From NCBI GenBank assembly GCA_965208675.1, contig OZ242351.1, positions 2,048,001 through 2,112,000 of the forward strand: 64,000 bases of DNA. Reading direction: 5' to 3'. The DNA comes from Candidatus Poribacteria bacterium. GTDB taxonomy: Bacteria; Poribacteria; WGA-4E; PCPOR2b. A program made the position numbers and the translations under genes. The notes beneath the pieces are model-generated. The model saw only the letters and a list, made by a program, of their open reading frames with translations, was not told where the DNA came from and made no database searches. The stretch's first letter is position 1; each line of letters begins with the position of its first letter. Shown here piece after piece: positions 1-64,000 of the stretch.

Positions 1-1084
1 TTAGCGCTGCGGCGTTTTTGATTGCATCATCCAAAGGCATTGGTTCAGGTACAATGTCAATCACCGCATCAATGCCTGCACGGTAAATTCCATCAGCGTC
101 AGTGGAAATGCTGCCGGCAATTGCAATGACGGGGATGTTGCGCTTCTTCGCAAGTGCTGCGACGCCAACCGGAGTCTTGCCAAAAACCGTTTGAAAGTTA
201 ATCTGCCCTTCCCCGGTTATGACGAGATTAGCACCTTCGATAATTTGCTCAAGATTAGTTGCATCCATGACTATCTCAACACCGGATTTTAACTTACCAT
301 TAAGGAAAGCGAGCAATCCTGCGCCTAAGCCGCCGGCTGCCCCGGCGCCGGGGATGTTCCCGACTGATTTTCCGAGGCCGCGCTGCAGAATCTTATCGAA
401 ATGCGCTAGGTTTGTATCTAACAGTTCAATCATTTCATGGGTTGCGCCTTTCTGGTGCCCATAAACACGAGACGCACCCTGTACGCCCGTTAAAGGGTTG
501 TTAACGTCACAAGCGACGATAGTTTCTGTTTCAGCGAGGCGTGGATCCAATCCAGAAATATCTATTGTTGCGAGATTGCCTAAACCGCCGCCTCCCCATT
601 CTACCTGTTTTCCGCTAGCCGCCAGCAGTTTGGCGCCAAGCGCTTGAGCCATACCGGCACCACCATCGTTCGTGGCACTTCCGCCGATTCCGATAATCAG
701 GTTGCGGCATCCCCGATTCAAAGCTGCTTGGATGAGTTGTCCCGTGCCGTACGTCGTTGTAACGAGGGGATTGCGTTTATCAGGCGGTACGAGTGTTAAA
801 CCGGAGGCTGCCGCCATTTCGATGACGGCAGTAATTCCGTCGCCAAGGGCGCCGTAACCTGCGTCAATTTCTACTCCGAGCGGATTGAGCACCTGCTCAG
901 TGATGATTTCACCTCCCGTTGCGTCAACGAGAGATTGTACTGTGCCTTCACCGCCATCCGCCATGGGTATTTTTTCAATCTCGACGTTAGGGAAGACGCG
1001 GCGCAGTCCAATTTCCATTGCGTCCGCGGCGCGCAGCGCAGTCATGCTCCCCTTGAATGAGTCGGGCGCGATGACGATTTTCAT
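1..1084 (-). CDS. glxK: Glycerate kinase (GlxK/GarK family), 3' end runs off the window
   Basis: Minus-strand translation from ATG at 1084 gives MKIVIAPDSFKGS..PMADGGEGT..GIGGSATNDGG..ITGEG..GKTP, all family signatures. Absent from the ORF track because it is truncated. Confidence 0.93.
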   Translation of the reverse strand, partial: MKIVIAPDSFKGSMTALRAADAMEIGLRRVFPNVEIEKIPMADGGEGTVQSLVDATGGEIITEQVLNPLGVEIDAGYGALGDGITAVIEMAAASGLTLVPPDKRNPLVTTTYGTGQLIQAALNRGCRNLIIGIGGSATNDGGAGMAQALGAKLLAASGKQVEWGGGGLGNLATIDISGLDPRLAETETIVACDVNNPLTGVQGASRVYGHQKGATHEMIELLDTNLAHFDKILQRGLGKSVGNIPGAGAAGGLGAGLLAFLNGKLKSGVEIVMDATNLEQIIEGANLVITGEGQINFQTVFGKTPVGVAALAKKRNIPVIAIAGSISTDADGIYRAGIDAVIDIVPEPMPLDDAIKNAAAL

Positions 1085-1175
1085 CGATTTTCTCCAATTG
1101 GCAGTGGGCGGGGAAAGATGCCACCCCCACAACGTGTGGTGCCACACGCGCGGCAAGATGCCGCGCCTACGAGGT

Positions 1176-3035
1176 TCATTTTAGTAAGACCATCCGCCGG
1201 GTTTGTTGGAATCCCTCTGTCTTTAATTGAACGAAATAGACACCGGTAGGTACGGGTACGCCAGCTTGATTGAAACCGTCCCAGTAAGCAGCGCGATTTT
1301 GTGTTCGATAGACTCCTTTCGGTTGATTAGCTAATTCTATCCGCTTGACAACGTTTCCGAGCATGTCATAGATTGTGATTGTGATTGAGGCTGCCTCGCC
1401 GAGTTGGTAGGGTATCCATGTTTCCGGATTGAATGGGTTCGGGTAATTTGGGAACAACGCCGTCTTTTCAGGGGCAACGCGCGTTAAGAGACGCTCTAAA
1501 AACGCAATTCCACGCTGAAAACCTGCCGATCCGCCGTGTGCTGCGTCCGCATCAACTAACCAATCGGCAACTGGAATTGGCTGCCGAATAGCCAGCAGAC
1601 TCGGCGCGGTTAATGCTTCTGCCTGAATACGCTTTGCCACTGCCACCAAATCGAAAGCATCCACCAACCGGTCACCATTCACGTCAGCGGGAATGCCTAA
1701 ACCTGCCGATCCAAGGGCGTTCCCGACGAGTACGAGGTCGGATGTGTCTACGACGCCATCCCGGTTCACATCCGCCGGTGTGCTTTTCGGCGCAGCCACG
1801 ACAAACGGAGGCGTTTCTTCGACTACATTTCTGAACAGATTAGCCGTTTTTACGCAGCGGAAACCGACGTATACATCGGTGTATGTTGGCCGGGCGGCAA
1901 CGCGGAGCGAAGTGCGCATGTGGCGCGTATGACCGTCGAAACTTCCACCGCGCAGCGATCGAGGCTTTTTAATGCGTGCGAAATCGTCATCAACGAAATT
2001 GAAAACTTCGCCAGCTAGCGGGTTATTCATTGGGCTAATGACGTAGAACAGCGCAATGAACTCGTCCATGCACCAATTCCAGACGTTTCCCGCCATGTCA
2101 TACAATCCATGGCCGTTCGGCGGGAAACTGCCCACCGGAGACGCTCCGTTCCACTGGTCTCGACCGCCTACACCCGTAAAATTCGCTTCGTCGTGTGTGA
2201 TGGTGTTCCCGTTTGGGTAGCGTTTGCCGACCATGCCCCCGCGGGCAGCTTTCTCCCACTCCGCTTCGGTTGGAAGCCGTTTTTTCACCCACTGCGCATA
2301 AGCGGCAGCAGCGTACCAACTGACCCACGCAGCAGGATAGTCAGCTTGCCCTATCGGGTAGTTGTTTCCGTCCCAATCCTTCAGGTAGTCTCGGTCATGA
2401 AATTTGGGTGGGATTAAATCTTTGCTCCACTCCGGATTAGCATGGACGAATTTTTTGAATTGCGCATTGGTTACATCGAAAGCATCCATGTAGAAATCGT
2501 CAACGTAGACCGTATGAACAGGACGCTCAGGCAGGGTGTCTTCATTGAACGGATCCCCCATCTCAAAATCGCCCGAGGGAATTAACCTCATCACGGCGCC
2601 ATCAATATCGGAAATAGTTTCTTTGGGTAGGCGGCGGCTATCGCTTACAATTAGACGGATTTTTAGCCTTGGGTTTTTCACCCCTTGAAGGTCAACTCCC
2701 ACGTCCCAGACGATTCGTTTGCGCTCGCCGGGGTGAATTCCTTCGCCAACGTCGCCGCTGAGGGTACGCGGGGTTATCGAATATGAATCGCCGCCATCTT
2801 CCGATGCAGTAAGTTTGATAGAGAGCGGTTCTTCATCAGGGTCACGGAGATCGAACGTGATGTCAACTAGGCGAGTTCCGAAGCGCTGTTGTGCGTGGAC
2901 ATTGCTAATTTCAGGCGGGTGACCATTGTCTTGAGCAATCGCCTTGGACGTTCCCATAAACAGGAGAAGCGTTAAAATGGTTAGAGCGGCAATTCTGCGA
3001 GTACGACCGAGGTGTACCCGATAGGTTAGCGGCAT
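1176..3035 (-). CDS. Secreted FGE/SUMF1-fold protein with dockerin/EF-hand-like repeats and a C-terminal FlgD-Ig/T9SS-CTD-like domain
   Basis: Signal peptide; RLPTEAEWEKAARGG, NGHGLYDMAGNVWNWC, RGGS..GFRC; two ADVNxDxxVDxxDL repeats; tail PNYPNPFNPETWIPYQL..GVYF..RRMVLLK. Start placed at ATG 3035 (ORF track starts at 3077). Confidence 0.85.
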   Translation of the reverse strand: MPLTYRVHLGRTRRIAALTILTLLLFMGTSKAIAQDNGHPPEISNVHAQQRFGTRLVDITFDLRDPDEEPLSIKLTASEDGGDSYSITPRTLSGDVGEGIHPGERKRIVWDVGVDLQGVKNPRLKIRLIVSDSRRLPKETISDIDGAVMRLIPSGDFEMGDPFNEDTLPERPVHTVYVDDFYMDAFDVTNAQFKKFVHANPEWSKDLIPPKFHDRDYLKDWDGNNYPIGQADYPAAWVSWYAAAAYAQWVKKRLPTEAEWEKAARGGMVGKRYPNGNTITHDEANFTGVGGRDQWNGASPVGSFPPNGHGLYDMAGNVWNWCMDEFIALFYVISPMNNPLAGEVFNFVDDDFARIKKPRSLRGGSFDGHTRHMRTSLRVAARPTYTDVYVGFRCVKTANLFRNVVEETPPFVVAAPKSTPADVNRDGVVDTSDLVLVGNALGSAGLGIPADVNGDRLVDAFDLVAVAKRIQAEALTAPSLLAIRQPIPVADWLVDADAAHGGSAGFQRGIAFLERLLTRVAPEKTALFPNYPNPFNPETWIPYQLGEAASITITIYDMLGNVVKRIELANQPKGVYRTQNRAAYWDGFNQAGVPVPTGVYFVQLKTEGFQQTRRMVLLK

Positions 3036-3311
3036 GTGTCGCTCCCGTCTGCTAATTAGGAAACAACATCGAAGCAATTAAAGGCTCTCTAATTGAAGTG
3101 GAATGGCGGCGGAGAGAGTTGCCATACCGATCTGCTAGTGGGTTATTGTAGGTTTCCGGCAAATAATGAAAATCTCCTCTAGATTTAAGCAATGCGCGGG
3201 GCAAGATGCCCGCGTATAGGACGTGGTGCCGCGCCTACGAAGGGTGGTGGCGTAGGCAGCGCACGATGCCCTGCCTGCAGGGCGTCGTAACGCTGATAAT
3301 ATCTCGAAAAT

Positions 3312-3340
3312 ACCTTAGCAAACGAACGTTCAGATGTCAA
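3312..3340 (-). promoter_or_regulatory. Putative sigma70 promoter for the FGE-fold gene
   Basis: Minus strand TTGACA-17 nt-TAAGGT, preceded by AATTTTC like the promoter at 53744-53772. Confidence 0.45.
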
Positions 3341-3377
3341 GAAAATTGCGTGTGAATTTCTCGCGGCAGCTATTGGG

Positions 3378-5303
3378 TTAAATGACCGAATACACGGCTG
3401 ATCGCAGGATGAGGCTGAGGATTGGCCAGAAACACCCCATTAGCGCTTCGCCCAGTACCAAACCCACAAAGAATGGAATTGCGCGGCGATAGGCTCTAAT
3501 GCCGCCGTGCTTAAGTATGAACCATTTGACAATCATGGCGATCATTAAGGGAAGCCATAGGGAGTCTGTTATGCCGGGGGCGATGCCAATAACATAACCT
3601 GCGGGGTGGAGCGGACACCAGACATACCGCGCGCGAAGGACCATTATACCGAGATTCAAAACGAACGTAAAACCGAAGACAATCATTGCCACCCAGTCTG
3701 TGGGTTTGGGATTGATTAACCATGAGTTGAGGAAATTGTAGGTATCCGCGCCCCCTGCGTGAATCTGCTCTGAACCGGCGGCGACCCCTTCCTTGTAAAT
3801 GGTATATGGATAGAGAATGAGACTTGATTCAATCCCAACGATGCAGGCAATAAGCAGGACAATGAGCATTGTTCGATTTCTAATGCCGGTCTGATCGGCT
3901 AGTTTGAAGGATTCGAGCTGATCGGCTAAAGGATGCGTTCGAAATGAGGCATAGCTCGCCCCACTGAGCCAGTTCATCAAGGAAAGCATCGTCAAATTTC
4001 CCGTCCTGAGACGCCGTGTGCCAAGCATTGAGACAAGCAAGTATTGCGGCGTGAGATAACCGATTGCATGCAGCGGCGGCCCCAATTCGGCTCGAATGCG
4101 CGCCAAGCCTATGACGATGGCTAGATATACGCCAATGAAAAGCACATAAGCCCAGATTGACATTCCGCCTTTAGTGCAGAAGATTAGCAACAGTACAAGA
4201 CAGACGCACAACGTGATCACTGCCCATCGATACGGGACGGGTTCATCTGCTTCTTCTACTTGATTTGGCCGGACGATTCGAGCCATGACACGAGCAAAAT
4301 GCTTTCTGCTATTCCAACACACGACGGCAAGTAATGCGAGCAGCGCACCTGCGCCTTGTTCGCCAAAGAAGGGGTAGCCGGGCAAAATTGCGACACCAGC
4401 CATGCCGCCGTACAGAAGTTGCGCCTTTTGGAGGAGATAGAAAAATGCGCAAGAGAAGGAGAGATCTAAGGGGAGGATAAATGCGAGACCGATTAAATAT
4501 GGGGTGAAATGGAGCGGCGTGTTGCCGATGGCGTTCCAAGGTTTTTGCGTAAAGAAAACCGCTAAGTTGTATTTCTTGACCGGAAAACTTGGCAGAACCG
4601 GAAAGAAGTATTCTAACCCGTTTATCAAGTCAATCGTTGCGGCAACCGAGAACCCAATCCACAGCAAGCGGTTTTTGAATATTGCTCCCGAACGCCCAGT
4701 AATTTCAAGGGGAATCTGGATAATCGGATACGCCAATTTTTCATGCGCCACCCATTGCCGCCGGATAATTATCGTCATGCACAGGAAAACTACCATCAAT
4801 AAGAATATGACGATCGACCACGATAAAATGGGCTTTATCCAATGCTGCAGGTAGCCGCCGGTAAAAAAATTGACCTCACCCTCAAAGAAATCTGTTACGG
4901 TTTTTGGATGGGAGATTACCAGCCAGTCAGGTAAATGGTGAAACAACAGGGCTTCCCAGTCGTTTTCAGGGGTTGCGAACCGGGCGGCATACGGCATCAA
5001 ACCCATTAAACGCGGGATAGAATCGTGTCCGGTAAACGCGCTCCCTACCGCCAGCATGGCATAGATAACGAGAAGGTCTTGTTGACTCAGTGCGGCTTTC
5101 GGGAAAGACCGCCGCACAGCCAAATTCAGCCAGGTTATCAGCAGAAGGGCAAACACGACATTGACCGACAACGCAACAATGGTAAGGTGTGCGGTATGCC
5201 AAATCATCTCGACATAGGCGAGCCAGTAACTATTGGCAGTAATTAAAATTGCGCCCACTACCACAGCGCGCTTGCTGATAATTGGAAAGGATTCACGCTT
5301 CAT
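3378..5303 (-). CDS. Polytopic membrane protein, DUF6785/DUF6784-like (OPT-transporter-like)
   Basis: 641 aa with many TM segments; motifs RRQW..HEKLAYPI, PLDLSFS, RIRAELGPP, PLHPAGY, GG.R.YR.AIPFF.GL.LG. Paralog at 53954. Confidence 0.75.
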   Translation of the reverse strand: MKRESFPIISKRAVVVGAILITANSYWLAYVEMIWHTAHLTIVALSVNVVFALLLITWLNLAVRRSFPKAALSQQDLLVIYAMLAVGSAFTGHDSIPRLMGLMPYAARFATPENDWEALLFHHLPDWLVISHPKTVTDFFEGEVNFFTGGYLQHWIKPILSWSIVIFLLMVVFLCMTIIIRRQWVAHEKLAYPIIQIPLEITGRSGAIFKNRLLWIGFSVAATIDLINGLEYFFPVLPSFPVKKYNLAVFFTQKPWNAIGNTPLHFTPYLIGLAFILPLDLSFSCAFFYLLQKAQLLYGGMAGVAILPGYPFFGEQGAGALLALLAVVCWNSRKHFARVMARIVRPNQVEEADEPVPYRWAVITLCVCLVLLLIFCTKGGMSIWAYVLFIGVYLAIVIGLARIRAELGPPLHAIGYLTPQYLLVSMLGTRRLRTGNLTMLSLMNWLSGASYASFRTHPLADQLESFKLADQTGIRNRTMLIVLLIACIVGIESSLILYPYTIYKEGVAAGSEQIHAGGADTYNFLNSWLINPKPTDWVAMIVFGFTFVLNLGIMVLRARYVWCPLHPAGYVIGIAPGITDSLWLPLMIAMIVKWFILKHGGIRAYRRAIPFFVGLVLGEALMGCFWPILSLILRSAVYSVI

Positions 5304-5707
5304 AGGGTTAAATTTATTGACGCTATACTCGAAGTGAAGATGTTGCCGACGCCGGAATGCGCTTTAGCCGCCAAGCAACTGGATTATAAATTCGAAAAAC
5401 AAACGGTGAGGTGCGGCGGGACGGAAAACTTGCTTGAAAAATGGGTGACAAAGCCATTCTTGGACGTTTGAGTTGCTAAAAGTTGAGGAACGTTAATCGC
5501 GCTCTCTACTCAGTCGCTTGATCCCCGACTACAGGACACGGCGGCGCACGCGGGGCAAGATGACCCGCCTAAAAGGCGTCGTGATGTATTAAAGAATATA
5601 CGCTCTCGATTACGAAACAACTTCGCGGATAAAGTTTCGGGTTGGGCAAATGACGGGGCGGGCGAGTGTAGATTTTGCGGCCTTCACCAAGCTAGGTGAT
5701 TTAGTGT

Positions 5708-6628
5708 TCACCGATTGCCAAAGCCCAGTAGTTTAACTTCCATTTGTAGGTTGACACCCTTCTCCTTCTTGACATGGGTTTGGATGCGGCGTGCTAGATT
5801 GAGTACATCCTGTGCGGTTGCGGCACCGGTATTGATGATGAAGTTTCCGTGAATTCTGGATACCTCCGCGCCTCCAATTCGATAACCCTTCAAGCCGCAT
5901 TCGTCGATTAGCTTGCCTGCGGAAGAACCGGGCGGGTTTACGAACATACATCCTGCGTTCTCTTCTACAAACGGCTGGCTTTCGATTTTCTGTTTGTAGA
6001 GTTTTTGCATGCGGGCAGTAATGGTTTCTGAATTGCCGGGAGTGAGGATTAGCGCGGCGCCCGTAGTGCAGAAGTAGGCTTGTAAGCGGCTCTGCCGGTA
6101 GCCAAATCGTGCCTCATCACGGCTGATGTCAATCAATTCGCCGTCATGCGACATCACTTGTATCTGTTCCACGAGGTCCGCGAAGCAACTTCCCCACGCG
6201 CCGGCGTTCATTATCAAAGCTCCGCCGACCGAACCGGGGATGCCAAGCGCGAATTCGGCACCGCTCAAACTGCGGCGTGCGGTAGTTTTGGACAGTTTGG
6301 GCAATGAAACACCCGCACCGGCGCGGAGGCGGCTCCCGTTAAACTCGATTTGGTCGAATTCACCGGTCAGTCGAATGACAATCCCATCATACCCAGCATC
6401 ATTGATTAACAGATTTGAACCGCGGCCGATGAATGCGACCGGAATTTGACAACGCTTACTCAAACCAGCAACGGCGGCAAGTTCTTGGACTGCGGCGACT
6501 TCAACGTAAGCAGATGCCCGCCCGCCAATTCCAAAGTAGGTGTGTTTGCTCATCGGCTCGCCGAAACGCAGCTTCGAAGCATTGGAGGGAGTTTGAAAAA
6601 TTGAGGCGAGTTCCGTTTTCCAATCCAT
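5708..6628 (-). CDS. murB: UDP-N-acetylenolpyruvoylglucosamine reductase
   Basis: HTYFGIGG, GRGSNLL, GIPGSVGGALIMNAGAWG, AGCMFVNP, H.NFIIN.G.ATA.DV. Confidence 0.96.
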   Translation of the reverse strand: MDWKTELASIFQTPSNASKLRFGEPMSKHTYFGIGGRASAYVEVAAVQELAAVAGLSKRCQIPVAFIGRGSNLLINDAGYDGIVIRLTGEFDQIEFNGSRLRAGAGVSLPKLSKTTARRSLSGAEFALGIPGSVGGALIMNAGAWGSCFADLVEQIQVMSHDGELIDISRDEARFGYRQSRLQAYFCTTGAALILTPGNSETITARMQKLYKQKIESQPFVEENAGCMFVNPPGSSAGKLIDECGLKGYRIGGAEVSRIHGNFIINTGAATAQDVLNLARRIQTHVKKEKGVNLQMEVKLLGFGNR

Positions 6629-6960
6629 TTCCGCCTTTATGGAATTGAACTATGCCGTGCACCGTGCATTAAGATGCGGCAACGAATTTTAGTGTCCAGA
6701 GCCTTTTTGAAAAATAGGCGGCAAGCCCATTCTTGGGCGTTTGAGCCGCAATAATCTGTGGAATTTCTATCGCACGGGATTTACTAACGCCATCGAATTT
6801 CGCTCAGTTGATTCTTAGCGGTCGCTCGATCCGGCCAAATGCCATACTTCAGCATTGGGCGAGGCAAGATGCCCCGCCTACGGAGGGTGGTGGCGTAATT
6901 TATGGTATAGACCTATGCCGCTCATAGTGATGGTGGCAGCCAATCGTCCGTTACCATTTA

Positions 6961-7812
6961 TTACGCCTCATCAATATACTTCCGCATCATCTTGAGAGAT
7001 TGAGTAGCAGTTTTAACAGGTGTGACTGAGTCGAAAGGTATTGCGCTCACAAAACCGCCGTATCCAACTTTTTTTAGCGCGCGGAATATACTTTCAAAGT
7101 CGACTTCGCCATCGCCGGGAACGAGGTGCATATGTGCAGTCAACCCCTTGTAGTCTGGAAGTCCCACCATACTGACGTATCCCTTGGAGGCGTCGCTGAC
7201 GATGATTCGCTCTTGCTTGTAAGTGTCGGCGATGTGAACCCATTTCAAGATATCTGCGGCATATTCGATCATGTCGGCGGCATCGTCGCCCAAGATAAAT
7301 GTGTGCGGACCGCAATACATGTATCCGATATTGTCGTGCCCGATCTCCTTGAGAATATCCACCGCTGTATTATTGTCCTCAACGAAGTCGCCGGGATGCG
7401 CTTCGAACGCTGCGTGTACACCCGCTCGTTCCAACACCGGCGCCAATTCTTCTGCGGACACCTTGAACGCCTGAATACACTCATCTCGTTGGCCTGACGT
7501 GCCGCCACTCATCTCGCAGGTAATTACGCCGCAATCCAACATTCGTGCGACGTTAATCTGGCGCTCGACATTTTCTACGGCTTGACGGCGGGTTTCTTCA
7601 TTAAGTGAGGCAATCGGTCCTCCGCCGCCTATAGCGGCAGGCTTTATGCAATTTTGGTGCATTATACGCCCGTGTTCCTCGATTTCATCCTTCGGTGCGT
7701 GCGGGTTAATGCCGGTCTCTACGTACTCATATCCGATTTTGTGAATTTCTTCCATGCGTGCTTCAAACGAATACTTTGAGAATAGAAATCCTTCACCAAG
7801 ACAGGGTTTCAT
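6961..7812 (-). CDS. Sugar-phosphate isomerase/epimerase (TIM barrel, IolH-like)
   Basis: FEAHPGDF, YCGPHTF, HIADT, HMHLVPGDGEVDF. Start at ATG 7812 after GGAAGG RBS, matching the paralog N-terminus. Confidence 0.82.
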   Translation of the reverse strand: MKPCLGEGFLFSKYSFEARMEEIHKIGYEYVETGINPHAPKDEIEEHGRIMHQNCIKPAAIGGGGPIASLNEETRRQAVENVERQINVARMLDCGVITCEMSGGTSGQRDECIQAFKVSAEELAPVLERAGVHAAFEAHPGDFVEDNNTAVDILKEIGHDNIGYMYCGPHTFILGDDAADMIEYAADILKWVHIADTYKQERIIVSDASKGYVSMVGLPDYKGLTAHMHLVPGDGEVDFESIFRALKKVGYGGFVSAIPFDSVTPVKTATQSLKMMRKYIDEA

Positions 7813-7971
7813 ATTGCGACCTTCCTTTTCTTGTGATGTAGATGCCGTCAAGTTGGCGAGTGGGCAATTATGCGCCGAAGAATTTCCTGCAAAAGCTGGC
7901 ATCTGCGGTAGTTGCGGCACGAACCGCGAACGACTTAACTTCGGATGCAACACTAGCGCGACGTTTCCCCT

Positions 7972-8838
7972 TTAGGACTCTGAAATGTACTTTTGAATCA
8001 TTTTTAGGGATTGTGTCACAGCTTCCACCGGAGTTATTGAGTCGAAAGGTATTGCGCTGACAAATCCGCCATATCCAATCTTCTTCAAGGTGCGGAAGAT
8101 GGATGCGAAATCAACTTCACCCTCGCCGGGAACGAGATGCAAATGCCCCCTTGTGTCCTTGAATTCCGGGGTTCCTCCCACAGTTGCGTATCCCATGGGG
8201 GCAAAGCTAATGATGATGCGCTCTTCTCGATAGGAATCAGCGATGTGGACCCAATTCAATACATCAGCGGCATACTCAATCATGGCGGCGGGGTCCTCGC
8301 CTAAAATGAATGTGTGCGGGCCACAATACAGGTATCCGATACTCTTGTGCCCAATTTCCTTGATTATATCCACACCCAGATTATTGTCTTCAACAAAATC
8401 GCCGGGATGGGCTTCAAACGAAGCCTGTACACCTTCACCTTCGAGCACTGGAGCCACCTCGCGCATAGATGCCTTAAACGCGTCTATACAGTCATTGAGC
8501 TGCAGCGAAGTACCGCCGTTCATCTCGCTGGTGATATAGTCACACCCTAGTAGACGTGCAACAACTATTTGGCGATTGAAACCCTTAACCGCCTGGCGAC
8601 GGGTTTCCGAGTCGAGTGAAGCGAGAGGCCCGCCCCCCAAAACAGCCGCTGGTTTGATGCCGTAATGATCCATGACCTTCGCCTTCTCCTTAATCTGATC
8701 GTCAGGTGCATTTGGATCTAGATGGGCGCCTCCGTTGAGAAGTTCTACATGGTCATAACCGATTCTGCTGATGGCATCCATTGCGTCTTCAAAGGTGTAT
8801 TGTCCAAATTGAAATCCTTCACCAAGACAGATTTTCAT
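7972..8838 (-). CDS. Sugar-phosphate isomerase/epimerase (IolH-like), tandem paralog
   Basis: Same motifs as 6961-7812 and clearly homologous over its full length. Confidence 0.82.
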   Translation of the reverse strand: MKICLGEGFQFGQYTFEDAMDAISRIGYDHVELLNGGAHLDPNAPDDQIKEKAKVMDHYGIKPAAVLGGGPLASLDSETRRQAVKGFNRQIVVARLLGCDYITSEMNGGTSLQLNDCIDAFKASMREVAPVLEGEGVQASFEAHPGDFVEDNNLGVDIIKEIGHKSIGYLYCGPHTFILGEDPAAMIEYAADVLNWVHIADSYREERIIISFAPMGYATVGGTPEFKDTRGHLHLVPGEGEVDFASIFRTLKKIGYGGFVSAIPFDSITPVEAVTQSLKMIQKYISES

Positions 8839-9088
8839 TTTTTGATTTCTCCGTTGTGATGAATTGAAGACTTGTACAGATTCGTTAGCGGTTCTGCGAT
8901 TTTCGCAGCATGATTTAAAATAACATTTCGGCAGGACCGTAGAAAAATGTATGTCAAAATATTTTTCAAAATGCCCGACAACGTTAGGATATTAGCGCAC
9001 TTAGTAGGCGTAATGCTCATTATATCAAATATGCATTTGAGCGTCGAGAAAAATATTGCGGCGTTTGTGTGTTGAAATAATGATGGGA

Positions 9089-9200
9089 TGTGATTGAAAA
9101 TCGAGGCTGGGAAGCCTCTCCCACACACCGGTGAGTCAATGCATAATTTTTGAAAATAGAGCTTGATAGGGGCGCAGGAGGTTTTTAAGACTGAAGACTA
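9089..9200. repeat. ~110-bp dispersed repeat containing a GTGGGAG-led REP hairpin
   Basis: Near-identical to ~11496-11605; the core GTGATTGAAAATCGAGGCTGGGAAGCCTCTC(C)CACAC also occurs at ~18420-18457. Confidence 0.8.
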
Positions 9201-9387
9201 TCCCTATTCGTTCAGTTGATCGTTGGGTTTCAAATAGGGGTGGCGATTCGGAGATCAATCCTACGGGGGATGGCGGGGTACTGGCGATGTAATAAATGAA
9301 AATTCTAACAGGCTCTTAGGTTTACGCTGCGAACCATCCCCAATGGTGAGCTAGGAATAAAATGTCCCGGCAGGAAAGAATTTATGC

Positions 9388-9416
9388 TTGACAGAAATGT
9401 CAATTTTTTGTAAACT
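9388..9416 (+). promoter_or_regulatory. sigma70-type promoter
   Basis: TTGACA-17 nt-TAAACT, about 250 bp upstream of the HEAT-repeat gene. Confidence 0.6.
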
Positions 9417-9664
9417 AAGCAAACTGTTCAGATTTGCCGTTTCTGTCATCCTTGTGAGAAGGCTCAGATAGCTAGGTCAGTTTGGCTAATTTTGCGGAAC
9501 ACTCATCATCCTGAACGTTGGCTTTATCAGAATGCAAGATTCATTTTCCCATTAGAACTTAGCGGCGAATCGGCGCTACATCTTGAATTACTTCCATTCT
9601 GTGTCACACTTGACTAAAAGTAGCAGATTATCAAAAAATTCTGAATAGGAGAGAAAAACAGAAC

Positions 9665-10885
9665 ATGAAGAGGTTATTAAAGATACTCATGATTCTTGTG
9701 TTGGTTGCCGGTGCCGGGTGTAACCAACAGGTGATTACGCAACTGGAAGTTGGTCGAGACAAGCTGCTCGACGCAGGTCTGGAAATCGAGGCGATTGAGC
9801 ACCTAACATTGGCTGAAAATAAAGAAGCTAAGTCTGAAATCGAAAAAGTGGAACCGCGGGCATTATTGTTGATTGCCTATACGACGGCGCTTTCAAGCGG
9901 CGATGCTAAGACCTTGAAGGCAAATCTTGTTGATGATTATAAAGAAGAGCGGCAGAGGAGACTTGCCGCGTTGAACACGGCGGAAATGAGGAAAATTTTA
10001 GATGTGCTTAATGAACGGCACCGCATCCAAAAAGATGCAATGCAAGTGTTAATTGATAAAGGGGCCGACGCCGTACCTTTATTGATTGAAAGCCTTGGGC
10101 GGGCTTGGAAGTATGCGCAGATAAAGGGTGAAATTACCGATATGTTATATGAGATTGGTTCGCAAGGCCTAGACCACGTAATCGTTGCGCTCAAATCGCC
10201 GGATACTTCGGCTGATGCGAAGTCTACGCTTGTGCAGATAGTTGGGAAGATTAACGATACTCGCGTACTTTCGGAATTGGAATCAATTCGAGACGGGCTG
10301 AGCGCCGCGGATGCAGGGTTGATAATGGAACTTAACGTTGCGCTCTATAAACTAGGCAAGAAATCAATTTATAAACCGAAAATTATTGCAGGCTTAAGTG
10401 ATAGTGAGGTTTCCGTGCGCCGTGCCGCATCGAAGGCACTGTCGGAGTTGAACGATTCGCCCGCGGCTCAAATCGTCAGTGTTCTACAAGACTCTGACGC
10501 TGAAGTGCGTATGTATGGTGCACGAGCGCTTCAAAAATTTCCGACGGAGACTGCGGTCGTCCCGTTAATTAAAGTCCTCAAGTCGGATTCAGATGCGGAC
10601 ACCAAAAAAGCGGCAACGAGAGCGCTGATTGTGCACGCCAAAAAGGGGTTGGGGAAAAACATGGCGGTGCGTTTAATCAATGAATTGGATCAGTTAGATG
10701 ACCCAAACGACCGTCTGCGGGTTGTCCAGATTCTCAAAACCGAAGAGCTTGTAAAACAGATTAAAGCCCATCCGTCAGAGGACAATCTTGAATACAATCT
10801 CTGGAAATATTATAACGACGAAGAAAAGAATGACATGGTGAAAGAAGAGCTAAATCTCTTGCTGCTTATGTTAGAATCGGATTAA
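9665..10885 (+). CDS. HEAT/PBS-lyase-repeat lipoprotein
   Basis: Lipobox LVAGAGC; repeats L.D.D..VR..A..AL; AGGAGA RBS. Confidence 0.8.
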   Translation: MKRLLKILMILVLVAGAGCNQQVITQLEVGRDKLLDAGLEIEAIEHLTLAENKEAKSEIEKVEPRALLLIAYTTALSSGDAKTLKANLVDDYKEERQRRLAALNTAEMRKILDVLNERHRIQKDAMQVLIDKGADAVPLLIESLGRAWKYAQIKGEITDMLYEIGSQGLDHVIVALKSPDTSADAKSTLVQIVGKINDTRVLSELESIRDGLSAADAGLIMELNVALYKLGKKSIYKPKIIAGLSDSEVSVRRAASKALSELNDSPAAQIVSVLQDSDAEVRMYGARALQKFPTETAVVPLIKVLKSDSDADTKKAATRALIVHAKKGLGKNMAVRLINELDQLDDPNDRLRVVQILKTEELVKQIKAHPSEDNLEYNLWKYYNDEEKNDMVKEELNLLLLMLESD

Positions 10886-11228
10886 ATGTTAGAAAATACG
10901 TAAAATTTCCTGTACTGCGACGCACACTGACGTGCTGCTGGACAATTTTTCAGAATAATCCCCATCGCGACACGCCTACCGGAATTTTGAAGTTATTCTG
11001 CTTCCATGCGAGAAAGTTGAAAATATTGCCGAGAGCGTAATCGGCACCGGAAAGCAGTTTTCCCCCGAGTCCGTGCAAACCCGTCCGCACGCTTCTTATC
11101 CCCTACGGCATTTCATGTCCTACCTGAAACGCCAACCCGATGAATAGATTAAAGATAATCTTCGCTTATGCATCCGGAAACCGGATGTCCACTGTGTAAT
11201 TTCGGAATTGCACAGTCTCCGAGGCATA

Positions 11229-11737
11229 CGCATTCTTGGTCGTTTGAGTCGCAATCATGGGCGGTTATTGAATGAATCCGCTCTACCCAACCTACAGGCA
11301 TTCGCTTTCAAATAAGGGTCGCGATTCGGAGATTGCTACTATGGCGGGTGAAGGATTATTAGAAAATTGGAAGGTTGGCGATGATGGGTTCGTGAGGTCG
11401 AGACAAAGTACAAACATTGTCTGAACTGTGATTTTCGTGATTAAATGATGGACCATGATCAATTTGCGTCATTTGGGAACATAGATACGCACGGAGTGAT
11501 TGAAAATCGAGGCTGGGAAGCCTCTCCCACACACCGGCGAGTCAATGCATAATTTTTGATAATCGAGCTTGATAGGGGCGCGGGAGGTTTTTAAGGCAGA
11601 AAACTGTAGGAAAACTATCGCCCTCCCTATTCGGTCGGTCGATCCTACAAGAGGATGGGCGAAATGAGTATTCGATGATTGATGTCGGCTTTCTGGTTTT
11701 TTTACCCTCCTCAATCCCCCCTTGGTAAGGGGGGAGA
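11229..11737. repeat. Intergenic mosaic of several REP-like families
   Basis: Contains CGCTCTACCCAACCTAC (11279), GCGATTCGGAGATTG.TAC, TGTCTGAACTGTGATTT, ATCGAGGCTGGGAAGCCTCTCCCACA, CTATCGCC..GATCCTAC and CCCCCCTT..AAGGGGGG, each found elsewhere in the window. Confidence 0.75.
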
Positions 11738-12079
11738 TTGACTGTGGTGCGTTGGGGTAGGCTAGTTTAACTCAAATATTTTGGTGAGGTTTCTCCTGCA
11801 AGTGCAATGATTTAGATTGACGCGTACCTGCCTATTTGATATGCTATAATTTTAGGTGAACACGTGAAAACCGGTGCATGCCACATCATTCGCATCGCAC
11901 CGTGGAAGCGGTTCAACAGTTGCAGCCGCGTTCCGGGCGAAGATGGCAAACTGGGAATTTAGAACCCAAGAAAGATATTGTCCGCCAGCGGCGGCATCTC
12001 AATTACATTTGTCAATTCAGGATGCCGCGACAAGGTTTAGAACTGAAAGGGGAAGTTCTGATTTTCAGGTGCATTGCGC

Positions 12080-12838
12080 TTAAAACTGTTCATAGACATC
12101 TTCGCGGTTATGGCCCCTACGACCGGGGCACAATCGCTGCATTTCCGGCGGCATACGTTCATACGTCTCGGGCCAGAGCGGTTGGTGGCCGCCTTCGTTC
12201 CAGTTGTTGAACCAGCGCGGATAGTAAGCGATATTTAGTCCGACGCGAATTTCGTCGGTAGTTGAATTGGCGCGAGCCATGTGATATAAGCCACTGTGCC
12301 ACATCATAACGGAACCTGGCCGGCCCGTGACCGCCTTGATTAGCGGGCTATCGTGCGTTATACTTGCCGGAGGCCCCTTAAGCCGCGAGCGGTGACTCAT
12401 CGGTACAATTCCCGTTGCACCGTTTTCAATAGTGAAGTCTGTAAGCATCCAGATAGAATTAACCATCCACGGCACGTCCGGCACTTCAGCGAAATGTGCG
12501 GCAGAATCGACGTGAAGTCCTTGAGGGCCTGCCCCGGGCCATGTTGGTTTGGAACAAGCCTCGACAACACGACAGGTTTCTCCAAGAAAATGTCTGACTA
12601 CGGCAACAACATCTGGATGGCTGGCGCAGGTCCAGACCCTGTCATCAAGGTTTAACATGCCAAACAGTGTCTGATAGTATTTGTCGCCGGTGTTATAGCG
12701 CTCGTATTGGGGATCAGCGTGAATTTCCAAGAATCGCTCTGCCATGCTACCAGCCATGTCTTCGGAAATGCGATCTTCTAGGACGCAGTACCCGCAATCG
12801 CTCATTGAGTCAATTGCTGCTTTGATATCATCGTTCAT
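12080..12838 (-). CDS. Phytanoyl-CoA dioxygenase (PhyH) family Fe/2OG oxygenase
   Basis: QGLHVD, LTDFTIENGAT..VPMSH, LYH. Confidence 0.88.
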   Translation of the reverse strand: MNDDIKAAIDSMSDCGYCVLEDRISEDMAGSMAERFLEIHADPQYERYNTGDKYYQTLFGMLNLDDRVWTCASHPDVVAVVRHFLGETCRVVEACSKPTWPGAGPQGLHVDSAAHFAEVPDVPWMVNSIWMLTDFTIENGATGIVPMSHRSRLKGPPASITHDSPLIKAVTGRPGSVMMWHSGLYHMARANSTTDEIRVGLNIAYYPRWFNNWNEGGHQPLWPETYERMPPEMQRLCPGRRGHNREDVYEQF

Positions 12839-13212
12839 GGAATTTGCGTTGCGCCTCCTAATGTAGTTGACGATGTAAAATTATTTTAAGGTCATGCGGA
12901 AGAATTTACTACATTTAGTATCATATTCTCTGCAGAATGATAAGCAATGCGGTAACTTCAGCAAAAACTCTTCCGTGAATTATGTTGCAATTATAGCAAT
13001 TTGGTGACAATTTTGCAACAAAAAAGGAGGCTAGTTTTCGCTATGTCTGTCGCCCGCCTGGGCTATGGTGTAGGTTTTTGCTGTGTGAGGGTGACTGGTT
13101 GCCGGACGGAGTGAATTTTGCGATTGGAATGGATAAAACAAGAGGGTTGTTGGGGATTAGCCGTGGTGTTGGTGATTGGTAATTCATTTGGGCTGGGCGA
13201 GGCTTTAAGGGA

Positions 13213-13315
13213 GGTGGGTTTCGCTACGTTCATCAGAAATTGTACGCGGTTAGGATGGTCGTGCGATACGTTTTGATGGGCGGTTTTTTGAATGAGTCCG
13301 CTCTATCCAACCGAT
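13213..13315 (-). repeat. Split REP cassette (diverged; 73-nt insert)
   Basis: GGTGGGTTTCGCT..73 nt..CGCTCTATCCAACCGAT; insert is homologous to those at 46832 and 47119. Confidence 0.7.
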
Positions 13316-13363
13316 AAGAGCTGCCGCCCCTACGGGGTTTTGGCTGTATGAGGGATTTGAATT

Positions 13364-14203
13364 ATGACTTATTCTATGACTGACGAGCAGCGTTTTACCT
13401 TCGATTTGAAGGGTTGGCTGATGATTCCGTCCGTGTTGCAACCGGGCGAAATTAGAGAAATTAAGGAATTTCTGAATGCCTTAGAGTCCAACCCGGAGAC
13501 GCTTCCTGAGCGGGATAGGCATGTTTGCGGGGGCGCATGTTCCCAACTGCTAGATCATCCCGTGGTAGTGGGTGTGTTAAACGAGATTATCCTTTCACCG
13601 GGTTCGCTGCGGGAAGGAGACGTACCCAGAGAGGTAGACGACGAGGCAAAAACTTACGGTTTCCGCTGCGACGGTTGGCATCTCGCTCGCCGAACCTACA
13701 ATCCGAACCGCAGCGCTTCGGATGCACCGCCATCACCGCCGCATAACGGCGGCGTGGAGATGTATCCAACTCACAGTTTCAATGTCTTTAACGGGCGCAT
13801 CTCGTCGCCGGTGACCCGGGTGGTGTGGGAGGTGAACCCTGTGAAGAAATGGATGGGTGGCACGCTGTTTATGTCTGGGAGCCACAAAAGTAACTTTCCT
13901 ATCCCACCGGAACACCGCCAGATTGACAGCCCGTTGTATGAAACCTATGAATGCCCGGCGGGTTCGGTGCTGTTTTTTTCCGAATCGGTTTGCCATGGCG
14001 GTCCACATTGGCTGGATCCTGATCATGACCGTATGGCGCTGTTTTTTCACTATATGCACGCCTCAGCAAAGTGGCATTTCGGGGCGCCGCCTCACGAAAC
14101 TGTCATGGCGATGCCGCCGAAGCGGCGGAGCCTATTTCGCGGGGTATGGATGGGCGTCGGACAGACGAATGACGAGTATTCGAAGGAGAACCGTGCAATT
14201 TGA
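13364..14203 (+). CDS. PhyH-family oxygenase with HxG instead of HxD
   Basis: F.FDLKGWL, PPHNGG, GGT.FMSGSHKSNF, PAGSVLFFSESVCHGG. Confidence 0.8.
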   Translation: MTYSMTDEQRFTFDLKGWLMIPSVLQPGEIREIKEFLNALESNPETLPERDRHVCGGACSQLLDHPVVVGVLNEIILSPGSLREGDVPREVDDEAKTYGFRCDGWHLARRTYNPNRSASDAPPSPPHNGGVEMYPTHSFNVFNGRISSPVTRVVWEVNPVKKWMGGTLFMSGSHKSNFPIPPEHRQIDSPLYETYECPAGSVLFFSESVCHGGPHWLDPDHDRMALFFHYMHASAKWHFGAPPHETVMAMPPKRRSLFRGVWMGVGQTNDEYSKENRAI

Positions 14204-14332
14204 CAACGCATGAACGATTCAGCCGTGAACACACACAACACACAGATGTGTTGCCCGTGCGTTTATCTGCACAATTTGGTTGGGCACAATTTTTTTAGTT
14301 CAGCGTAACACGAAGCACTTCTTGAGGAGGCT

Positions 14333-15676
14333 ATGAAAAAAATTCGAATTGGCGGCGGCGCGGGTTTTTCGGGCGACAGAATTTCACCCGCCGTTGAGTT
14401 GGTGGAATCCGGTGATATTGATTACATCGTATTCGAGTGCCTCGCTGAACGAACCATAATGCTAGCCCAGCAACGGAAACGCCTTGACGCGTCGAAGGGA
14501 TATGATCCTTTATTTGAAAGGCGTATGCGCGCCATACTGGAATCGTGCGCGAAGAAGAACATAAAGATTATAACGAATATGGGAGCAGCAAACCCAAAAG
14601 CAGCGGGCAATTTAGTGGTGCGTTTGATGCAAGAGATGGGGATTGGGACCCTCGCGGCGGCGGTTGTCACCGGCGACGATATACTTGACGAGGTGAAACG
14701 CGGGCAGGTGCAACTTCATGATTTGGGCCTCAACCCACAGGATATTGAAGAACATGTTGTGTCGGCAAACATCTATCTCGGATCAGCCCCCATTTTGGAG
14801 GCGTTGCGACAGGGGGCAGATGTAGTGATTACCGGACGCGTCGCGGATCCGTCGCTTTTCGTAGCTCCCTTACTGTATGAATTTGGTTGGCCGAGCGATG
14901 ATTGGAACCGGGTGGGGCGCGCGGTCATGTTAGGCCATCTGATGGAGTGCGGCTGCCAAATCAGCGGCGGCTACTATGCGGATCCAGGCTACAAGGATGT
15001 TGAAGATCTCGTGCGCTTGGGCTATCCTATCCTTGAGGTTCATGAGGACGAACGCGCTTACATTACAAAGGTGCCCGGCAGCGGAGGAGAGGTCAGCGTA
15101 GGCACATGCAAAGAACAACTGCTATATGAAGTCCGCGACCCCTCACGCCTAATCACGCCGGACGCAGTTTCGGATCTGACCGATGTACGGTTTGAACAGT
15201 CGGCGCCTAACCGCGTGCAGGTCTTCGGCGGAAGCGGGCGACTGCAACCGAACAAACTTCGGGTGCTGCTTTGTGTTCAAGAGGGCTACATCGGCGAAGG
15301 TGAAATCTCCTATGGAGGCCCCGGCGCGTACGAACGCGCCCAACTCGCTGCGTCATGTGTGCGCGAATGGCTAGAATCTGAATGCGTCGAACTCAGTGAA
15401 CTGCGGGTGGATTTAATTGGCGTTAATCATCTGTATCAGAGTGCTTCCCTACCGTTGCAAAGTCCGCCGCCGGAAGTTAGATTGCGCGTCAGCGGGCGCG
15501 CAGGCACACGGCGTCACGCAGAAAGCGTGGGGGAAGAGGTGGAAAGCCTATTTCTCAACGGACCTGCCGGCGGCGGCGGGGCGCGAAAATTTGTTCGCGA
15601 AGTTACTCCAATGTATACAGCCTTTATCGATCGGGCTGCTGTTCAAACACAGATTGAAATACTCACGCCGAATTAA
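14333..15676 (+). CDS. Acyclic terpene utilisation AtuA family (DUF1446)
   Basis: IRIGGGAGFSGDR, FECLAERT, GADVVITGRVADPS, GHLMECGCQISGG, EQLLYEV.DP, NGPAGGGG. Confidence 0.88.
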   Translation: MKKIRIGGGAGFSGDRISPAVELVESGDIDYIVFECLAERTIMLAQQRKRLDASKGYDPLFERRMRAILESCAKKNIKIITNMGAANPKAAGNLVVRLMQEMGIGTLAAAVVTGDDILDEVKRGQVQLHDLGLNPQDIEEHVVSANIYLGSAPILEALRQGADVVITGRVADPSLFVAPLLYEFGWPSDDWNRVGRAVMLGHLMECGCQISGGYYADPGYKDVEDLVRLGYPILEVHEDERAYITKVPGSGGEVSVGTCKEQLLYEVRDPSRLITPDAVSDLTDVRFEQSAPNRVQVFGGSGRLQPNKLRVLLCVQEGYIGEGEISYGGPGAYERAQLAASCVREWLESECVELSELRVDLIGVNHLYQSASLPLQSPPPEVRLRVSGRAGTRRHAESVGEEVESLFLNGPAGGGGARKFVREVTPMYTAFIDRAAVQTQIEILTPN

Positions 15677-15841
15677 TTTCACTCCGACAGACACGGACGT
15701 GTAGTCAGTTGCAAACCGCCAGAACAGCACTTGCCGGTTGCATACGTGAAATATGCGCGAGGATTGGGTGGGTTGAATTCAACACCCTGGTGCGGCACAT
15801 GGACCGATGCATCACACGACTAAAAGGAGGAACAATAATAG

Positions 15842-16999
15842 ATGGAGACTCTAGGCGTAGCAATGGTTGGCTATAAGTTTATGGGAAAGGTCCACTCGCG
15901 GGCGTACCGTGATGCTATCGTGCTATTTGAACCGAAAACCAGTCCTGAACTCCGGGTAATTTGCGGGCGCGACGAATCGGGAGTCCGGGACGCCGCGGAC
16001 CGCTACGGATGGCCGGAATACAGCACCAACTGGGAGGAGGTTGTGGGGCGGGATGACATTCAAATCGTCGACATTTCGGTGCCGGGAGATATACACCGCC
16101 CGATCGCGCTAGCGGCGGCACAGCAGGGCAAACATATCTTGTGCGAGAAGCCGTTGGCGAATTCACTGTCAGACGCGCAAGAAATGGCGCAAGCGGTTGA
16201 AGCGGCGGGCATAGTCAATATGGTCAGTTTTAACTACCGCCGAGTGCCCGCGGTTGTATTGGCGCGCGAACTGATTGAAGCGGGCGAAATTGGCGAAATC
16301 TATCACTGGCGAGCGTGTTGGTTGTCAGACTGGGCGACAAGCCCGTACATTCCCATTACTTGGCGATTCCAACGCGAACGGGCCGGCAGCGGTTCGCTCG
16401 GCGATCTCGGATCTCACCTGATAGATTTGGCGCATTACCTAATTGGGCCGATTGAGAAAGCAATTGGATTAACCGAAACTTTCATTAAGGAACGGCCCTT
16501 GCTTCCTTCTGAGTGTAAACCGAGTGTCACTACAGGTACGGTAAACGTGGATGACGGCGCGCTATTTCTTGCGCGATTTGAAAACGGTGCAATCGGCAGC
16601 TTTGAGGCGACCCGAGTGGCGGGCGGCAGCCGCGAACGGTTCATTTTCGAGATTAACGGCAGCCGCGGCAGCGTGTATTTTGACTTTGAACGGCTGAATG
16701 AGCTGCGATATTTTTCCTGGCGTGAACACGCACGCACACAAGGCTATCGTACCATCTTCGTTGGCCAGAGCGAACACCCTTATGGAAGACGTTGGTGGCC
16801 GCCCGGACTGGGAATAGGCTACGATGCTTCATTTGTGCACACGGTTTACGACTTCCTCAACGGCGTAGCCGACGGAGAGTCGCCATCGCCCGATTTCCGT
16901 GAAGCTGTTGGGGTGCAAGCTGTCCTTGAGGCGGTCGGACACTCGATTGAAGAAGAGCGTTGGGTGAGGGTCTCGGATGTTCTCAACGGGACGCAGTGA
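15842..16999 (+). CDS. Gfo/Idh/MocA family oxidoreductase
   Basis: VGYKFMG..H, GKHILCEKP, GSGSLGDLGSHLID. Confidence 0.92.
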   Translation: METLGVAMVGYKFMGKVHSRAYRDAIVLFEPKTSPELRVICGRDESGVRDAADRYGWPEYSTNWEEVVGRDDIQIVDISVPGDIHRPIALAAAQQGKHILCEKPLANSLSDAQEMAQAVEAAGIVNMVSFNYRRVPAVVLARELIEAGEIGEIYHWRACWLSDWATSPYIPITWRFQRERAGSGSLGDLGSHLIDLAHYLIGPIEKAIGLTETFIKERPLLPSECKPSVTTGTVNVDDGALFLARFENGAIGSFEATRVAGGSRERFIFEINGSRGSVYFDFERLNELRYFSWREHARTQGYRTIFVGQSEHPYGRRWWPPGLGIGYDASFVHTVYDFLNGVADGESPSPDFREAVGVQAVLEAVGHSIEEERWVRVSDVLNGTQ

Positions 17000-17204
17000 A
17001 CCGACAGATTCGTTTAGAAACGGCTGCATTATTCGATTGAAAGCCGCCGGCCCGCCTTCCGCCATGGATAAAAGGTAAACGGTTTTTGAGTTTTGGCGTC
17101 CTAAATTAAGGGTATTCGACGGACAATACCTGAACTCACGGCGTGTTCTACGCATAAGCATATATGCCATTCAGATACTCTTTTTCTAAACGAGGTGAAA
17201 AGCA

Positions 17205-17651
17205 ATGAAGGAATTAAGTTCCAAAACTATATGTATTGGAGCCGTTCTAGTGTGTATTCTGGGAATAGGAATTTCGGTAATGGCAATAGGTCAACAAGAT
17301 GCTTCCCCTAAGTACACTATCCTTGTACTCGGCAGGTTGCACCTGACCCCGAAAGGAAACGCGGAGATTGCCGAAAAACTCATGGTAGAGAAACTGCTGC
17401 CTGCTGCCAAAGGGATTGAGGGTTTAAAAATTACGGCGCTGAAACGGATGCAGATGCCGGGGCCATCAAGTCAAATGCGGACCAAACAGCCCGATTTCAT
17501 AATGATGGCTGAGGTTTCGGATTTGACCGTTCTTGCCAAACTGTGGGCGGCACCGACAGATGGTTTGGAAGAGTATGGGAAACAGATGAAGATACAAGCT
17601 GGCACACCGAAATTTGAAGTGTATCAAATCTTGGAAGGGTCAGCAGACTGA
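17205..17651 (+). CDS. Hypothetical exported protein
   Basis: GAGGTG RBS and an N-terminal signal/TM segment. Confidence 0.6.
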   Translation: MKELSSKTICIGAVLVCILGIGISVMAIGQQDASPKYTILVLGRLHLTPKGNAEIAEKLMVEKLLPAAKGIEGLKITALKRMQMPGPSSQMRTKQPDFIMMAEVSDLTVLAKLWAAPTDGLEEYGKQMKIQAGTPKFEVYQILEGSAD

Positions 17652-17666
17652 GTAGAGAAAAAGATT

Positions 17667-18281
17667 GTGACATCGAATGAAAATAAGTTTGCTGCACCGA
17701 CGTATGACACAGAAAAGCAGATAACAGATCTTTTTTTCGCGCAATGTGAAAAACCTGACGGCTTGGAGGAGATAAATCTAAGTCGATTAACACCGTTTCA
17801 ACGTGCGCTGTTGGTCACGGACGGGACAGTTACGCGGTTCCTCGAAGCTTACACACTTTCTCCGGTCAAGATTGTGCTGTTCGAGCAGGAGATGCAAACC
17901 CTACCTGCCAATCACGAGTGGCTCAAAGCAAAAAAGGGCACAGAGGTAATTCGACGTCAGGTTTCGCTGCAAACACTGAATTGCACAGCCCACCTGCCGA
18001 CTATCCATACCTATGCGACGTCCCTCATTGTACTGAGCCGAACTCCGACGATTATCAGAGAAGGTTTAGAACTTAAGAGCGATGGGTTAGGGACGCTGCT
18101 GCAGCGAAGCGGCTTGGAAACGCGCCGAGATTTACTATGGTGCGGGGTTGAACGCCCGGAAGATCTACCGGCAGGTCTCGCTAATTTGGAGGAAACAGCG
18201 TTTCTTACCCGCACCTATCGCATTGTAGCTGATGGGAAACCGATAATGTTGATTAACGAACGATTTCCCATGTGTTCCTAA
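17667..18281 (+). CDS. Chorismate pyruvate-lyase-like (DUF98/UbiC-fold) protein
   Basis: FQRALLVTDGTVTRFLEAY, LETRRDL, RTYRI...GKPIMLINERFP. Confidence 0.78.
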   Translation: MTSNENKFAAPTYDTEKQITDLFFAQCEKPDGLEEINLSRLTPFQRALLVTDGTVTRFLEAYTLSPVKIVLFEQEMQTLPANHEWLKAKKGTEVIRRQVSLQTLNCTAHLPTIHTYATSLIVLSRTPTIIREGLELKSDGLGTLLQRSGLETRRDLLWCGVERPEDLPAGLANLEETAFLTRTYRIVADGKPIMLINERFPMCS

Positions 18282-18718
18282 GGATGGAAGGGTTGAAGGG
18301 TAGCGATGATGGGTTTGTGTGGTCGAGGCAACGTACAAAAATAGTCTGAACTGTGATTTGTGTGATGGGACGATGGACTACGATTGACTTTTGTCATTTG
18401 GTACATATATACACAAAGAGTGATTGAAAATCGAGGCTGGGAAGCCTCTCTCACACACCCTTGGACGTCGTTAGTCTTCCGTAGCACAATGTAAAATTGT
18501 ACGTTATTTGGCGAAATCCGCTCAACCCAACCTACAAGAGCTTTCAAACAGATTCTAAATATTCAATCTCGTTCGTGCTTCATTATGACCGATAATAACA
18601 CAGCGAAATTTTCAATATCAAAGAAATTTCGACACTCGTGTGAACTAATGCATGAGTTTCTGCTATCCAATACCAAATTTTTAGGGTTGACTTTGTTATT
18701 GTATGCAGCAGGAGGATA

Positions 18719-21700
18719 TTGATGAAACTAGGAATTAAGCCCGTCTGGCAAGGCTTGACAATCACTTTCGCGATGCTCGTAATATTGAATGGCTGTCAAG
18801 AGGAGGTCACCCGCAAGGCTGATTGGGAAACTCATTTTACAGATCTCCATTTCTCCAGCCCCAAACACGGCTGGATTGTGGGCGAAAAGGGGTTTATCAT
18901 TCACACTGGGGACGGCGGCAAGACATGGCACCGCCAGGAGGTTGGGACCGGGGAAGATTTCAAGGCTGTCTACTTTACCAACCGAAAATACGGTTGGGCT
19001 GTCGGCGACAACGGCGTGATTGCCGCGACCGATGATGGCGGCAGACACTGGCACCTGCAGGAAAGCAATACCTCCGGTATGCTGAGAGACGTTGTCTTTG
19101 CGGATTCCAATAAGGGATGGGTTGTGGGAGAAGACAATTACGTGATTGCCACAAAGAACGGCGGAAAAACGTGGGCGCGCCAACAGTATGTGAGCGATTT
19201 TACGCTGAATGGCGTCTGGTTTGTTGACAATCGCCGGGGATGGGCAGTCGGCGAATATGAGAGCGTGCTCCGCACAGACGACGGCGGAAATACTTGGCGT
19301 GAACAAACTACGCGCGAAGGCATCGTACGGAATCGATTGGTCAACGACAACCGGCGTGTGTTTTTCATCAGCGACAACGTCGGCTGGATGGGCGGCAGCG
19401 ATGGTTCAATTTACCATACACAGAACGGGGGCGCACGATGGCAAGGTCAGGACAGCCGCATTCCGAGCATTAACGGCCACGTAAGGGAGACGGTTAACGG
19501 CGTTCACTTTTTGGACAAAAAGCGCGGTTTGGCGGTCGCGGATATCGGGTTTATTTCGTTCACCGAAGACGGCGGCGACAACTGGCGCCTGCTAGAGAGC
19601 GGCACGGAAAACAACCTGATGGCGGTACAGTTCACGAGCCGGAACGAAGCGTGGTCAGTCGGCTGGCACGGGACAATCATGCACTCAAAGGACGGCGGAA
19701 CTACGTGGACGATGAAAAGCGGAACCACATCGAACGACCTGGAAAACATCCAATTTGCGTCGGAGAACCGCGCGGTTGCCGTCGGCAAACGAGGAACCAT
19801 CGCAATCACTGAAGACGGCGGGCAAACATGGGAGGAGGTCGATACAGATATCTGGGACAATATCCGCAACATCTTCTTCATATCCGATCAAGAAGGTTGG
19901 TTGATTGGAGAACGGAACATGATTGCCCATACGACCGACGGCGGACGGACGTGGGCGCGCCAGTACGCGGGCCAGGGCCACATGCTTAACGGCGTGTATT
20001 TTGTTACACGGCAGAAGGGATGGGTCGTCGGCGAACTCGGCACAGTTCTTTACACCGCCGATGGCGGCGCGTCCTGGGTTTCCCAAACAGCGACGGAATT
20101 TCAGTCGCTCAAAGGCGTCTTCTTTCTCAATGGAAAAGAGGGATGGGTTGTCGGATGGCCAGGGATTATCCAACACACGACTAACGGCGGGATGTCATGG
20201 ACGCCGCAGACTTCCGGCACCTTTAACGAATTGTACGCGGTCCACTTTGCTGACAGCCAAAACGGTTGGGTGGTGGGACAGTTCGGGGAAATTCTGCACA
20301 CCAAGGATGGCGGGCAAACTTGGAGATTTCAGCGGAGCGGGGTCAAGGTGAATCTCAACAAAATCTACCTCGCTGACACTATGCACGGCATCATCGTCGG
20401 CGACAATGGAATCATTCTGACTACGACGGACGGCGGCGAGAATTGGATGAAACAGGTGAGCGGTACAGAGAACGACCTTATGGGATTCTCAATTTCGCCA
20501 GAAGGTATGGTCGTAGTCGGCAGAGGCGGTATCGCAATGCGGTATTCGATTGATCCGGCGGAACTCCCGGTGACGCTGCCGTCTGTAGCCAAAGTTGAAG
20601 AACCTCAACCTTCCGAGGATGCCGTAACAGTCGAAGAGGTGATTTACCATTGGGACATTATCCGCCGTGCCGCATGGCAGACCGATTTTACAGACGCCTT
20701 CTTCCTCAATGAGCATACCGGATGGGCTGTCGGTAAAGGCGGGGTTATTGCTCACATAACTGACAGCGGAAAAACTTGGATGCCACAACATAGCGGCGTT
20801 GAGGCGGACCTTAATCAGGTGGCATTTGTTGACCCCCTGCACGGATGGATTACGGGCCGCCGCATGTTGCTGCGGACTGATGACGGCGGCGGCACTTGGC
20901 AGGTGGTCAGAGGTGTTTTGCAGAACCTACAGGGCATCAATACGATGCAATTCATCACGCCTACAGAGGGGTGGCTTGGGGTTGATACCGCACAAATTCT
21001 GCACACAACCGACGGCGGGTTGACGTGGCAGCGCCAACATACCGGCACCTCCGACCAGCCTATAACAGATCTGCATTTTATCAATTCTAGTGAGGGCTGG
21101 GCGGTTTTGAGAGATCGCCGGGAGGGCGGACTGGTCCTTCACACTACAGATGGCGGCGGTTACTGGAAGATACTCGACAAGACAAATTTAGCGGGAATTG
21201 GGGTTTATTTCGCCGATTCGAATTTGGGCTGGGTTGTGCAGGCAAATGGTTCATCGATTGTCACGCACGACGGCGGCTCCACCTGGAAACGGGTCAATTC
21301 GGAATTAGGCTCGTCAACGGGCACGCTTGAGCGGGTAACATTCCGAAACCAAAAAGAGGCATGGGCTTTAAATAGAGATGGCATCCTATACCTCACCAGC
21401 AGCGGCGGTCAAACGTGGGAAGCGGCGAAAGTTCCGCAACATGAGGGTTCATCCGCACACCGGAATGCCGGCGGAGACGAGATCGATTTGTTTTCGCTCT
21501 GGACTGGCGGCGACGGAGAATCCGGCGCTGCTGACGACCCGCCAAGTAACACTGACGATTCGATTTTGGATGCGGATTTCGCAGAGCAGTTTCAAGCGCA
21601 AATTAGCGACCAGCGTCAGCGCACCGGTAGATTCACGCCGGAAGGCGACCTGGTAGGAGATAGCGATGCATCCGCCGACGAATCGCAGACACAGCGGACG

Positions 21701-22762
21701 GATTCCCAACCGGAGCGAATGCGCCGCACGGTCACCAGAATACGCGGCAACCCGTCACTGAACAGGGTTTATTTCTTAAACGACCAGATAGCGTGGGCAG
21801 TTGGCGACGCCGGACATATCTTTCACACTGCGGACGGTGGCGAATCGTGGGAACGACAACTCGGCGAAAGACTTGATGACGCAAGGGATGTCCTTTTTCT
21901 CAACGACCTTCAGGGTTGGATTGCAGGCGACAACGGGCAGTTACTAGAGACGCAAGACGGCGGGCTGACCTGGAAGGACCTGCACATCGACACTCGGCAA
22001 CCGCTTGTCGGCGTACATTTTCCCAGCCTCGATCCAAAATGGGGATGGGCCATGCAACGGGATGGCACGGTTTACTACACGACGGACGGCACAAAATGGA
22101 CTGCGGGTTCAACACCCACACGACCGGGTTTATTCGAAGAGGATCCACCACGGTCGTTTGCCATCAACGATGTTGCGTTTGGCGAATTTTCGCAAGGTTG
22201 GGCGGCTGGCAACGAAGGGCAGATAATTCACAATCAAGACGGCGGGCCCATCTGGACGCAACAACGAACATCTACTGCGAATGACCTTTTAGGCATTAAT
22301 ATCAATTATGCGCCGCTTGGATGGGCGGTCGGACGGGACGGCATCGTGCAAAGGACAATTAACGGCGGCGGCTACTGGAAATATCATGAAACGGATACAG
22401 GCTACGATTTGCACGATGTGTCGTTCATCACCAAACGGAAGGGTTGGGCTGTCGGACGCTACGGCATCATTCTGCGAACGACCGGCGGCGGCTTTAGTTG
22501 GGAGCCCTTGTCGAGCGGGGTCACAACAGATTTATACAGTGTGATTGCACTGAATGAGCAGCGGATTTATGCCGTGGGCGCCAAAGGTACGATCCTCCAC
22601 TCGACCGACGGCGGAGACACATGGAAACAGGAGCATACCGACATCAGCAACGACCTGTACCGAATCGCCCAATCGAAGAAAGGGAACACCCTCTGGGTCG
22701 TTGGACAGTGGGGCGTCGTGCTACGGCGAACGATTGAGCATCCGAAGATGTCAATGCGGTAG
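18719..22762 (+). CDS. YCF48-like multi-beta-propeller (BNR/Asp-box) lipoprotein
   Basis: Lipobox ILNGC; more than 25 repeats of F...GW.VG..G.I..T.DGG.TW; AGGAGG RBS. Confidence 0.88.
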   Translation: MMKLGIKPVWQGLTITFAMLVILNGCQEEVTRKADWETHFTDLHFSSPKHGWIVGEKGFIIHTGDGGKTWHRQEVGTGEDFKAVYFTNRKYGWAVGDNGVIAATDDGGRHWHLQESNTSGMLRDVVFADSNKGWVVGEDNYVIATKNGGKTWARQQYVSDFTLNGVWFVDNRRGWAVGEYESVLRTDDGGNTWREQTTREGIVRNRLVNDNRRVFFISDNVGWMGGSDGSIYHTQNGGARWQGQDSRIPSINGHVRETVNGVHFLDKKRGLAVADIGFISFTEDGGDNWRLLESGTENNLMAVQFTSRNEAWSVGWHGTIMHSKDGGTTWTMKSGTTSNDLENIQFASENRAVAVGKRGTIAITEDGGQTWEEVDTDIWDNIRNIFFISDQEGWLIGERNMIAHTTDGGRTWARQYAGQGHMLNGVYFVTRQKGWVVGELGTVLYTADGGASWVSQTATEFQSLKGVFFLNGKEGWVVGWPGIIQHTTNGGMSWTPQTSGTFNELYAVHFADSQNGWVVGQFGEILHTKDGGQTWRFQRSGVKVNLNKIYLADTMHGIIVGDNGIILTTTDGGENWMKQVSGTENDLMGFSISPEGMVVVGRGGIAMRYSIDPAELPVTLPSVAKVEEPQPSEDAVTVEEVIYHWDIIRRAAWQTDFTDAFFLNEHTGWAVGKGGVIAHITDSGKTWMPQHSGVEADLNQVAFVDPLHGWITGRRMLLRTDDGGGTWQVVRGVLQNLQGINTMQFITPTEGWLGVDTAQILHTTDGGLTWQRQHTGTSDQPITDLHFINSSEGWAVLRDRREGGLVLHTTDGGGYWKILDKTNLAGIGVYFADSNLGWVVQANGSSIVTHDGGSTWKRVNSELGSSTGTLERVTFRNQKEAWALNRDGILYLTSSGGQTWEAAKVPQHEGSSAHRNAGGDEIDLFSLWTGGDGESGAADDPPSNTDDSILDADFAEQFQAQISDQRQRTGRFTPEGDLVGDSDASADESQTQRTDSQPERMRRTVTRIRGNPSLNRVYFLNDQIAWAVGDAGHIFHTADGGESWERQLGERLDDARDVLFLNDLQGWIAGDNGQLLETQDGGLTWKDLHIDTRQPLVGVHFPSLDPKWGWAMQRDGTVYYTTDGTKWTAGSTPTRPGLFEEDPPRSFAINDVAFGEFSQGWAAGNEGQIIHNQDGGPIWTQQRTSTANDLLGININYAPLGWAVGRDGIVQRTINGGGYWKYHETDTGYDLHDVSFITKRKGWAVGRYGIILRTTGGGFSWEPLSSGVTTDLYSVIALNEQRIYAVGAKGTILHSTDGGDTWKQEHTDISNDLYRIAQSKKGNTLWVVGQWGVVLRRTIEHPKMSMR

Positions 22763-22937
22763 TCCCATGCTTTTCGGGGCAGTAAGGTTCAAGGACACAT
22801 CCGATTACGGATAGAGTGATTCAGAGGGGTAAAAACCGCTAAAAGGACGAACTTTATCTATAGATGCTTGTCTAAAGAAAGAAGTTGAAGGCAAAGAATT
22901 TGAATTCCCAAAACGTGAACCCAAAGGAGAGTTTTCC

Positions 22938-23441
22938 ATGATAAACGGAATGAACACAGAAGAATCCCGATTCTCGAAATGGTTTTTGTTAGTTGCCATG
23001 TTAGCAGTTACGACGGTTATCGTGTTTATGACAAACCAGATCACACAAGCCCAGCGACCTGATCGGAGCGAAATGCGCGATAGACGCGGCGGCGGTATGC
23101 GGGGTGCAAGAGGCGGCGGCGGATTTTCCCCGACTTCTTTGATTGACAGTTCGTGGTCTGATTTGACGTTTGTCGTCAAAGTTGACAATGAGACGCTAAT
23201 CAAAGCCCGCCCGGTGTATCAGAAATCTCGAGACTCGCTTGAGAAAGCCATGAAAGCAGCGCGTGAGACTGGTGACCGCGGTGCGATGCGAACCGCCATG
23301 ATGGAAGTTCGGGAGTCGTTTGAGTCCGAGCTGAATGATGTTTTGACTGAAGAGCAGTCCGCAAAACTTGATGCGTTGCAGCAGAAACGAATGGAGCGGA
23401 TGAGAGGCGGACGGCCCGGCGGAAGGGGACGGGGTCAGTAA
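22938..23441 (+). CDS. Exported helical protein (Spy/CpxP-like) with Arg/Gly-rich ends
   Basis: Signal peptide, VLTEEQ motif, RRGGGMRGARGGGG and GGRPGGRGRG. Confidence 0.6.
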   Translation: MINGMNTEESRFSKWFLLVAMLAVTTVIVFMTNQITQAQRPDRSEMRDRRGGGMRGARGGGGFSPTSLIDSSWSDLTFVVKVDNETLIKARPVYQKSRDSLEKAMKAARETGDRGAMRTAMMEVRESFESELNDVLTEEQSAKLDALQQKRMERMRGGRPGGRGRGQ

Positions 23442-23498
23442 ATCGCGGGGCAAGATGCCAGGCCTACAGTAGGTGGGTGCGGTAGATGAAGAAGGGAT

Positions 23499-23524
23499 AC
23501 GGCACACGGAGTGTGAATGCTACT
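23499..23524 (-). repeat. Degenerate REP upstream of RAYT
   Basis: ACGGCACACGGAGTGTGaatgCTACT. Confidence 0.7.
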
Positions 23525-23532
23525 TTAAAACC

Positions 23533-24174
23533 GTGTTTAAACTTTTTGATTCCAATAGCGATGTCCGCATTCTAGCAGGTGCAAACCTTCCACATTGGTT
23601 TCAACCGCAAGCTACCTACTTTATTACGTATCGGACTGCGGATTCGCTTCCCGGGCATATAGTCAAGCAGTGGCACTCGGATCGGTCAGCGTGGCTTGCA
23701 CAACACGGGATTTCCACGTCAATGCCCAACTGGAAAAATAAACTGGCAGAACTTCCCGAAACTCTTCGAACACGTTTTCATGAAACTTTTACAAGGCAAT
23801 ATTTGGAAAACCTTGACAAGTGTCATGGTGCTTGCGTTTTGATGCAACCGCGACTCTCAAAAATTGTCGCGGACAGTCTTTTACATTTCGACGGGGACCG
23901 CTATCACATGGGCGATTTCGTGGTGATGCCGAATCATGTTCACTTACTGGTTGGTTTGATTGGCGACACAGAGATTTTGAAGCAGTGTCGCTCTTGGAAG
24001 AAGTTCGCTGTCGGCAAGATAAATGAAGTGCTTGGAAAAACCGGACGGTTTTGGCAGGAAGAAAGTTTCGACCATCTCGTCCGTTCGCCGGAACAGTTCA
24101 GTGCCATTCAGCAATATATTAGGAAGAACCCAAGGCATCTTCGGGAGGGTGAATACTTTTTGCATCAGATTTAA
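23533..24174 (+). mobile_element. REP-associated tyrosine transposase (RAYT / IS200-like Y1 HUH)
   Basis: LPHW..ATYFITYR, HUH motif VVMPNHVHLL, FWQEESFDHLVR, catalytic-Tyr region YIRKNP. ORF is open from 23473, but that upstream part is REP sequence. Confidence 0.88.
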
Positions 24175-24176
24175 AA

Positions 24177-24276
24177 GTAGTAGGCACACGGAGTGTGCCG
24201 TTGATGTATAATAACTACGGAATGTGGCGGGTGAATATTACGTAAAAGATTACGGCACACGGAGTGTGCCTACTAC
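24177..24276. repeat. REP doublet (REPIN-like) downstream of RAYT
   Basis: GTAGTAGGCACACGGAGTGTGCCG (24177-24200) and inverted CGGCACACGGAGTGTGCCTACTAC (24253-24276); each forms hairpin GGCACAC-GGA-GTGTGCC with a GTAG foot. Confidence 0.88.
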
Positions 24277-24329
24277 TATATGCGGGGTGCGATGCCGCGG
24301 TTACACGGCAGGTGGGCGCAGATTTTGTA

Positions 24330-26330
24330 ATGAGAAAAAAGACGGTAATAATTTGTATTATCGGAGTGGGTGTTATCGGAGTTGGCGGGTTTGTGCTTTA
24401 CGATACGCTATTCTCGTCCACCAAAGAAGAGTCGAACAATTCCGGAATGTCTGACTTAAGAACCGCTACGGTTGAACGCGGCGATATTGATGTCGTGATT
24501 GATGCCACCGGAACAATTGAACCACTGAATATTGTCGAGGTGAGTTCTAAGGCGAGCGGCAAAATTCTTTCTCTGTCTGTAGAGGAAGGAGACGCCGTTG
24601 AAAAAGACGACGTGATTGCGCGTATCGAAACCACCTATGTTGCGGTTGACCTTGAGCAGGCGGAAGCCGACCTTCGCGCTTCACAGGCAAGACTGAAGCA
24701 AGCCGAAATCAATATCCAACTGCAGAAAGACCAGTCGGAAATTCAGATTAAACAGGCTGAAGAAAAGCTCGCCGAATCCAAAAAGCAGCTAGAGCAGCTC
24801 AGCGAGCAGATTCGCATCGAAAAAGAGAAGACGAACAAGCGTCAGGTGGCTGATGCGGAAAACAACCTCAAGATTGCCTCCTTGCGGTTCAAACTGTTGA
24901 CCTCAGAGACTGTTCGTGCTGAAGAGATAAACCGGGCAAACGCGGCGGTTAACCAGGCGGAGGCGAGCCGGGACCTGGCAAAGAAAGAGTACGAACGGAA
25001 GAAAGGGCTATTTGAAAAGAATCTCATCTCCCAATCAGAGCTGGACACCGCCGAAACTCAACTGCAATCCGCTGAGGCGCAACATCAGTCTGCCGTTGAG
25101 CAAGCGAAATTAGTCAAGCAACCTGCCAGCGAAGCGGAGCTAAAGCTAGCGCAGGCAGAGATAGACAAAGCAAAGTTCGCCCTAGATGCGGCGTTGGAGC
25201 AGATTGAAAAACAGCCTTACCGCGACATGGAGATTGAAATTCAAAGCAACCGCGTCGAACAGGCGAAGGAATCGTTGAACCTCGCTGTCGCAAACAAAGC
25301 TCAAATTAGCGTCAAGGAAAAGGAGCTTGAGAACGCCCAAGCGCAGGTCAAACGCAGCGAAGGGCAGTTACAACTCGCGCGGGAGCAGATGCGCGACACG
25401 GAAATCAGAGCGCCGATTTCCGGAACCGTTCTGGAAAAAAGGGTTGAGGAGGGCCAAATTATCTTCTCTAGCTTCGGGGGCGGCAGCCGATCTTCGTTCG
25501 GCACGTCTGAAGGGCAGGTGATTGTAACCATGGCAGACCTGTCACGGGTTTACGTGGTCACGGAAGTCGACGAGACCGACATCGGCAAGGTGAAGGTTGG
25601 GCAGCCGGCGACGATTACCGTGGAAGCCTATCCCGATCAGCCGTTTGAAGGCGAGATACTTCGGATTTCGCCGCAAGGGCAGGTGGTGCAAAATGTGACC
25701 ACCTTTAACGTGATAAGCGAAATAAAAAATACCAGGGCTCAGCAGCGCGGAAGATTCCGACGCGGCGCCGGCGGATTTAACCCGGAACGACGTGAGCAAA
25801 TTCGACAGATGCGAGGGCAGCGCGACGAAACCGATGCCGCCGAGGATTCCCGCACCGAAAACAGAGGTGCGGATAGTTCCGATGATGTAGATCCGTGGAT
25901 GGCGATGATGGATAGTTTTATGGGCGACCAGCCCTCCCCGACAGGCGCGGCTGAACAAGATGTTCAGGTCGAAGCGCCGTTCTTGAAACCCGGTATGAAC
26001 GCGACAGTGCAGATTTCTGCGGCAAGCAGGCGAGCCGTATTGGTATTACCGAATGAGGCTATTCTTACATTTGGCAACCGTAAGATGATACGTCCCATCA
26101 GCGAAGATGGGCAACCGGGGCGCCCGCAACCAATCGTTACCGGTGCCGCGAGTTTTGACACAACTGAAGTCGTCTCCGGCGCGGAAGAGGGGCAGCGTGT
26201 CGCCATCGGGGGCGGACGCCCTAGCGGTAGTGACGCAGATATGCAGCGATTCCGCAGGATGATGCAGAATCCCGCGTCCACGATGCGCCGTATGGGCGGC
26301 GGATTTGGCGGACGAGGGAGAGGGCGGTGA
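24330..26330 (+). CDS. MacA/HlyD-type periplasmic adaptor with a long coiled coil
   Basis: N-terminal TM; ATGTIEP..VEVSSKASGKI, IRAPISGTV, VDETDIGKVKVGQ, LKPGMNA. Start at ATG 24330 because the upstream in-frame part is REP. Confidence 0.9.
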   Translation: MRKKTVIICIIGVGVIGVGGFVLYDTLFSSTKEESNNSGMSDLRTATVERGDIDVVIDATGTIEPLNIVEVSSKASGKILSLSVEEGDAVEKDDVIARIETTYVAVDLEQAEADLRASQARLKQAEINIQLQKDQSEIQIKQAEEKLAESKKQLEQLSEQIRIEKEKTNKRQVADAENNLKIASLRFKLLTSETVRAEEINRANAAVNQAEASRDLAKKEYERKKGLFEKNLISQSELDTAETQLQSAEAQHQSAVEQAKLVKQPASEAELKLAQAEIDKAKFALDAALEQIEKQPYRDMEIEIQSNRVEQAKESLNLAVANKAQISVKEKELENAQAQVKRSEGQLQLAREQMRDTEIRAPISGTVLEKRVEEGQIIFSSFGGGSRSSFGTSEGQVIVTMADLSRVYVVTEVDETDIGKVKVGQPATITVEAYPDQPFEGEILRISPQGQVVQNVTTFNVISEIKNTRAQQRGRFRRGAGGFNPERREQIRQMRGQRDETDAAEDSRTENRGADSSDDVDPWMAMMDSFMGDQPSPTGAAEQDVQVEAPFLKPGMNATVQISAASRRAVLVLPNEAILTFGNRKMIRPISEDGQPGRPQPIVTGAASFDTTEVVSGAEEGQRVAIGGGRPSGSDADMQRFRRMMQNPASTMRRMGGGFGGRGRGR

Positions 26331-26473
26331 GTGCACCGTGCGGGACAAGGATTTTCAAGGACGAAAGGCTCGCGCCGAAACTTAGAGCGGAAATCTTATC
26401 AGACAATACGAAACATTGCGTGATTCGAATGACCGGCGAATTTCACACATTCCAACACTCATAGAGAAAAAAA

Positions 26474-27688
26474 GTGGGACTTCTTGAAGGCTTAAGCAAC
26501 GCAGTGCGCAGTTTGTTCGCCAACAAACTCAGGTCTGCGCTGACCATGCTCGGGGTCATCATCGGTGTGGCTGCGATTATGACAACCACCGCGATTGGCG
26601 AGGGCGCAAAAGCCGACATCACGGAACGGATTCAAACATTGGGTGCGAATATTCTCAGCATTCGGCCCGGACAGACCCGGTTCCGCGGACGCAGCTTCGG
26701 CGAAAGCCAGCGAACGTTGACGTACAAAGATGTTGAGGTGCTGGAACGCCGCATGACAAATGCGCTCCATGTTTCGCCCCGGTTGAACCAACGCACACAA
26801 GCAAAATACTTGAACCGCAACACGAACACAACCGTAGTCGGGTCAACACCCGCGTTTCAGTATACCGAAAATTTTCCCGTTGCGAGCGGCTCGTTTTTCA
26901 CCGATAACGATGTTCGCCGGCGGCAGCGGGTGTGCGTGCTCGGAAAATCGGTCGCCGATGAACTATTTGCTGAAAACGCCGATCCGATTGGGAAAACCGT
27001 TAAAATCAAGGGGCACAACTTCTATGTGCTCGGTGTGTTGAAGGAGAAAGGTGCGTCCGGGTTCCGCAATCCGGACGACCAGATAATTATACCCGTGAGC
27101 ACGGCAATGAAACGGGTCTTCGGAACCGAGTACCTGTCGAGCATCAGTGTGCAAGCCGCTAGCAGCGAAGCCATGGATCCGGCACAGGCTGAAATCGAAA
27201 ATTTGCTGCGGAAACAACACAAGCTGTCCGCCAATAAACCGCTTGACTTTCACGTGCGCAACCAAGCCATGTTCTTGGAGACGCTGGAGGAATCCGGGCA
27301 GACCTTCACCTATATGATTCTCGGTATAGCCATAGTCTCGCTGGTTGTGGGAGGCATCGGGATTATGAATATCATGTTGGTCTCCGTAACGGAGCGTACA
27401 AAGGAAATTGGTTTGCGGAAAGCAGTGGGCGCTAAACGCCGGGATATCTTGGGCCAGTTCTTAATAGAGTCCACCGCGCTCTCGGTAATCGGCGGGTTGA
27501 TTGGGATTGGCGTCGGCGTGTTTTGCGCCAAGATGGTGCCTTCCTTATGGGAATGGCGAACGATTATTTCGCCGATTTTCACGGGGTTGGCGTTCTTCGT
27601 TGCGGGTTGGATCGGAATTTTTTTCGGCGCTTATCCGGCATGGAAAGCCGCGAAGCTGTCTCCGATTGATGCGTTGAGGCACGAGTGA
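26474..27688 (+). CDS. MacB/FtsX-family ABC transporter permease (no fused ATPase)
   Basis: NKLRSALTMLGVIIGV, GGIGIMNIMLVSVTERTKEIGLRKAVGA, YPAWKAAKLSPIDALR.E. Confidence 0.93.
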   Translation: MGLLEGLSNAVRSLFANKLRSALTMLGVIIGVAAIMTTTAIGEGAKADITERIQTLGANILSIRPGQTRFRGRSFGESQRTLTYKDVEVLERRMTNALHVSPRLNQRTQAKYLNRNTNTTVVGSTPAFQYTENFPVASGSFFTDNDVRRRQRVCVLGKSVADELFAENADPIGKTVKIKGHNFYVLGVLKEKGASGFRNPDDQIIIPVSTAMKRVFGTEYLSSISVQAASSEAMDPAQAEIENLLRKQHKLSANKPLDFHVRNQAMFLETLEESGQTFTYMILGIAIVSLVVGGIGIMNIMLVSVTERTKEIGLRKAVGAKRRDILGQFLIESTALSVIGGLIGIGVGVFCAKMVPSLWEWRTIISPIFTGLAFFVAGWIGIFFGAYPAWKAAKLSPIDALRHE

Positions 27689-27747
27689 GGAGAAAGGACT
27701 AATGAGTAATGCGTAATCAGTAATGCGTAAGGAGTAAGGAGAAATGT
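27685..27747 (+). repeat. Heptamer tandem repeat (about 9 units)
   Basis: gtgagga gaaagga ctaatga gtaatgc gtaatca gtaatgc gtaagga gtaagga gaaatgt. Confidence 0.7.
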
Positions 27748-27827
27748 AGGGGCAGGTATTGAGTTTGCCCATTAATTTTTTCTGGTGGGTGGGTTTGCAC
27801 GGACGCGCTCGGCTTGGAGGCAAAAAA

Positions 27828-28958
27828 ATGGGATTGAATTTAGAACTCGAAACGCCTCACATTTTGTTGGATTATGAGCGGCTGCAGGCAAACATCCGGC
27901 TGATTCAGAACATAGCCGATGCGCACGGCGTCAGTCTCCGCCCGCATATCAAAACCCATAAGTGCCTTGAAATCGCGCAGCGACAGATTAATGCAGGCGC
28001 GGTCGGCATTACGGCTTCAAAGGTAGACGAGGCGCTTGTATTTATTAAAAACGGCATCAGTTCCGTCACTGTGGCGTATCCACTCGCAGTGACTTCAAAG
28101 CTAGACCGCCTGATTGCCGCTGCACACGCGCATGACGCCGATCTTCGACTCATCGTTGACAGCCCTGCAGGGGTAAATGCGATCGCTTGTGCGGCGGAGA
28201 AACACCAAAAACAGATTGATGTCTTCTTGAAAATTGATGTGGGGCTGCACCGATGCGGACTCACGGAAGGCGATCCGCATATGGTCGGGCTGGTGCAAAG
28301 CATTATCCAAAAATCCGCTCTGAATTTTGTAGGGCTTTTATCCCATGCGGGACACACGTACGGGGCAGAAGACATGGAGGCGGCACGGAATATCGCCCAA
28401 GAAGAGTGCGAGATTATGAAGCGCGTGCGTGCGAAGCTGGAAGGCACCGGTATTGACGTCGCGGAAGTGTCCGTTGGATCCACACCCGGCACGCTTGCGA
28501 GCGATAGCTACGACGGCATCACGGAAATTCGACCCGGCAATTACGTGTTTATGGATAGGATGCCGCTGCGCCTCAAGCTCATCGAGCCAAACCAGATTGC
28601 GCTCTCCGTGCTGGCAACGGTCGTGAGCCAAAACGCCGACTACTATATTATTGACGCCGGATCGAAAACCTTGAGTTCCGACCAAGGCGCACACGGCATG
28701 ACGGGGATGGAAGGATTCGGACTCGCGTATCCCGCGGATCAGTTTGAAGACAAAGATTACGAAATGATTGTCGCCAAACTATCGGAAGAACATGGATTCG
28801 TAACCAGGAAGGGTTTCGATTTGGAGATTGGCGCACTACTTCGAATCGTGCCAAACCACGCATGTGTCGTAGCAAACCTATTAGACACTTATGCGGTGCT
28901 AAAAGACGGACACATCACCGAGCAGTGGGACATCGCAGCGCGCGGTTGTGTGCATTAG
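27828..28958 (+). CDS. Fold-type III PLP enzyme, D-threonine aldolase / D-serine dehydratase family
   Basis: LRPHIKTHK (PLP lysine), D.GLHRCG, GSTP, EIRPGNYVF.D, DAGSKTL, LSEEHG, PNHAC. Start at 27828 after GGAGG. Confidence 0.9.
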   Translation: MGLNLELETPHILLDYERLQANIRLIQNIADAHGVSLRPHIKTHKCLEIAQRQINAGAVGITASKVDEALVFIKNGISSVTVAYPLAVTSKLDRLIAAAHAHDADLRLIVDSPAGVNAIACAAEKHQKQIDVFLKIDVGLHRCGLTEGDPHMVGLVQSIIQKSALNFVGLLSHAGHTYGAEDMEAARNIAQEECEIMKRVRAKLEGTGIDVAEVSVGSTPGTLASDSYDGITEIRPGNYVFMDRMPLRLKLIEPNQIALSVLATVVSQNADYYIIDAGSKTLSSDQGAHGMTGMEGFGLAYPADQFEDKDYEMIVAKLSEEHGFVTRKGFDLEIGALLRIVPNHACVVANLLDTYAVLKDGHITEQWDIAARGCVH

Positions 28959-29217
28959 CAAAGGGTGACAGTGGACGGTACGATTCTGTACGGCGCGTCA
29001 AATATCTACGTGAAGGGTGGATTTGATCTCCTTGGCGGGAATTACAACCTCAAGGTTAATTATCTAGTCACGGGTGCAATACGCGCAAGAACCGCTGAGA
29101 GCGATTTGTTTTAGCTAGAGCCAATCATGTTTTTTTCGCAAATCTGCGTACGCCATTGATGATGGGGCTAGCCCGTTCCTGATTGCCGCAGGATACGATA
29201 GCGATGGGGAATCTTCA

Positions 29218-30660
29218 GTGCAGCTTGAGTTGATAGATCCCAAGAAATACCGCCAGCTATTTCTGGATGACTTTGCCGTGGAGAGTATGAAAGGCGTTAC
29301 GCGTACACTGCATTCCCCGAAGAAATGGGGGCCTGTCCTCCACGGCGGGGGGATTCAGAGCCGTTCTTGTCCGCAATGGAATTCTGAGAAGAATTTGTGG
29401 GAATGGTGGTATTTCGGCCAGCATTCGTACTATGCGGTCTCCGATGACGGGGAGCATTGGAAAAAGCCCGCCTTGGGGTTGTACGAATTCGGCGGTTCAA
29501 GGGACAACAACATCGCCTTGGACCCGGTAAATATGGGGCAGGGAATCCCTTTGCACGTTGTGCGCGATGAATCCGATCCGGATCCGCGGCGCCGTTACAA
29601 AGCGTTGTTCAACGCCAACGGCCGCCTTGCGGTGTCCCCGGACGGATCTGACTGGACGCTCCACGATGCACCGCCCATCCCCAGCCAAGACGAGTCCCAG
29701 TTTACGCACGACCATCAGTCGAACCAGTTTCTGGCGATGGTCAAGTTGAGTTCGGAATGGGGACGTTCCGTATGGCTTTCCACGAGTTCCGATTTTAATA
29801 CCTTCACCGAACCCCTGCTAATCTTCCACACCGACGAAATTGACCAGGAGAACGGACGCCGGCGTGTCCGAAAAATAATCGAAGACCCGGCATATATCAC
29901 GCCGCCTCTTGTTGACGACGAGGATTACATTACCGAGTGCTACAACATGGCTGTGCTGCCGTACGAAGGGATTTATATCGGTTTCCCGACCATATTCAAT
30001 CCCGTCGGCGCCATTCCGCCACCGGAAACAAACCATACCCGCATAAACCAGATTGAGTTGACGGTCTCACGCGACCTATATCATTGGGAACGCGCCGCTG
30101 ACCGTGCTTTGTTCATTGCACTTGAACCGTTTGACGGCGAAAATTACGGGTGTAACCAACTCCTGATGGCGGGGCATCCCATTGTGCGTGCGGACGGTGA
30201 AATTTGGTGCTACTACAATGCACTGCGTGCGCCTGCCAGCATCGCACAGTATCAAAAGTTCAATTCCGCAAAGGAATTGTTCCGTCTCAATGTGAAACCA
30301 GAACACTTTGAAGATGCGGCTGCGTTGATGCTCGCCAAGCTGCGGCCTGACGGATTCGTGTCGATTGACGGCGATGCATGCGGTACTATTGTTACCAAGC
30401 CGTTCGAGTTGAAGGGCGAGGATGTCTACATCAACGCCGATGCAACCTGGGGCGAGATTTACAGCGAGATCATTGATGCAGAGACGCAGAAACCGCACGA
30501 AGGATTCTGGGTGCCGGGAGAGGAACCGCCGCCGTTTACCGGGGATAGCACCAAAGCCAAGGTAGGCTGGAAATACCCTCACGACTTGGTGTTTGAGAAG
30601 CCGGTACGGCTGAAGTTTTATCTACACCAGGCGCGTCTTTTCTCCTTCTGGATTGAGTAA
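29218..30660 (+). CDS. Hypothetical glycosidase-like five-bladed beta-propeller plus beta-sandwich
   Basis: RQLFLDD, S.DG.HW.KP.LG, SRDL.HWER, LR.DGFVS; resembles GH32/43/130-clan-like proteins. Confidence 0.6.
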   Translation: MQLELIDPKKYRQLFLDDFAVESMKGVTRTLHSPKKWGPVLHGGGIQSRSCPQWNSEKNLWEWWYFGQHSYYAVSDDGEHWKKPALGLYEFGGSRDNNIALDPVNMGQGIPLHVVRDESDPDPRRRYKALFNANGRLAVSPDGSDWTLHDAPPIPSQDESQFTHDHQSNQFLAMVKLSSEWGRSVWLSTSSDFNTFTEPLLIFHTDEIDQENGRRRVRKIIEDPAYITPPLVDDEDYITECYNMAVLPYEGIYIGFPTIFNPVGAIPPPETNHTRINQIELTVSRDLYHWERAADRALFIALEPFDGENYGCNQLLMAGHPIVRADGEIWCYYNALRAPASIAQYQKFNSAKELFRLNVKPEHFEDAAALMLAKLRPDGFVSIDGDACGTIVTKPFELKGEDVYINADATWGEIYSEIIDAETQKPHEGFWVPGEEPPPFTGDSTKAKVGWKYPHDLVFEKPVRLKFYLHQARLFSFWIE

Positions 30661-30787
30661 TTAATAGAGATTCTAGTGAAACCCAACCCCTCAACCAAAC
30701 CGATGTTTTTACGTCTAAGATTGATTGAGTTTCCCGTCGTAAGCACATCGTGGAAATGTCGATTAGTCGTAGCCACCGGCTCTATAT

Positions 30788-33700
30788 TTGGAACTCAAGA
30801 GGAAAAAAGTGTTCATCCTAAAAAATTTGAAGCGTTATCGCGATGGAAGAGTTTCACCCGTAGGGCATTTTCATATTGTTCTGCGTCTATCTGTTCTCCT
30901 TCTTTTGCTTCATCTACACTTACCCTTTGCCCCGGTACAGCCGCTAGCTTGGGCGCTCGGTTTTGAATCAGGTCCTCAGGTAATTGATGACGCAGGCGAA
31001 GATACCGTTTTTAGCCCAAACGGTGACGGTGTTCAGGACAAGCTGCTTATCAGTTTCGTGACGGATGGTACTCGAGGGGATTTTCGGATTATTATTGACG
31101 TGCACGGTGCAGGCGGGATTGGTCCTCCCGATGGAGAATTCAATCCCGACGATGATTGGCTGGTCGGAGGCGCCATAGGCTCCGGAGCGACCGAATTCGA
31201 CGCACCTAAAATCATTCGTCAGGAATGGGATGGCAAAGATCGGTCTCCAGAACAAGAATCGCCGCCCACAGCTCGTGCTGTGCGGGACGGGACCTACAAC
31301 ATTCGCGTTGAAATTGACGCCTTCCAAGACGGTAGAGTTGACGAAATATTTCGATACCTCGCCGATACACTTACTGCCACCATTGACAGCGCCTCACCCG
31401 AGTCGTCCGTACAAGTTTCCCAAAGCGAGTTCTCACCGAATAGGGACGGTGTCAAAGACTCAACAGACATCAGCTTTATTCTCTCTGAAAACGTCGCAAC
31501 ATTGCAGTTAAGATTTGACGAATCGAACCGACCCGCGATTCCTTTGAGCGGGCGCTCACAGGGAAACCACACCTTCACATGGAACGGGAATGACAGTTTT
31601 GGCTCACGGTTGAGTGACGGTATCTATAATCTGCAACTACGAGGAAGTGATTATGGGGGCAACATAGGTGAGTTCACTGTTGGCGCAATAACTATTGATA
31701 CTACTTCGCCATCCATCTCGGAGGTTACGCCGAGCGGCAACTCCTTTCAAAACACACCAATCTCCGTTATCGAAGCGATAATCAATCCGGAGGGCGGATC
31801 CGCCATTGATTTCGCTCCGACATCGACAAATATTGCCTTGAAAGATGAAAACGGCAATTCAGTCGCAGGAAATCTAAAGGGCTACGAGAGCGAAAACCGA
31901 CTCACGCTGACTCTCAATACGCGATTGGACGACATTGACGAGAACGGAATTTACACGGTCTCCGTCGATGCGTTGGACCTAGCAGGAAACAGCGTTCAGG
32001 AAACGGTGTATTTCACATTCGATACAAGCCCGCCGATTGTGACCAGACTTACTGCCAACGGCGTGGACCTAAAACCCGGAACAGCGTTCAACACGCCGCT
32101 GCAGTTTATGCAAGCCTTTCTCGCAGATAACATTGAATTGAATCGCAATGCCTCGACCATCCGCCTGAATGGGCCTAGCGGCGCGGTCGATGGCGGACAG
32201 GGGCCCGTCGGCGAGAACGGTATCCAATTCTGGATGAGTTTCCCCTTAGAAACAGATGGAACAGACGACGGAACTTACACCCTCACGGTTGTGCCTGTGG
32301 ACCGTGCAGCCAACGAAGGTTCACAGCGGCAGATTTCTTTCATTTATGACACCCAACCACCGCAACTCCTTTCCCTTACCCCGATTGAGAATTCGAAACC
32401 GCGGACGTTCCGGAACACGCCGCTTTCTCAGGTAACCGCCGCCTTTGACGATGGGGATGGCAGCGGCATCAATCTTGATTCGACGACAATTGAAATGGTA
32501 CGCCAAGTTGAAGGTAGTGATACCGCCCCGATACCCGGTGTGTTGGTTCCGAATGTGAGTGACAGCACACTGGTCTTTCGGTTGAACCAACCGCTGCTGG
32601 TCCGCGATGGCAGTCAGGATGGCGCTTATGGGGTTCAGGTCAGCTTTGCGGATAAGGTGGGCAACGCTCACGCAACAGATGCTGTTCTGATTTATGACAC
32701 GCAGTCACCTGTGCTAATCTCGACAACTCCTGCAGACAACGCGACGGTTTCATCTCTGTCTCAAGTAACTGTTCGCCTCGGAGATGCGACAAGCGGGATT
32801 GATTTTTCATCCACAACCGTGAGATTGCTGCATGGTGGGAATGCGGTCAGCGTTGACACCAGCGATAACGGACAAGACGCTGTGACGCTCACCTTACCGA
32901 AACCGCTGACAACCGACGGATCGGACGACGGTGAATACACCATTGAGATTACGCCCGCCGACCGCGCCGGTAACATTGGAACGGTGCGCCACACTCGGTT
33001 CTTCTTTGAAACACGATTCCCTGAGATTCGGCTCAATACCCCCGGTGAATCCCAAGTCAGCACCTTGACGACAATCGAGGTGCAACTGGTCGATTACGTC
33101 GGTCCCGGGATAAGTTTCTTCCCTGTTCTGCAAGACGGCGTCTCGCGCAGCGAATCGACGATTCAGGTGATTGGACCGGATGGAAGTGTTGTTTTACCCA
33201 AAGAAATAACTACCGATGCGGAAAACGCACGGTTGAATTGGACGATTGATACGCCTCTGCCGCGCGACAGCTCGGCAGATGGCGAATACACGGTCACGGT
33301 CAGATTTGTAGATGTAACGGACTCTGCTTTTACGGAAGACTTTACCTTTACTTTTGATACGCAGATTCCGACCGTCGCAAATACAACGCCGGGAGCCGGC
33401 GATATCGTCTCCCAGTTGAATCAGGTAGTTGTAAAATTCGAGTCGGACGTCAGCGGTGTGGACCTCGGTGCTTCCGAAGTGCGTCTAATTCAGCCTGATG
33501 GTTCGCCAATTTTGTCAAACATATCGAATGACGGGTTTGACACGATTACATTGCAATTTAATCCGCTGCGGACAGATGGGGACGCGGACGGTATTTACGC
33601 GATTGAAGTCACGTCCGTCGATCGGGCGGGGAATGCGGCGGAGGCACCATTGCGATTTGAATTTACGTACGCGACGCAAACTCCGGGGATTCGACTGAAT

Positions 33701-36700
33701 TCCCCCAGCGAAACTCACATCAGCAACTTAACGACAATTGAGGCGCAACTCTTGGGTTACACCGGTCCCGGCATCAATTTCTCACCCGTGTTGCAAGACG
33801 GCGATTTGCGCCGTAGATCGACAATTCAGGTGACAGGGCCCGATGGACAGGTTGTACGGGCCGAGGAGATTACCGCCGACGCGGAAAACGCGAGTTTAAC
33901 GTGGTCAATTGATACCGCCCTGCCCCGCAACGGATCCGCGGACGGGGAATACACCGTCCATGTTAGGTATGAAGATTTCGCGGGCAGTGCTTTCGCCGAA
34001 GAGTTTACGCTAATTTACGACACGCAGATTCCGACCGTTGCTAACACAAAGCCGAGTTCCGGCGACAACATCTCCGAATTGAGTAAAGTCATTGTTAAAT
34101 TCGAGCCGGACCTTAGCGGTGTCGACCTCGCCGCTTCCCAAGTGCTTCTCATTCGACCTGATGGCACGCCGGTTTTGTCAAACACGTCGAACAACGGTCT
34201 TGAGACAATTACACTGCAGTTTAATCCGCTGCGGACAGATGGGACTGCTGACGGTATTTACGCGATTGAAGTCACGTCCGTGGATGGTGCGGGAAATATC
34301 TCCGAAGCGCCATTTCGATTTGAATTTACGTTCGCAACACAGTCACCGGAGATTGACACGCTGGTACCGCCTGACAACGCGATTGTCAATAGCGTGGAAG
34401 ATATTACGGCGACGCTGATTGACAAAAGCGGAAGCGGCATAGATTTTTCGCAATCGACTATCATATTGAAAAATGCCCTCGGCGAGAGAATAGCGGGCGT
34501 TTTGAGAAATGACGGCGCGCTGGCGCTCACGCTGGAGGCAATACTACCAACCGACGGCGCGGCGGACGGGGAGTACACAATCGAAATCAATCTAGTTAAT
34601 GAACTCGGCACGAGCGCGGATTACACCAGCGTTTTTCTGTATGACAGCCACCCGCCGCAGATTACGCCGGAATCCCGCATGCCAGCGGACAGTGCGACGA
34701 ACTGGAATCAAATTGAAGTTGAATTTGAAGTTATAGACCCGGCGCCTTCCACGGCAAGAGACGGCGTGGAAGGGTCGGGCGTTGATTATTCCGCGTCAGA
34801 GGTTCAATTGCTGGCGCCGGACAGTTCCCCAGTTGACGGCGAAAAGACCTACGACGGAATGAGTCGCATCACCTTTAAATCCGCCGGATTTTCGAGTATT
34901 GGGACGTACACCCTGGTTGTAACACTGGTGGATGCCGCGGGAAACAGCGGGATTCCACAGACATTTACAATCACCTACGACATGGAAAAACCCGTCATTG
35001 AGGTGTTGAATGCGATCACGCCATTTGGCACCATGCCCCTCGACATTATTGGAGGCGCGTCCAACATCAGCGACCAGTTGACACGGGTCGAGGCCGTCTT
35101 GAGCGACGACAGTGCAGGGATAGATTTTAACCGCTCATTAGTCCAGTTGTTGAACCCTGACGGTGAAGCAACCGCCGGTGTTCTCAATAATGACAACAGC
35201 GAAACAGTTTGGTGGCTGCTTGATACGCCTCTCCCACGAAACGGCGACGCCGACGGCGCGTATTCAATCCGCGTTCAAGCCTTCGATAAAGCCGGGAACC
35301 TTGAAGACGCATCCTTTACGCTTCATTACGACACGCAAGCCCCGAACGTTGATTCAATTCGCGTACAACAGACAGACGGTGTGAGTATTGATGTACTTCA
35401 GGAATCTACTGTCATCATGTCCTCCGTGCACCGTCTAATTGTAAGCTTCTCGGACGAGCGCGGCAGCGGTATGGATTTCTCAAGGACAGCCGTGCGTCTA
35501 ATCGCCCCAAACGGGGACGAGATTGGCGGAAATCAGACCGATGATGGCGCCGGAACTGTGTTGTTCAGTTTTAATCCGCTGCCGGTAGACGGATTGGCTG
35601 ACGGGCGTTACCGCATTCAGGTGACGCCAACCGATTTGGCGGGTAATACGTACACCAGTCCAATCGAATTTCCGTTCTTCTATAGTACCCAGAATCCGGA
35701 GATTGTCTCGACGACACCGGCTGCGTTTTCATATGCTGCCCAACTCATGTCTGTGAGTGCGGCGTTGCTAGATCACAGCGGTGAAGGTATAGATTTCAAT
35801 CGGTCTACTATTCAGCTTACGGGGCCAACGGGCAACCGCGTCGCGGGACGCATTCGCACTGACAAAGCGGCTTCGACACTTACGTTGGAGTTGGCTACCG
35901 CCCTACCTCGAAACGGGGAGGCAGATGGAGAATATATCATCGGCTTGACCGTCACCGATAAAGCTGGCAACCTCGTCGAAGCATCTAGCACGTTTATCTA
36001 CGACACGCAGATTCCGCAGATTCTGTCCGTGACGGCAAATACTGAACCCCCAACGCACATCGAGGGTGACCAGTTAGAAATCATTGATACGTCGTTGAGC
36101 GAGATTACAGTCAGATTCTCTGACATACATAATGAAATAACGCCGGTCAGCGGGGTAGACCTCGCGGGGACAGCGGTCCGATTGATTGCGCCGGACGAGA
36201 CTGAGGTTGACGTACATGCCCGGGACAACGGGGTTGACACGATGACCGTCACTTTTACCCGCTTGAACCGTTCCGGCAACTACACGCTCGAAATCACGCC
36301 GCACGACCTCGCCGGCAACGTCTCAGGGCGTGCCATCCCTTACAACTTCAGAATTGAGTTGGCGCCTCCACGTGTTGATGCACTCACCATTAGCGGACAC
36401 GCTGCGCCAGTGGAGTTTGTCAATGCGCTGGACGCTATCACTGCCACGTTAGATGATGTGAGTGGCGTCGGTTTAGACTTGACCTCGGATGGATCGACCA
36501 TTACCGTGGTTGGACCTGACGGAAATGTAGACGGAATCCAGAACAGGAGCGGAACGAATGAGATTGTCTGGATACCGTTGCAACTGGCGACAGACGGTAC
36601 GATGGATGGCACCTATAGGGTGACAATAACCCCTGTCGATTCAGCGGGTGGCGAGGGTGTTCCGGCACGCCATCAATTCATATTGGATACTCAGACCCCA

Positions 36701-39700
36701 ACAGTGAGGCTGAATGCAGTCACTCCATCGCGTGTTATTCCGCTCGACATTACAGGGGATGCTCCCAACATCAGCAACCAGTTGACACGGGTCGAGGCCG
36801 TCTTGAGCGACGACAGTGCAGGGATAGATTTTAACCGCTCATTAGTCCAGTTGTTGAACCCTGACGGTGAAGCAACCGCCGGTGTTCTCAATAATGACAA
36901 CAGCGAAACAGTTTGGTGGCTGCTTGATACGCCTCTCCCACGAAACGGCGACGCCGACGGCGCGTATTCAATCCGCGTTCAAGCCTTCGATAAAGCCGGG
37001 AACCTTGAAGACGCATCCTTTACGCTTCATTACGACACGCAAGCCCCGAACGTTGATTCAATTCGCGTACAACAGACAGACGGTGTGAGTATTGATGTAC
37101 TTCAGGAATCTACTGTCATCATGTCCTCCGTGCACCGTCTAATTGTAAGCTTCTCGGACGAGCGCGGCAGCGGTATGGATTTCTCAAGGACAGCCGTGCG
37201 TCTAATCGCCCCAAACGGGGACGAGATTGGCGGAAATCAGACCGATGATGGCGCCGGAACTGTGTTGTTCAGTTTTAATCCGCTGCCGGTAGACGGATTG
37301 GCTGACGGGCGTTACCGCATTCAGGTGACGCCAACCGATTTGGCGGGTAATACGTACACCAGTCCAATCGAATTTCCGTTCTTCTATAGTACCCAGAATC
37401 CAGAGATTGTCTCGACCACTCCGGCTGCGTTTTCATACGCTGCCCAACTCATGTCTGTGAGTTCGGCGTTGCTAGATCACAGCGGTGAGGGCATAGATTT
37501 TGATCAGTCAACCATTCAGCTTACGGGGCCAACGGGCAACCGCGTCGCGGGACGCATTCGCGCAGACAAAGCGGCTTCGACACTCACGTTGGAGTTGGCT
37601 CCAGCCCTGCCTCGAAACGGGGAGGCAGATGGAGAATACATCATCGGCCTGACCATCGTGGATAAGGCGGGCAACCTCGTCGAATCGTCTAGCTCATTTA
37701 TCTACGACACGCAGATACCGCAGATTCTGTCCGTGACGGCAAATACTGAACCCCCAACGAACATCGAGGCTGACCAGTTAGAAATCATAGATACGTCGTT
37801 GCATGAGATTACTGTCATATTCTCAGACGCACATGATGAAATAACCCCAGTCAGTGGGGTAGACCTCGCGGGGACAGCGGTTCGATTGATTGCGCCTGAC
37901 GAAAGTCAGATCGACGTACATGCCCGCGACGACGGGGTTGACACGATGACCGTCACTTTTACGCGCTTGAACCGTTCCGGCAACTACACGCTCGAAATCA
38001 CGCCGCATGACCTCGCTGGCAACGTCTCGGGGCGCGCCATCCCTTACAATTTCAGAATTGAGTTGGCGCCTCCCCGCGTAGAAACAGCCAGCATTGGCGG
38101 ACATTCTACGCCGGTTGAGTTTGTCAATGCGCTGGACAGCATCACTGCCTCGCTTGTAGATGTCAGCGGCATCGGTTTAGACTTGACCTCCGACGGCTCG
38201 AGAATTACTGTACTTGGACCTGACGGAGAAGTGGACGGCATTCAGAGCACGCGCGGCACGAATGAGATTGTTTGGACACCGTTGCAACTCGCGACGGACG
38301 GCACGATGGATGGCACCTACACGGCGACAATAACCCCCATTGATTCAGCAGGTGAAGCCGGCATTCCGGTGCGGCATCAATTCATACTAGATACTCAGCC
38401 GCCCGTGGTAAGCGCAGTGTCGCCAATCATTCTCACTGAACCGGTATCCTATATTGGAGAACAGATCTCGCAAATCGCTGCATTGGCGGTCGATGCCGGT
38501 CCGGCTGGACTGAAAATCGATGAACAGCGGATTCACTTATTGGATTCACACGAGAACCTTGTGCCAGGAGATTTAACCAATGACGGAACGGAGCTGATAA
38601 TCTTCACGCTTACTCAATCTCTGGCAACCGATGGCAGCGACGATGGAACATACACCGTGGTTCTTGTTCTCAGCGACAATGCGGGCAATCTAAGCGGCAT
38701 TGCGCATCAGGTGGTGTATGACACGATAGCCCCAACGGTGCAAACGCACCCCGCGGATGGCGAGGCGATCCGTGATGATATCCGTACAATTTCGGCCGAT
38801 TTACAGGATACCGGCGGCAGCGGCATCGATTTTGACGCTTCGACTTTAACCCTTCTGGATGCAAACGGCGAGGAAATTACCGGCGAGCCGAATAACGATG
38901 GCCGCGGGCGGATGACGCTGCAAATCCCGGGGCTTGTGGCGGACGGGAACTATACTATCCGCGTCCTAGCTGTGGATCGGGCGGGAAATGGCGCCGATGC
39001 GCCTTTTACGGCGCGTTTCCTTTATTCGTCAAGTATACCGGCTGTGGTTTCAACCATACCAGCGACTTCGCCTCCTGAAAGAGCAACCACGAATAGACCC
39101 CTTCGCCAGGTCGAAGCCCAACTTCAGTTTGATGGAGACGACTCGGATCGTTCAACGATTACGCTGCTCTCTCCCGATGGCACACCTGTGGCGGGAATAC
39201 AGACTGAAGCTGGCAGCAGATTAGTGTATCGACTGTCGCGCCCTCTCGCTTCGGATGGATCTGACGACGGCATTTATACCATTTCGGTGATACCGGTCAA
39301 TCGCGCCGGACGCCAGGGGGCAACGCGGCAATTTACCTTTGCTTACGATACGATTCCACCCGAGATCGATCCGGATACCGTATCGTTGATTGTAGCGGAA
39401 CCGGGCGTTAACAATGCGCTCAACGAGATTCAGGCACTGATTACCGACGCCGAGCCGGGTTCGGGAATAAATTGGGACGATTTGGCTGAGTCTTGGCTCA
39501 CGTTTGAGAACATTGAGACGGGTCATCGCATTCGCGGAACGTTGTCTAGCGATGAACAGGAAACGCTTTCTTTGCGACTGGCGACGCCGCTTGCCAGCGA
39601 TGGAAGTCAAGATGGCGCATACCGCGTAACCGTAGTTGCTGCGGACCGCGCAAAGAACACCTCGGATCCGGTGATGTACGAATTCACCTACGATACACGT

Positions 39701-40744
39701 CCGCCGCTAGTCATTACGCATTCCTTAGAAATCAACGATCTGCCTCTGCTCTACGATAGGGAGCATTCCGACTATCCATCGGCAACTAACAGTATTACCG
39801 GCGTAGTCATTCGGGCGAGACTGGAAGATATTGCCCGCGACGGCGCGCGCGGGCTGGGAGTTGACCTCTCTCAATCAACAATTGCTCTGCATGATCCGGA
39901 GGGAAATCCGATAAACGGGCACATGCGCCAAAACGGAGTGGATACGATTGAGTTCAAATCTGACGCACTATCAATCGAAGGGCTTTATCAGGTTACCATC
40001 ACGAGCGTTGGGTTAGATGAGGCGGATCTCGGTTTTCAACCGATGGATTCAATCTCTACGGAGTTTCTTTATGAAAGAACTGAACCGGTTGCCGCGCTCA
40101 CAGATTTCGGCGGCGTCTCGACGCTTGAAAACGAACCGATTCCGTTGAGTGGCACGGCTTATGATCCGGAAACTGAAGAAGTATCTGCATCTGGAGTTCT
40201 GCAGATTGAAATTATTGGCGTGGGACCTAGCGGCGCCCCGATCAATCCGGTGCCGGCACAAGATGAAAGTGAAGCGGAGGAGGAACCGTGGAGCCGGTGG
40301 GCGGCCGATTTTCTGCCCACGCAATCCGGGGTATACAACCTTGATATTCGCGCCACTGATCAGGCGGGCAACGTTTCGGTGGTTGACGGCGTTACGGCGA
40401 CGTTCTCGGTTTCGCTCTCATTCAAGAGATCGACGTTTGTTTGGCCGAATCCAGTGAGACATTCACTCGGGGATGCGGCTAACTTCTCCTTCGATATCAA
40501 CGCCCCGGACGACGAGCGGATGGACGTTCTCCTTAGCATATACGATTTTGCCGGGGATCTCGTATACTATGAGGAGTTTCAAGAAATTTCCGCGGGCCGT
40601 ACCGACCAACTCGTGACGTGGAATCTAGAAAATCAATCGGGCGCCGACGTTGCGCGCGGGGTTTATATCTTCCGTCTTGAAGCGCAGCGTACCGGTTCAG
40701 AAGAACGTGCAAATGTAGTTGGCAAGGTTCTTGTTGTTGAATGA
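30788..40744 (+). CDS. Giant secreted Ig-like repeat protein (3318 aa) with FlgD-Ig domains
   Basis: Hydrophobic N-terminal segment; two FSPNxDGV.D FlgD/CHU-like units; about 25 modules with Y.I...P.D.AGN..F.YDTQ.P; C-terminal WPNP..SIYDFAGDLV..W...N..G..VA.GVY. Confidence 0.88.
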   Translation: MELKRKKVFILKNLKRYRDGRVSPVGHFHIVLRLSVLLLLLHLHLPFAPVQPLAWALGFESGPQVIDDAGEDTVFSPNGDGVQDKLLISFVTDGTRGDFRIIIDVHGAGGIGPPDGEFNPDDDWLVGGAIGSGATEFDAPKIIRQEWDGKDRSPEQESPPTARAVRDGTYNIRVEIDAFQDGRVDEIFRYLADTLTATIDSASPESSVQVSQSEFSPNRDGVKDSTDISFILSENVATLQLRFDESNRPAIPLSGRSQGNHTFTWNGNDSFGSRLSDGIYNLQLRGSDYGGNIGEFTVGAITIDTTSPSISEVTPSGNSFQNTPISVIEAIINPEGGSAIDFAPTSTNIALKDENGNSVAGNLKGYESENRLTLTLNTRLDDIDENGIYTVSVDALDLAGNSVQETVYFTFDTSPPIVTRLTANGVDLKPGTAFNTPLQFMQAFLADNIELNRNASTIRLNGPSGAVDGGQGPVGENGIQFWMSFPLETDGTDDGTYTLTVVPVDRAANEGSQRQISFIYDTQPPQLLSLTPIENSKPRTFRNTPLSQVTAAFDDGDGSGINLDSTTIEMVRQVEGSDTAPIPGVLVPNVSDSTLVFRLNQPLLVRDGSQDGAYGVQVSFADKVGNAHATDAVLIYDTQSPVLISTTPADNATVSSLSQVTVRLGDATSGIDFSSTTVRLLHGGNAVSVDTSDNGQDAVTLTLPKPLTTDGSDDGEYTIEITPADRAGNIGTVRHTRFFFETRFPEIRLNTPGESQVSTLTTIEVQLVDYVGPGISFFPVLQDGVSRSESTIQVIGPDGSVVLPKEITTDAENARLNWTIDTPLPRDSSADGEYTVTVRFVDVTDSAFTEDFTFTFDTQIPTVANTTPGAGDIVSQLNQVVVKFESDVSGVDLGASEVRLIQPDGSPILSNISNDGFDTITLQFNPLRTDGDADGIYAIEVTSVDRAGNAAEAPLRFEFTYATQTPGIRLNSPSETHISNLTTIEAQLLGYTGPGINFSPVLQDGDLRRRSTIQVTGPDGQVVRAEEITADAENASLTWSIDTALPRNGSADGEYTVHVRYEDFAGSAFAEEFTLIYDTQIPTVANTKPSSGDNISELSKVIVKFEPDLSGVDLAASQVLLIRPDGTPVLSNTSNNGLETITLQFNPLRTDGTADGIYAIEVTSVDGAGNISEAPFRFEFTFATQSPEIDTLVPPDNAIVNSVEDITATLIDKSGSGIDFSQSTIILKNALGERIAGVLRNDGALALTLEAILPTDGAADGEYTIEINLVNELGTSADYTSVFLYDSHPPQITPESRMPADSATNWNQIEVEFEVIDPAPSTARDGVEGSGVDYSASEVQLLAPDSSPVDGEKTYDGMSRITFKSAGFSSIGTYTLVVTLVDAAGNSGIPQTFTITYDMEKPVIEVLNAITPFGTMPLDIIGGASNISDQLTRVEAVLSDDSAGIDFNRSLVQLLNPDGEATAGVLNNDNSETVWWLLDTPLPRNGDADGAYSIRVQAFDKAGNLEDASFTLHYDTQAPNVDSIRVQQTDGVSIDVLQESTVIMSSVHRLIVSFSDERGSGMDFSRTAVRLIAPNGDEIGGNQTDDGAGTVLFSFNPLPVDGLADGRYRIQVTPTDLAGNTYTSPIEFPFFYSTQNPEIVSTTPAAFSYAAQLMSVSAALLDHSGEGIDFNRSTIQLTGPTGNRVAGRIRTDKAASTLTLELATALPRNGEADGEYIIGLTVTDKAGNLVEASSTFIYDTQIPQILSVTANTEPPTHIEGDQLEIIDTSLSEITVRFSDIHNEITPVSGVDLAGTAVRLIAPDETEVDVHARDNGVDTMTVTFTRLNRSGNYTLEITPHDLAGNVSGRAIPYNFRIELAPPRVDALTISGHAAPVEFVNALDAITATLDDVSGVGLDLTSDGSTITVVGPDGNVDGIQNRSGTNEIVWIPLQLATDGTMDGTYRVTITPVDSAGGEGVPARHQFILDTQTPTVRLNAVTPSRVIPLDITGDAPNISNQLTRVEAVLSDDSAGIDFNRSLVQLLNPDGEATAGVLNNDNSETVWWLLDTPLPRNGDADGAYSIRVQAFDKAGNLEDASFTLHYDTQAPNVDSIRVQQTDGVSIDVLQESTVIMSSVHRLIVSFSDERGSGMDFSRTAVRLIAPNGDEIGGNQTDDGAGTVLFSFNPLPVDGLADGRYRIQVTPTDLAGNTYTSPIEFPFFYSTQNPEIVSTTPAAFSYAAQLMSVSSALLDHSGEGIDFDQSTIQLTGPTGNRVAGRIRADKAASTLTLELAPALPRNGEADGEYIIGLTIVDKAGNLVESSSSFIYDTQIPQILSVTANTEPPTNIEADQLEIIDTSLHEITVIFSDAHDEITPVSGVDLAGTAVRLIAPDESQIDVHARDDGVDTMTVTFTRLNRSGNYTLEITPHDLAGNVSGRAIPYNFRIELAPPRVETASIGGHSTPVEFVNALDSITASLVDVSGIGLDLTSDGSRITVLGPDGEVDGIQSTRGTNEIVWTPLQLATDGTMDGTYTATITPIDSAGEAGIPVRHQFILDTQPPVVSAVSPIILTEPVSYIGEQISQIAALAVDAGPAGLKIDEQRIHLLDSHENLVPGDLTNDGTELIIFTLTQSLATDGSDDGTYTVVLVLSDNAGNLSGIAHQVVYDTIAPTVQTHPADGEAIRDDIRTISADLQDTGGSGIDFDASTLTLLDANGEEITGEPNNDGRGRMTLQIPGLVADGNYTIRVLAVDRAGNGADAPFTARFLYSSSIPAVVSTIPATSPPERATTNRPLRQVEAQLQFDGDDSDRSTITLLSPDGTPVAGIQTEAGSRLVYRLSRPLASDGSDDGIYTISVIPVNRAGRQGATRQFTFAYDTIPPEIDPDTVSLIVAEPGVNNALNEIQALITDAEPGSGINWDDLAESWLTFENIETGHRIRGTLSSDEQETLSLRLATPLASDGSQDGAYRVTVVAADRAKNTSDPVMYEFTYDTRPPLVITHSLEINDLPLLYDREHSDYPSATNSITGVVIRARLEDIARDGARGLGVDLSQSTIALHDPEGNPINGHMRQNGVDTIEFKSDALSIEGLYQVTITSVGLDEADLGFQPMDSISTEFLYERTEPVAALTDFGGVSTLENEPIPLSGTAYDPETEEVSASGVLQIEIIGVGPSGAPINPVPAQDESEAEEEPWSRWAADFLPTQSGVYNLDIRATDQAGNVSVVDGVTATFSVSLSFKRSTFVWPNPVRHSLGDAANFSFDINAPDDERMDVLLSIYDFAGDLVYYEEFQEISAGRTDQLVTWNLENQSGADVARGVYIFRLEAQRTGSEERANVVGKVLVVE
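35061..38400 (+). repeat. Intragenic tandem duplication with a 1704-bp period
   Basis: 35073-35697 reads identical to 36777-37401 by eye; the rest of the unit is similar but diverged. Confidence 0.9.
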
Positions 40745-40764
40745 TGGGGTGTGATTATGCGCGT

Positions 40765-41049
40765 GTAGGTTGGGTAGAGCGGATTTGGTGATTCATGTGT
40801 AGTATTTTGTGGGCAATACCTACGTTGGGATTGATCGGATAATGTAATAGCGGAGCGAAATCCAATGTTTTTGGATATTACGGAGCGTTTGGTATATGTG
40901 AAGCAATACGGATAAAACTATCGCCTTCGCTATTCGCTCAGTTGATCGTTGGGTTTCGCTCTGCGTGTATTGACAACAGCATCATCAGGAATTCGTACCG
41001 TTAATGCTTGTGTGAATCGTTTTGGGATTATCCGCTCTACCCAACCTAC
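40765..41049. repeat. Inverted pair of split-REP cassettes, each with a different 72-nt insert
   Basis: 40765-40781 arm, 40782-40853 insert, 40854-40865 arm; 40948-40960 arm, 40961-41032 insert, 41033-41049 arm. Confidence 0.85.
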
Positions 41050-41200
41050 AAGAGTTCGGTTGCGAATGAGGGTCGCGATTCGGGAATTGGTTCTACAAGA
41101 TACAGTTAGATTAGGATTGAGATACAGGCAAGTTATGCCCAAATATTTATGCACAATTTTATCTGAAAATTTGATATAATATTGGGTTAAGCCCGATGGT

Positions 41201-41236
41201 AAGGGGCAGTCTACTGCAGATTGCCCCTTCGTTTTT
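41201..41236 (+). terminator. Intrinsic terminator-like hairpin just upstream of the NHL gene
   Basis: AAGGGGCAGTCT-ACTGC-AGATTGCCCCTT followed by CGTTTTT. Confidence 0.5.
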
Positions 41237-41263
41237 GATATCTGATGCATTTTTTATGGGAGA

Positions 41264-42217
41264 ATGATAATGGACCAATCAACATCGAACCGCGGCGCCG
41301 AGGTTGAAATTGAGGGCAGCGGCGGGTTTAGATACGAGGTCGCCCAAGATTGGGAACAGTTGCCGCAAGGATTACGCTTCGGCGAAGTGGCTGGCGTAGC
41401 GGTAGACTCAAACGACCGCGTTTATGTTTTCCACCGCAGCGAGACTCCGGTTGTAATCTTCGAGCGCGACGGCACTTTTGTGAACTCTTGGGGCGAGGGC
41501 GACTTCGCTCGACCGCACGGCATATTTATTGGACCTGACGATTCAGTGTATCTTACCGATGATTTCGACCACACGGTCCGGAAGTTTACGACGGACGGCG
41601 AGCTCCTCTTGACGTTGGGCGTGAGCGGTGAATGCCCGGATACCGGCGTAATAAACATGGATCCCGGCACGGTTGTCCGCGCGGGACCGCCCTTTAATTT
41701 GCCAACGAATTTAGGTCTTTCCCAGAATGGCGACATGTACATCTCAGATGGGTATGGCAATGCCCGCGTCCACAAATTTTCGGCGGACGGCGAACTCCTT
41801 TTATCGTGGGGAGAACCCGGCACTGGGCCCGGGCAGTTTATTCTCCCGCACGGCGTTGCTCTGGACCGGAATGACAAAGTGTACGTCGCGGATCGGTCGA
41901 ACAATCGAATCCAAGTCTTCACGGCTGGCGGCGAGTATCTGACCGAATGGACGGATACAGAATCTCCGTGTCAGCTATTCATTGACGCCGATGACTATGC
42001 TTACGTAGCGGAATTGCCCGGCCGAGTCAGTATTTTTGATCTCAACGGCGCACTCCAAGCACGGTGGGGTACCGGCAGTGGGGCGGACATACCGGGTGAT
42101 TTGCAGGGCGCCCACGGCATATACGTTGATGCGCATGGCGACTTGTACGTGGGAGAAGTCGGTTTACTGCCAGAATCGCCGAATCGACATCATTTGCAGA
42201 AGTTTATCCGAATTTGA
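41264..42217 (+). CDS. NHL-repeat beta-propeller (PAL-like family)
   Basis: F.RPHGI, YISDGYGNARVHKF, GQFILPHGVA, VYVADRSNNRIQVF. Confidence 0.9.
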   Translation: MIMDQSTSNRGAEVEIEGSGGFRYEVAQDWEQLPQGLRFGEVAGVAVDSNDRVYVFHRSETPVVIFERDGTFVNSWGEGDFARPHGIFIGPDDSVYLTDDFDHTVRKFTTDGELLLTLGVSGECPDTGVINMDPGTVVRAGPPFNLPTNLGLSQNGDMYISDGYGNARVHKFSADGELLLSWGEPGTGPGQFILPHGVALDRNDKVYVADRSNNRIQVFTAGGEYLTEWTDTESPCQLFIDADDYAYVAELPGRVSIFDLNGALQARWGTGSGADIPGDLQGAHGIYVDAHGDLYVGEVGLLPESPNRHHLQKFIRI

Positions 42218-42237
42218 TAGTGACATGAATATTTTGT

Positions 42238-42272
42238 CCTTCGGAAGGCATTCTGCCTTCCGAAGGTTCCAC
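42238..42272. repeat. Perfect 13-bp-stem palindrome (terminator or GTGG-led REP)
   Basis: CCTTCGGAAGGCA-TTC-TGCCTTCCGAAGG followed by TTCCAC. Confidence 0.6.
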
Positions 42273-42327
42273 ACTTAAGCACGCCGTATTCACCACAATC
42301 AGATTTACCTGAAAAACCAGAGGCGAC

Positions 42328-43158
42328 ATGAGAACGTACGATTGCGAACCGACGTTAAATGACTTACAAGTTTTGGAATTCTGCCATAACGGTTATTTGA
42401 TGCTAGAAGGCGTTGTTCCAGACGAAATTAACAAAAGAACTACCCAGTTTCTTGAAGAACACACAGGAGAGACGTTCGGCAAAATTGTGGATGAAGACTG
42501 GTTTGTGGACAATGTGCTCACCAATCCACAAGCGGCGGGTGCGGTGCGGTCACTGCTCGGCAAGGATTTCTCTCTGACGATGCCTTATATGGCAAATCAT
42601 CAAGCCGAGGGACCGGGACCAGCGCAAGGCTGGCACCGGGACGGCGGTTCTGTATATAGCCACGAACTCGATTCGCTTCAAGTTTTCTACTATCCGCAAG
42701 ATACGCCCTTAGCAATGGGGCCAACTGAAGTAGTGCCGGGCTCCCATTTTCTTTTTGCCTTACAAGGCTTTATGCATCACTACACAGGTATCCGAGATGC
42801 GGTTTCTACCGCGGCGCCGGCTGGATCCATCTTCCTTACCGTTTATTCAATATGGCACCGTCGCGGCGCGTCCACCCTCGGCGGTACCCGCAACTTGCTC
42901 AAATACTGGTACATGCGGACTTCACCTCCGGAACGGGACTGGATAATCGACCCGGAATTTGACTTAGAGCACGCCTATCACGTCCCCGTCAAAAACACCT
43001 TCAACCGAGAAGGGCATCGAGCGCGCAATGACGCCGCGGAGATGTTTTATTGGTTGTGCGGGAGAAAGAGCGAATACCGCGCACGAAGCAACAATCTGCC
43101 CGTGTATTACTATGAAAAGCGAAAGCTCTGTAAATATTGCGGATACCGCGTGCGGTAG
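42328..43158 (+). CDS. PhyH-family dioxygenase with C-terminal CxxC
   Basis: QGWHRD, YYPQDTP...GPTEVVPGSH, SIWHRR, tail KLCKYCGYR. Confidence 0.88.
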   Translation: MRTYDCEPTLNDLQVLEFCHNGYLMLEGVVPDEINKRTTQFLEEHTGETFGKIVDEDWFVDNVLTNPQAAGAVRSLLGKDFSLTMPYMANHQAEGPGPAQGWHRDGGSVYSHELDSLQVFYYPQDTPLAMGPTEVVPGSHFLFALQGFMHHYTGIRDAVSTAAPAGSIFLTVYSIWHRRGASTLGGTRNLLKYWYMRTSPPERDWIIDPEFDLEHAYHVPVKNTFNREGHRARNDAAEMFYWLCGRKSEYRARSNNLPVYYYEKRKLCKYCGYRVR

Positions 43159-43188
43159 ACATGCCAAATGTGGAGATAAGACACAGTT

Positions 43189-43983
43189 ATGAGAACTTAC
43201 GATTGCGCGCCTACGTTGACTGACTCGCAAGTGTTGGATTTTTGCCGTGCGGGCTTTTTGATGCTTGAAGGCGTTGTTCCGGACGAGATTAACACAAGGG
43301 CATTCGATTATCTGGACGAGCATCCCGAACATACGCCGCTCCAAATTTTGGAGGAGGACTGGTTTGTCGACAATGTCATCCTTAATCCAGACGCGGCTGG
43401 TGCGATTCGGTCGGTGTTGGGCAAGAATTTTGCGTTGACCATGCCTTACATGGCAAATCACCGCGTGCAATGTCCGGAGACCGCACAGGGATGGCATCGG
43501 GACAAAGGCTCGGTGTTTACTCATGGGCTGGATTCGCTGCAGGTGTTTTACTATCCACAGGATACGCCTCTGGAGCTTGGCCCGACGGAAATCATACCGG
43601 GGTCGCATTTTCGGTACGCCGATGGAAGCGCTATGAGCCACTACGGCAGCATTCGAAATTCGGTGTCAACTGCGGCGCCTGCCGGCTCGATCTTCCTCAC
43701 TGTCTATTCGATATGGCACCGGCGCACTATGTCCACGGCGAGCGGGACGCGGAACCTGTTGAAGTATTGGTACATGCGGACGGTTCCACCAGAGCGAGAT
43801 TGGATTATGGAGCCGGAGTTTGAACTCGAGCACGCCTATCATGTTTCGATTTCTGACACGGCGGAGATGTTCTATTGGCTTTGCGGGCGGCACAGTGAGT
43901 TCCGTGCGCGGCGTAACAATTTGCCCGCCTACTACTACGAGGCGAGGAAGCTGTGTAAGTATTGCGGATATCGCATTGGGTAG
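43189..43983 (+). CDS. PhyH-family dioxygenase with C-terminal CxxC, tandem paralog
   Basis: Highly similar to 42328-43158, with a short deletion near the C-terminus. Confidence 0.88.
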   Translation: MRTYDCAPTLTDSQVLDFCRAGFLMLEGVVPDEINTRAFDYLDEHPEHTPLQILEEDWFVDNVILNPDAAGAIRSVLGKNFALTMPYMANHRVQCPETAQGWHRDKGSVFTHGLDSLQVFYYPQDTPLELGPTEIIPGSHFRYADGSAMSHYGSIRNSVSTAAPAGSIFLTVYSIWHRRTMSTASGTRNLLKYWYMRTVPPERDWIMEPEFELEHAYHVSISDTAEMFYWLCGRHSEFRARRNNLPAYYYEARKLCKYCGYRIG

Positions 43984-44031
43984 ATAAACGGCACAAATGG
44001 GGCAATTAATTGGTTAGATTCTAATTGCTCT

Positions 44032-46401
44032 TTAACGTGCGCCGTAGGTGTTCTGTTCTGATGGAGGGCGCGCCGGTTGGTACAGGTCGAAATCGGCGGT
44101 GTTGAAATCCCCGTCGGCGGGCAAAAGGAAGTAGACCATTCCCGGCACGGTCGCAAATTCCAAAATTGGATTAGTAAACGACTGGACGAATTCTCCTGAA
44201 GAATCGCACAACTTCGCGGGGCTCGCATAAGGGTTCACAATACGGCACCTCCCACCAACTGTGCTTTCGACGCTCACGAATTTGACCTGACCCGCTTTCA
44301 GGCACGAGGAGACCAGAAACGCACCTTCCGTCCGCAGCCGGTAAAAAGCGACATCCTCCCACGCTTTTGGCAGCGCCGGAAAGACGCGGATAATCCCGCC
44401 CCAACTCTGGAGCAGCATCTCCATAATTACCGCAGGCATTCCGAGACTCGGTTCCAACGGCACGCCTTCCGCTGCTTTGCCCCGTTCGTACGGCGCATTG
44501 GTGGCGAGACCAACCGGCGTAACATAGTTCTCATAGGCTTTAAGCGCTTCGACACACTTATCACCTTTTCCAACCCGCGCATAAATCATCGCTAGGTATA
44601 CGTAGGACCAACACTGCCAGTCAGTTACAAATCCGTGGGATTCAACCTGTGCAAGGCTCTGATCGATGAGATAATTCTCTTCGGTTTCGCCGTCAATCGA
44701 AATTTGGTGCATCGGATAAATCGGAAACAGGTGCGTCATATGTCGGTGCGGACGGTCTAGCGGTTGCCCGCTCCAGATGTGAAGCCCATCCGTCCCGTGC
44801 GGGAAGGGTGCGAGATTTGACAGAACATCCCGCCAGCGTTCGGCATCCGGATCGTCGCTTTTGAGAATACCCACCGATTCAAGAAGAGATTCCGTTAGAA
44901 AGCGGATGAGCGCCAAATCTGCGGAGGCGTCAGGTCCCCAAGGAACCCCATTTTCGGGGATGAATTCTGGCGAACATGACCACGGGAGATGCCACAGTCC
45001 ATCGCCGCCTCGTTCAAGCATGCCGAGATAGGTCTTCATGAACTCGCGCATAATCGGGTAGGCGCGTTCCCGCAGAAATTTTTCGTCGAGCGAATAGCGG
45101 TAGCGCAGCCAAAAGAAATGACACACCCATGCACCGCAACCGGGCCAATAGGTGGTGCTAGCATCGCCCATTAGGCTGATTGTCCCGTCCGCGCCAAGCG
45201 CGCCGCCCAGCCACGGCCCTTCCCAGCCGAACTCCCTGCCGCGCCGGCAGAATTCGGGGAGGAGTTTCCAACTCCATTCGCAGAGCGCGTCTAACATCTC
45301 AAGTCGATTCGAGGTGTAGATGGGCCAATAGTACATCGGCAAATCAAAGTGAGGCCGCCCAGCGCCAACCACCATGTCCGTATCCGGCGTCCAGGGCGCC
45401 AGAAGTCCCATGGGCCAATGCTTTTCGGGATTTGAAGCTGAACCGAGCTGGTAGATTCCTAAATGGTAGAGGCTTTCGAGTTGGCAATCCGGTATGGAGA
45501 TAAAAGAACGCGACCAGTATGCACTCCACCATGCGGTATGTGCGTCCAAAAGCGATGCAACGCCCTCCTGTTTTGCTTCTCGGAGCACGGCTCTGGCACG
45601 CAGGTCAGGATTGGGCGCCTCCGCGGAACTTGCCAAAGTTATGTAGAAGACACAACGAGTCGAGGCTGGACGGTCGGTTATACCGCGGACATAGAACTCC
45701 TGCCCGTTCAACATCGCCTGTTTCCAACCCCATTCCCGTCCGCCAAGGTCGAGTTCAGCGGGAGGATACGCTACGGGCTGCTCGGGACCTGCCGCCCGAA
45801 CATCGCCAGGCATACCGCTGAAGCGGAACTGCCCCAATTCCACCTCAGCCGGGTGACAGGCAACTGATGGAGAGAATGTATGCGCATTCGTTTCTATAGT
45901 GATTACAATCACATTTCTTTGCGGCGGGATGAAGGCTGACAGGTTGAGATTCTGTTTTCCTGAAACCATCTGGGCTATTGCCTGCGCGCGACTTAACTGA
46001 AGCCGTCCTCGAAAATCCGTCGGCGTAGAACCGAGGTCAATTTCGATTCGGCCTACCGGCGGATGGTAAACGAGCTGCCAGCTCTTGGAGAAAACTCCTT
46101 CTGTGTCCTTCCACCGTCCAGATTCTAAGCCCGCAACAAGGGTACTCCAATGGAAGTCCGGGTGGATAACTCTAGTCTGCGGGGCGGTTTCGAAAAGGTC
46201 GAGCTTGTCAAGCGAAATGTTCAGTCGTTCCCGTTCAAACCAGAGTACGGCGCCAATGTCGCCGTTGGCGAGTAGCATTCCCTCGTCCCAGATTTCGGGT
46301 GCACGTTCATACAGGAGATGGTGCTGCCTTAACCATCTGTCCATGTCTGGCGATGCTATAGATTTAGGTTGAGATGGCTGCGGATGATCTTCGAATGTCA
46401 C
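44032..46401 (-). CDS. GH95-like (alpha-L-fucosidase-type) glycoside hydrolase
   Basis: WDEGMLLANG.IGA, AH.AWW..YW.RS, SPE, HRHMTHLFPIYP, EMLLQSW...IRVFPALP.AW, LRTEGAFLVS. Confidence 0.82.
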   Translation of the reverse strand: MTFEDHPQPSQPKSIASPDMDRWLRQHHLLYERAPEIWDEGMLLANGDIGAVLWFERERLNISLDKLDLFETAPQTRVIHPDFHWSTLVAGLESGRWKDTEGVFSKSWQLVYHPPVGRIEIDLGSTPTDFRGRLQLSRAQAIAQMVSGKQNLNLSAFIPPQRNVIVITIETNAHTFSPSVACHPAEVELGQFRFSGMPGDVRAAGPEQPVAYPPAELDLGGREWGWKQAMLNGQEFYVRGITDRPASTRCVFYITLASSAEAPNPDLRARAVLREAKQEGVASLLDAHTAWWSAYWSRSFISIPDCQLESLYHLGIYQLGSASNPEKHWPMGLLAPWTPDTDMVVGAGRPHFDLPMYYWPIYTSNRLEMLDALCEWSWKLLPEFCRRGREFGWEGPWLGGALGADGTISLMGDASTTYWPGCGAWVCHFFWLRYRYSLDEKFLRERAYPIMREFMKTYLGMLERGGDGLWHLPWSCSPEFIPENGVPWGPDASADLALIRFLTESLLESVGILKSDDPDAERWRDVLSNLAPFPHGTDGLHIWSGQPLDRPHRHMTHLFPIYPMHQISIDGETEENYLIDQSLAQVESHGFVTDWQCWSYVYLAMIYARVGKGDKCVEALKAYENYVTPVGLATNAPYERGKAAEGVPLEPSLGMPAVIMEMLLQSWGGIIRVFPALPKAWEDVAFYRLRTEGAFLVSSCLKAGQVKFVSVESTVGGRCRIVNPYASPAKLCDSSGEFVQSFTNPILEFATVPGMVYFLLPADGDFNTADFDLYQPARPPSEQNTYGAR

Positions 46402-46527
46402 TGTAAGGTTAATTCAAGCTTAAGTGTAGGGGTGCGGTGCTAACATTTAGTCTTGGGTTTCTATATGAACTGTTACTGCCTCGGATGGCTGTTTATTCCG
46501 GCAAATTTTTGTGCCAGAATATCGATC

Positions 46528-46556
46528 TTGACAGCGGTTAACGGGTCGGCTATGAT
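46528..46556 (+). promoter_or_regulatory. sigma70-type promoter facing the tandem repeats and tricorn gene
   Basis: TTGACA-17 nt-TATGAT. Confidence 0.6.
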
Positions 46557-46647
46557 ATTCGCGAATTGTCCGCTCATTTCTGCATTGAAAAGAGAATAAC
46601 ACCCCTCCACCCAATTGTCTAGAGATTTTTGGCATACTTCATCCGAT

Positions 46648-47211
46648 CTGTGATTTTTGTGATTGAACGATGGGCTATGATTGTGTGAGCACATAATGAT
46701 TCGGTGTTGAAGCGTAGGCGGATTGGCTGCCGCTTACAACAACTAGGACTTCGCCAATTGGTGTTTGGGACAGTGTTCGTGTTGGGTAATCATTTGGGAT
46801 GGGAGAGGTTTTAAAAGCGTTGGGTTTCGCTCCATTCATCGGAATTTGCACGCGGTGAGGTTGACGAAGCGATTCGTGTTGATGGGCGGTTTTTGCCTGA
46901 ATCCGCTCTACCCAACCTACAAGAACTGTCTGAACTGTGATTTTTGTGATTGAACGATGGGCTATGATTGTGGGAGCACATAATGATTCGGTGTTGAAGC
47001 GTAGGCGGATTGGCTACCGCTTACAACAACTAGGACTTCGCCAATTGGTGTTTGGGACAGTGTTCGTGTTGGGTAATCATTTGGGATGGGAGAGGTTTTA
47101 AAAGCGTTGGGTTTCGCTCCAGCCATCGGAGTTTGCACGCGGTAAGGTTGATGGGGCGACTCGTGTTGATGGGCGGTTTTTGGCTGAATCCGCTCTACCC
47201 AACCTACAAGA
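46648..47211. repeat. Two tandem direct repeats with a 287-bp period, each ending in a split-REP cassette
   Basis: 46648-46924 vs 46935-47211 are near-identical; mismatches cluster in the 72-nt inserts (46832-46903, 47119-47190). Confidence 0.92.
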
Positions 47212-47311
47212 GCAACAAAAGCGGTGGTCGTGATTCGGAGATTGGTCCTACAGCTGATAACAGTTCGACAGATTATTGAGAGATAACTTGTTGATTTAGA
47301 AAGGAACCCGC

Positions 47312-50300
47312 ATGGCCAATTTGAGCCATCCTTATTTGACGTTGTTATCAACCCTCTACACCGCCGGAAACCGTAATGGAGACAGGTCCGAAACCGCTCA
47401 TTTCCCGTATATGTGCCAACCGAGCGTTTCGCCGAGCGGGAACGAAATCGCATTTTGCTATGCCGGTGACGTGTGGATAGTATCTGCAGAAGGCGGGCAG
47501 GCTAGGCGGGTTACGTCTCACCCAAGCCACGATTCACATCCCATTTTCTCACCGGATGGGAGCGAATTGGCGTTTGCCTCTCAGCGCACAGGAGAGGGAA
47601 ATATTTACGTCATCTCGCTAAACTCAAGCGAGCCACCGAGGCGTTTGACATATCACAGCGCATCAGTTCCGCCTGCATGTTGGTCGCCTGACGGAAATTG
47701 GATCTATTTTGCCTCAATGTACGATGGCATCTGCGGCGCGATTTACAAGATATCGGTTGATGGCGGCACGCCAATCCGCATTGCCGGCGACCCTATGGAA
47801 TCCCACTATAACGCAGCTATTTCCCCGGACGGAGGTAGGTTAGCGTTTAACAACAACGGACACGCGTGGTGGCGGCGGGGGCCTAATCCGGCGGGACATT
47901 CCGACATTTGGACGGTGGAGGTTTGTGGAACAGGCTATAAACGGTTAACGCAGTACCTCGGCAAGAATCTGAACCCCATGTGGAACGCGGACGGGGATGG
48001 GGTCTATTATCTCAGCGACCGCAGCGGCCAGGAAAATATCTGGTGTATGCGCTTGGACGGAGACGGAAGCGCCGAGCAAATTACGCATTTTACCGACGGA
48101 CGTGTGTTGCGCCCATCAATCTCCGCGGACAGCGAATGGATTGCGTTTGAGCGCGGCTTTCAGCTCTGGCGGTTAAATCTCAGTAATCGAGAGTGCGATC
48201 CAATAGACATCACTGTGTACACCGACGAAAAATCTAACCCTGTGACGCATCGAACTTACACGGGGGACATCGTCGAATTCCAACTTTCACCGGACGGGAA
48301 AAAGGCTGCGTTCATTGTCCACGGAGACGTTTTTGCGGATCTCGCCGATAAGGGTGAGAAAGTAAAAAAAGGAGGGGATTCATTTAAGGTCACGGATACG
48401 CCCGCCCGTGAGAGTCAGTTGCGCTGGCACCCTGAGAGTAATCGGGTTGTTTATGTGTCGGATTGGTTGGGGAACAACCAAATCTTCGCGTACGATTTTG
48501 TAGCGCATGTAGAGACGCAACTCACCCATTCACCAGAGCAGAAATTCGCGCCGAAATATTCGCCGGATGGCAAAACGCTCGCCTACATGCAGAGCAATAC
48601 CGAAATTTGGTTGATGGACACCGAAACACTCGAAAGCCGCCCCTTCATCACAAATCAGGTATTCGTCAATGTGCCCATACCGGCAGACTTCGGCTGGTCC
48701 CCTGATAGCAAATGGCTTGCGTTTATCGCTCAAGACCAGAATTTCTTTAGCAACCTCTACGTCCAACATGTCGAAGACAGCACGCCGAAACAGACTACTT
48801 TCTTGAGCAACGTCCGTGCTTACAACACGCTTTGGTCGCCCGACGGAAAATTCATCATATTCAATACGGGACAGTACCGGACAGAAAACCAGATTGCGCG
48901 GGTAGACCTTAAGCCGATCCAGCCAATATTCAAGGAAGAGGTTTTTGATAAGCTTTTTGAAGCAGAAAAGGATAACGCTAGCGAAGAAGAAAGACCGGAG
49001 ACTGGCGCCAAACAATCCGAAAATGGCAAGGCATCCGATAAAGAAAACGATACGGACAAAGCGCAAATCGAACCGGTCGAGATTTCTTTTGAGTCTATCA
49101 AGCACCGGCTTCGCTTCCTCACGGATGCTAAACTAAACGCGGCGGCGTTGCGTATTCACCCTGACAGTAAAACCCTAATCTTCCGCGCTGTCATGAATGG
49201 CCATCCCAATCTCTGGAGTATGTTTCTTGAGGATGAAAAGCTGGGTGAACTTCCAAAGCAGCTAACTTCAACTGCAACCGGTAAAGGTAATGTCCATGTC
49301 ATGCCAGATGGCAAAAGAATCTATTACAACGACGGCGGTCGAATTCATACACTTGGGCTTAGTGAAGACGGCGGTAAAGAAGGTGATTCAAGAGTAATTG
49401 AAACTATAGCAGAGGTTGAAATCGATTTTCACCTTCAGAAAATGCAATCATTCAATGAAGCGTGGCGGCTGATACGGGATAGTTTCTACGATTCGCAATT
49501 TCACGGCTGCGATTGGGAGGAGCTGTTGGGGCAATTTCGACCGATTATTCAGGGCGTCCAAACGCAAACGGATTTCCGTGAAGTTTTGAATCTTATGGTC
49601 GGCGAACTGAACGCCTCGCACCTTGGCGCACGGGGCGGTAACGCGAATACATCTGACAGCCACCTCGGTGCGGATTTCGATCAGGAGGCATTGGAGGGCC
49701 GCGGGCATTTCAAAATCACCCATCTCCTACCGGAATCGCCATTGACCCTGCCGAGAGAGCCCGCCGGAGTTGGCGATTATCTGCTCGCGGTGGACGGCGT
49801 CGGACTCAACGGGCAGGTCAATCTCGCCAAGCTACTCCAGCGAAAAAGCGGTAAACGCGTTGGGGTAAAACTCAACGACAAACCGGAACTCGCGGGCGCA
49901 CGCGATCTAACCGTTCAGCCGATTGACGCAAGCCGATACGCCGATCTTCGTTATAAAAATTGGGTGCGATGCAATGGCGCATATGTCAATGAAAAGAGCA
50001 ACGGCCGGCTCGGATACGTCCATATCCCCGCGATGTCCTATGAGGCCTACCTCCAATTCACCGCCGATCTCGATGCCGAAACGCACAACAAAGCGGGCGT
50101 CATCATAGATGTCCGGTTCAACCCTGGCGGACACATCGCACCGTTCATCCTGGACGTGCTGTACCGAAAAGCGTATACGAGTTCAAGTTACCGCGGGCGA
50201 ATCGCCACACCGGACACGCACTTGGCCGGGAGCCGCATCCTTGACAAGCCCCTTATACTGATTGTCAATGAGCATTCGGCAAGCAACGCGGAGATGTTCA

Positions 50301-50581
50301 GCGAAGGTTTCCGCAAATTAGGATTGGGAAAGGTTGTCGGTATGCCCACTGCCGGCGCCGTGATTTGGACAACGAATTTGAGATTGCTCGACGGGACATG
50401 GTTCCGATTGCCGCGGTTTAAGGTAACAACCCTTGAGGGTGAAAATACCGAAGGGGTTGGCAGACCGGTTGATGTGGAGGTCGACCGTCCGCTCGGAGAA
50501 GCCGAACAGGGTGTAGACAGCCAACTTGATGCCGCGGTCGAACAGTTACTTGCACAAATTGATTGCGGAAATGAGGCGTAG
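47312..50581 (+). CDS. Tricorn-like S41 protease (PD40 propellers, PDZ, protease domain)
   Basis: P.FSPDG repeats, GELNASH, GYVHIP.M, IDVRFNPGG, catalytic SASNAE. Exact start uncertain. Confidence 0.92.
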   Translation: MANLSHPYLTLLSTLYTAGNRNGDRSETAHFPYMCQPSVSPSGNEIAFCYAGDVWIVSAEGGQARRVTSHPSHDSHPIFSPDGSELAFASQRTGEGNIYVISLNSSEPPRRLTYHSASVPPACWSPDGNWIYFASMYDGICGAIYKISVDGGTPIRIAGDPMESHYNAAISPDGGRLAFNNNGHAWWRRGPNPAGHSDIWTVEVCGTGYKRLTQYLGKNLNPMWNADGDGVYYLSDRSGQENIWCMRLDGDGSAEQITHFTDGRVLRPSISADSEWIAFERGFQLWRLNLSNRECDPIDITVYTDEKSNPVTHRTYTGDIVEFQLSPDGKKAAFIVHGDVFADLADKGEKVKKGGDSFKVTDTPARESQLRWHPESNRVVYVSDWLGNNQIFAYDFVAHVETQLTHSPEQKFAPKYSPDGKTLAYMQSNTEIWLMDTETLESRPFITNQVFVNVPIPADFGWSPDSKWLAFIAQDQNFFSNLYVQHVEDSTPKQTTFLSNVRAYNTLWSPDGKFIIFNTGQYRTENQIARVDLKPIQPIFKEEVFDKLFEAEKDNASEEERPETGAKQSENGKASDKENDTDKAQIEPVEISFESIKHRLRFLTDAKLNAAALRIHPDSKTLIFRAVMNGHPNLWSMFLEDEKLGELPKQLTSTATGKGNVHVMPDGKRIYYNDGGRIHTLGLSEDGGKEGDSRVIETIAEVEIDFHLQKMQSFNEAWRLIRDSFYDSQFHGCDWEELLGQFRPIIQGVQTQTDFREVLNLMVGELNASHLGARGGNANTSDSHLGADFDQEALEGRGHFKITHLLPESPLTLPREPAGVGDYLLAVDGVGLNGQVNLAKLLQRKSGKRVGVKLNDKPELAGARDLTVQPIDASRYADLRYKNWVRCNGAYVNEKSNGRLGYVHIPAMSYEAYLQFTADLDAETHNKAGVIIDVRFNPGGHIAPFILDVLYRKAYTSSSYRGRIATPDTHLAGSRILDKPLILIVNEHSASNAEMFSEGFRKLGLGKVVGMPTAGAVIWTTNLRLLDGTWFRLPRFKVTTLEGENTEGVGRPVDVEVDRPLGEAEQGVDSQLDAAVEQLLAQIDCGNEA

Positions 50582-50835
50582 GGAACAACACCGGTAAGGA
50601 TTACTGGACATCTTTCCCAAATAACTCAATGTTGTGGACGGAACGTACGGGCCTGGGAGTTTTGACGATTGACATTTTTCCCAAGCCAATCGGATCCAGG
50701 GTTGATGCCATCGGGCACCGGTATATTATTGAATAAGTGTCTATAATTTAGTCTATATACCTGCCGCCCCCCTGGGGCTTAATCCGGTAATATTATGGAA
50801 AGGCATCCACTGGTAAAAGCGGCATCAGCAGGGAT

Positions 50836-51789
50836 CTACGGGATGCCCAGCGCTTCAATCTCCTGATGCAGATCGGACGGCAGCGGGCCGTCATAGGCCG
50901 CGATAACGTTCTCTTCTACCTCAGCGGGACTTTTTGGACCGATCAACATCGTGGTCACGTCCGGATCGCCCATGAGATACCGGACGCTTAGTGCAGCAAT
51001 TGAAAGACCGCTCTCGCGCTGTAATTCGTATAGGCGTTCGAATCGCCACCTGATATCCGGAGGGAAAGATTCAGCGACCTCCTGTTGAGATGATGCAAAC
51101 ATCCCGCCCCGAAGCGCGCCGCCCAATACCATGGCTACGCCCCGCTCGCGTGCGAGCGGCAGGGATTCGCGGCGAATGTCACGCCATATCAGGTCGTAGT
51201 GACCTGCAACCAGATAAGCGTCTACATCCACATGGCGTAATGCGTGAGCCGTCTCGGTTGCGCTGTTACCGGTTACGCCGGTAAACCGGCAAAGCCCCTG
51301 CGCTTTCGCCTCATTCAGCGCCTGCATGACAGGGGAATCCGCAAAATCGTAGTCTTGATCTGGATCCACGTATTCGTCGTGCGGTAATTCGTCTGACCAC
51401 CAGGCGCGCCAATCCGCCTCATGCACCTGAAACGCACCAATGCTATCCCGCTGCAGTGTACGCAGGTTTTCTCCAATTTGAACATGAATCGCCTCGACGG
51501 AACGGAAATGCCGCGTGTCGCGGAAATGACCAACTTTCGTCGCCAATACGTACCCTTCAGGGCGGCTCCTCAATGCCACGCCTAAAATCATCTGCGACGG
51601 CCCATAAAGCGGGGAGGTATCGATGTAGGTGATACCCATGTCGAGCGCACAATGCACTGTGGCTACCCCGTCGTTCAGGGAAATATCTCCGAGATGAGAG
51701 CCGCCCAATCCTACGACCGTTACATGTTCGTCCGATTTGCCAAAAGGCCGTTTCTCGATTGTGTTAGCCAATGGTGGTTCTCCTTTCAT
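50836..51789 (-). CDS. Aldo/keto reductase
   Basis: GLGG, GITYIDTSPLYG, LATKVG, QVHE. Confidence 0.88.
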   Translation of the reverse strand: MKGEPPLANTIEKRPFGKSDEHVTVVGLGGSHLGDISLNDGVATVHCALDMGITYIDTSPLYGPSQMILGVALRSRPEGYVLATKVGHFRDTRHFRSVEAIHVQIGENLRTLQRDSIGAFQVHEADWRAWWSDELPHDEYVDPDQDYDFADSPVMQALNEAKAQGLCRFTGVTGNSATETAHALRHVDVDAYLVAGHYDLIWRDIRRESLPLARERGVAMVLGGALRGGMFASSQQEVAESFPPDIRWRFERLYELQRESGLSIAALSVRYLMGDPDVTTMLIGPKSPAEVEENVIAAYDGPLPSDLHQEIEALGIP

Positions 51790-51850
51790 TCTTGAATCTT
51801 AAACCGGTTCCCCCGGCGGTTTAGCGCTTTGTTTGGGGGATGGGCGAAAT

Positions 51851-52699
51851 TCATGCCGCTTGAAAGGCATCAAGCGTCGATTTCAATAATCGAGAGGCGC
51901 GGAACGGGTCCGGGTGGCCCCAGACATCCGCCTGTACCCACCGGTCATATCCGACGTTTCGCAGCGCACTGAGGATTGCGTCAAGATCGAGAATGCCTTC
52001 GCCTGCGCCGAGGTGGCGTGCAACATTTTGAAAGTTGGTGTCGTCCGAGTCGCAGAAGTGCACATGACCAATGTAATCGGCATACTTCGTTACAGCGTCG
52101 AGGGCGTCGCCGTCGAGCATCTGCGCATGGCCGCAGTCGTAAATCAAGCGAAAGTTGGGTGATTCCACCGCGTCCACAACCCGCGCGGCGAGCGCGTAGT
52201 TGTATGCAAGTTGGATAGCCTCCGGCTCAATGGTTGTCATCAGATTTAGTTCCTCTGCGCGCGCAGCGACGGGCCGGAGCGCTTCCGCCATTCTGGACAC
52301 GACTTCGTCCTGCGGCAGGTCGGGCTGTTTCATGGCGGGCCAAAATCCGCATTGAACGCCGCCCATGGCGTGGCAGAACTCGACCTGTTCAACTGCGCAC
52401 CGCCCCCATTCCAATCGGCTCGATTGATCTGGTGAACCGATTTCACCCCGCGCCACGCCTGCCTGAATGCCTACGACTTCCAAGCCGTGCGCAGTGACCT
52501 GCCGGGCATAAACGGCAACAGCCGCCGCATCGTGAACGTCGGGGTAGGGCGCAATTCCAGCCCCGTCCCTGCCGTCGAGTTCGATGCCGTCATAACCCAG
52601 CTCGACTGCATGTTCAAGCACTTCTTCATACGTAACTTTGACGTTGTGGATAGGGCCTAACACGGCGAAGCCATTTATTCCAAGACATATTTTCCACAT
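51851..52699 (-). CDS. Sugar-phosphate isomerase/epimerase (AP-endonuclease-2 TIM barrel)
   Basis: LGYDGIEL, IEPE, YDCGH, GHVHFCD, G.G.LD...IL.AL...GYD. Confidence 0.85.
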   Translation of the reverse strand: MWKICLGINGFAVLGPIHNVKVTYEEVLEHAVELGYDGIELDGRDGAGIAPYPDVHDAAAVAVYARQVTAHGLEVVGIQAGVARGEIGSPDQSSRLEWGRCAVEQVEFCHAMGGVQCGFWPAMKQPDLPQDEVVSRMAEALRPVAARAEELNLMTTIEPEAIQLAYNYALAARVVDAVESPNFRLIYDCGHAQMLDGDALDAVTKYADYIGHVHFCDSDDTNFQNVARHLGAGEGILDLDAILSALRNVGYDRWVQADVWGHPDPFRASRLLKSTLDAFQAA

Positions 52700-52803
52700 T
52701 TGCGATACTCCTTCATGTTGTCGGTATGCTCAAACCGAGAGATTGTTTACCGGTTCTTGCGTGCAGAATTGATGGCAAAAACGCCGGATTCCCCCGACTT
52801 CGG

Positions 52804-53598
52804 TCACTCATTTTTGAAGCCGGCGTCGGCGTATCTTTGGGTTGCGGGTGTCCACTGGCTGTAAAAGGCACGCTGCGCCTGATCGGGATGCTGCGCCAAG
52901 CGTTCAGGAATGAGTACCCACTCCGTCAAAACAGGACTTGCGGCGCGGCTATAATAGGTGTGTTGCGTCCGCCTGCCTGCATCGGTTGTCCCAGCGAAAC
53001 GCGCATGATAGGTGGCAATATTGTAAAGGATAGCCGTGCCTGCGGCGCCGCGAATCGCAATTTCGCGATATTCAGCCATCTCGGCTTTGGCATCTTCTGC
53101 CGTGGCGTAGGGGTGGCTATTCGGGACAACGGAGAAACAGGGCGTCTCTTCAGTCACATCCGTCAGGTAGAAAATTCGGCACAGATAGCGGCACTGGTAA
53201 TCGTGTTTTGGATCCCAGTTATCGCGGGTAAGGTAAGAGTGGTCCTGGTGGAAACGCATGGGATTCTTTCCATCGCCGTCCGGCAACTCACGAAAATCGA
53301 ACTGCGCGAAGCGCACATCCTCGCCAAGGATTGCTTCTATGAGCGGATACGTGGTCGGATGCTGGACGAAGGCGTCTAGCTGCGGGTGTTCGACGAGGAT
53401 TTGTCCGTGGTCGTGAATATCGCGGGTGCCAATTCCCCACTCGTCCGGAATCCGCTGTTGGCTTTCCGCCACAAATTCATTGAGAAAATCAATTTCATTT
53501 GACGTTAACCCGTCCGAAATGACCGCATAATTGTTCCGCTGGAAAAAGTCCAGCACGTCTTCCCGCTGATTTGGTGCAAATGAAGGGTGTTCGTGCAT
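52804..53598 (-). CDS. PhyH-family dioxygenase
   Basis: RFHQD, FYLTDV...PCFSVVPNSH, AG.A.LY...TYHAR. Confidence 0.86.
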   Translation of the reverse strand: MHEHPSFAPNQREDVLDFFQRNNYAVISDGLTSNEIDFLNEFVAESQQRIPDEWGIGTRDIHDHGQILVEHPQLDAFVQHPTTYPLIEAILGEDVRFAQFDFRELPDGDGKNPMRFHQDHSYLTRDNWDPKHDYQCRYLCRIFYLTDVTEETPCFSVVPNSHPYATAEDAKAEMAEYREIAIRGAAGTAILYNIATYHARFAGTTDAGRRTQHTYYSRAASPVLTEWVLIPERLAQHPDQAQRAFYSQWTPATQRYADAGFKNE

Positions 53599-53743
53599 AA
53601 TTTTTCTTCGATTGCCAATTCGGGGAGGCAGCAGCCCCCAAACATGTGATAATGTCTGATAGTTTTTGACGGAATTTTAACGATGACGTGTAGTGATTCG
53701 ATGGGTATAGCTTAACGAATAATGGTGCTCGTTGATTTGCGCA

Positions 53744-53772
53744 ATCCTACACCAGATTATGATGGAAGTCAA
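53744..53772 (-). promoter_or_regulatory. Divergent sigma70 promoter for the PhyH-isomerase-AKR genes
   Basis: Minus strand TTGACT-17 nt-TAGGAT. Confidence 0.5.
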
Positions 53773-53820
53773 GAAAATTGTGATTGCTTTACCGCAGATT
53801 TTACGTACCGCCATTTGTTA

Positions 53821-53848
53821 TTGACACAGATTTGAAAACCGTTATAAT
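53821..53848 (+). promoter_or_regulatory. Consensus sigma70 promoter for the membrane protein gene
   Basis: TTGACA-16 nt-TATAAT. Confidence 0.7.
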
Positions 53849-53953
53849 CAGTACATTGCGGGCTGTGCAATTGCACCGACGTTCGGATCCCGGAAAGCAC
53901 CGTAACGGCGAAACTGCGAAAATCTACCTTCCTTCAATCCAACTCCTCCAATT

Positions 53954-55882
53954 ATGAGAACATCTCCTCAATCCAAATCCGCCGCCTCGACCGGTGTTAC
54001 GCCGCGTGCGGTTGTCATCGGGCTGATCTTGGTTGTCTTAAACGCCTACTGGCTGAATCATGTAATCTGGCGCGGGTTATTGCACACCTACATGTCACTG
54101 TTCGCCAATACGGTCTTCAGCCTATTTGTGGTTGTGGTGCTATTCCATCTTCTATTGAAACGAATCCTGCCCCGGTACGCGTTGCACAATACGGAGGTTC
54201 TCGTTATTTATGTAATGGTGCTTATGGTTTCGACGGTGGGCGGCAACACAAACATGGGCTATCTCGTCTATATCCTGGCGCACCCGTTTTGGTTTGCCGA
54301 CGCGGAAAACGACTGGAACCAGCTGTTTGGCGGGTACATCCCTCAATGGTTTAACGTTCGGGAAAGGTCAGTTCTAAAAGGGTTTTTTGAGGGAGATTCG
54401 ATTTTCCTAACTGCCACTCATATCTACAACTGGCTGGTGCCGTTTCTCGTCTGGTCGGCTTTTGTGTTTGTGCTCTACTTCGTGTTAATTTGCATAAATG
54501 CCGTCCTGCGACGGCAGTTCTCGGAACATGAACGGTTGAGTTTTCCCATCGCCCGGCTGCCGCTGGAGATAGGGAAGAATCCGGAGGGGTTTTTCAAGAA
54601 CAGACTGATGTGGATTGGATTCAGCGCGGCTGGCGGAATCGAGATCCTCAACGGCGTAAGCTACCTGTATCCTTCCTTTCCGTATATTCCAATCAAACCG
54701 TGGGACAACATCCACCTGTTCCCCGACGAGCCGTGGGACGCGCTTGGGACGATGCTGCTGTCTTTCAATCCGTTCATCATCGGCCTCACCTTTTTCATGC
54801 CGCTGGACCTGTCATTCTCCGCACTGTTCTTTTTCGCTCTCGGGAAAGCGTTACTCTTGGGGCGACGCGTTTTGGGCTGGCACACCGGATTCTACCTTGA
54901 TGAACAGGCGCAGGGAGCTTGGATCGGCTTGGGTATTCTCGCCTTATGGGTGGGGCGAAGGCATTTGAAAGGCGTGTTCAAGCACGCGGTTGGAAAGGCG
55001 CGAACTGCCGATGATGTAGCCGAACCCATGCGGTACAAATGGGCGATTTACGGGATTGTTGCCGGGCTCATTTTTATCGCTCTATTTGCCTGCCATGCGG
55101 GCATTTCGCTCTGGGCGGCGCTAATCTTTTTTGGCTGTTACTTCCTGATGGCTGTCGGATTAACGAAGGTACGGGCAGGACTCGGTCCGCCGCTGCACGA
55201 AACCATCGGGAAAGACCCTGCGAGTACGATGGTCGCGGCGCTAGGCACACGCACGATTGGCGCGCGGAATTTAACGTTGCTCTCCTTTTTTTTCTGGATG
55301 AACCGCGTCAACACGGCGCACCCGATGCCCAACCAGCTCGAAGCCTTTCACATCGGACGCCAAGGCGGCATCGACAATCGAAAGCTGCTTTCGGCGATGC
55401 TCCTCGCGCTCGCGGTCGGCATTCCGTGGACGTTTCTCGTATATCTGGGCATGGCTTATGATATCGGCGGCGGTGCCGCGTTTCATACAGTCGGAATCGG
55501 TTGGCAGAACTTTAGGTTGTTAGAAAGCCGACTGAGCAACCCGACGGAGGTGGACAGCTTCGCAATGATTGCTATGGGCACGGGATTCGGTGTGACGACG
55601 TTGCTGTCTGCGTTGAAGCTAAGGTTTCTGTGGTGGCCTCTGCATCCCATTGGCTACGTAATAGGGACGGGCAATTGGGGCGACATGTCGTTCATCTGGC
55701 TTCCGGTACTATTCACTTGGGTGGTCAAGTCCTTGCTGTTGACGCACGGCGGTTTGCGGGTATACCGGAGCGCAATACCGTTTTTTGCGGGACTCATTCT
55801 CGGCGATTTTGTTGTGGGCGGTATGTGGAGTCTTGCCGGTATTGCGTTCAACACGCCGACGTATGCCATCTGGACGCGGTAA
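53954..55882 (+). CDS. Polytopic membrane protein, DUF6785/DUF6784-like, paralog of 3378-5303
   Basis: RRQF..HERLSFPI, PLDLSFS, VRAGLGPP, HPMPNQLE, WWPLHPIGY, GGLRVYR.AIPFF.GLILG. Confidence 0.75.
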   Translation: MRTSPQSKSAASTGVTPRAVVIGLILVVLNAYWLNHVIWRGLLHTYMSLFANTVFSLFVVVVLFHLLLKRILPRYALHNTEVLVIYVMVLMVSTVGGNTNMGYLVYILAHPFWFADAENDWNQLFGGYIPQWFNVRERSVLKGFFEGDSIFLTATHIYNWLVPFLVWSAFVFVLYFVLICINAVLRRQFSEHERLSFPIARLPLEIGKNPEGFFKNRLMWIGFSAAGGIEILNGVSYLYPSFPYIPIKPWDNIHLFPDEPWDALGTMLLSFNPFIIGLTFFMPLDLSFSALFFFALGKALLLGRRVLGWHTGFYLDEQAQGAWIGLGILALWVGRRHLKGVFKHAVGKARTADDVAEPMRYKWAIYGIVAGLIFIALFACHAGISLWAALIFFGCYFLMAVGLTKVRAGLGPPLHETIGKDPASTMVAALGTRTIGARNLTLLSFFFWMNRVNTAHPMPNQLEAFHIGRQGGIDNRKLLSAMLLALAVGIPWTFLVYLGMAYDIGGGAAFHTVGIGWQNFRLLESRLSNPTEVDSFAMIAMGTGFGVTTLLSALKLRFLWWPLHPIGYVIGTGNWGDMSFIWLPVLFTWVVKSLLLTHGGLRVYRSAIPFFAGLILGDFVVGGMWSLAGIAFNTPTYAIWTR

Positions 55883-56091
55883 AGTAGGATTAATTCCCAC
55901 AACTGAAGCGTCCAGAGCGCGCCAAAATCTTGTTGCGTTCATTTTTATGCTGTGATAGGATAGTGCAACGTCCGATTTGGGCAAGCTATCGATTTAGCAA
56001 TCATCCGAGCGGTTAGCGAGAGCATTAGTGTTCAAGTCTTTACCTGATTTAGCAGCTCACACCCCCTTTTGACTCTACGAAGGAGAACAAT

Positions 56092-57138
56092 ATGCACTAC
56101 ACCCTTGAAATGCGCGGAAGGTACATACAGGGGCCGGGGGCAATTCATGAGATAGGACGGTTCACCGCGGGATTGGGGGATAAAACCCTCCTCATGGGTG
56201 GGCCCACGGCGTTGTCACTAACTCAGGTTGCGATATCCGACAGTCTGAAAGAACATAATGTTGACACCGTTGTGAACCGGTTCCGAGGAACACACAACGA
56301 CGATGAGATTGAGCGGTTGGCGAAGATTGCGGATGAATCCGGCGCCAACGTCGTCATCGGGATTGGCGGCGGCCAAGCGTTGGACACCTCAAAAGGCATA
56401 TCCCACAGCAGAGGACTTCCGCTGGTACAGGTACCGACAGTCGCGTCAACAGATGCGCCTTGCGCGGGCGGTCCGCTTCTAGTCATCGCCGATACGGAGA
56501 TTATCGTAAAGAGTCCTCCGCGATACACGGTTGCCGGAATGGGTGACGCGCTCTCCACGCCGTTCGAGGCGGAGGCATGCATCAAATCGTCCGCGCCGAA
56601 TTTCCGAGAGGGGCGCGCCACAGAATTAGCGTACGCAGCGGCGAAATTGTGCTATGACATCGTTATGGAACACGGGATAGAGGCGAAGCGCTGTAACGAA
56701 GAGGGGCGCTTGTCCGAGGCGTTCGAAAAAATCGTTGAAGCAAACACGCTCTTGAGCGGGGTGGGATACGAAAACTGCGGACTATCTATCGCGCACGGGC
56801 TATGGAACGGATTTAAGCTTGTCGACGGCTTCCGGGAAAGCGGCACACTGCACGGCGAGGCGGTCGCTTGGTTCACGCTTGTCCAATTGGTTCTTGAAGG
56901 ACGTTCTGACGAATTTATTGATGACATGCTCGCCTTCTACAATGCCGTCGATCTTCCGGTCGCCCTAGACGATAGCCGGCTGGTGAACGTTAGCCGAGAC
57001 ATGATTGACGCCGGCGTGGAATTCACGATGGAGCCGGGCAGCTCAATATATTATACACCGCTATCGCTAGATGCAAATACGGTTCACGACGCAATCCGCC
57101 AAACGGACGCCATCGGGCGCGCTTCCAGAAACAGTTGA
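56092..57138 (+). CDS. gldA: Glycerol dehydrogenase family
   Basis: YIQGPGA, GIGGG.ALDTSK, PTVASTDAPC, AGMGDALST.FEA, EANTLLSG.G.E..GL..AH, HGE.VA. Confidence 0.8.
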   Translation: MHYTLEMRGRYIQGPGAIHEIGRFTAGLGDKTLLMGGPTALSLTQVAISDSLKEHNVDTVVNRFRGTHNDDEIERLAKIADESGANVVIGIGGGQALDTSKGISHSRGLPLVQVPTVASTDAPCAGGPLLVIADTEIIVKSPPRYTVAGMGDALSTPFEAEACIKSSAPNFREGRATELAYAAAKLCYDIVMEHGIEAKRCNEEGRLSEAFEKIVEANTLLSGVGYENCGLSIAHGLWNGFKLVDGFRESGTLHGEAVAWFTLVQLVLEGRSDEFIDDMLAFYNAVDLPVALDDSRLVNVSRDMIDAGVEFTMEPGSSIYYTPLSLDANTVHDAIRQTDAIGRASRNS

Positions 57139-57431
57139 CCGCGGCATTCACCGGAAACAACAGCCTGAAGCCTGTCTAAATGATTGACGAAAATTTAACA
57201 TGTGCGAAGTAGATTGTTCATGCTTTCGAGCATTTTGCGGGGCAAGATGCGCCGCCTACAGGCCGTGACGGCACACCCGAGGCAAGGAAGATCTCTATCG
57301 TACACCCTATTCAATTGCTTCATCCCCGCCTAGGGAGGGTAGTGTGGTATTATACACCTGCCGTCCCGCTGGGGCTGTATAAAATGAATTTTCAAACAGG
57401 TTTAAAATGAACGCGCTATACTAGTGAAAGG

Positions 57432-58421
57432 GTGAATATGATTCTTGAAATACTGGTTGCAGCGTTTGTGTTGGTGCTCATCTCGACATCCGTGAGTCAC
57501 GCGGCTTCTATTATTGTCGCAGCTTCAAATTCTTCGACCGAATCAAAAGACCGCGCAGACTTCATCTGTGACGGCACGAACGACCAGGTTAAGCTGCTAG
57601 AGTCCATAACCCGTGCGAACCGCGTCACGACTAAAGTAGACACCGCCCCTGCGGTTCAAAAGAGCGTGGAGTGTTATGGCAGGCATTCGGTTGAATGGGT
57701 ACCCGGAGACTACTATTTAGGAGAGACGCTAACTATCCCCGACGCCGCGGATGTTTCCATTCAGGCGGAGGGAACATACTTTCATTACATACCCAAGGAA
57801 GGCGATGCGGTCGTTGTCACTGGAATGAACCGGTGCCGATACTACTTTGGGACAATCGAGTCCAATTCCAGCGGGACAGCAATCCTAGTGAAACCCACCG
57901 CAGAGATGCCGGCGCTCATGAGTTTTCTGAACTTTACCGGCTTGCTTGGAAGCGAACAGCGCGGAACAGGGCTATACCTCAATTCTACCCAGTCGGGCGT
58001 CTGCTGCAACCGGTTTGAAGGCACCGACATTATGGGCTTCGATACCGGCGTGTTCGTCAGCGATGCAATCGCAAAATGTGATACGAATTGGTTCTGGTTC
58101 AGCTACATCCGGATGTGCAACACCGGTATCCAAGAACTCGGAAAGGGCGTCGATGACAATGTCTGGAACGTAAATGTCGACGCTAGCATCCCCGATTCCC
58201 TTTCGCTCCGCACCGCGGCGACGCACGGGAAATGGTACGTTATCATGGGCACTTGGACTTTCGAAGGCGTCAACAAAGCGGTAATCCTCGATCCGGGTGC
58301 AAGCCAAAACGTAATCGAAGTCCATCCGCCGCTGGAGGATTTCGCTTGGGAGGACAACAGCGGCAACGAAACAAACATCATTCTTACGGCAAAGAAGTAT
58401 CTCAACGCCCAATGCTGTTAG
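57432..58421 (+). CDS. Secreted hypothetical protein, probable right-handed beta-helix (pectin-lyase-like)
   Basis: Signal peptide; IVAASNS....K..ADFICDGTNDQV, PG.YYL; Asn/Gly-rich beta repeats. Confidence 0.55.
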   Translation: MNMILEILVAAFVLVLISTSVSHAASIIVAASNSSTESKDRADFICDGTNDQVKLLESITRANRVTTKVDTAPAVQKSVECYGRHSVEWVPGDYYLGETLTIPDAADVSIQAEGTYFHYIPKEGDAVVVTGMNRCRYYFGTIESNSSGTAILVKPTAEMPALMSFLNFTGLLGSEQRGTGLYLNSTQSGVCCNRFEGTDIMGFDTGVFVSDAIAKCDTNWFWFSYIRMCNTGIQELGKGVDDNVWNVNVDASIPDSLSLRTAATHGKWYVIMGTWTFEGVNKAVILDPGASQNVIEVHPPLEDFAWEDNSGNETNIILTAKKYLNAQCC

Positions 58422-58475
58422 TGCGCACCATGTGTAATGAATAAGCCCTAACGCTATGAAAGGGAGGGACAAATA

Positions 58476-59273
58476 TTGAAAACGTTAGTTTCGACTTTTT
58501 TGATGACGGTTCTAGCTACGGCGTTTTATGTTCCAGAAGCCGATGCAGCCCTCGACGAAGATATTGTACTCGCCATGTCATTTGATGAAGGCAAAGGCGA
58601 AACCACGAAAGATCTCTCTGCACACGCTAACCACGGCACCCTCATGCAGAACGCAGGATGGGCAAAGGGTAAATTTGGCAACGGCATAATCGTTGAACCG
58701 GTTGGCTATGTAGATGCCGGAAACGATCCAAGTCTGAGTCTGTCCAAAACAGATTTCACGCTTGCCGCGTGGGTCCACATGAAAGACACCGTCGTCCACC
58801 AACACGGGTTCATGGGGCACGATGAAGGCGGCGGGACAACGAACAAATGGATATTTCGATACAATAAAGGCGGCAGTCAGAGCATCAATTTTCATATCAA
58901 TAGAGCCGACGGTGCAGGCGTTAATCAACTTGAACCCGGTGTTTGGAAAACAAAACCCAATACATGGTATCAGGCCGCTGTGGTTCGATCCGGGAACAAG
59001 TATACGTTTTACACCGACGGCACAAGGAATGGGCAGATAGAGAGCGATGTGGCCGTCCCAAAATTCATCGACGCCCCAGTCACGATCGGTTGGGCAGAAG
59101 GCCCCATTGCGCTCGACGGCCGTATTGACGAAGCCCTAATCGCTAAGCGAGCCTTCACCGCCGATGAAATTAAATCGCACTTCCAAGGCGGCGTCAAACA
59201 GGTGTTGGCGGTCCAGCCCGTAGGCAAAGCCGCTTCCATCTGGGGCACCATCAAGACGCGGACATTGCGTTAG
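58476..59273 (+). CDS. Secreted LamG/concanavalin-like protein with AVQPxGKxAxxWGxIK tail
   Basis: FDEG.G...D.S...NHG, GKFG, FT.A.W, G.IDE; tail LAVQPVGKAASIWGTIK. Confidence 0.88.
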   Translation: MKTLVSTFLMTVLATAFYVPEADAALDEDIVLAMSFDEGKGETTKDLSAHANHGTLMQNAGWAKGKFGNGIIVEPVGYVDAGNDPSLSLSKTDFTLAAWVHMKDTVVHQHGFMGHDEGGGTTNKWIFRYNKGGSQSINFHINRADGAGVNQLEPGVWKTKPNTWYQAAVVRSGNKYTFYTDGTRNGQIESDVAVPKFIDAPVTIGWAEGPIALDGRIDEALIAKRAFTADEIKSHFQGGVKQVLAVQPVGKAASIWGTIKTRTLR

Positions 59274-59310
59274 ATCTCCGATGAAAGCCTTTTTCGGGTA
59301 GAGACAGCCT

Positions 59311-60108
59311 ATGAAAGCAGTGGTTTCGGCTACTCTGATTACCGCATTGTGCGGCGCCTTCTGCACTGGATATGCTCAAGCAGCCGGCATCGGCGACATC
59401 GTGCTTGCCATGCCGTTTGATGAAGGCGAAGGAGAGGTCACGATGGACATCTCCCCTCACCGGAACCACGGCACGCTCATGGAAAATGCGGGTTGGGGAA
59501 TTGGCAAATTTGGCAACGCTCTACAGGTCGAACCAGTTGGTTATGTGGATGCCGGCACTGATCCAAGTCTGAGTCTGTTTGACACAGACTTCACGCTTGC
59601 CGTTTGGGTCAACATGAAGGAAACTGTCGCCCACCAACACGGGTTCATGGCTCAGGATGAAGGCGGCGGGCCGGAGAACAACAAATGGATGCTGCGATAC
59701 AATAAAGGCGGGGTTCGGAGCGTCAACTTCCACATCCATAGAGCCGACGGCGGTTCTATGCAGCTTGAACCCGGCTTTTGGCGAGCCAAGCCCGAAACAT
59801 GGTATCAGGTCGCCGTGGTTAGATTCGGAAACAAGTACACGTTTTACAGCGACGGGAAACGGGCTCTGGCGTTAGAGAGCGATCTGGCTGTTGCAAAATT
59901 CATTGACGCACCGGTAACAATTGGTTGGGCAGAGGGCCCAATTGCGACGGACGGACTTATTGACGAGGCTTTGATTGTGAAGCGGGCTTTTACCCCCGAT
60001 GAAATAAAAACGCATTTTGAAGGGGGAGTTCACGACGTGTTGGCAGTTCAGCCACAAGGCAAATCTGCTGCAGTCTGGGGCAAAATCAAGGCGCAAATGT
60101 TACGCTGA
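59311..60108 (+). CDS. Secreted LamG protein, tandem paralog 2
   Basis: Homologous to 58476; tail LAVQPQGKSAAVWGKIK. Confidence 0.88.
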   Translation: MKAVVSATLITALCGAFCTGYAQAAGIGDIVLAMPFDEGEGEVTMDISPHRNHGTLMENAGWGIGKFGNALQVEPVGYVDAGTDPSLSLFDTDFTLAVWVNMKETVAHQHGFMAQDEGGGPENNKWMLRYNKGGVRSVNFHIHRADGGSMQLEPGFWRAKPETWYQVAVVRFGNKYTFYSDGKRALALESDLAVAKFIDAPVTIGWAEGPIATDGLIDEALIVKRAFTPDEIKTHFEGGVHDVLAVQPQGKSAAVWGKIKAQMLR

Positions 60109-60144
60109 GATTTCCCGCATTAATCCCATGAAGGAGGAATTCCA

Positions 60145-60945
60145 ATGAAAACCTTAATTTCGATTTTTGCGATTGCGGCTATAGCCGCCGTCTTTTGTGT
60201 TGGCGAGACAGCAGCGGCCGGCGGAGATGAAGACATTGTGCTCGCCATGCCTTTTGAAGAAGGTGAAGGCAATTCCACCATGGACATCTCTCCCCACGGT
60301 AACCACGGTACGCTTATGGACAACGCGAGTTGGGGTGCAGGTAAATTTGGTAACGCCGTACAGTTTGAACCGGTCGGCTATGTGAATGCCGGAAATGATG
60401 AAAGTTTGAGTCTGTCTGGCACAGACTTCACACTTGCTGTGTGGGTCAACATGACAGATACCGTCGGCCACCAACACGGGTTCATGGCTCAAGATGAAGG
60501 TGGCGGGCCGCGTAACAAATGGATTTTCCGGTACAATAGGGGCGCCAGCCAGAGTGTTAACATCCATATAAATACAGCCGACGGCGAGTCTATGCAGCTT
60601 GAACCCGGCCTATGGGATGTGCAGCCTAACACATGGCATCAGGTCGCCGTCGTTAGAGCGGGAAACGCGTACACGTTTTTCACCGATGGCGAGCAGAGCG
60701 CGCAGTTAGAGAACGACCTCGCCGTTCCGCCTGTTATCGACGCACCGGTCACTGTCGGTTGGGCGGAAGGTCCCATTGCTATGAGCGGCCTTATTGACGA
60801 AGCCCTAATCGCGAGGCGAGCCTTCACATCCGATGAAATCAAGATGCACTACGACGGCGGAGTGCAACAACTACTCGTCGCAGTTCAGCCCGCAGGCAAA
60901 TCTGCTGCCGTTTGGGGAAACATCAAGGCGAAGGCATCGCGCTGA
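60145..60945 (+). CDS. Secreted LamG protein, tandem paralog 3
   Basis: Homologous; tail VAVQPAGKSAAVWGNIK. Confidence 0.88.
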   Translation: MKTLISIFAIAAIAAVFCVGETAAAGGDEDIVLAMPFEEGEGNSTMDISPHGNHGTLMDNASWGAGKFGNAVQFEPVGYVNAGNDESLSLSGTDFTLAVWVNMTDTVGHQHGFMAQDEGGGPRNKWIFRYNRGASQSVNIHINTADGESMQLEPGLWDVQPNTWHQVAVVRAGNAYTFFTDGEQSAQLENDLAVPPVIDAPVTVGWAEGPIAMSGLIDEALIARRAFTSDEIKMHYDGGVQQLLVAVQPAGKSAAVWGNIKAKASR

Positions 60946-61046
60946 AAATCCCAACGGCAATCTTATAGGGGAGTTCTTGTAGGATCAACCGAGTGAATAA
61001 CGAGGGCGATAGTCTTCTCCCCGCATCAAATCCTCATCCTTTATAA

Positions 61047-61269
61047 GCTTTCTATTACCCACAAGTGTCTGGAGGTAGACGCCGTCTATGTTGGGACTAA
61101 CAACGATTGTTCATTTCGGTATGGTGTAAACTGTGGGAGGGACATCACTGTCCCGATAATCAGGACTAGGCAGCCCTTCCCACAGGCGCTTCACAGCATG
61201 GTAACGTCAAGAATGAGGGGAAAAACCCTTAAACTATTCGACCTTGCGGACTTGTGGGTAATAGTAAGC
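61047..61269. mobile_element. 223-bp MITE-like element with 19-bp terminal inverted repeats and 7-bp TSD
   Basis: Left GCTTTCTATTACCCACAAG and right CTTGTGGGTAATAGTAAGC (18/19 match); TTTATAA on both flanks (61040-61046, 61270-61276). Confidence 0.75.
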
Positions 61270-61354
61270 TTTATAAAGGGGAGCGAGAGGGGGGTTGCGT
61301 GCTTTCCGCCCGCGTTTTATCTGAAATCTAATCTGAATTTGCAATGTAGCTCTT

Positions 61355-61456
61355 GTAGGTTGGGTTGAGCGGTGTTAACGCACCAACGCATGTATGCCGC
61401 GTATGTTACGTGTTCTGGTTGCGTTCAAAATTTGAACTGATGAAGCGTAACCCAAC
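61355..61456 (+). repeat. Split-REP cassette with a 72-nt insert
   Basis: GTAGGTTGGGTTGAGCG (61355-61371), insert 61372-61443, AGCGTAACCCAAC (61444-61456). Confidence 0.85.
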
Positions 61457-61656
61457 GTTTTTTGTTAAATGCGAAATGTATCGTTGACCGGTAGTTGCAG
61501 AAAACTATCGACTTCGCTATCCGTTCAGTTGATTCTCTAAAATCGGGAGAAAGGTCTCCCTCCCACAGCGTTGCGGCGCGCGGCATTTTACCCTTGTGGG
61601 AAATAGTAAGCTGATTGGAACCGATTGCGCAATTGCGCGTATACGTCGTATTGCAG

Positions 61657-62475
61657 ATGTTATCCCAAAGACAACGACAACACTTTGATTCCTTCGGATT
61701 CGTGCTGTTGCGCCAGTTGTTTGATACCGGCGAAATGGACACGCTGCGCAGCGAGTTTGAAATCGGGCTTGAGAGTAAGTATCGCCATGCCCCCTTCGAC
61801 GGCACCCGGATGCACCACACCTACCTGATGGAATCGAACACGCCGTTCTTTGCGTCCCTGCTCGAAGACGATCGATTCGTCTCAGTTGCTGAGTCGCTCG
61901 GCGGATCGGACATCCTCGGTATCAACGCGACCGGCAACCGGCACGTCGGCAATACGCCTTGGCATGCTGACACCGACAGCTACCATCAATACGGCGTAAA
62001 GTTCGTATTCTATTTCGATTCCCTCACCGCTGCGAACGGAGCGCTCCGCGTTGTCCCCGGTTCGCATCGCCGCCCATACTTCGATCAGATGCGCGAGTTT
62101 ACAAGCATTCACCAAAATCCGGACGGTTCTACTATAGATGAGGTCCCCGCTTTCGGCATCGAGTCTGAGCCGGGCGATGTGATTGTCTTCGACCATCGCC
62201 TTTCGCATGCGAGCCGCGGCGGTCAGGACGACCGGCGGCTTGGCGCCGTTGTGTATTACCACAACCCCGCAACTCCTGAAGAAGAGAAAGCGCTCCGTTG
62301 GGCGTTCCACAAACGCAAAAAATCCGATCTGGAAAAATTTGGCCTGCCCGTCGGTCCATGGTACGATGCGGACTGGTGGTCGGCTCCGATCCCCAGCCCA
62401 AGACGGTTGCGATGGCGCCAACGCCTTGAATCCCTCGACTTCTTCTCCCCGCTCAACGACCAAGTCACTGAATAG
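61657..62475 (+). CDS. PhyH-family dioxygenase
   Basis: FDSFGFV, TPWHAD, GALRVVPGSH, PGDVIVFD.RLSHAS. Start at ATG 61657. Confidence 0.88.
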   Translation: MLSQRQRQHFDSFGFVLLRQLFDTGEMDTLRSEFEIGLESKYRHAPFDGTRMHHTYLMESNTPFFASLLEDDRFVSVAESLGGSDILGINATGNRHVGNTPWHADTDSYHQYGVKFVFYFDSLTAANGALRVVPGSHRRPYFDQMREFTSIHQNPDGSTIDEVPAFGIESEPGDVIVFDHRLSHASRGGQDDRRLGAVVYYHNPATPEEEKALRWAFHKRKKSDLEKFGLPVGPWYDADWWSAPIPSPRRLRWRQRLESLDFFSPLNDQVTE

Positions 62476-62566
62476 ATTCGTATCGGTTGGTTTGTGCGGG
62501 CTTGCGAAACCCAACGACCAGACCCGCCATTGGACATACGGTGCCGAACGAAAGGAGAATTTCAAA

Positions 62567-63358
62567 ATGAAGCTAATTAAACTGTGTGTCATTTGTATTC
62601 CGTTTCTGTTATCTGCAGCCGGATGCGCAAAGCCAAAGTCGTCCGACTACCCCATAATCAGTCCGGATAAGGTTGTCGCCATGTGGCTTTTTGACGAAGA
62701 CCACAAAGAAATCGCCTATGATTCGTCCGGCAATGGACACGATGGGGCACTGATGGTGCGCACCACGCGAGTCCCCGGCAAGTTTGGCGCAGCTTTGCAA
62801 TTTGGTGGTGCGGGCGATGTCGTCGTCGTCCCCGATTTTGGTGAGTCCGTACCCAGCAGCGAAGTAACCGTGGCGGCATGGATCAAACTTGAAGAGATCA
62901 AAAATCACGACCTTTTCAGTTTGGTTCCCATTAGCCGCGTTGGTCATTGGAGACCCGACATCGTCGATCGCTTTACCGTGCACTTCCCGTGGAATAGGCC
63001 CCATCCGAACACCATTCACTGGCAATTTGGCGGGGAACAGATTTGGATGCATCGACCCTCGGAAACTCTGGGCAGGTGGGAACATTGGGCATTTGTAAGC
63101 AGCGCCAGCCAAAATTTCATGAAAATCTACAGAAACGGGTCCGAGGTGGCGTGGTATAAGAGTGCGGGCGAATATTCTCCCCGTACTGCGGAATTGCACA
63201 TCGGCGGGCGGCCTAGAGACTTATTGGGCGGCACTCCCGGAGGAACCTTTGGCGGTATTATCGACGAGTTCGCCGTTTTCAACGTTGCGCTAAATGAGCG
63301 CGAAATCGTATCGCTGATGGGCGGGATTCGAAATACCGTCTCGCCGATGAAACCGTGA
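62567..63358 (+). CDS. LamG-domain lipoprotein
   Basis: AAGGAG RBS, ATG 62567, lipobox LSAAGC, WLFDE...AYDSSGNGHDG, GKFG.AL.F, FGGIIDEFAVFN.AL. Confidence 0.85.
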   Translation: MKLIKLCVICIPFLLSAAGCAKPKSSDYPIISPDKVVAMWLFDEDHKEIAYDSSGNGHDGALMVRTTRVPGKFGAALQFGGAGDVVVVPDFGESVPSSEVTVAAWIKLEEIKNHDLFSLVPISRVGHWRPDIVDRFTVHFPWNRPHPNTIHWQFGGEQIWMHRPSETLGRWEHWAFVSSASQNFMKIYRNGSEVAWYKSAGEYSPRTAELHIGGRPRDLLGGTPGGTFGGIIDEFAVFNVALNEREIVSLMGGIRNTVSPMKP

Positions 63359-63382
63359 TGCGGGCTGGCGCGGTAGTTTTTG

Positions 63383-63502
63383 TAGGATCAAGTGACCGAA
63401 TAGGGAACGCGATAGTCTTGTAGTTCTTCTTAGAAGCCTTCTGCGATATTCTTCTCTGCCCATCAAATTCTCCCCCTTGCCAAGGGGGAGCGAGAGGGGG
63501 TC
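63383..63502. repeat. REP cluster homologous to 60980-61296 but without the MITE
   Basis: GTAGGATCAA..GAATA...GCGATAGTCTT..CATCAAAT..CCCCCTT-GCC-AAGGGGGAGCGAGAGGGGG. Confidence 0.7.
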
Positions 63503-63649
63503 GGGTGAGTCTTTTAGTTCTTCACACCGGTCTCGGGCGATAACCTATCCTAAACTTCATCATCATCCCTCTCGTCCGTCCCTTTCAAACGAAACTCGAC
63601 TTGGATTTCACCATTTTAAATCCGGCACCGTACGAAAGGAGAGGTTAAA

Positions 63650-64000
63650 ATGAAGCTATATAAACTGTGTGTTATAGGTATTCCGTTTCTGTTATCTGCC
63701 ACAGGATGCGCAAAGCCGAAATCGTCCGACTACCCCATGATCAGTCCGGATAAGGTCGTCGCCATGTGGCTTTTTGACGAAGACCACAAAGAAATCGCCT
63801 ATGATTCGTCCGGCAATGGACACGATGGGGCACTGATGGTGCGCACCATGCGAGTCCCCGGCAAGTTTGGCACAGCTTTACAATTTGGCGACGACGGCGA
63901 TGCCGTCGTCGTCCCTGATTTTGGTAATTTTATTCCTAGTAGCGAAGTAACCGTGGCGGCGTGGATCAAACTTGAAGAGGTCAGGAATCAGGACCTTTTC
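63650..64000 (+). CDS. LamG-domain lipoprotein, near-identical tandem paralog (truncated by window end)
   Basis: MKLYKLCVIGIPFLLSATGCAKPKSSDYP..., closely matching 62567. Confidence 0.85.
   Translation, partial: MKLYKLCVIGIPFLLSATGCAKPKSSDYPMISPDKVVAMWLFDEDHKEIAYDSSGNGHDGALMVRTMRVPGKFGTALQFGDDGDAVVVPDFGNFIPSSEVTVAAWIKLEEVRNQDLF

Follow-up and report, generated by a model that had tools for sequence, protein, structure and literature searches.

The window analysed here, a stretch of 64,000 nucleotides from a genome of Candidatus Poribacteria bacterium (contig OZ242351.1), contains several cassettes in which two conserved arms enclose 72 or 73 nucleotides of seemingly free sequence. A sequence-only reading of the window had described these cassettes as REPs split by an insert of fixed length and had proposed either a RAYT-linked system for sequence capture or a guide RNA. 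The question raised by this locus is what such cassettes are and why they keep the length of a spacer whose sequence they do not keep. Our analysis points, with a probability of roughly three in four, to one old REP-type repeat family which is partnered by a RAYT elsewhere, has been orphaned in this genome and carries spacers that have drifted at a fixed length.

Copy number, spacing and conserved features

The arms A (GTAGGTTGGGTWRAGCG) and B (AGCGWAACCCAAC) delimit a small dispersed repeat of this sponge-symbiont genome with about 200 copies. A genome-wide profile search returned 246 matches, 211 of them full length, and both arms could be parsed in 205 copies. The interior between A and B is 70–74 nt long in 194 of these 205 copies and 71–73 nt in 172, with the mode at 72 nt (99 copies); over the 199 copies with interiors of 66–78 nt the mean is 71.98 nt and the standard deviation 1.13 nt. 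When strict arms are used, 85 of the 137 A sites with any downstream B have it at a distance of 70–74 nt (2, 13, 50, 14 and 6 sites at 70, 71, 72, 73 and 74 nt, respectively), and just five more A sites have a B inside 400 nt. The sharp genome-wide peak anticipated by the sequence-only reading is indeed present, and its proposal of a length constraint holds: the length of the interior is constrained to within this small deviation, although a copy and its closest dispersed relative share a median identity of about 75%. The same A-B spacing occurs in other Poribacteria genera and in metagenome-assembled genomes (MAGs) of Desulfobacterales.

Arm matches in the window are far above expectation. 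There are 11 matches to A with at most two mismatches (0.70 expected) and 8 matches to B with at most one mismatch (1.37 expected), and these counts were reached in none of 100 shuffles in either case. The motif GTAGGTTGGGT is found 270 times in the genome, against about 1.2 expected per strand, and at these sites GTAG lies at the 5' side of the stem, as in REPs of the GTAG type. The stem is formed by the halves GTTGGGT(T) and (A)ACCCAAC together with a GC/GC step, giving 7–9 bp; its halves are 84 nt apart (72 + 12 nt) in a unit of 102 nt. The arms are as they had been described, except that the conserved part is slightly longer and runs from AGYTYTT before GTAG, where the directly adjoining 5' positions are also conserved, to GCTTTT after the B arm.

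Like the GTAG REPs, the family combines high copy number with intergenic placement: ORFs of 200 aa or longer make up 77.8% of the genome and contain the midpoints of just 2 of the 246 elements. The distribution over convergent, divergent and tandem gene gaps is mildly shifted, and a strong preference is absent. That the cassette is a REP split by a spacer is borne out by short 'empty' forms (A + 2–12 nt + B), to which our script assigned 16 sites, about a dozen of them truly short when the list was read manually. These roughly a dozen forms are short palindromes of 20–40 bp with a loop of 2–20 nt, which the main form is not.

Inverted termini of 7–8 nt, a size of about 115 nt and the intergenic location would also suit an ordinary MITE of a DDE transposon, an origin to which we give a practically negligible probability. 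Neither a target-site duplication nor a parent IS with the same ends was found; no constant-length autonomous element carries these ends, and the genes in two candidate stretches, DprA-like and rve, have no connection with the arms. The hexamers flanking the element are conserved yet, by eye, unlike each other within a copy, and therefore do not represent a target duplication. The GTAG foot and the RAYT gene flanked by the element in relatives also speak against a MITE. We observed neither a transposition event nor a clean empty site or target duplication, and the comparisons of empty with filled sites are all untidy; this counts against the REP-type explanation that we prefer.

Copies within the window

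All of the inserts reported earlier are present, exactly 72 nt long at 40782, 40961, 46832, 47119 and 61372 and 73 nt long at 13226 (Table 1). The supposed lone arms have another explanation. Those at 11279 and 18519 belong to truncated copies, and at 30677 a B arm adjoins a degenerate A arm in inverted orientation. The near-empty copy at 62482–62515 is a degenerate short REP as suggested, from which GTAG is absent.

Table 1. Elements of the family and associated features in the window
Feature	Position	Strand	Details	Basis
Full element	40765..40866	+	A 40765-40781, interior 40782-40853 (72 nt), B 40854-40866, variant AGCGAAATCCAAT	nhmmer E 8.3e-11
Full element, different subfamily from 40765 copy	40948..41049	-		E 1.8e-18
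Tail-to-tail doublet of 40765 and 40948 elements	40765-41049			Both copies full
Copy of unrelated ATCAAC...GCGATAGT module	40914..40947	-	Abuts B arm of 40948 element	
Full element in 287-nt composite unit, tandemly repeated	46819..46920	-		E 2.1e-22
Full element, second tandem unit	47106..47207	-	Interior 88% identical to 46819 copy	E 5.9e-21
Full solitary element, T type (TTGAGCG ... AGCGTAAC)	61355..61456	+		E 3.5e-17
Decayed full element	13213..13315	-	73-nt interior, 1-2 changes per arm	E 1.2e-8
Truncated element, A arm + ~63 nt interior	18459..18538	-	Cut by another REP family	Profile positions 1-80
Truncated element, A arm + ~30 nt interior	11251..11297	-		Profile positions 2-48
B arm, then directly a degenerate inverted A arm	30675..30704	+		Arm matches
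Degenerate short ('empty') REP without GTAG foot	62482..62515	+		Arm matches

The site of the element at 40765 has an orthologous copy in the closest relative, G002, and is empty in G001 and G003. The G002 ortholog of the element at 61355 differs by two changes in the B arm and two in the interior. Metagenome contigs break at 40914, 40917 and 40947, positions that fall within the copy of the ATCAAC...GCGATAGT module.

Relatedness and structure of the interiors

The four types of insert in the window look unrelated by eye, as had been reported (24–39% identical without gaps), and are nevertheless related as a population. Pairs of interiors from different clusters are 34.7% identical at offset 0 as against 23.1–28.4% at offsets 1–12, and this in-register excess is seen in all three thirds of the interior. 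We obtained 50 clusters, the largest with 22 members, while 161 of the 199 interiors are chained together under single linkage at 68% identity. Weak consensus columns persist over 47 copies from many assemblies, and the type of the arm travels together with the type of the interior.

These observations bear directly on the proposed capture, by which a RAYT-like enzyme would take single-stranded DNA of fixed size into the loop of a REP, much like spacer acquisition. The coexistence of empty and filled REPs, with the fill placed exactly in the loop, the sharp length and the many interior types that seem unrelated would all fit such a process. However, interiors resemble each other in register over the subfamilies and over genera, they are inherited jointly with the arm type, and the subfamilies form graded lineages instead of unique sequences. 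Donors were not found either: for 189 of the 199 interiors the genome contains nothing significantly similar (E <= 1e-3) outside the elements, and the top matches of the other 10 are another repeat module or missed copies. No match was returned when two of the window's four interior types were searched against phages, or when one element of a third type, taken whole, was searched against plasmids. Inserts of foreign or host origin that are mutually unrelated, as expected of CRISPR-like spacer capture, are thus not what we find; the capture reading is largely refuted and we consider it scarcely credible. Descent of the inserts from one ancestor of about 72 nt, which the sequence-only reading had named as the finding that would speak against it, largely describes the population, yet the length constraint is real.

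The second proposal was a family of small structured RNAs, in which the terminal stem would close a transcript of about 100 nt and the variable interior would act as guide or regulator. The conserved length, the T-run (GCTTTT) 3' of the B arm in most copies and a slightly better folding of the forward strand with RNA parameters (-25.3 versus -22.5 kcal/mol for the reverse) are consistent with it. The interiors are not. RNAalifold on 47 diverse copies returned just 7 + 2 terminal pairs (covariation term -0.04), and neither a consensus structure nor a compensatory pair in the interiors; mutual information likewise gave no nested helices in them. When the left half of the interior is aligned to the reverse-complemented right half, the score is 10.3 (shuffles 9.9 ± 2.1), which gives no sign of a self-palindrome, and no reading frame stays open in the interiors. 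Single units folded as single-stranded DNA have z scores of 0.68, -0.15, -0.75, 0.08 and -2.76, and the mean minimum free energy lies about 1 sd below shuffles and no more. Furthermore, no Rfam 15 family matches the window at its gathering score, the copies occur on both strands and in any gene context, and at orthologous sites interiors evolve at or above the rate of the flanks (11.0% versus 8.1%). We therefore regard a guide or regulatory RNA as very unlikely. The spacer is neither a hairpin nor a structured RNA, and the elements form a REP family with a GTAG foot and a very large, non-palindromic loop.

Doublets

Tail-to-tail pairs account for 110 of the 246 copies (about 45%). Adjacent pairs not more than 150 nt apart comprise 55 in tail-to-tail, 10 in head-to-head and 11 in tandem arrangement, and doublet partners belong, by eye, to different subfamilies. 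The window doublet, the sole one folded, reaches -46.2 kcal/mol as single-stranded DNA (shuffles -27.7 ± 3.5; z -5.25). In this REPIN-like fold the A:A' and B:B' stems pair while the opposed spacers stay unpaired as a bubble, so that the long hairpin is held through the arm stems alone and not through a paired spacer as in a REPIN.

A RAYT flanked by the elements in relatives

The linkage to a RAYT that had been suggested from the window alone is confirmed in seven relatives. One 180-aa protein of these relatives scores 201.6 bits on NF047646 (a second one 199.2; cut-off 80), which places it in that family, and it aligns over residues 2–165 with E. coli TnpA-REP (PDB 4ER8) at E 5.5e-40. PDHLHTIW and YIHYNPVKHG, which we take to be the HUH and catalytic tyrosine motifs, are readable in the ORF. 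The six orthologs that are at least 72% identical (G001, G003, G011, G012, G018 and G023) all lie between elements of the family, and in G012 a full element and a short 'empty' one stand side by side next to the gene. At L065, a Poribacteria MAG locus picked up by the element alone, elements lie directly upstream of a RAYT ortholog of 67–69% identity. A RAYT of the E. coli TnpA-REP kind is the likely partner of the elements because its gene is flanked by them in sister species.

A cognate RAYT was not found in the genome of the window (G000) or in G002. The best matches in both are paralogs of 26–34% identity, and each paralog of G000 has its own, different REP family. None of 22 other Y1 loci examined has an exact family arm beside it, and two of these, L178 and L191, bear look-alikes with one mismatch. 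In a Desulfobacterales MAG, a RAYT of 47% identity is flanked by a sister long-loop REP. The layouts of the interior differ between the two phyla (A-72-B versus A-9-B'-51-B-8-A') and the A-to-B spacing is 72–73 nt in both.

Age and turnover of the population

Near-identical dispersed copies are almost absent: one dispersed pair is at least 95% identical as compared to 18 local pairs, and recent copying has been local and tandem. No abundant central variant that could serve as a master sequence stands out among the 50 clusters. Copies also turn over between genomes. A spanning ortholog in G002, about 93% identical to G000, was found for 16 of 73 copies (1.2 Mb of G002 compared), and three window sites examined are all empty in G001; in G003 two of these are empty and the third is without the element in the stretch read. 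REPIN populations decay once the RAYT is lost but outlive the loss, according to a preprint (bioRxiv 10.1101/2021.07.10.451892), and in this respect the present family resembles them. The number of A arms is 194 in G000 and 224 in G002, which are without the RAYT, and 67 in G001 and 88 in G003, which have it. These genomes thus offer a natural comparison of REP populations after transposase loss, and the larger counts in the genomes without the gene weigh against the explanation that we prefer.

In the 16 copies orthologous between G000 and G002, the A arm differs at 6 of 272 sites (2.2%) and the interior at 126 of 1147 (11.0%; Fisher p 6e-7), a comparison based on a small sample in which some 'orthologs' may be replaced copies. 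Even at half the interior rate, which allows for the copies having been picked by their arms, 15 A-arm changes would be expected (Poisson p 0.008). Such conservation is not expected if an orphaned selfish element simply decays, and it also counts against our preferred reading. It is possible that the host keeps the element as DNA or RNA, with the arms and the hairpin or doublet being useful to the cell locus by locus, with or without a RAYT in the genome, for instance as a site bound by a nucleoid protein or by gyrase, or as a 3' end stabiliser, a role proposed for E. coli REPs. Besides the slowly changing A arm in two genomes without RAYT, the persistence of large populations there and the strictly extragenic placement favour such a function, which would be compatible with an origin from a RAYT system. 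Against it stand the low retention at the same sites in so close a relative, the empty window sites in G001 and G003, a B arm that is barely conserved (5.9% versus 8.1% in the flanks), the lack of a strong preference among gene gaps and a simple terminator scan that calls none at the elements. On balance, we consider a host function unlikely.

Comparison with known repeat systems

REPINs and their RAYTs, as described by Bertels and Rainey (2011, PMC3116915), share with the present family conserved inverted ends and a spacer of which the length is kept and the sequence lost. Inverted doublets are likewise common here (55 tail-to-tail pairs; the one folded forms a long hairpin), and a cognate RAYT gene is flanked by elements, here in relatives. 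However, the 72-nt spacer is not self-complementary and doublet spacers do not pair, the inverted termini are just 7–8 nt plus GC/GC, an abundant master sequence is absent and a cognate RAYT was not found in this genome. A single unit also lacks the long hairpin which defines REPINs, a point against the REP-type explanation.

The GTAG REPs surveyed by Di Nocera et al. (2013, PMC3733652) have GTAG at the 5' foot of an imperfect stem, are extragenic and of high copy number, and form head-to-head and tail-to-tail dimers that include unlike units, all of which applies here. In contrast, the table of that survey gives loops of 2–20 nt and sizes of 20–40 bp, far below the separation of the stem halves and the unit length in our family, and this too counts against the preferred explanation. 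According to its methods (PMC3733652), the survey dropped repeats with unusual loops, and long-loop forms would therefore have been missed. Repeat finders limited to short loops will overlook such families.

E. coli BIMEs, in which REPs of alternating orientation are joined by linkers of set types between complete hairpins, are similar in being an intergenic mosaic of REPs and other small modules, but here the spacer lies inside one hairpin instead of between two. Integron attC sites have the core-site consensus GTTRRRY and the inverse core RYYYAAC, to which GTTGGGT and ACCCAAC conform. We rejected attC as a candidate, the order being reversed here with GTTRRRY first and RYYYAAC last on both strands.

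A possible role for the spacer length

For the orphaned REP-type family that we favour, the RAYT would bind single-stranded DNA at the GTAG foot and the A:B stem, and would copy or move the unit. Only the arms and the length of the spacer would matter for this action, and the spacers would therefore have drifted from one ancestor with their length kept. The population of G000, presumably orphaned, would now be turning over by deletion and local duplication.

REPs and REPINs are usually seen as short hairpins, or as long hairpins with paired spacers. The present family retains over hundreds of copies and two phyla nothing but a GTAG-footed stem of 7–9 bp and a spacer length, which points to a length-sensing step in RAYT-REP biology. 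A speculative reading, to which we attach a low probability, is that a protein acting on single-stranded DNA uses the spacer of about 72 nt as a ruler, and that a RAYT clade of Poribacteria and Desulfobacterales acts on 'long-loop' REPs. On this reading, such REPs would form a substrate class outside the known loops of 2–20 nt. The spacer might be read by one SSB tetramer; such a tetramer wraps about 65 nt, and the stem halves would meet where the DNA enters and leaves it. Alternatively, the reader might be the RAYT itself, if it keeps A and B a fixed distance apart. The family would suit a series of substrates of different spacer length for testing RAYT recognition. The observation cited for a ruler is the A-B spacing of 72–73 nt that the two phyla share despite the different organisation of their interiors.

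Copy number, spacing and placement of the element

The unit of this family is a long-loop REP, in which an A arm (GTAG foot and GTTGGGT stem half) is followed by an interior of about 72 nt and a B arm (ACCCAAC stem half); inverted arms are denoted A' and B'. All of the window copies listed in the sequence-only reading are there, and both arms are strongly over-represented in the window (11 matches for 0.70 expected and 8 for 1.37; no shuffle equals either count). The genome under study (G000) consists of one contig of 4.89 Mb with 49.2% G+C. The genome-wide spacing of the arms, which the same reading had proposed to plot, peaks sharply at 72 nt. Using strict arms, arm 2 lies at 70–74 nt in 85 of the 137 arm-1 sites with any downstream arm 2 (2, 13, 50, 14 and 6 sites at 70, 71, 72, 73 and 74 nt, respectively), and just 5 further sites have arm 2 within 400 nt. 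A profile built from these 85 copies gives 246 matches in G000, 211 of them full length. Both arms could be parsed in 205 copies, and the insert measures 70–74 nt in 194 of these and exactly 72 nt in 99. Inserts outside 70–74 nt measure 61, 67 and 68 nt (two each) and 69, 94, 102, 105 and 108 nt (one each). For the 199 copies with inserts of 66–78 nt, the mean is 71.98 nt with a standard deviation of 1.13. The conserved unit begins with AGYTYTT, ahead of GTAG, and ends with GCTTTT, behind the B arm.

The elements are intergenic: ORFs of 200 aa or more make up 77.8% of the genome and contain only 2 of the 246 midpoints. Strand bias between replichores is not significant (Fisher p 0.11, or 0.47 with clusters collapsed), in a genome with a weak and lopsided GC skew. 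Scanning of window positions 40500–47500 for terminators and promoters gave the same counts as in shuffles, with none on an element. A very long ORF ends shortly before the first element (see the table). Window DNA is found in 23 sequencing runs, mostly labelled sponge metagenome, and no RNA run is listed among them. These labels, together with the mostly Poribacteria titles of the named genomes carrying the element, suggest that G000 belongs to a Poribacteria symbiont of sponges.

Coordinates of features in the window, in G000 and in other genomes
Feature	Sequence	Positions	Strand	Remark
Doublet folded as ssDNA	window	40765-41049
Copy of the ~34-nt module	window	40914-40947	-
Composite unit of 287 nt	window	~46630-47215		element plus ~190 nt of conserved tail
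Joint skipping 71 nt	window	47118>47190
ORF	window	30788-40744	+	3318 aa; stops 20 nt ahead of the first element
Weak RAYT-like Y1 frame	window	23896-24132	+	47.1 bits on NF047646 (below cut-off); own REP AAAGTAGTAGGCACACGGAGTGTGCC
Two RAYT genes and one IS200-like gene	G000, C1	3522656-3523069; 190475-190873; 2029870-2030214		RAYTs above NF047646 cut-off (132.1, 86.1 bits)
Doublet	G000	2327830-2328095
Counterpart of this doublet	G002	332060-332220 (locus string)		one unit ending ...AACCCAACCTAC
Desulfobacterales example	L056	7236-7363
Desulfobacterales example	L101	4944-5462

A REP hairpin with a giant loop

Short forms, in which the A and B arms are separated by 2–12 nt, are ordinary GTAG REP hairpins. 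They are present in G000, in Desulfobacterota loci and beside a full unit at a RAYT gene, and the short form may also be found in cyanobacteria. The 72 nt therefore sit exactly within the loop of a REP, making the element a giant-loop REP that frequently comes in doublets. Of the pairs formed by neighbouring copies at most 150 nt apart, 55 have a tail-to-tail, 10 a head-to-head and 11 a tandem arrangement; in 28 of the 55 tail-to-tail pairs the gap between profile matches is 40–45 nt. Folding of the window doublet as single-stranded DNA yields −46.2 kcal/mol, compared with −27.7 ± 3.5 kcal/mol in shuffled sequences; z is −5.25, and none of 200 shuffles folds as well. The fold consists of A:A' and B:B' stems, with both spacers forming an unpaired bubble.

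An integron attC reading was rejected, since the core sites run in the opposite order in the element. For an autonomous parent, no element of constant length was found, and the two candidate stretches carry DprA-like and rve genes that have no relation to the arms.

A module of about 34 nt, ATCAACYGAsCGAATAGsGArGGCGATAGTCTTC, is very abundant genome-wide. It follows immediately on the 'CG' of either arm or lies within empty REPs, and is often accompanied by tandem half-units. Contigs from four sponge-metagenome runs end at the repeats and break at the edges of this module. The joint that skips 71 nt is best read as other copies aligned through their arms alone and so is no sign of excision.

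The interiors share a register and have no fold

The sequence-only reading had proposed that a RAYT-like enzyme captures single-stranded DNA of fixed size, or that the interior is the guide-like part of an RNA. Analysis of the interiors supports neither mechanism. Average linkage separates them into 50 clusters, and single linkage at 68% identity joins 161 of the 199 into one chain. Ungapped identity between clusters is 34.7% in register, compared with 23.1–28.4% at offsets of 1–12 (3691 pairs), and amounts to 40.7%, 32.5% and 34.2% in positions 1–16, 17–56 and 57–72, respectively. The in-register excess also appears when the consensus sequences of 30 clusters are compared (36.4%), and weak consensus columns are still visible across 47 copies from many assemblies. 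Three arm types are present (TAGAGCG with AGCGAAAC, TTGAGCG with AGCGTAAC and TTAAGCG with AGCGAAC), each keeping company with particular interior subfamilies; arm and interior are therefore inherited jointly. With the elements masked, just 10 of 199 interiors match elsewhere in the genome, and 1 of 199 shuffled controls does so; the best hits of these 10 interiors are another repeat module or copies overlooked by the profile. Searches of phages with two window interiors and of plasmids with one whole element gave no match. The interiors are not independent captures.

The interior is also neither a hairpin, an RNA fold nor a gene. RNAalifold on 47 diverse copies pairs only the terminal 7+2 positions, with a covariation term of −0.04 and 0 compensatory pairs. 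Column covariation, when considered as a helix signal, reflects subfamily and neighbour effects only, the mutual information being without nested helices. Fold z-scores of five window units as single-stranded DNA are 0.68, −0.15, −0.75, 0.08 and −2.76, and a search of the whole window against Rfam at gathering scores gave 0 matches. REPIN-like self-pairing of the unit was rejected, since aligning the left half with the right half in reverse complement gives a score of 10.3, and shuffles give 9.9 ± 2.1. Local hairpins within each arm (AGCTCT...AGAGCG and AGCG...CGCT) were rejected as well, their sole variable pair being C-A in 20 of 65 TAAGCG copies. A coding interior was rejected too, since whichever frame is taken, at most 36% of 191 copies keep it open.

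The probable partner RAYT gene

A link of the family to RAYTs (REP-associated tyrosine transposases), as the sequence-only reading had supposed, finds support in relatives, seven of which carry a RAYT gene flanked by the family. In two genomes of the same genus (G001 and G003), a gene of 180 aa lies within clusters of the GTAGGTTGGGT family and is bordered on both sides by its members. In G001 this gene occupies L182 1357–1899 on the minus strand. Its protein scores 201.6 bits on the NCBIfam model NF047646 (REP-associated tyrosine transposase; cut-off 80) and matches E. coli TnpA-REP (4ER8) at 5.5e-40. Orthologs of 72–73% identity in four further relatives (G011, G012, G018 and G023) likewise have the family on both sides, at a distance of at most about 60 nt in G011 and G012, where the sequence was inspected. 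In L065, a locus fetched by DNA pattern alone, an ortholog of 67–69% identity is situated ~85 nt downstream of an element cluster. Beside the other 22 Y1 loci examined there is no exact arm of the family; one-mismatch look-alikes occur at L178 and L191. Among six distant homologs (35–48% identity), two (L201 and L204) have a few arm matches near the locus edge and the other four none. The RAYT of a Desulfobacterales MAG is 47% identical and is flanked by a sister long-loop REP, GTAGGGTGGGTGGGTCG-65-GTCCAACCCACC (spacer counted by eye).

In G000 and G002, a third genome of the genus, a cognate RAYT was not found by protein or family-model search, and the best matches are paralogs of 26–34% identity. 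The RAYT genes of G000 itself were rejected as partners, as each of its four Y1 matches is bordered by another REP family. Three of these genes, together with the weak frame in the window, are listed in the table; each having its own REP family, at least five REP families are present in the genome.

Occurrence in other genomes and phyla

A arms number 194 in G000, 67 in G001, 224 in G002 and 88 in G003, and 0–21 in other genera of the order. Spacings in the cross-phylum scans are to be read within the permitted gaps, which were 58–88 or 66–78 nt only. In five genomes of three other genera, all 47 matches are spaced 69–77 nt (58–88 nt permitted). The scan of named genomes (66–78 nt) gave at least 113 stretches, including many from Poribacteria MAGs. 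Among the matches listed, the named records are mostly titled Candidatus Poribacteria, and others come from MAGs titled Desulfobacterales, Desulfobulbia, Desulfobacteraceae, Deltaproteobacteria and Thermodesulfobacteriota; all 94 matches in 80 of the listed loci are spaced 69–75 nt with a mode of 72 (36 matches). The Desulfobacterales MAG contains 384 A arms, mostly in 128-nt palindromes of the form A-9-B'-51-B-8-A', in addition to arrays that repeat in tandem every 195 nt. The interior of this palindrome is built otherwise, yet the distance from A to B is again 73 nt. The arms are nearly identical in the two phyla, which suggests transfer of the REP system between them.

Relation to known REP systems and proposed mechanism

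The long-loop family is a variant form of the REP/REPIN-RAYT kind. In contrast to the published picture of REPs and REPINs, its spacer sits inside one REP hairpin, is unpaired and has a length common to two phyla. None of four arm strings occurs in a microbial paper among those searched; the 19 matches are of the primer kind. The 10 best-ranked of 269 papers on REP elements, RAYTs or MITEs nowhere mention Poribacteria in their main text.

By analogy with TnpA-REP and REPINs, the RAYT would recognise the GTAG foot and stem on single-stranded DNA and would then copy or move the unit or doublet. Copies would stay competent as long as arms and spacing were kept, so that the spacer sequence would be expected to drift and its length to remain fixed. 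As a guess, the 72 nt might be measured by wrapping of the spacer round one SSB tetramer or by the hold of the RAYT itself.

Turnover and divergence of the copies

Interior pairs of at least 95% identity comprise 18 local pairs and 1 dispersed pair, so recent copying has been local; just 18 of the 199 interiors are at least 90% identical to another that lies beyond 10 kb. The composite unit of 287 nt is present as two tandem copies in G000 and four in G002 and is absent from G001; related arrays in G002 have a period of ~352 nt. Comparison with 1.2 Mb of G002 (~93% identical in aligned blocks) gave an alignment spanning both flanks for 16 of 73 copies. Among the 48 copies without a spanning alignment, a dispersed relative at 90% identity or above exists for only 1, which marks them as old copies that one lineage has lost or rearranged and not as fresh insertions. 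Three window sites are empty in G001 (3/3); in G003 two are empty and the third has no element in the stretch inspected, which is part of the gap. Clean empty sites were found in none of G001–G003, the intergenic DNA being rearranged or not alignable.

At the 16 orthologous copies of G000 and G002, divergence is 8.1% in the flanks (674/8351 sites), 11.0% in the interior (126/1147), 5.9% in the B arm (12/205) and 2.2% in the A arm (6/272). The A arm differs from the interior with a Fisher p of 6e-7, for copies chosen in G000 on the basis of their arms. If this is corrected for by taking half the interior rate, 15 A-arm changes are expected against the 6 found (Poisson p 0.008), in a small sample in which some pairs resemble replaced copies, one having 23 interior changes and identical arms. 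Conservation of the A arm where a cognate RAYT was not found does not fit simple decay; either selection still acts on the A arm or the sample is misleading.

One tail-to-tail doublet of G000 corresponds to a single unit in G002 (see the table). In G002 the AACCCAACCTAC joint can be read as the product of a recombination that joined the B arm of one unit to the inverted A arm of its neighbour.
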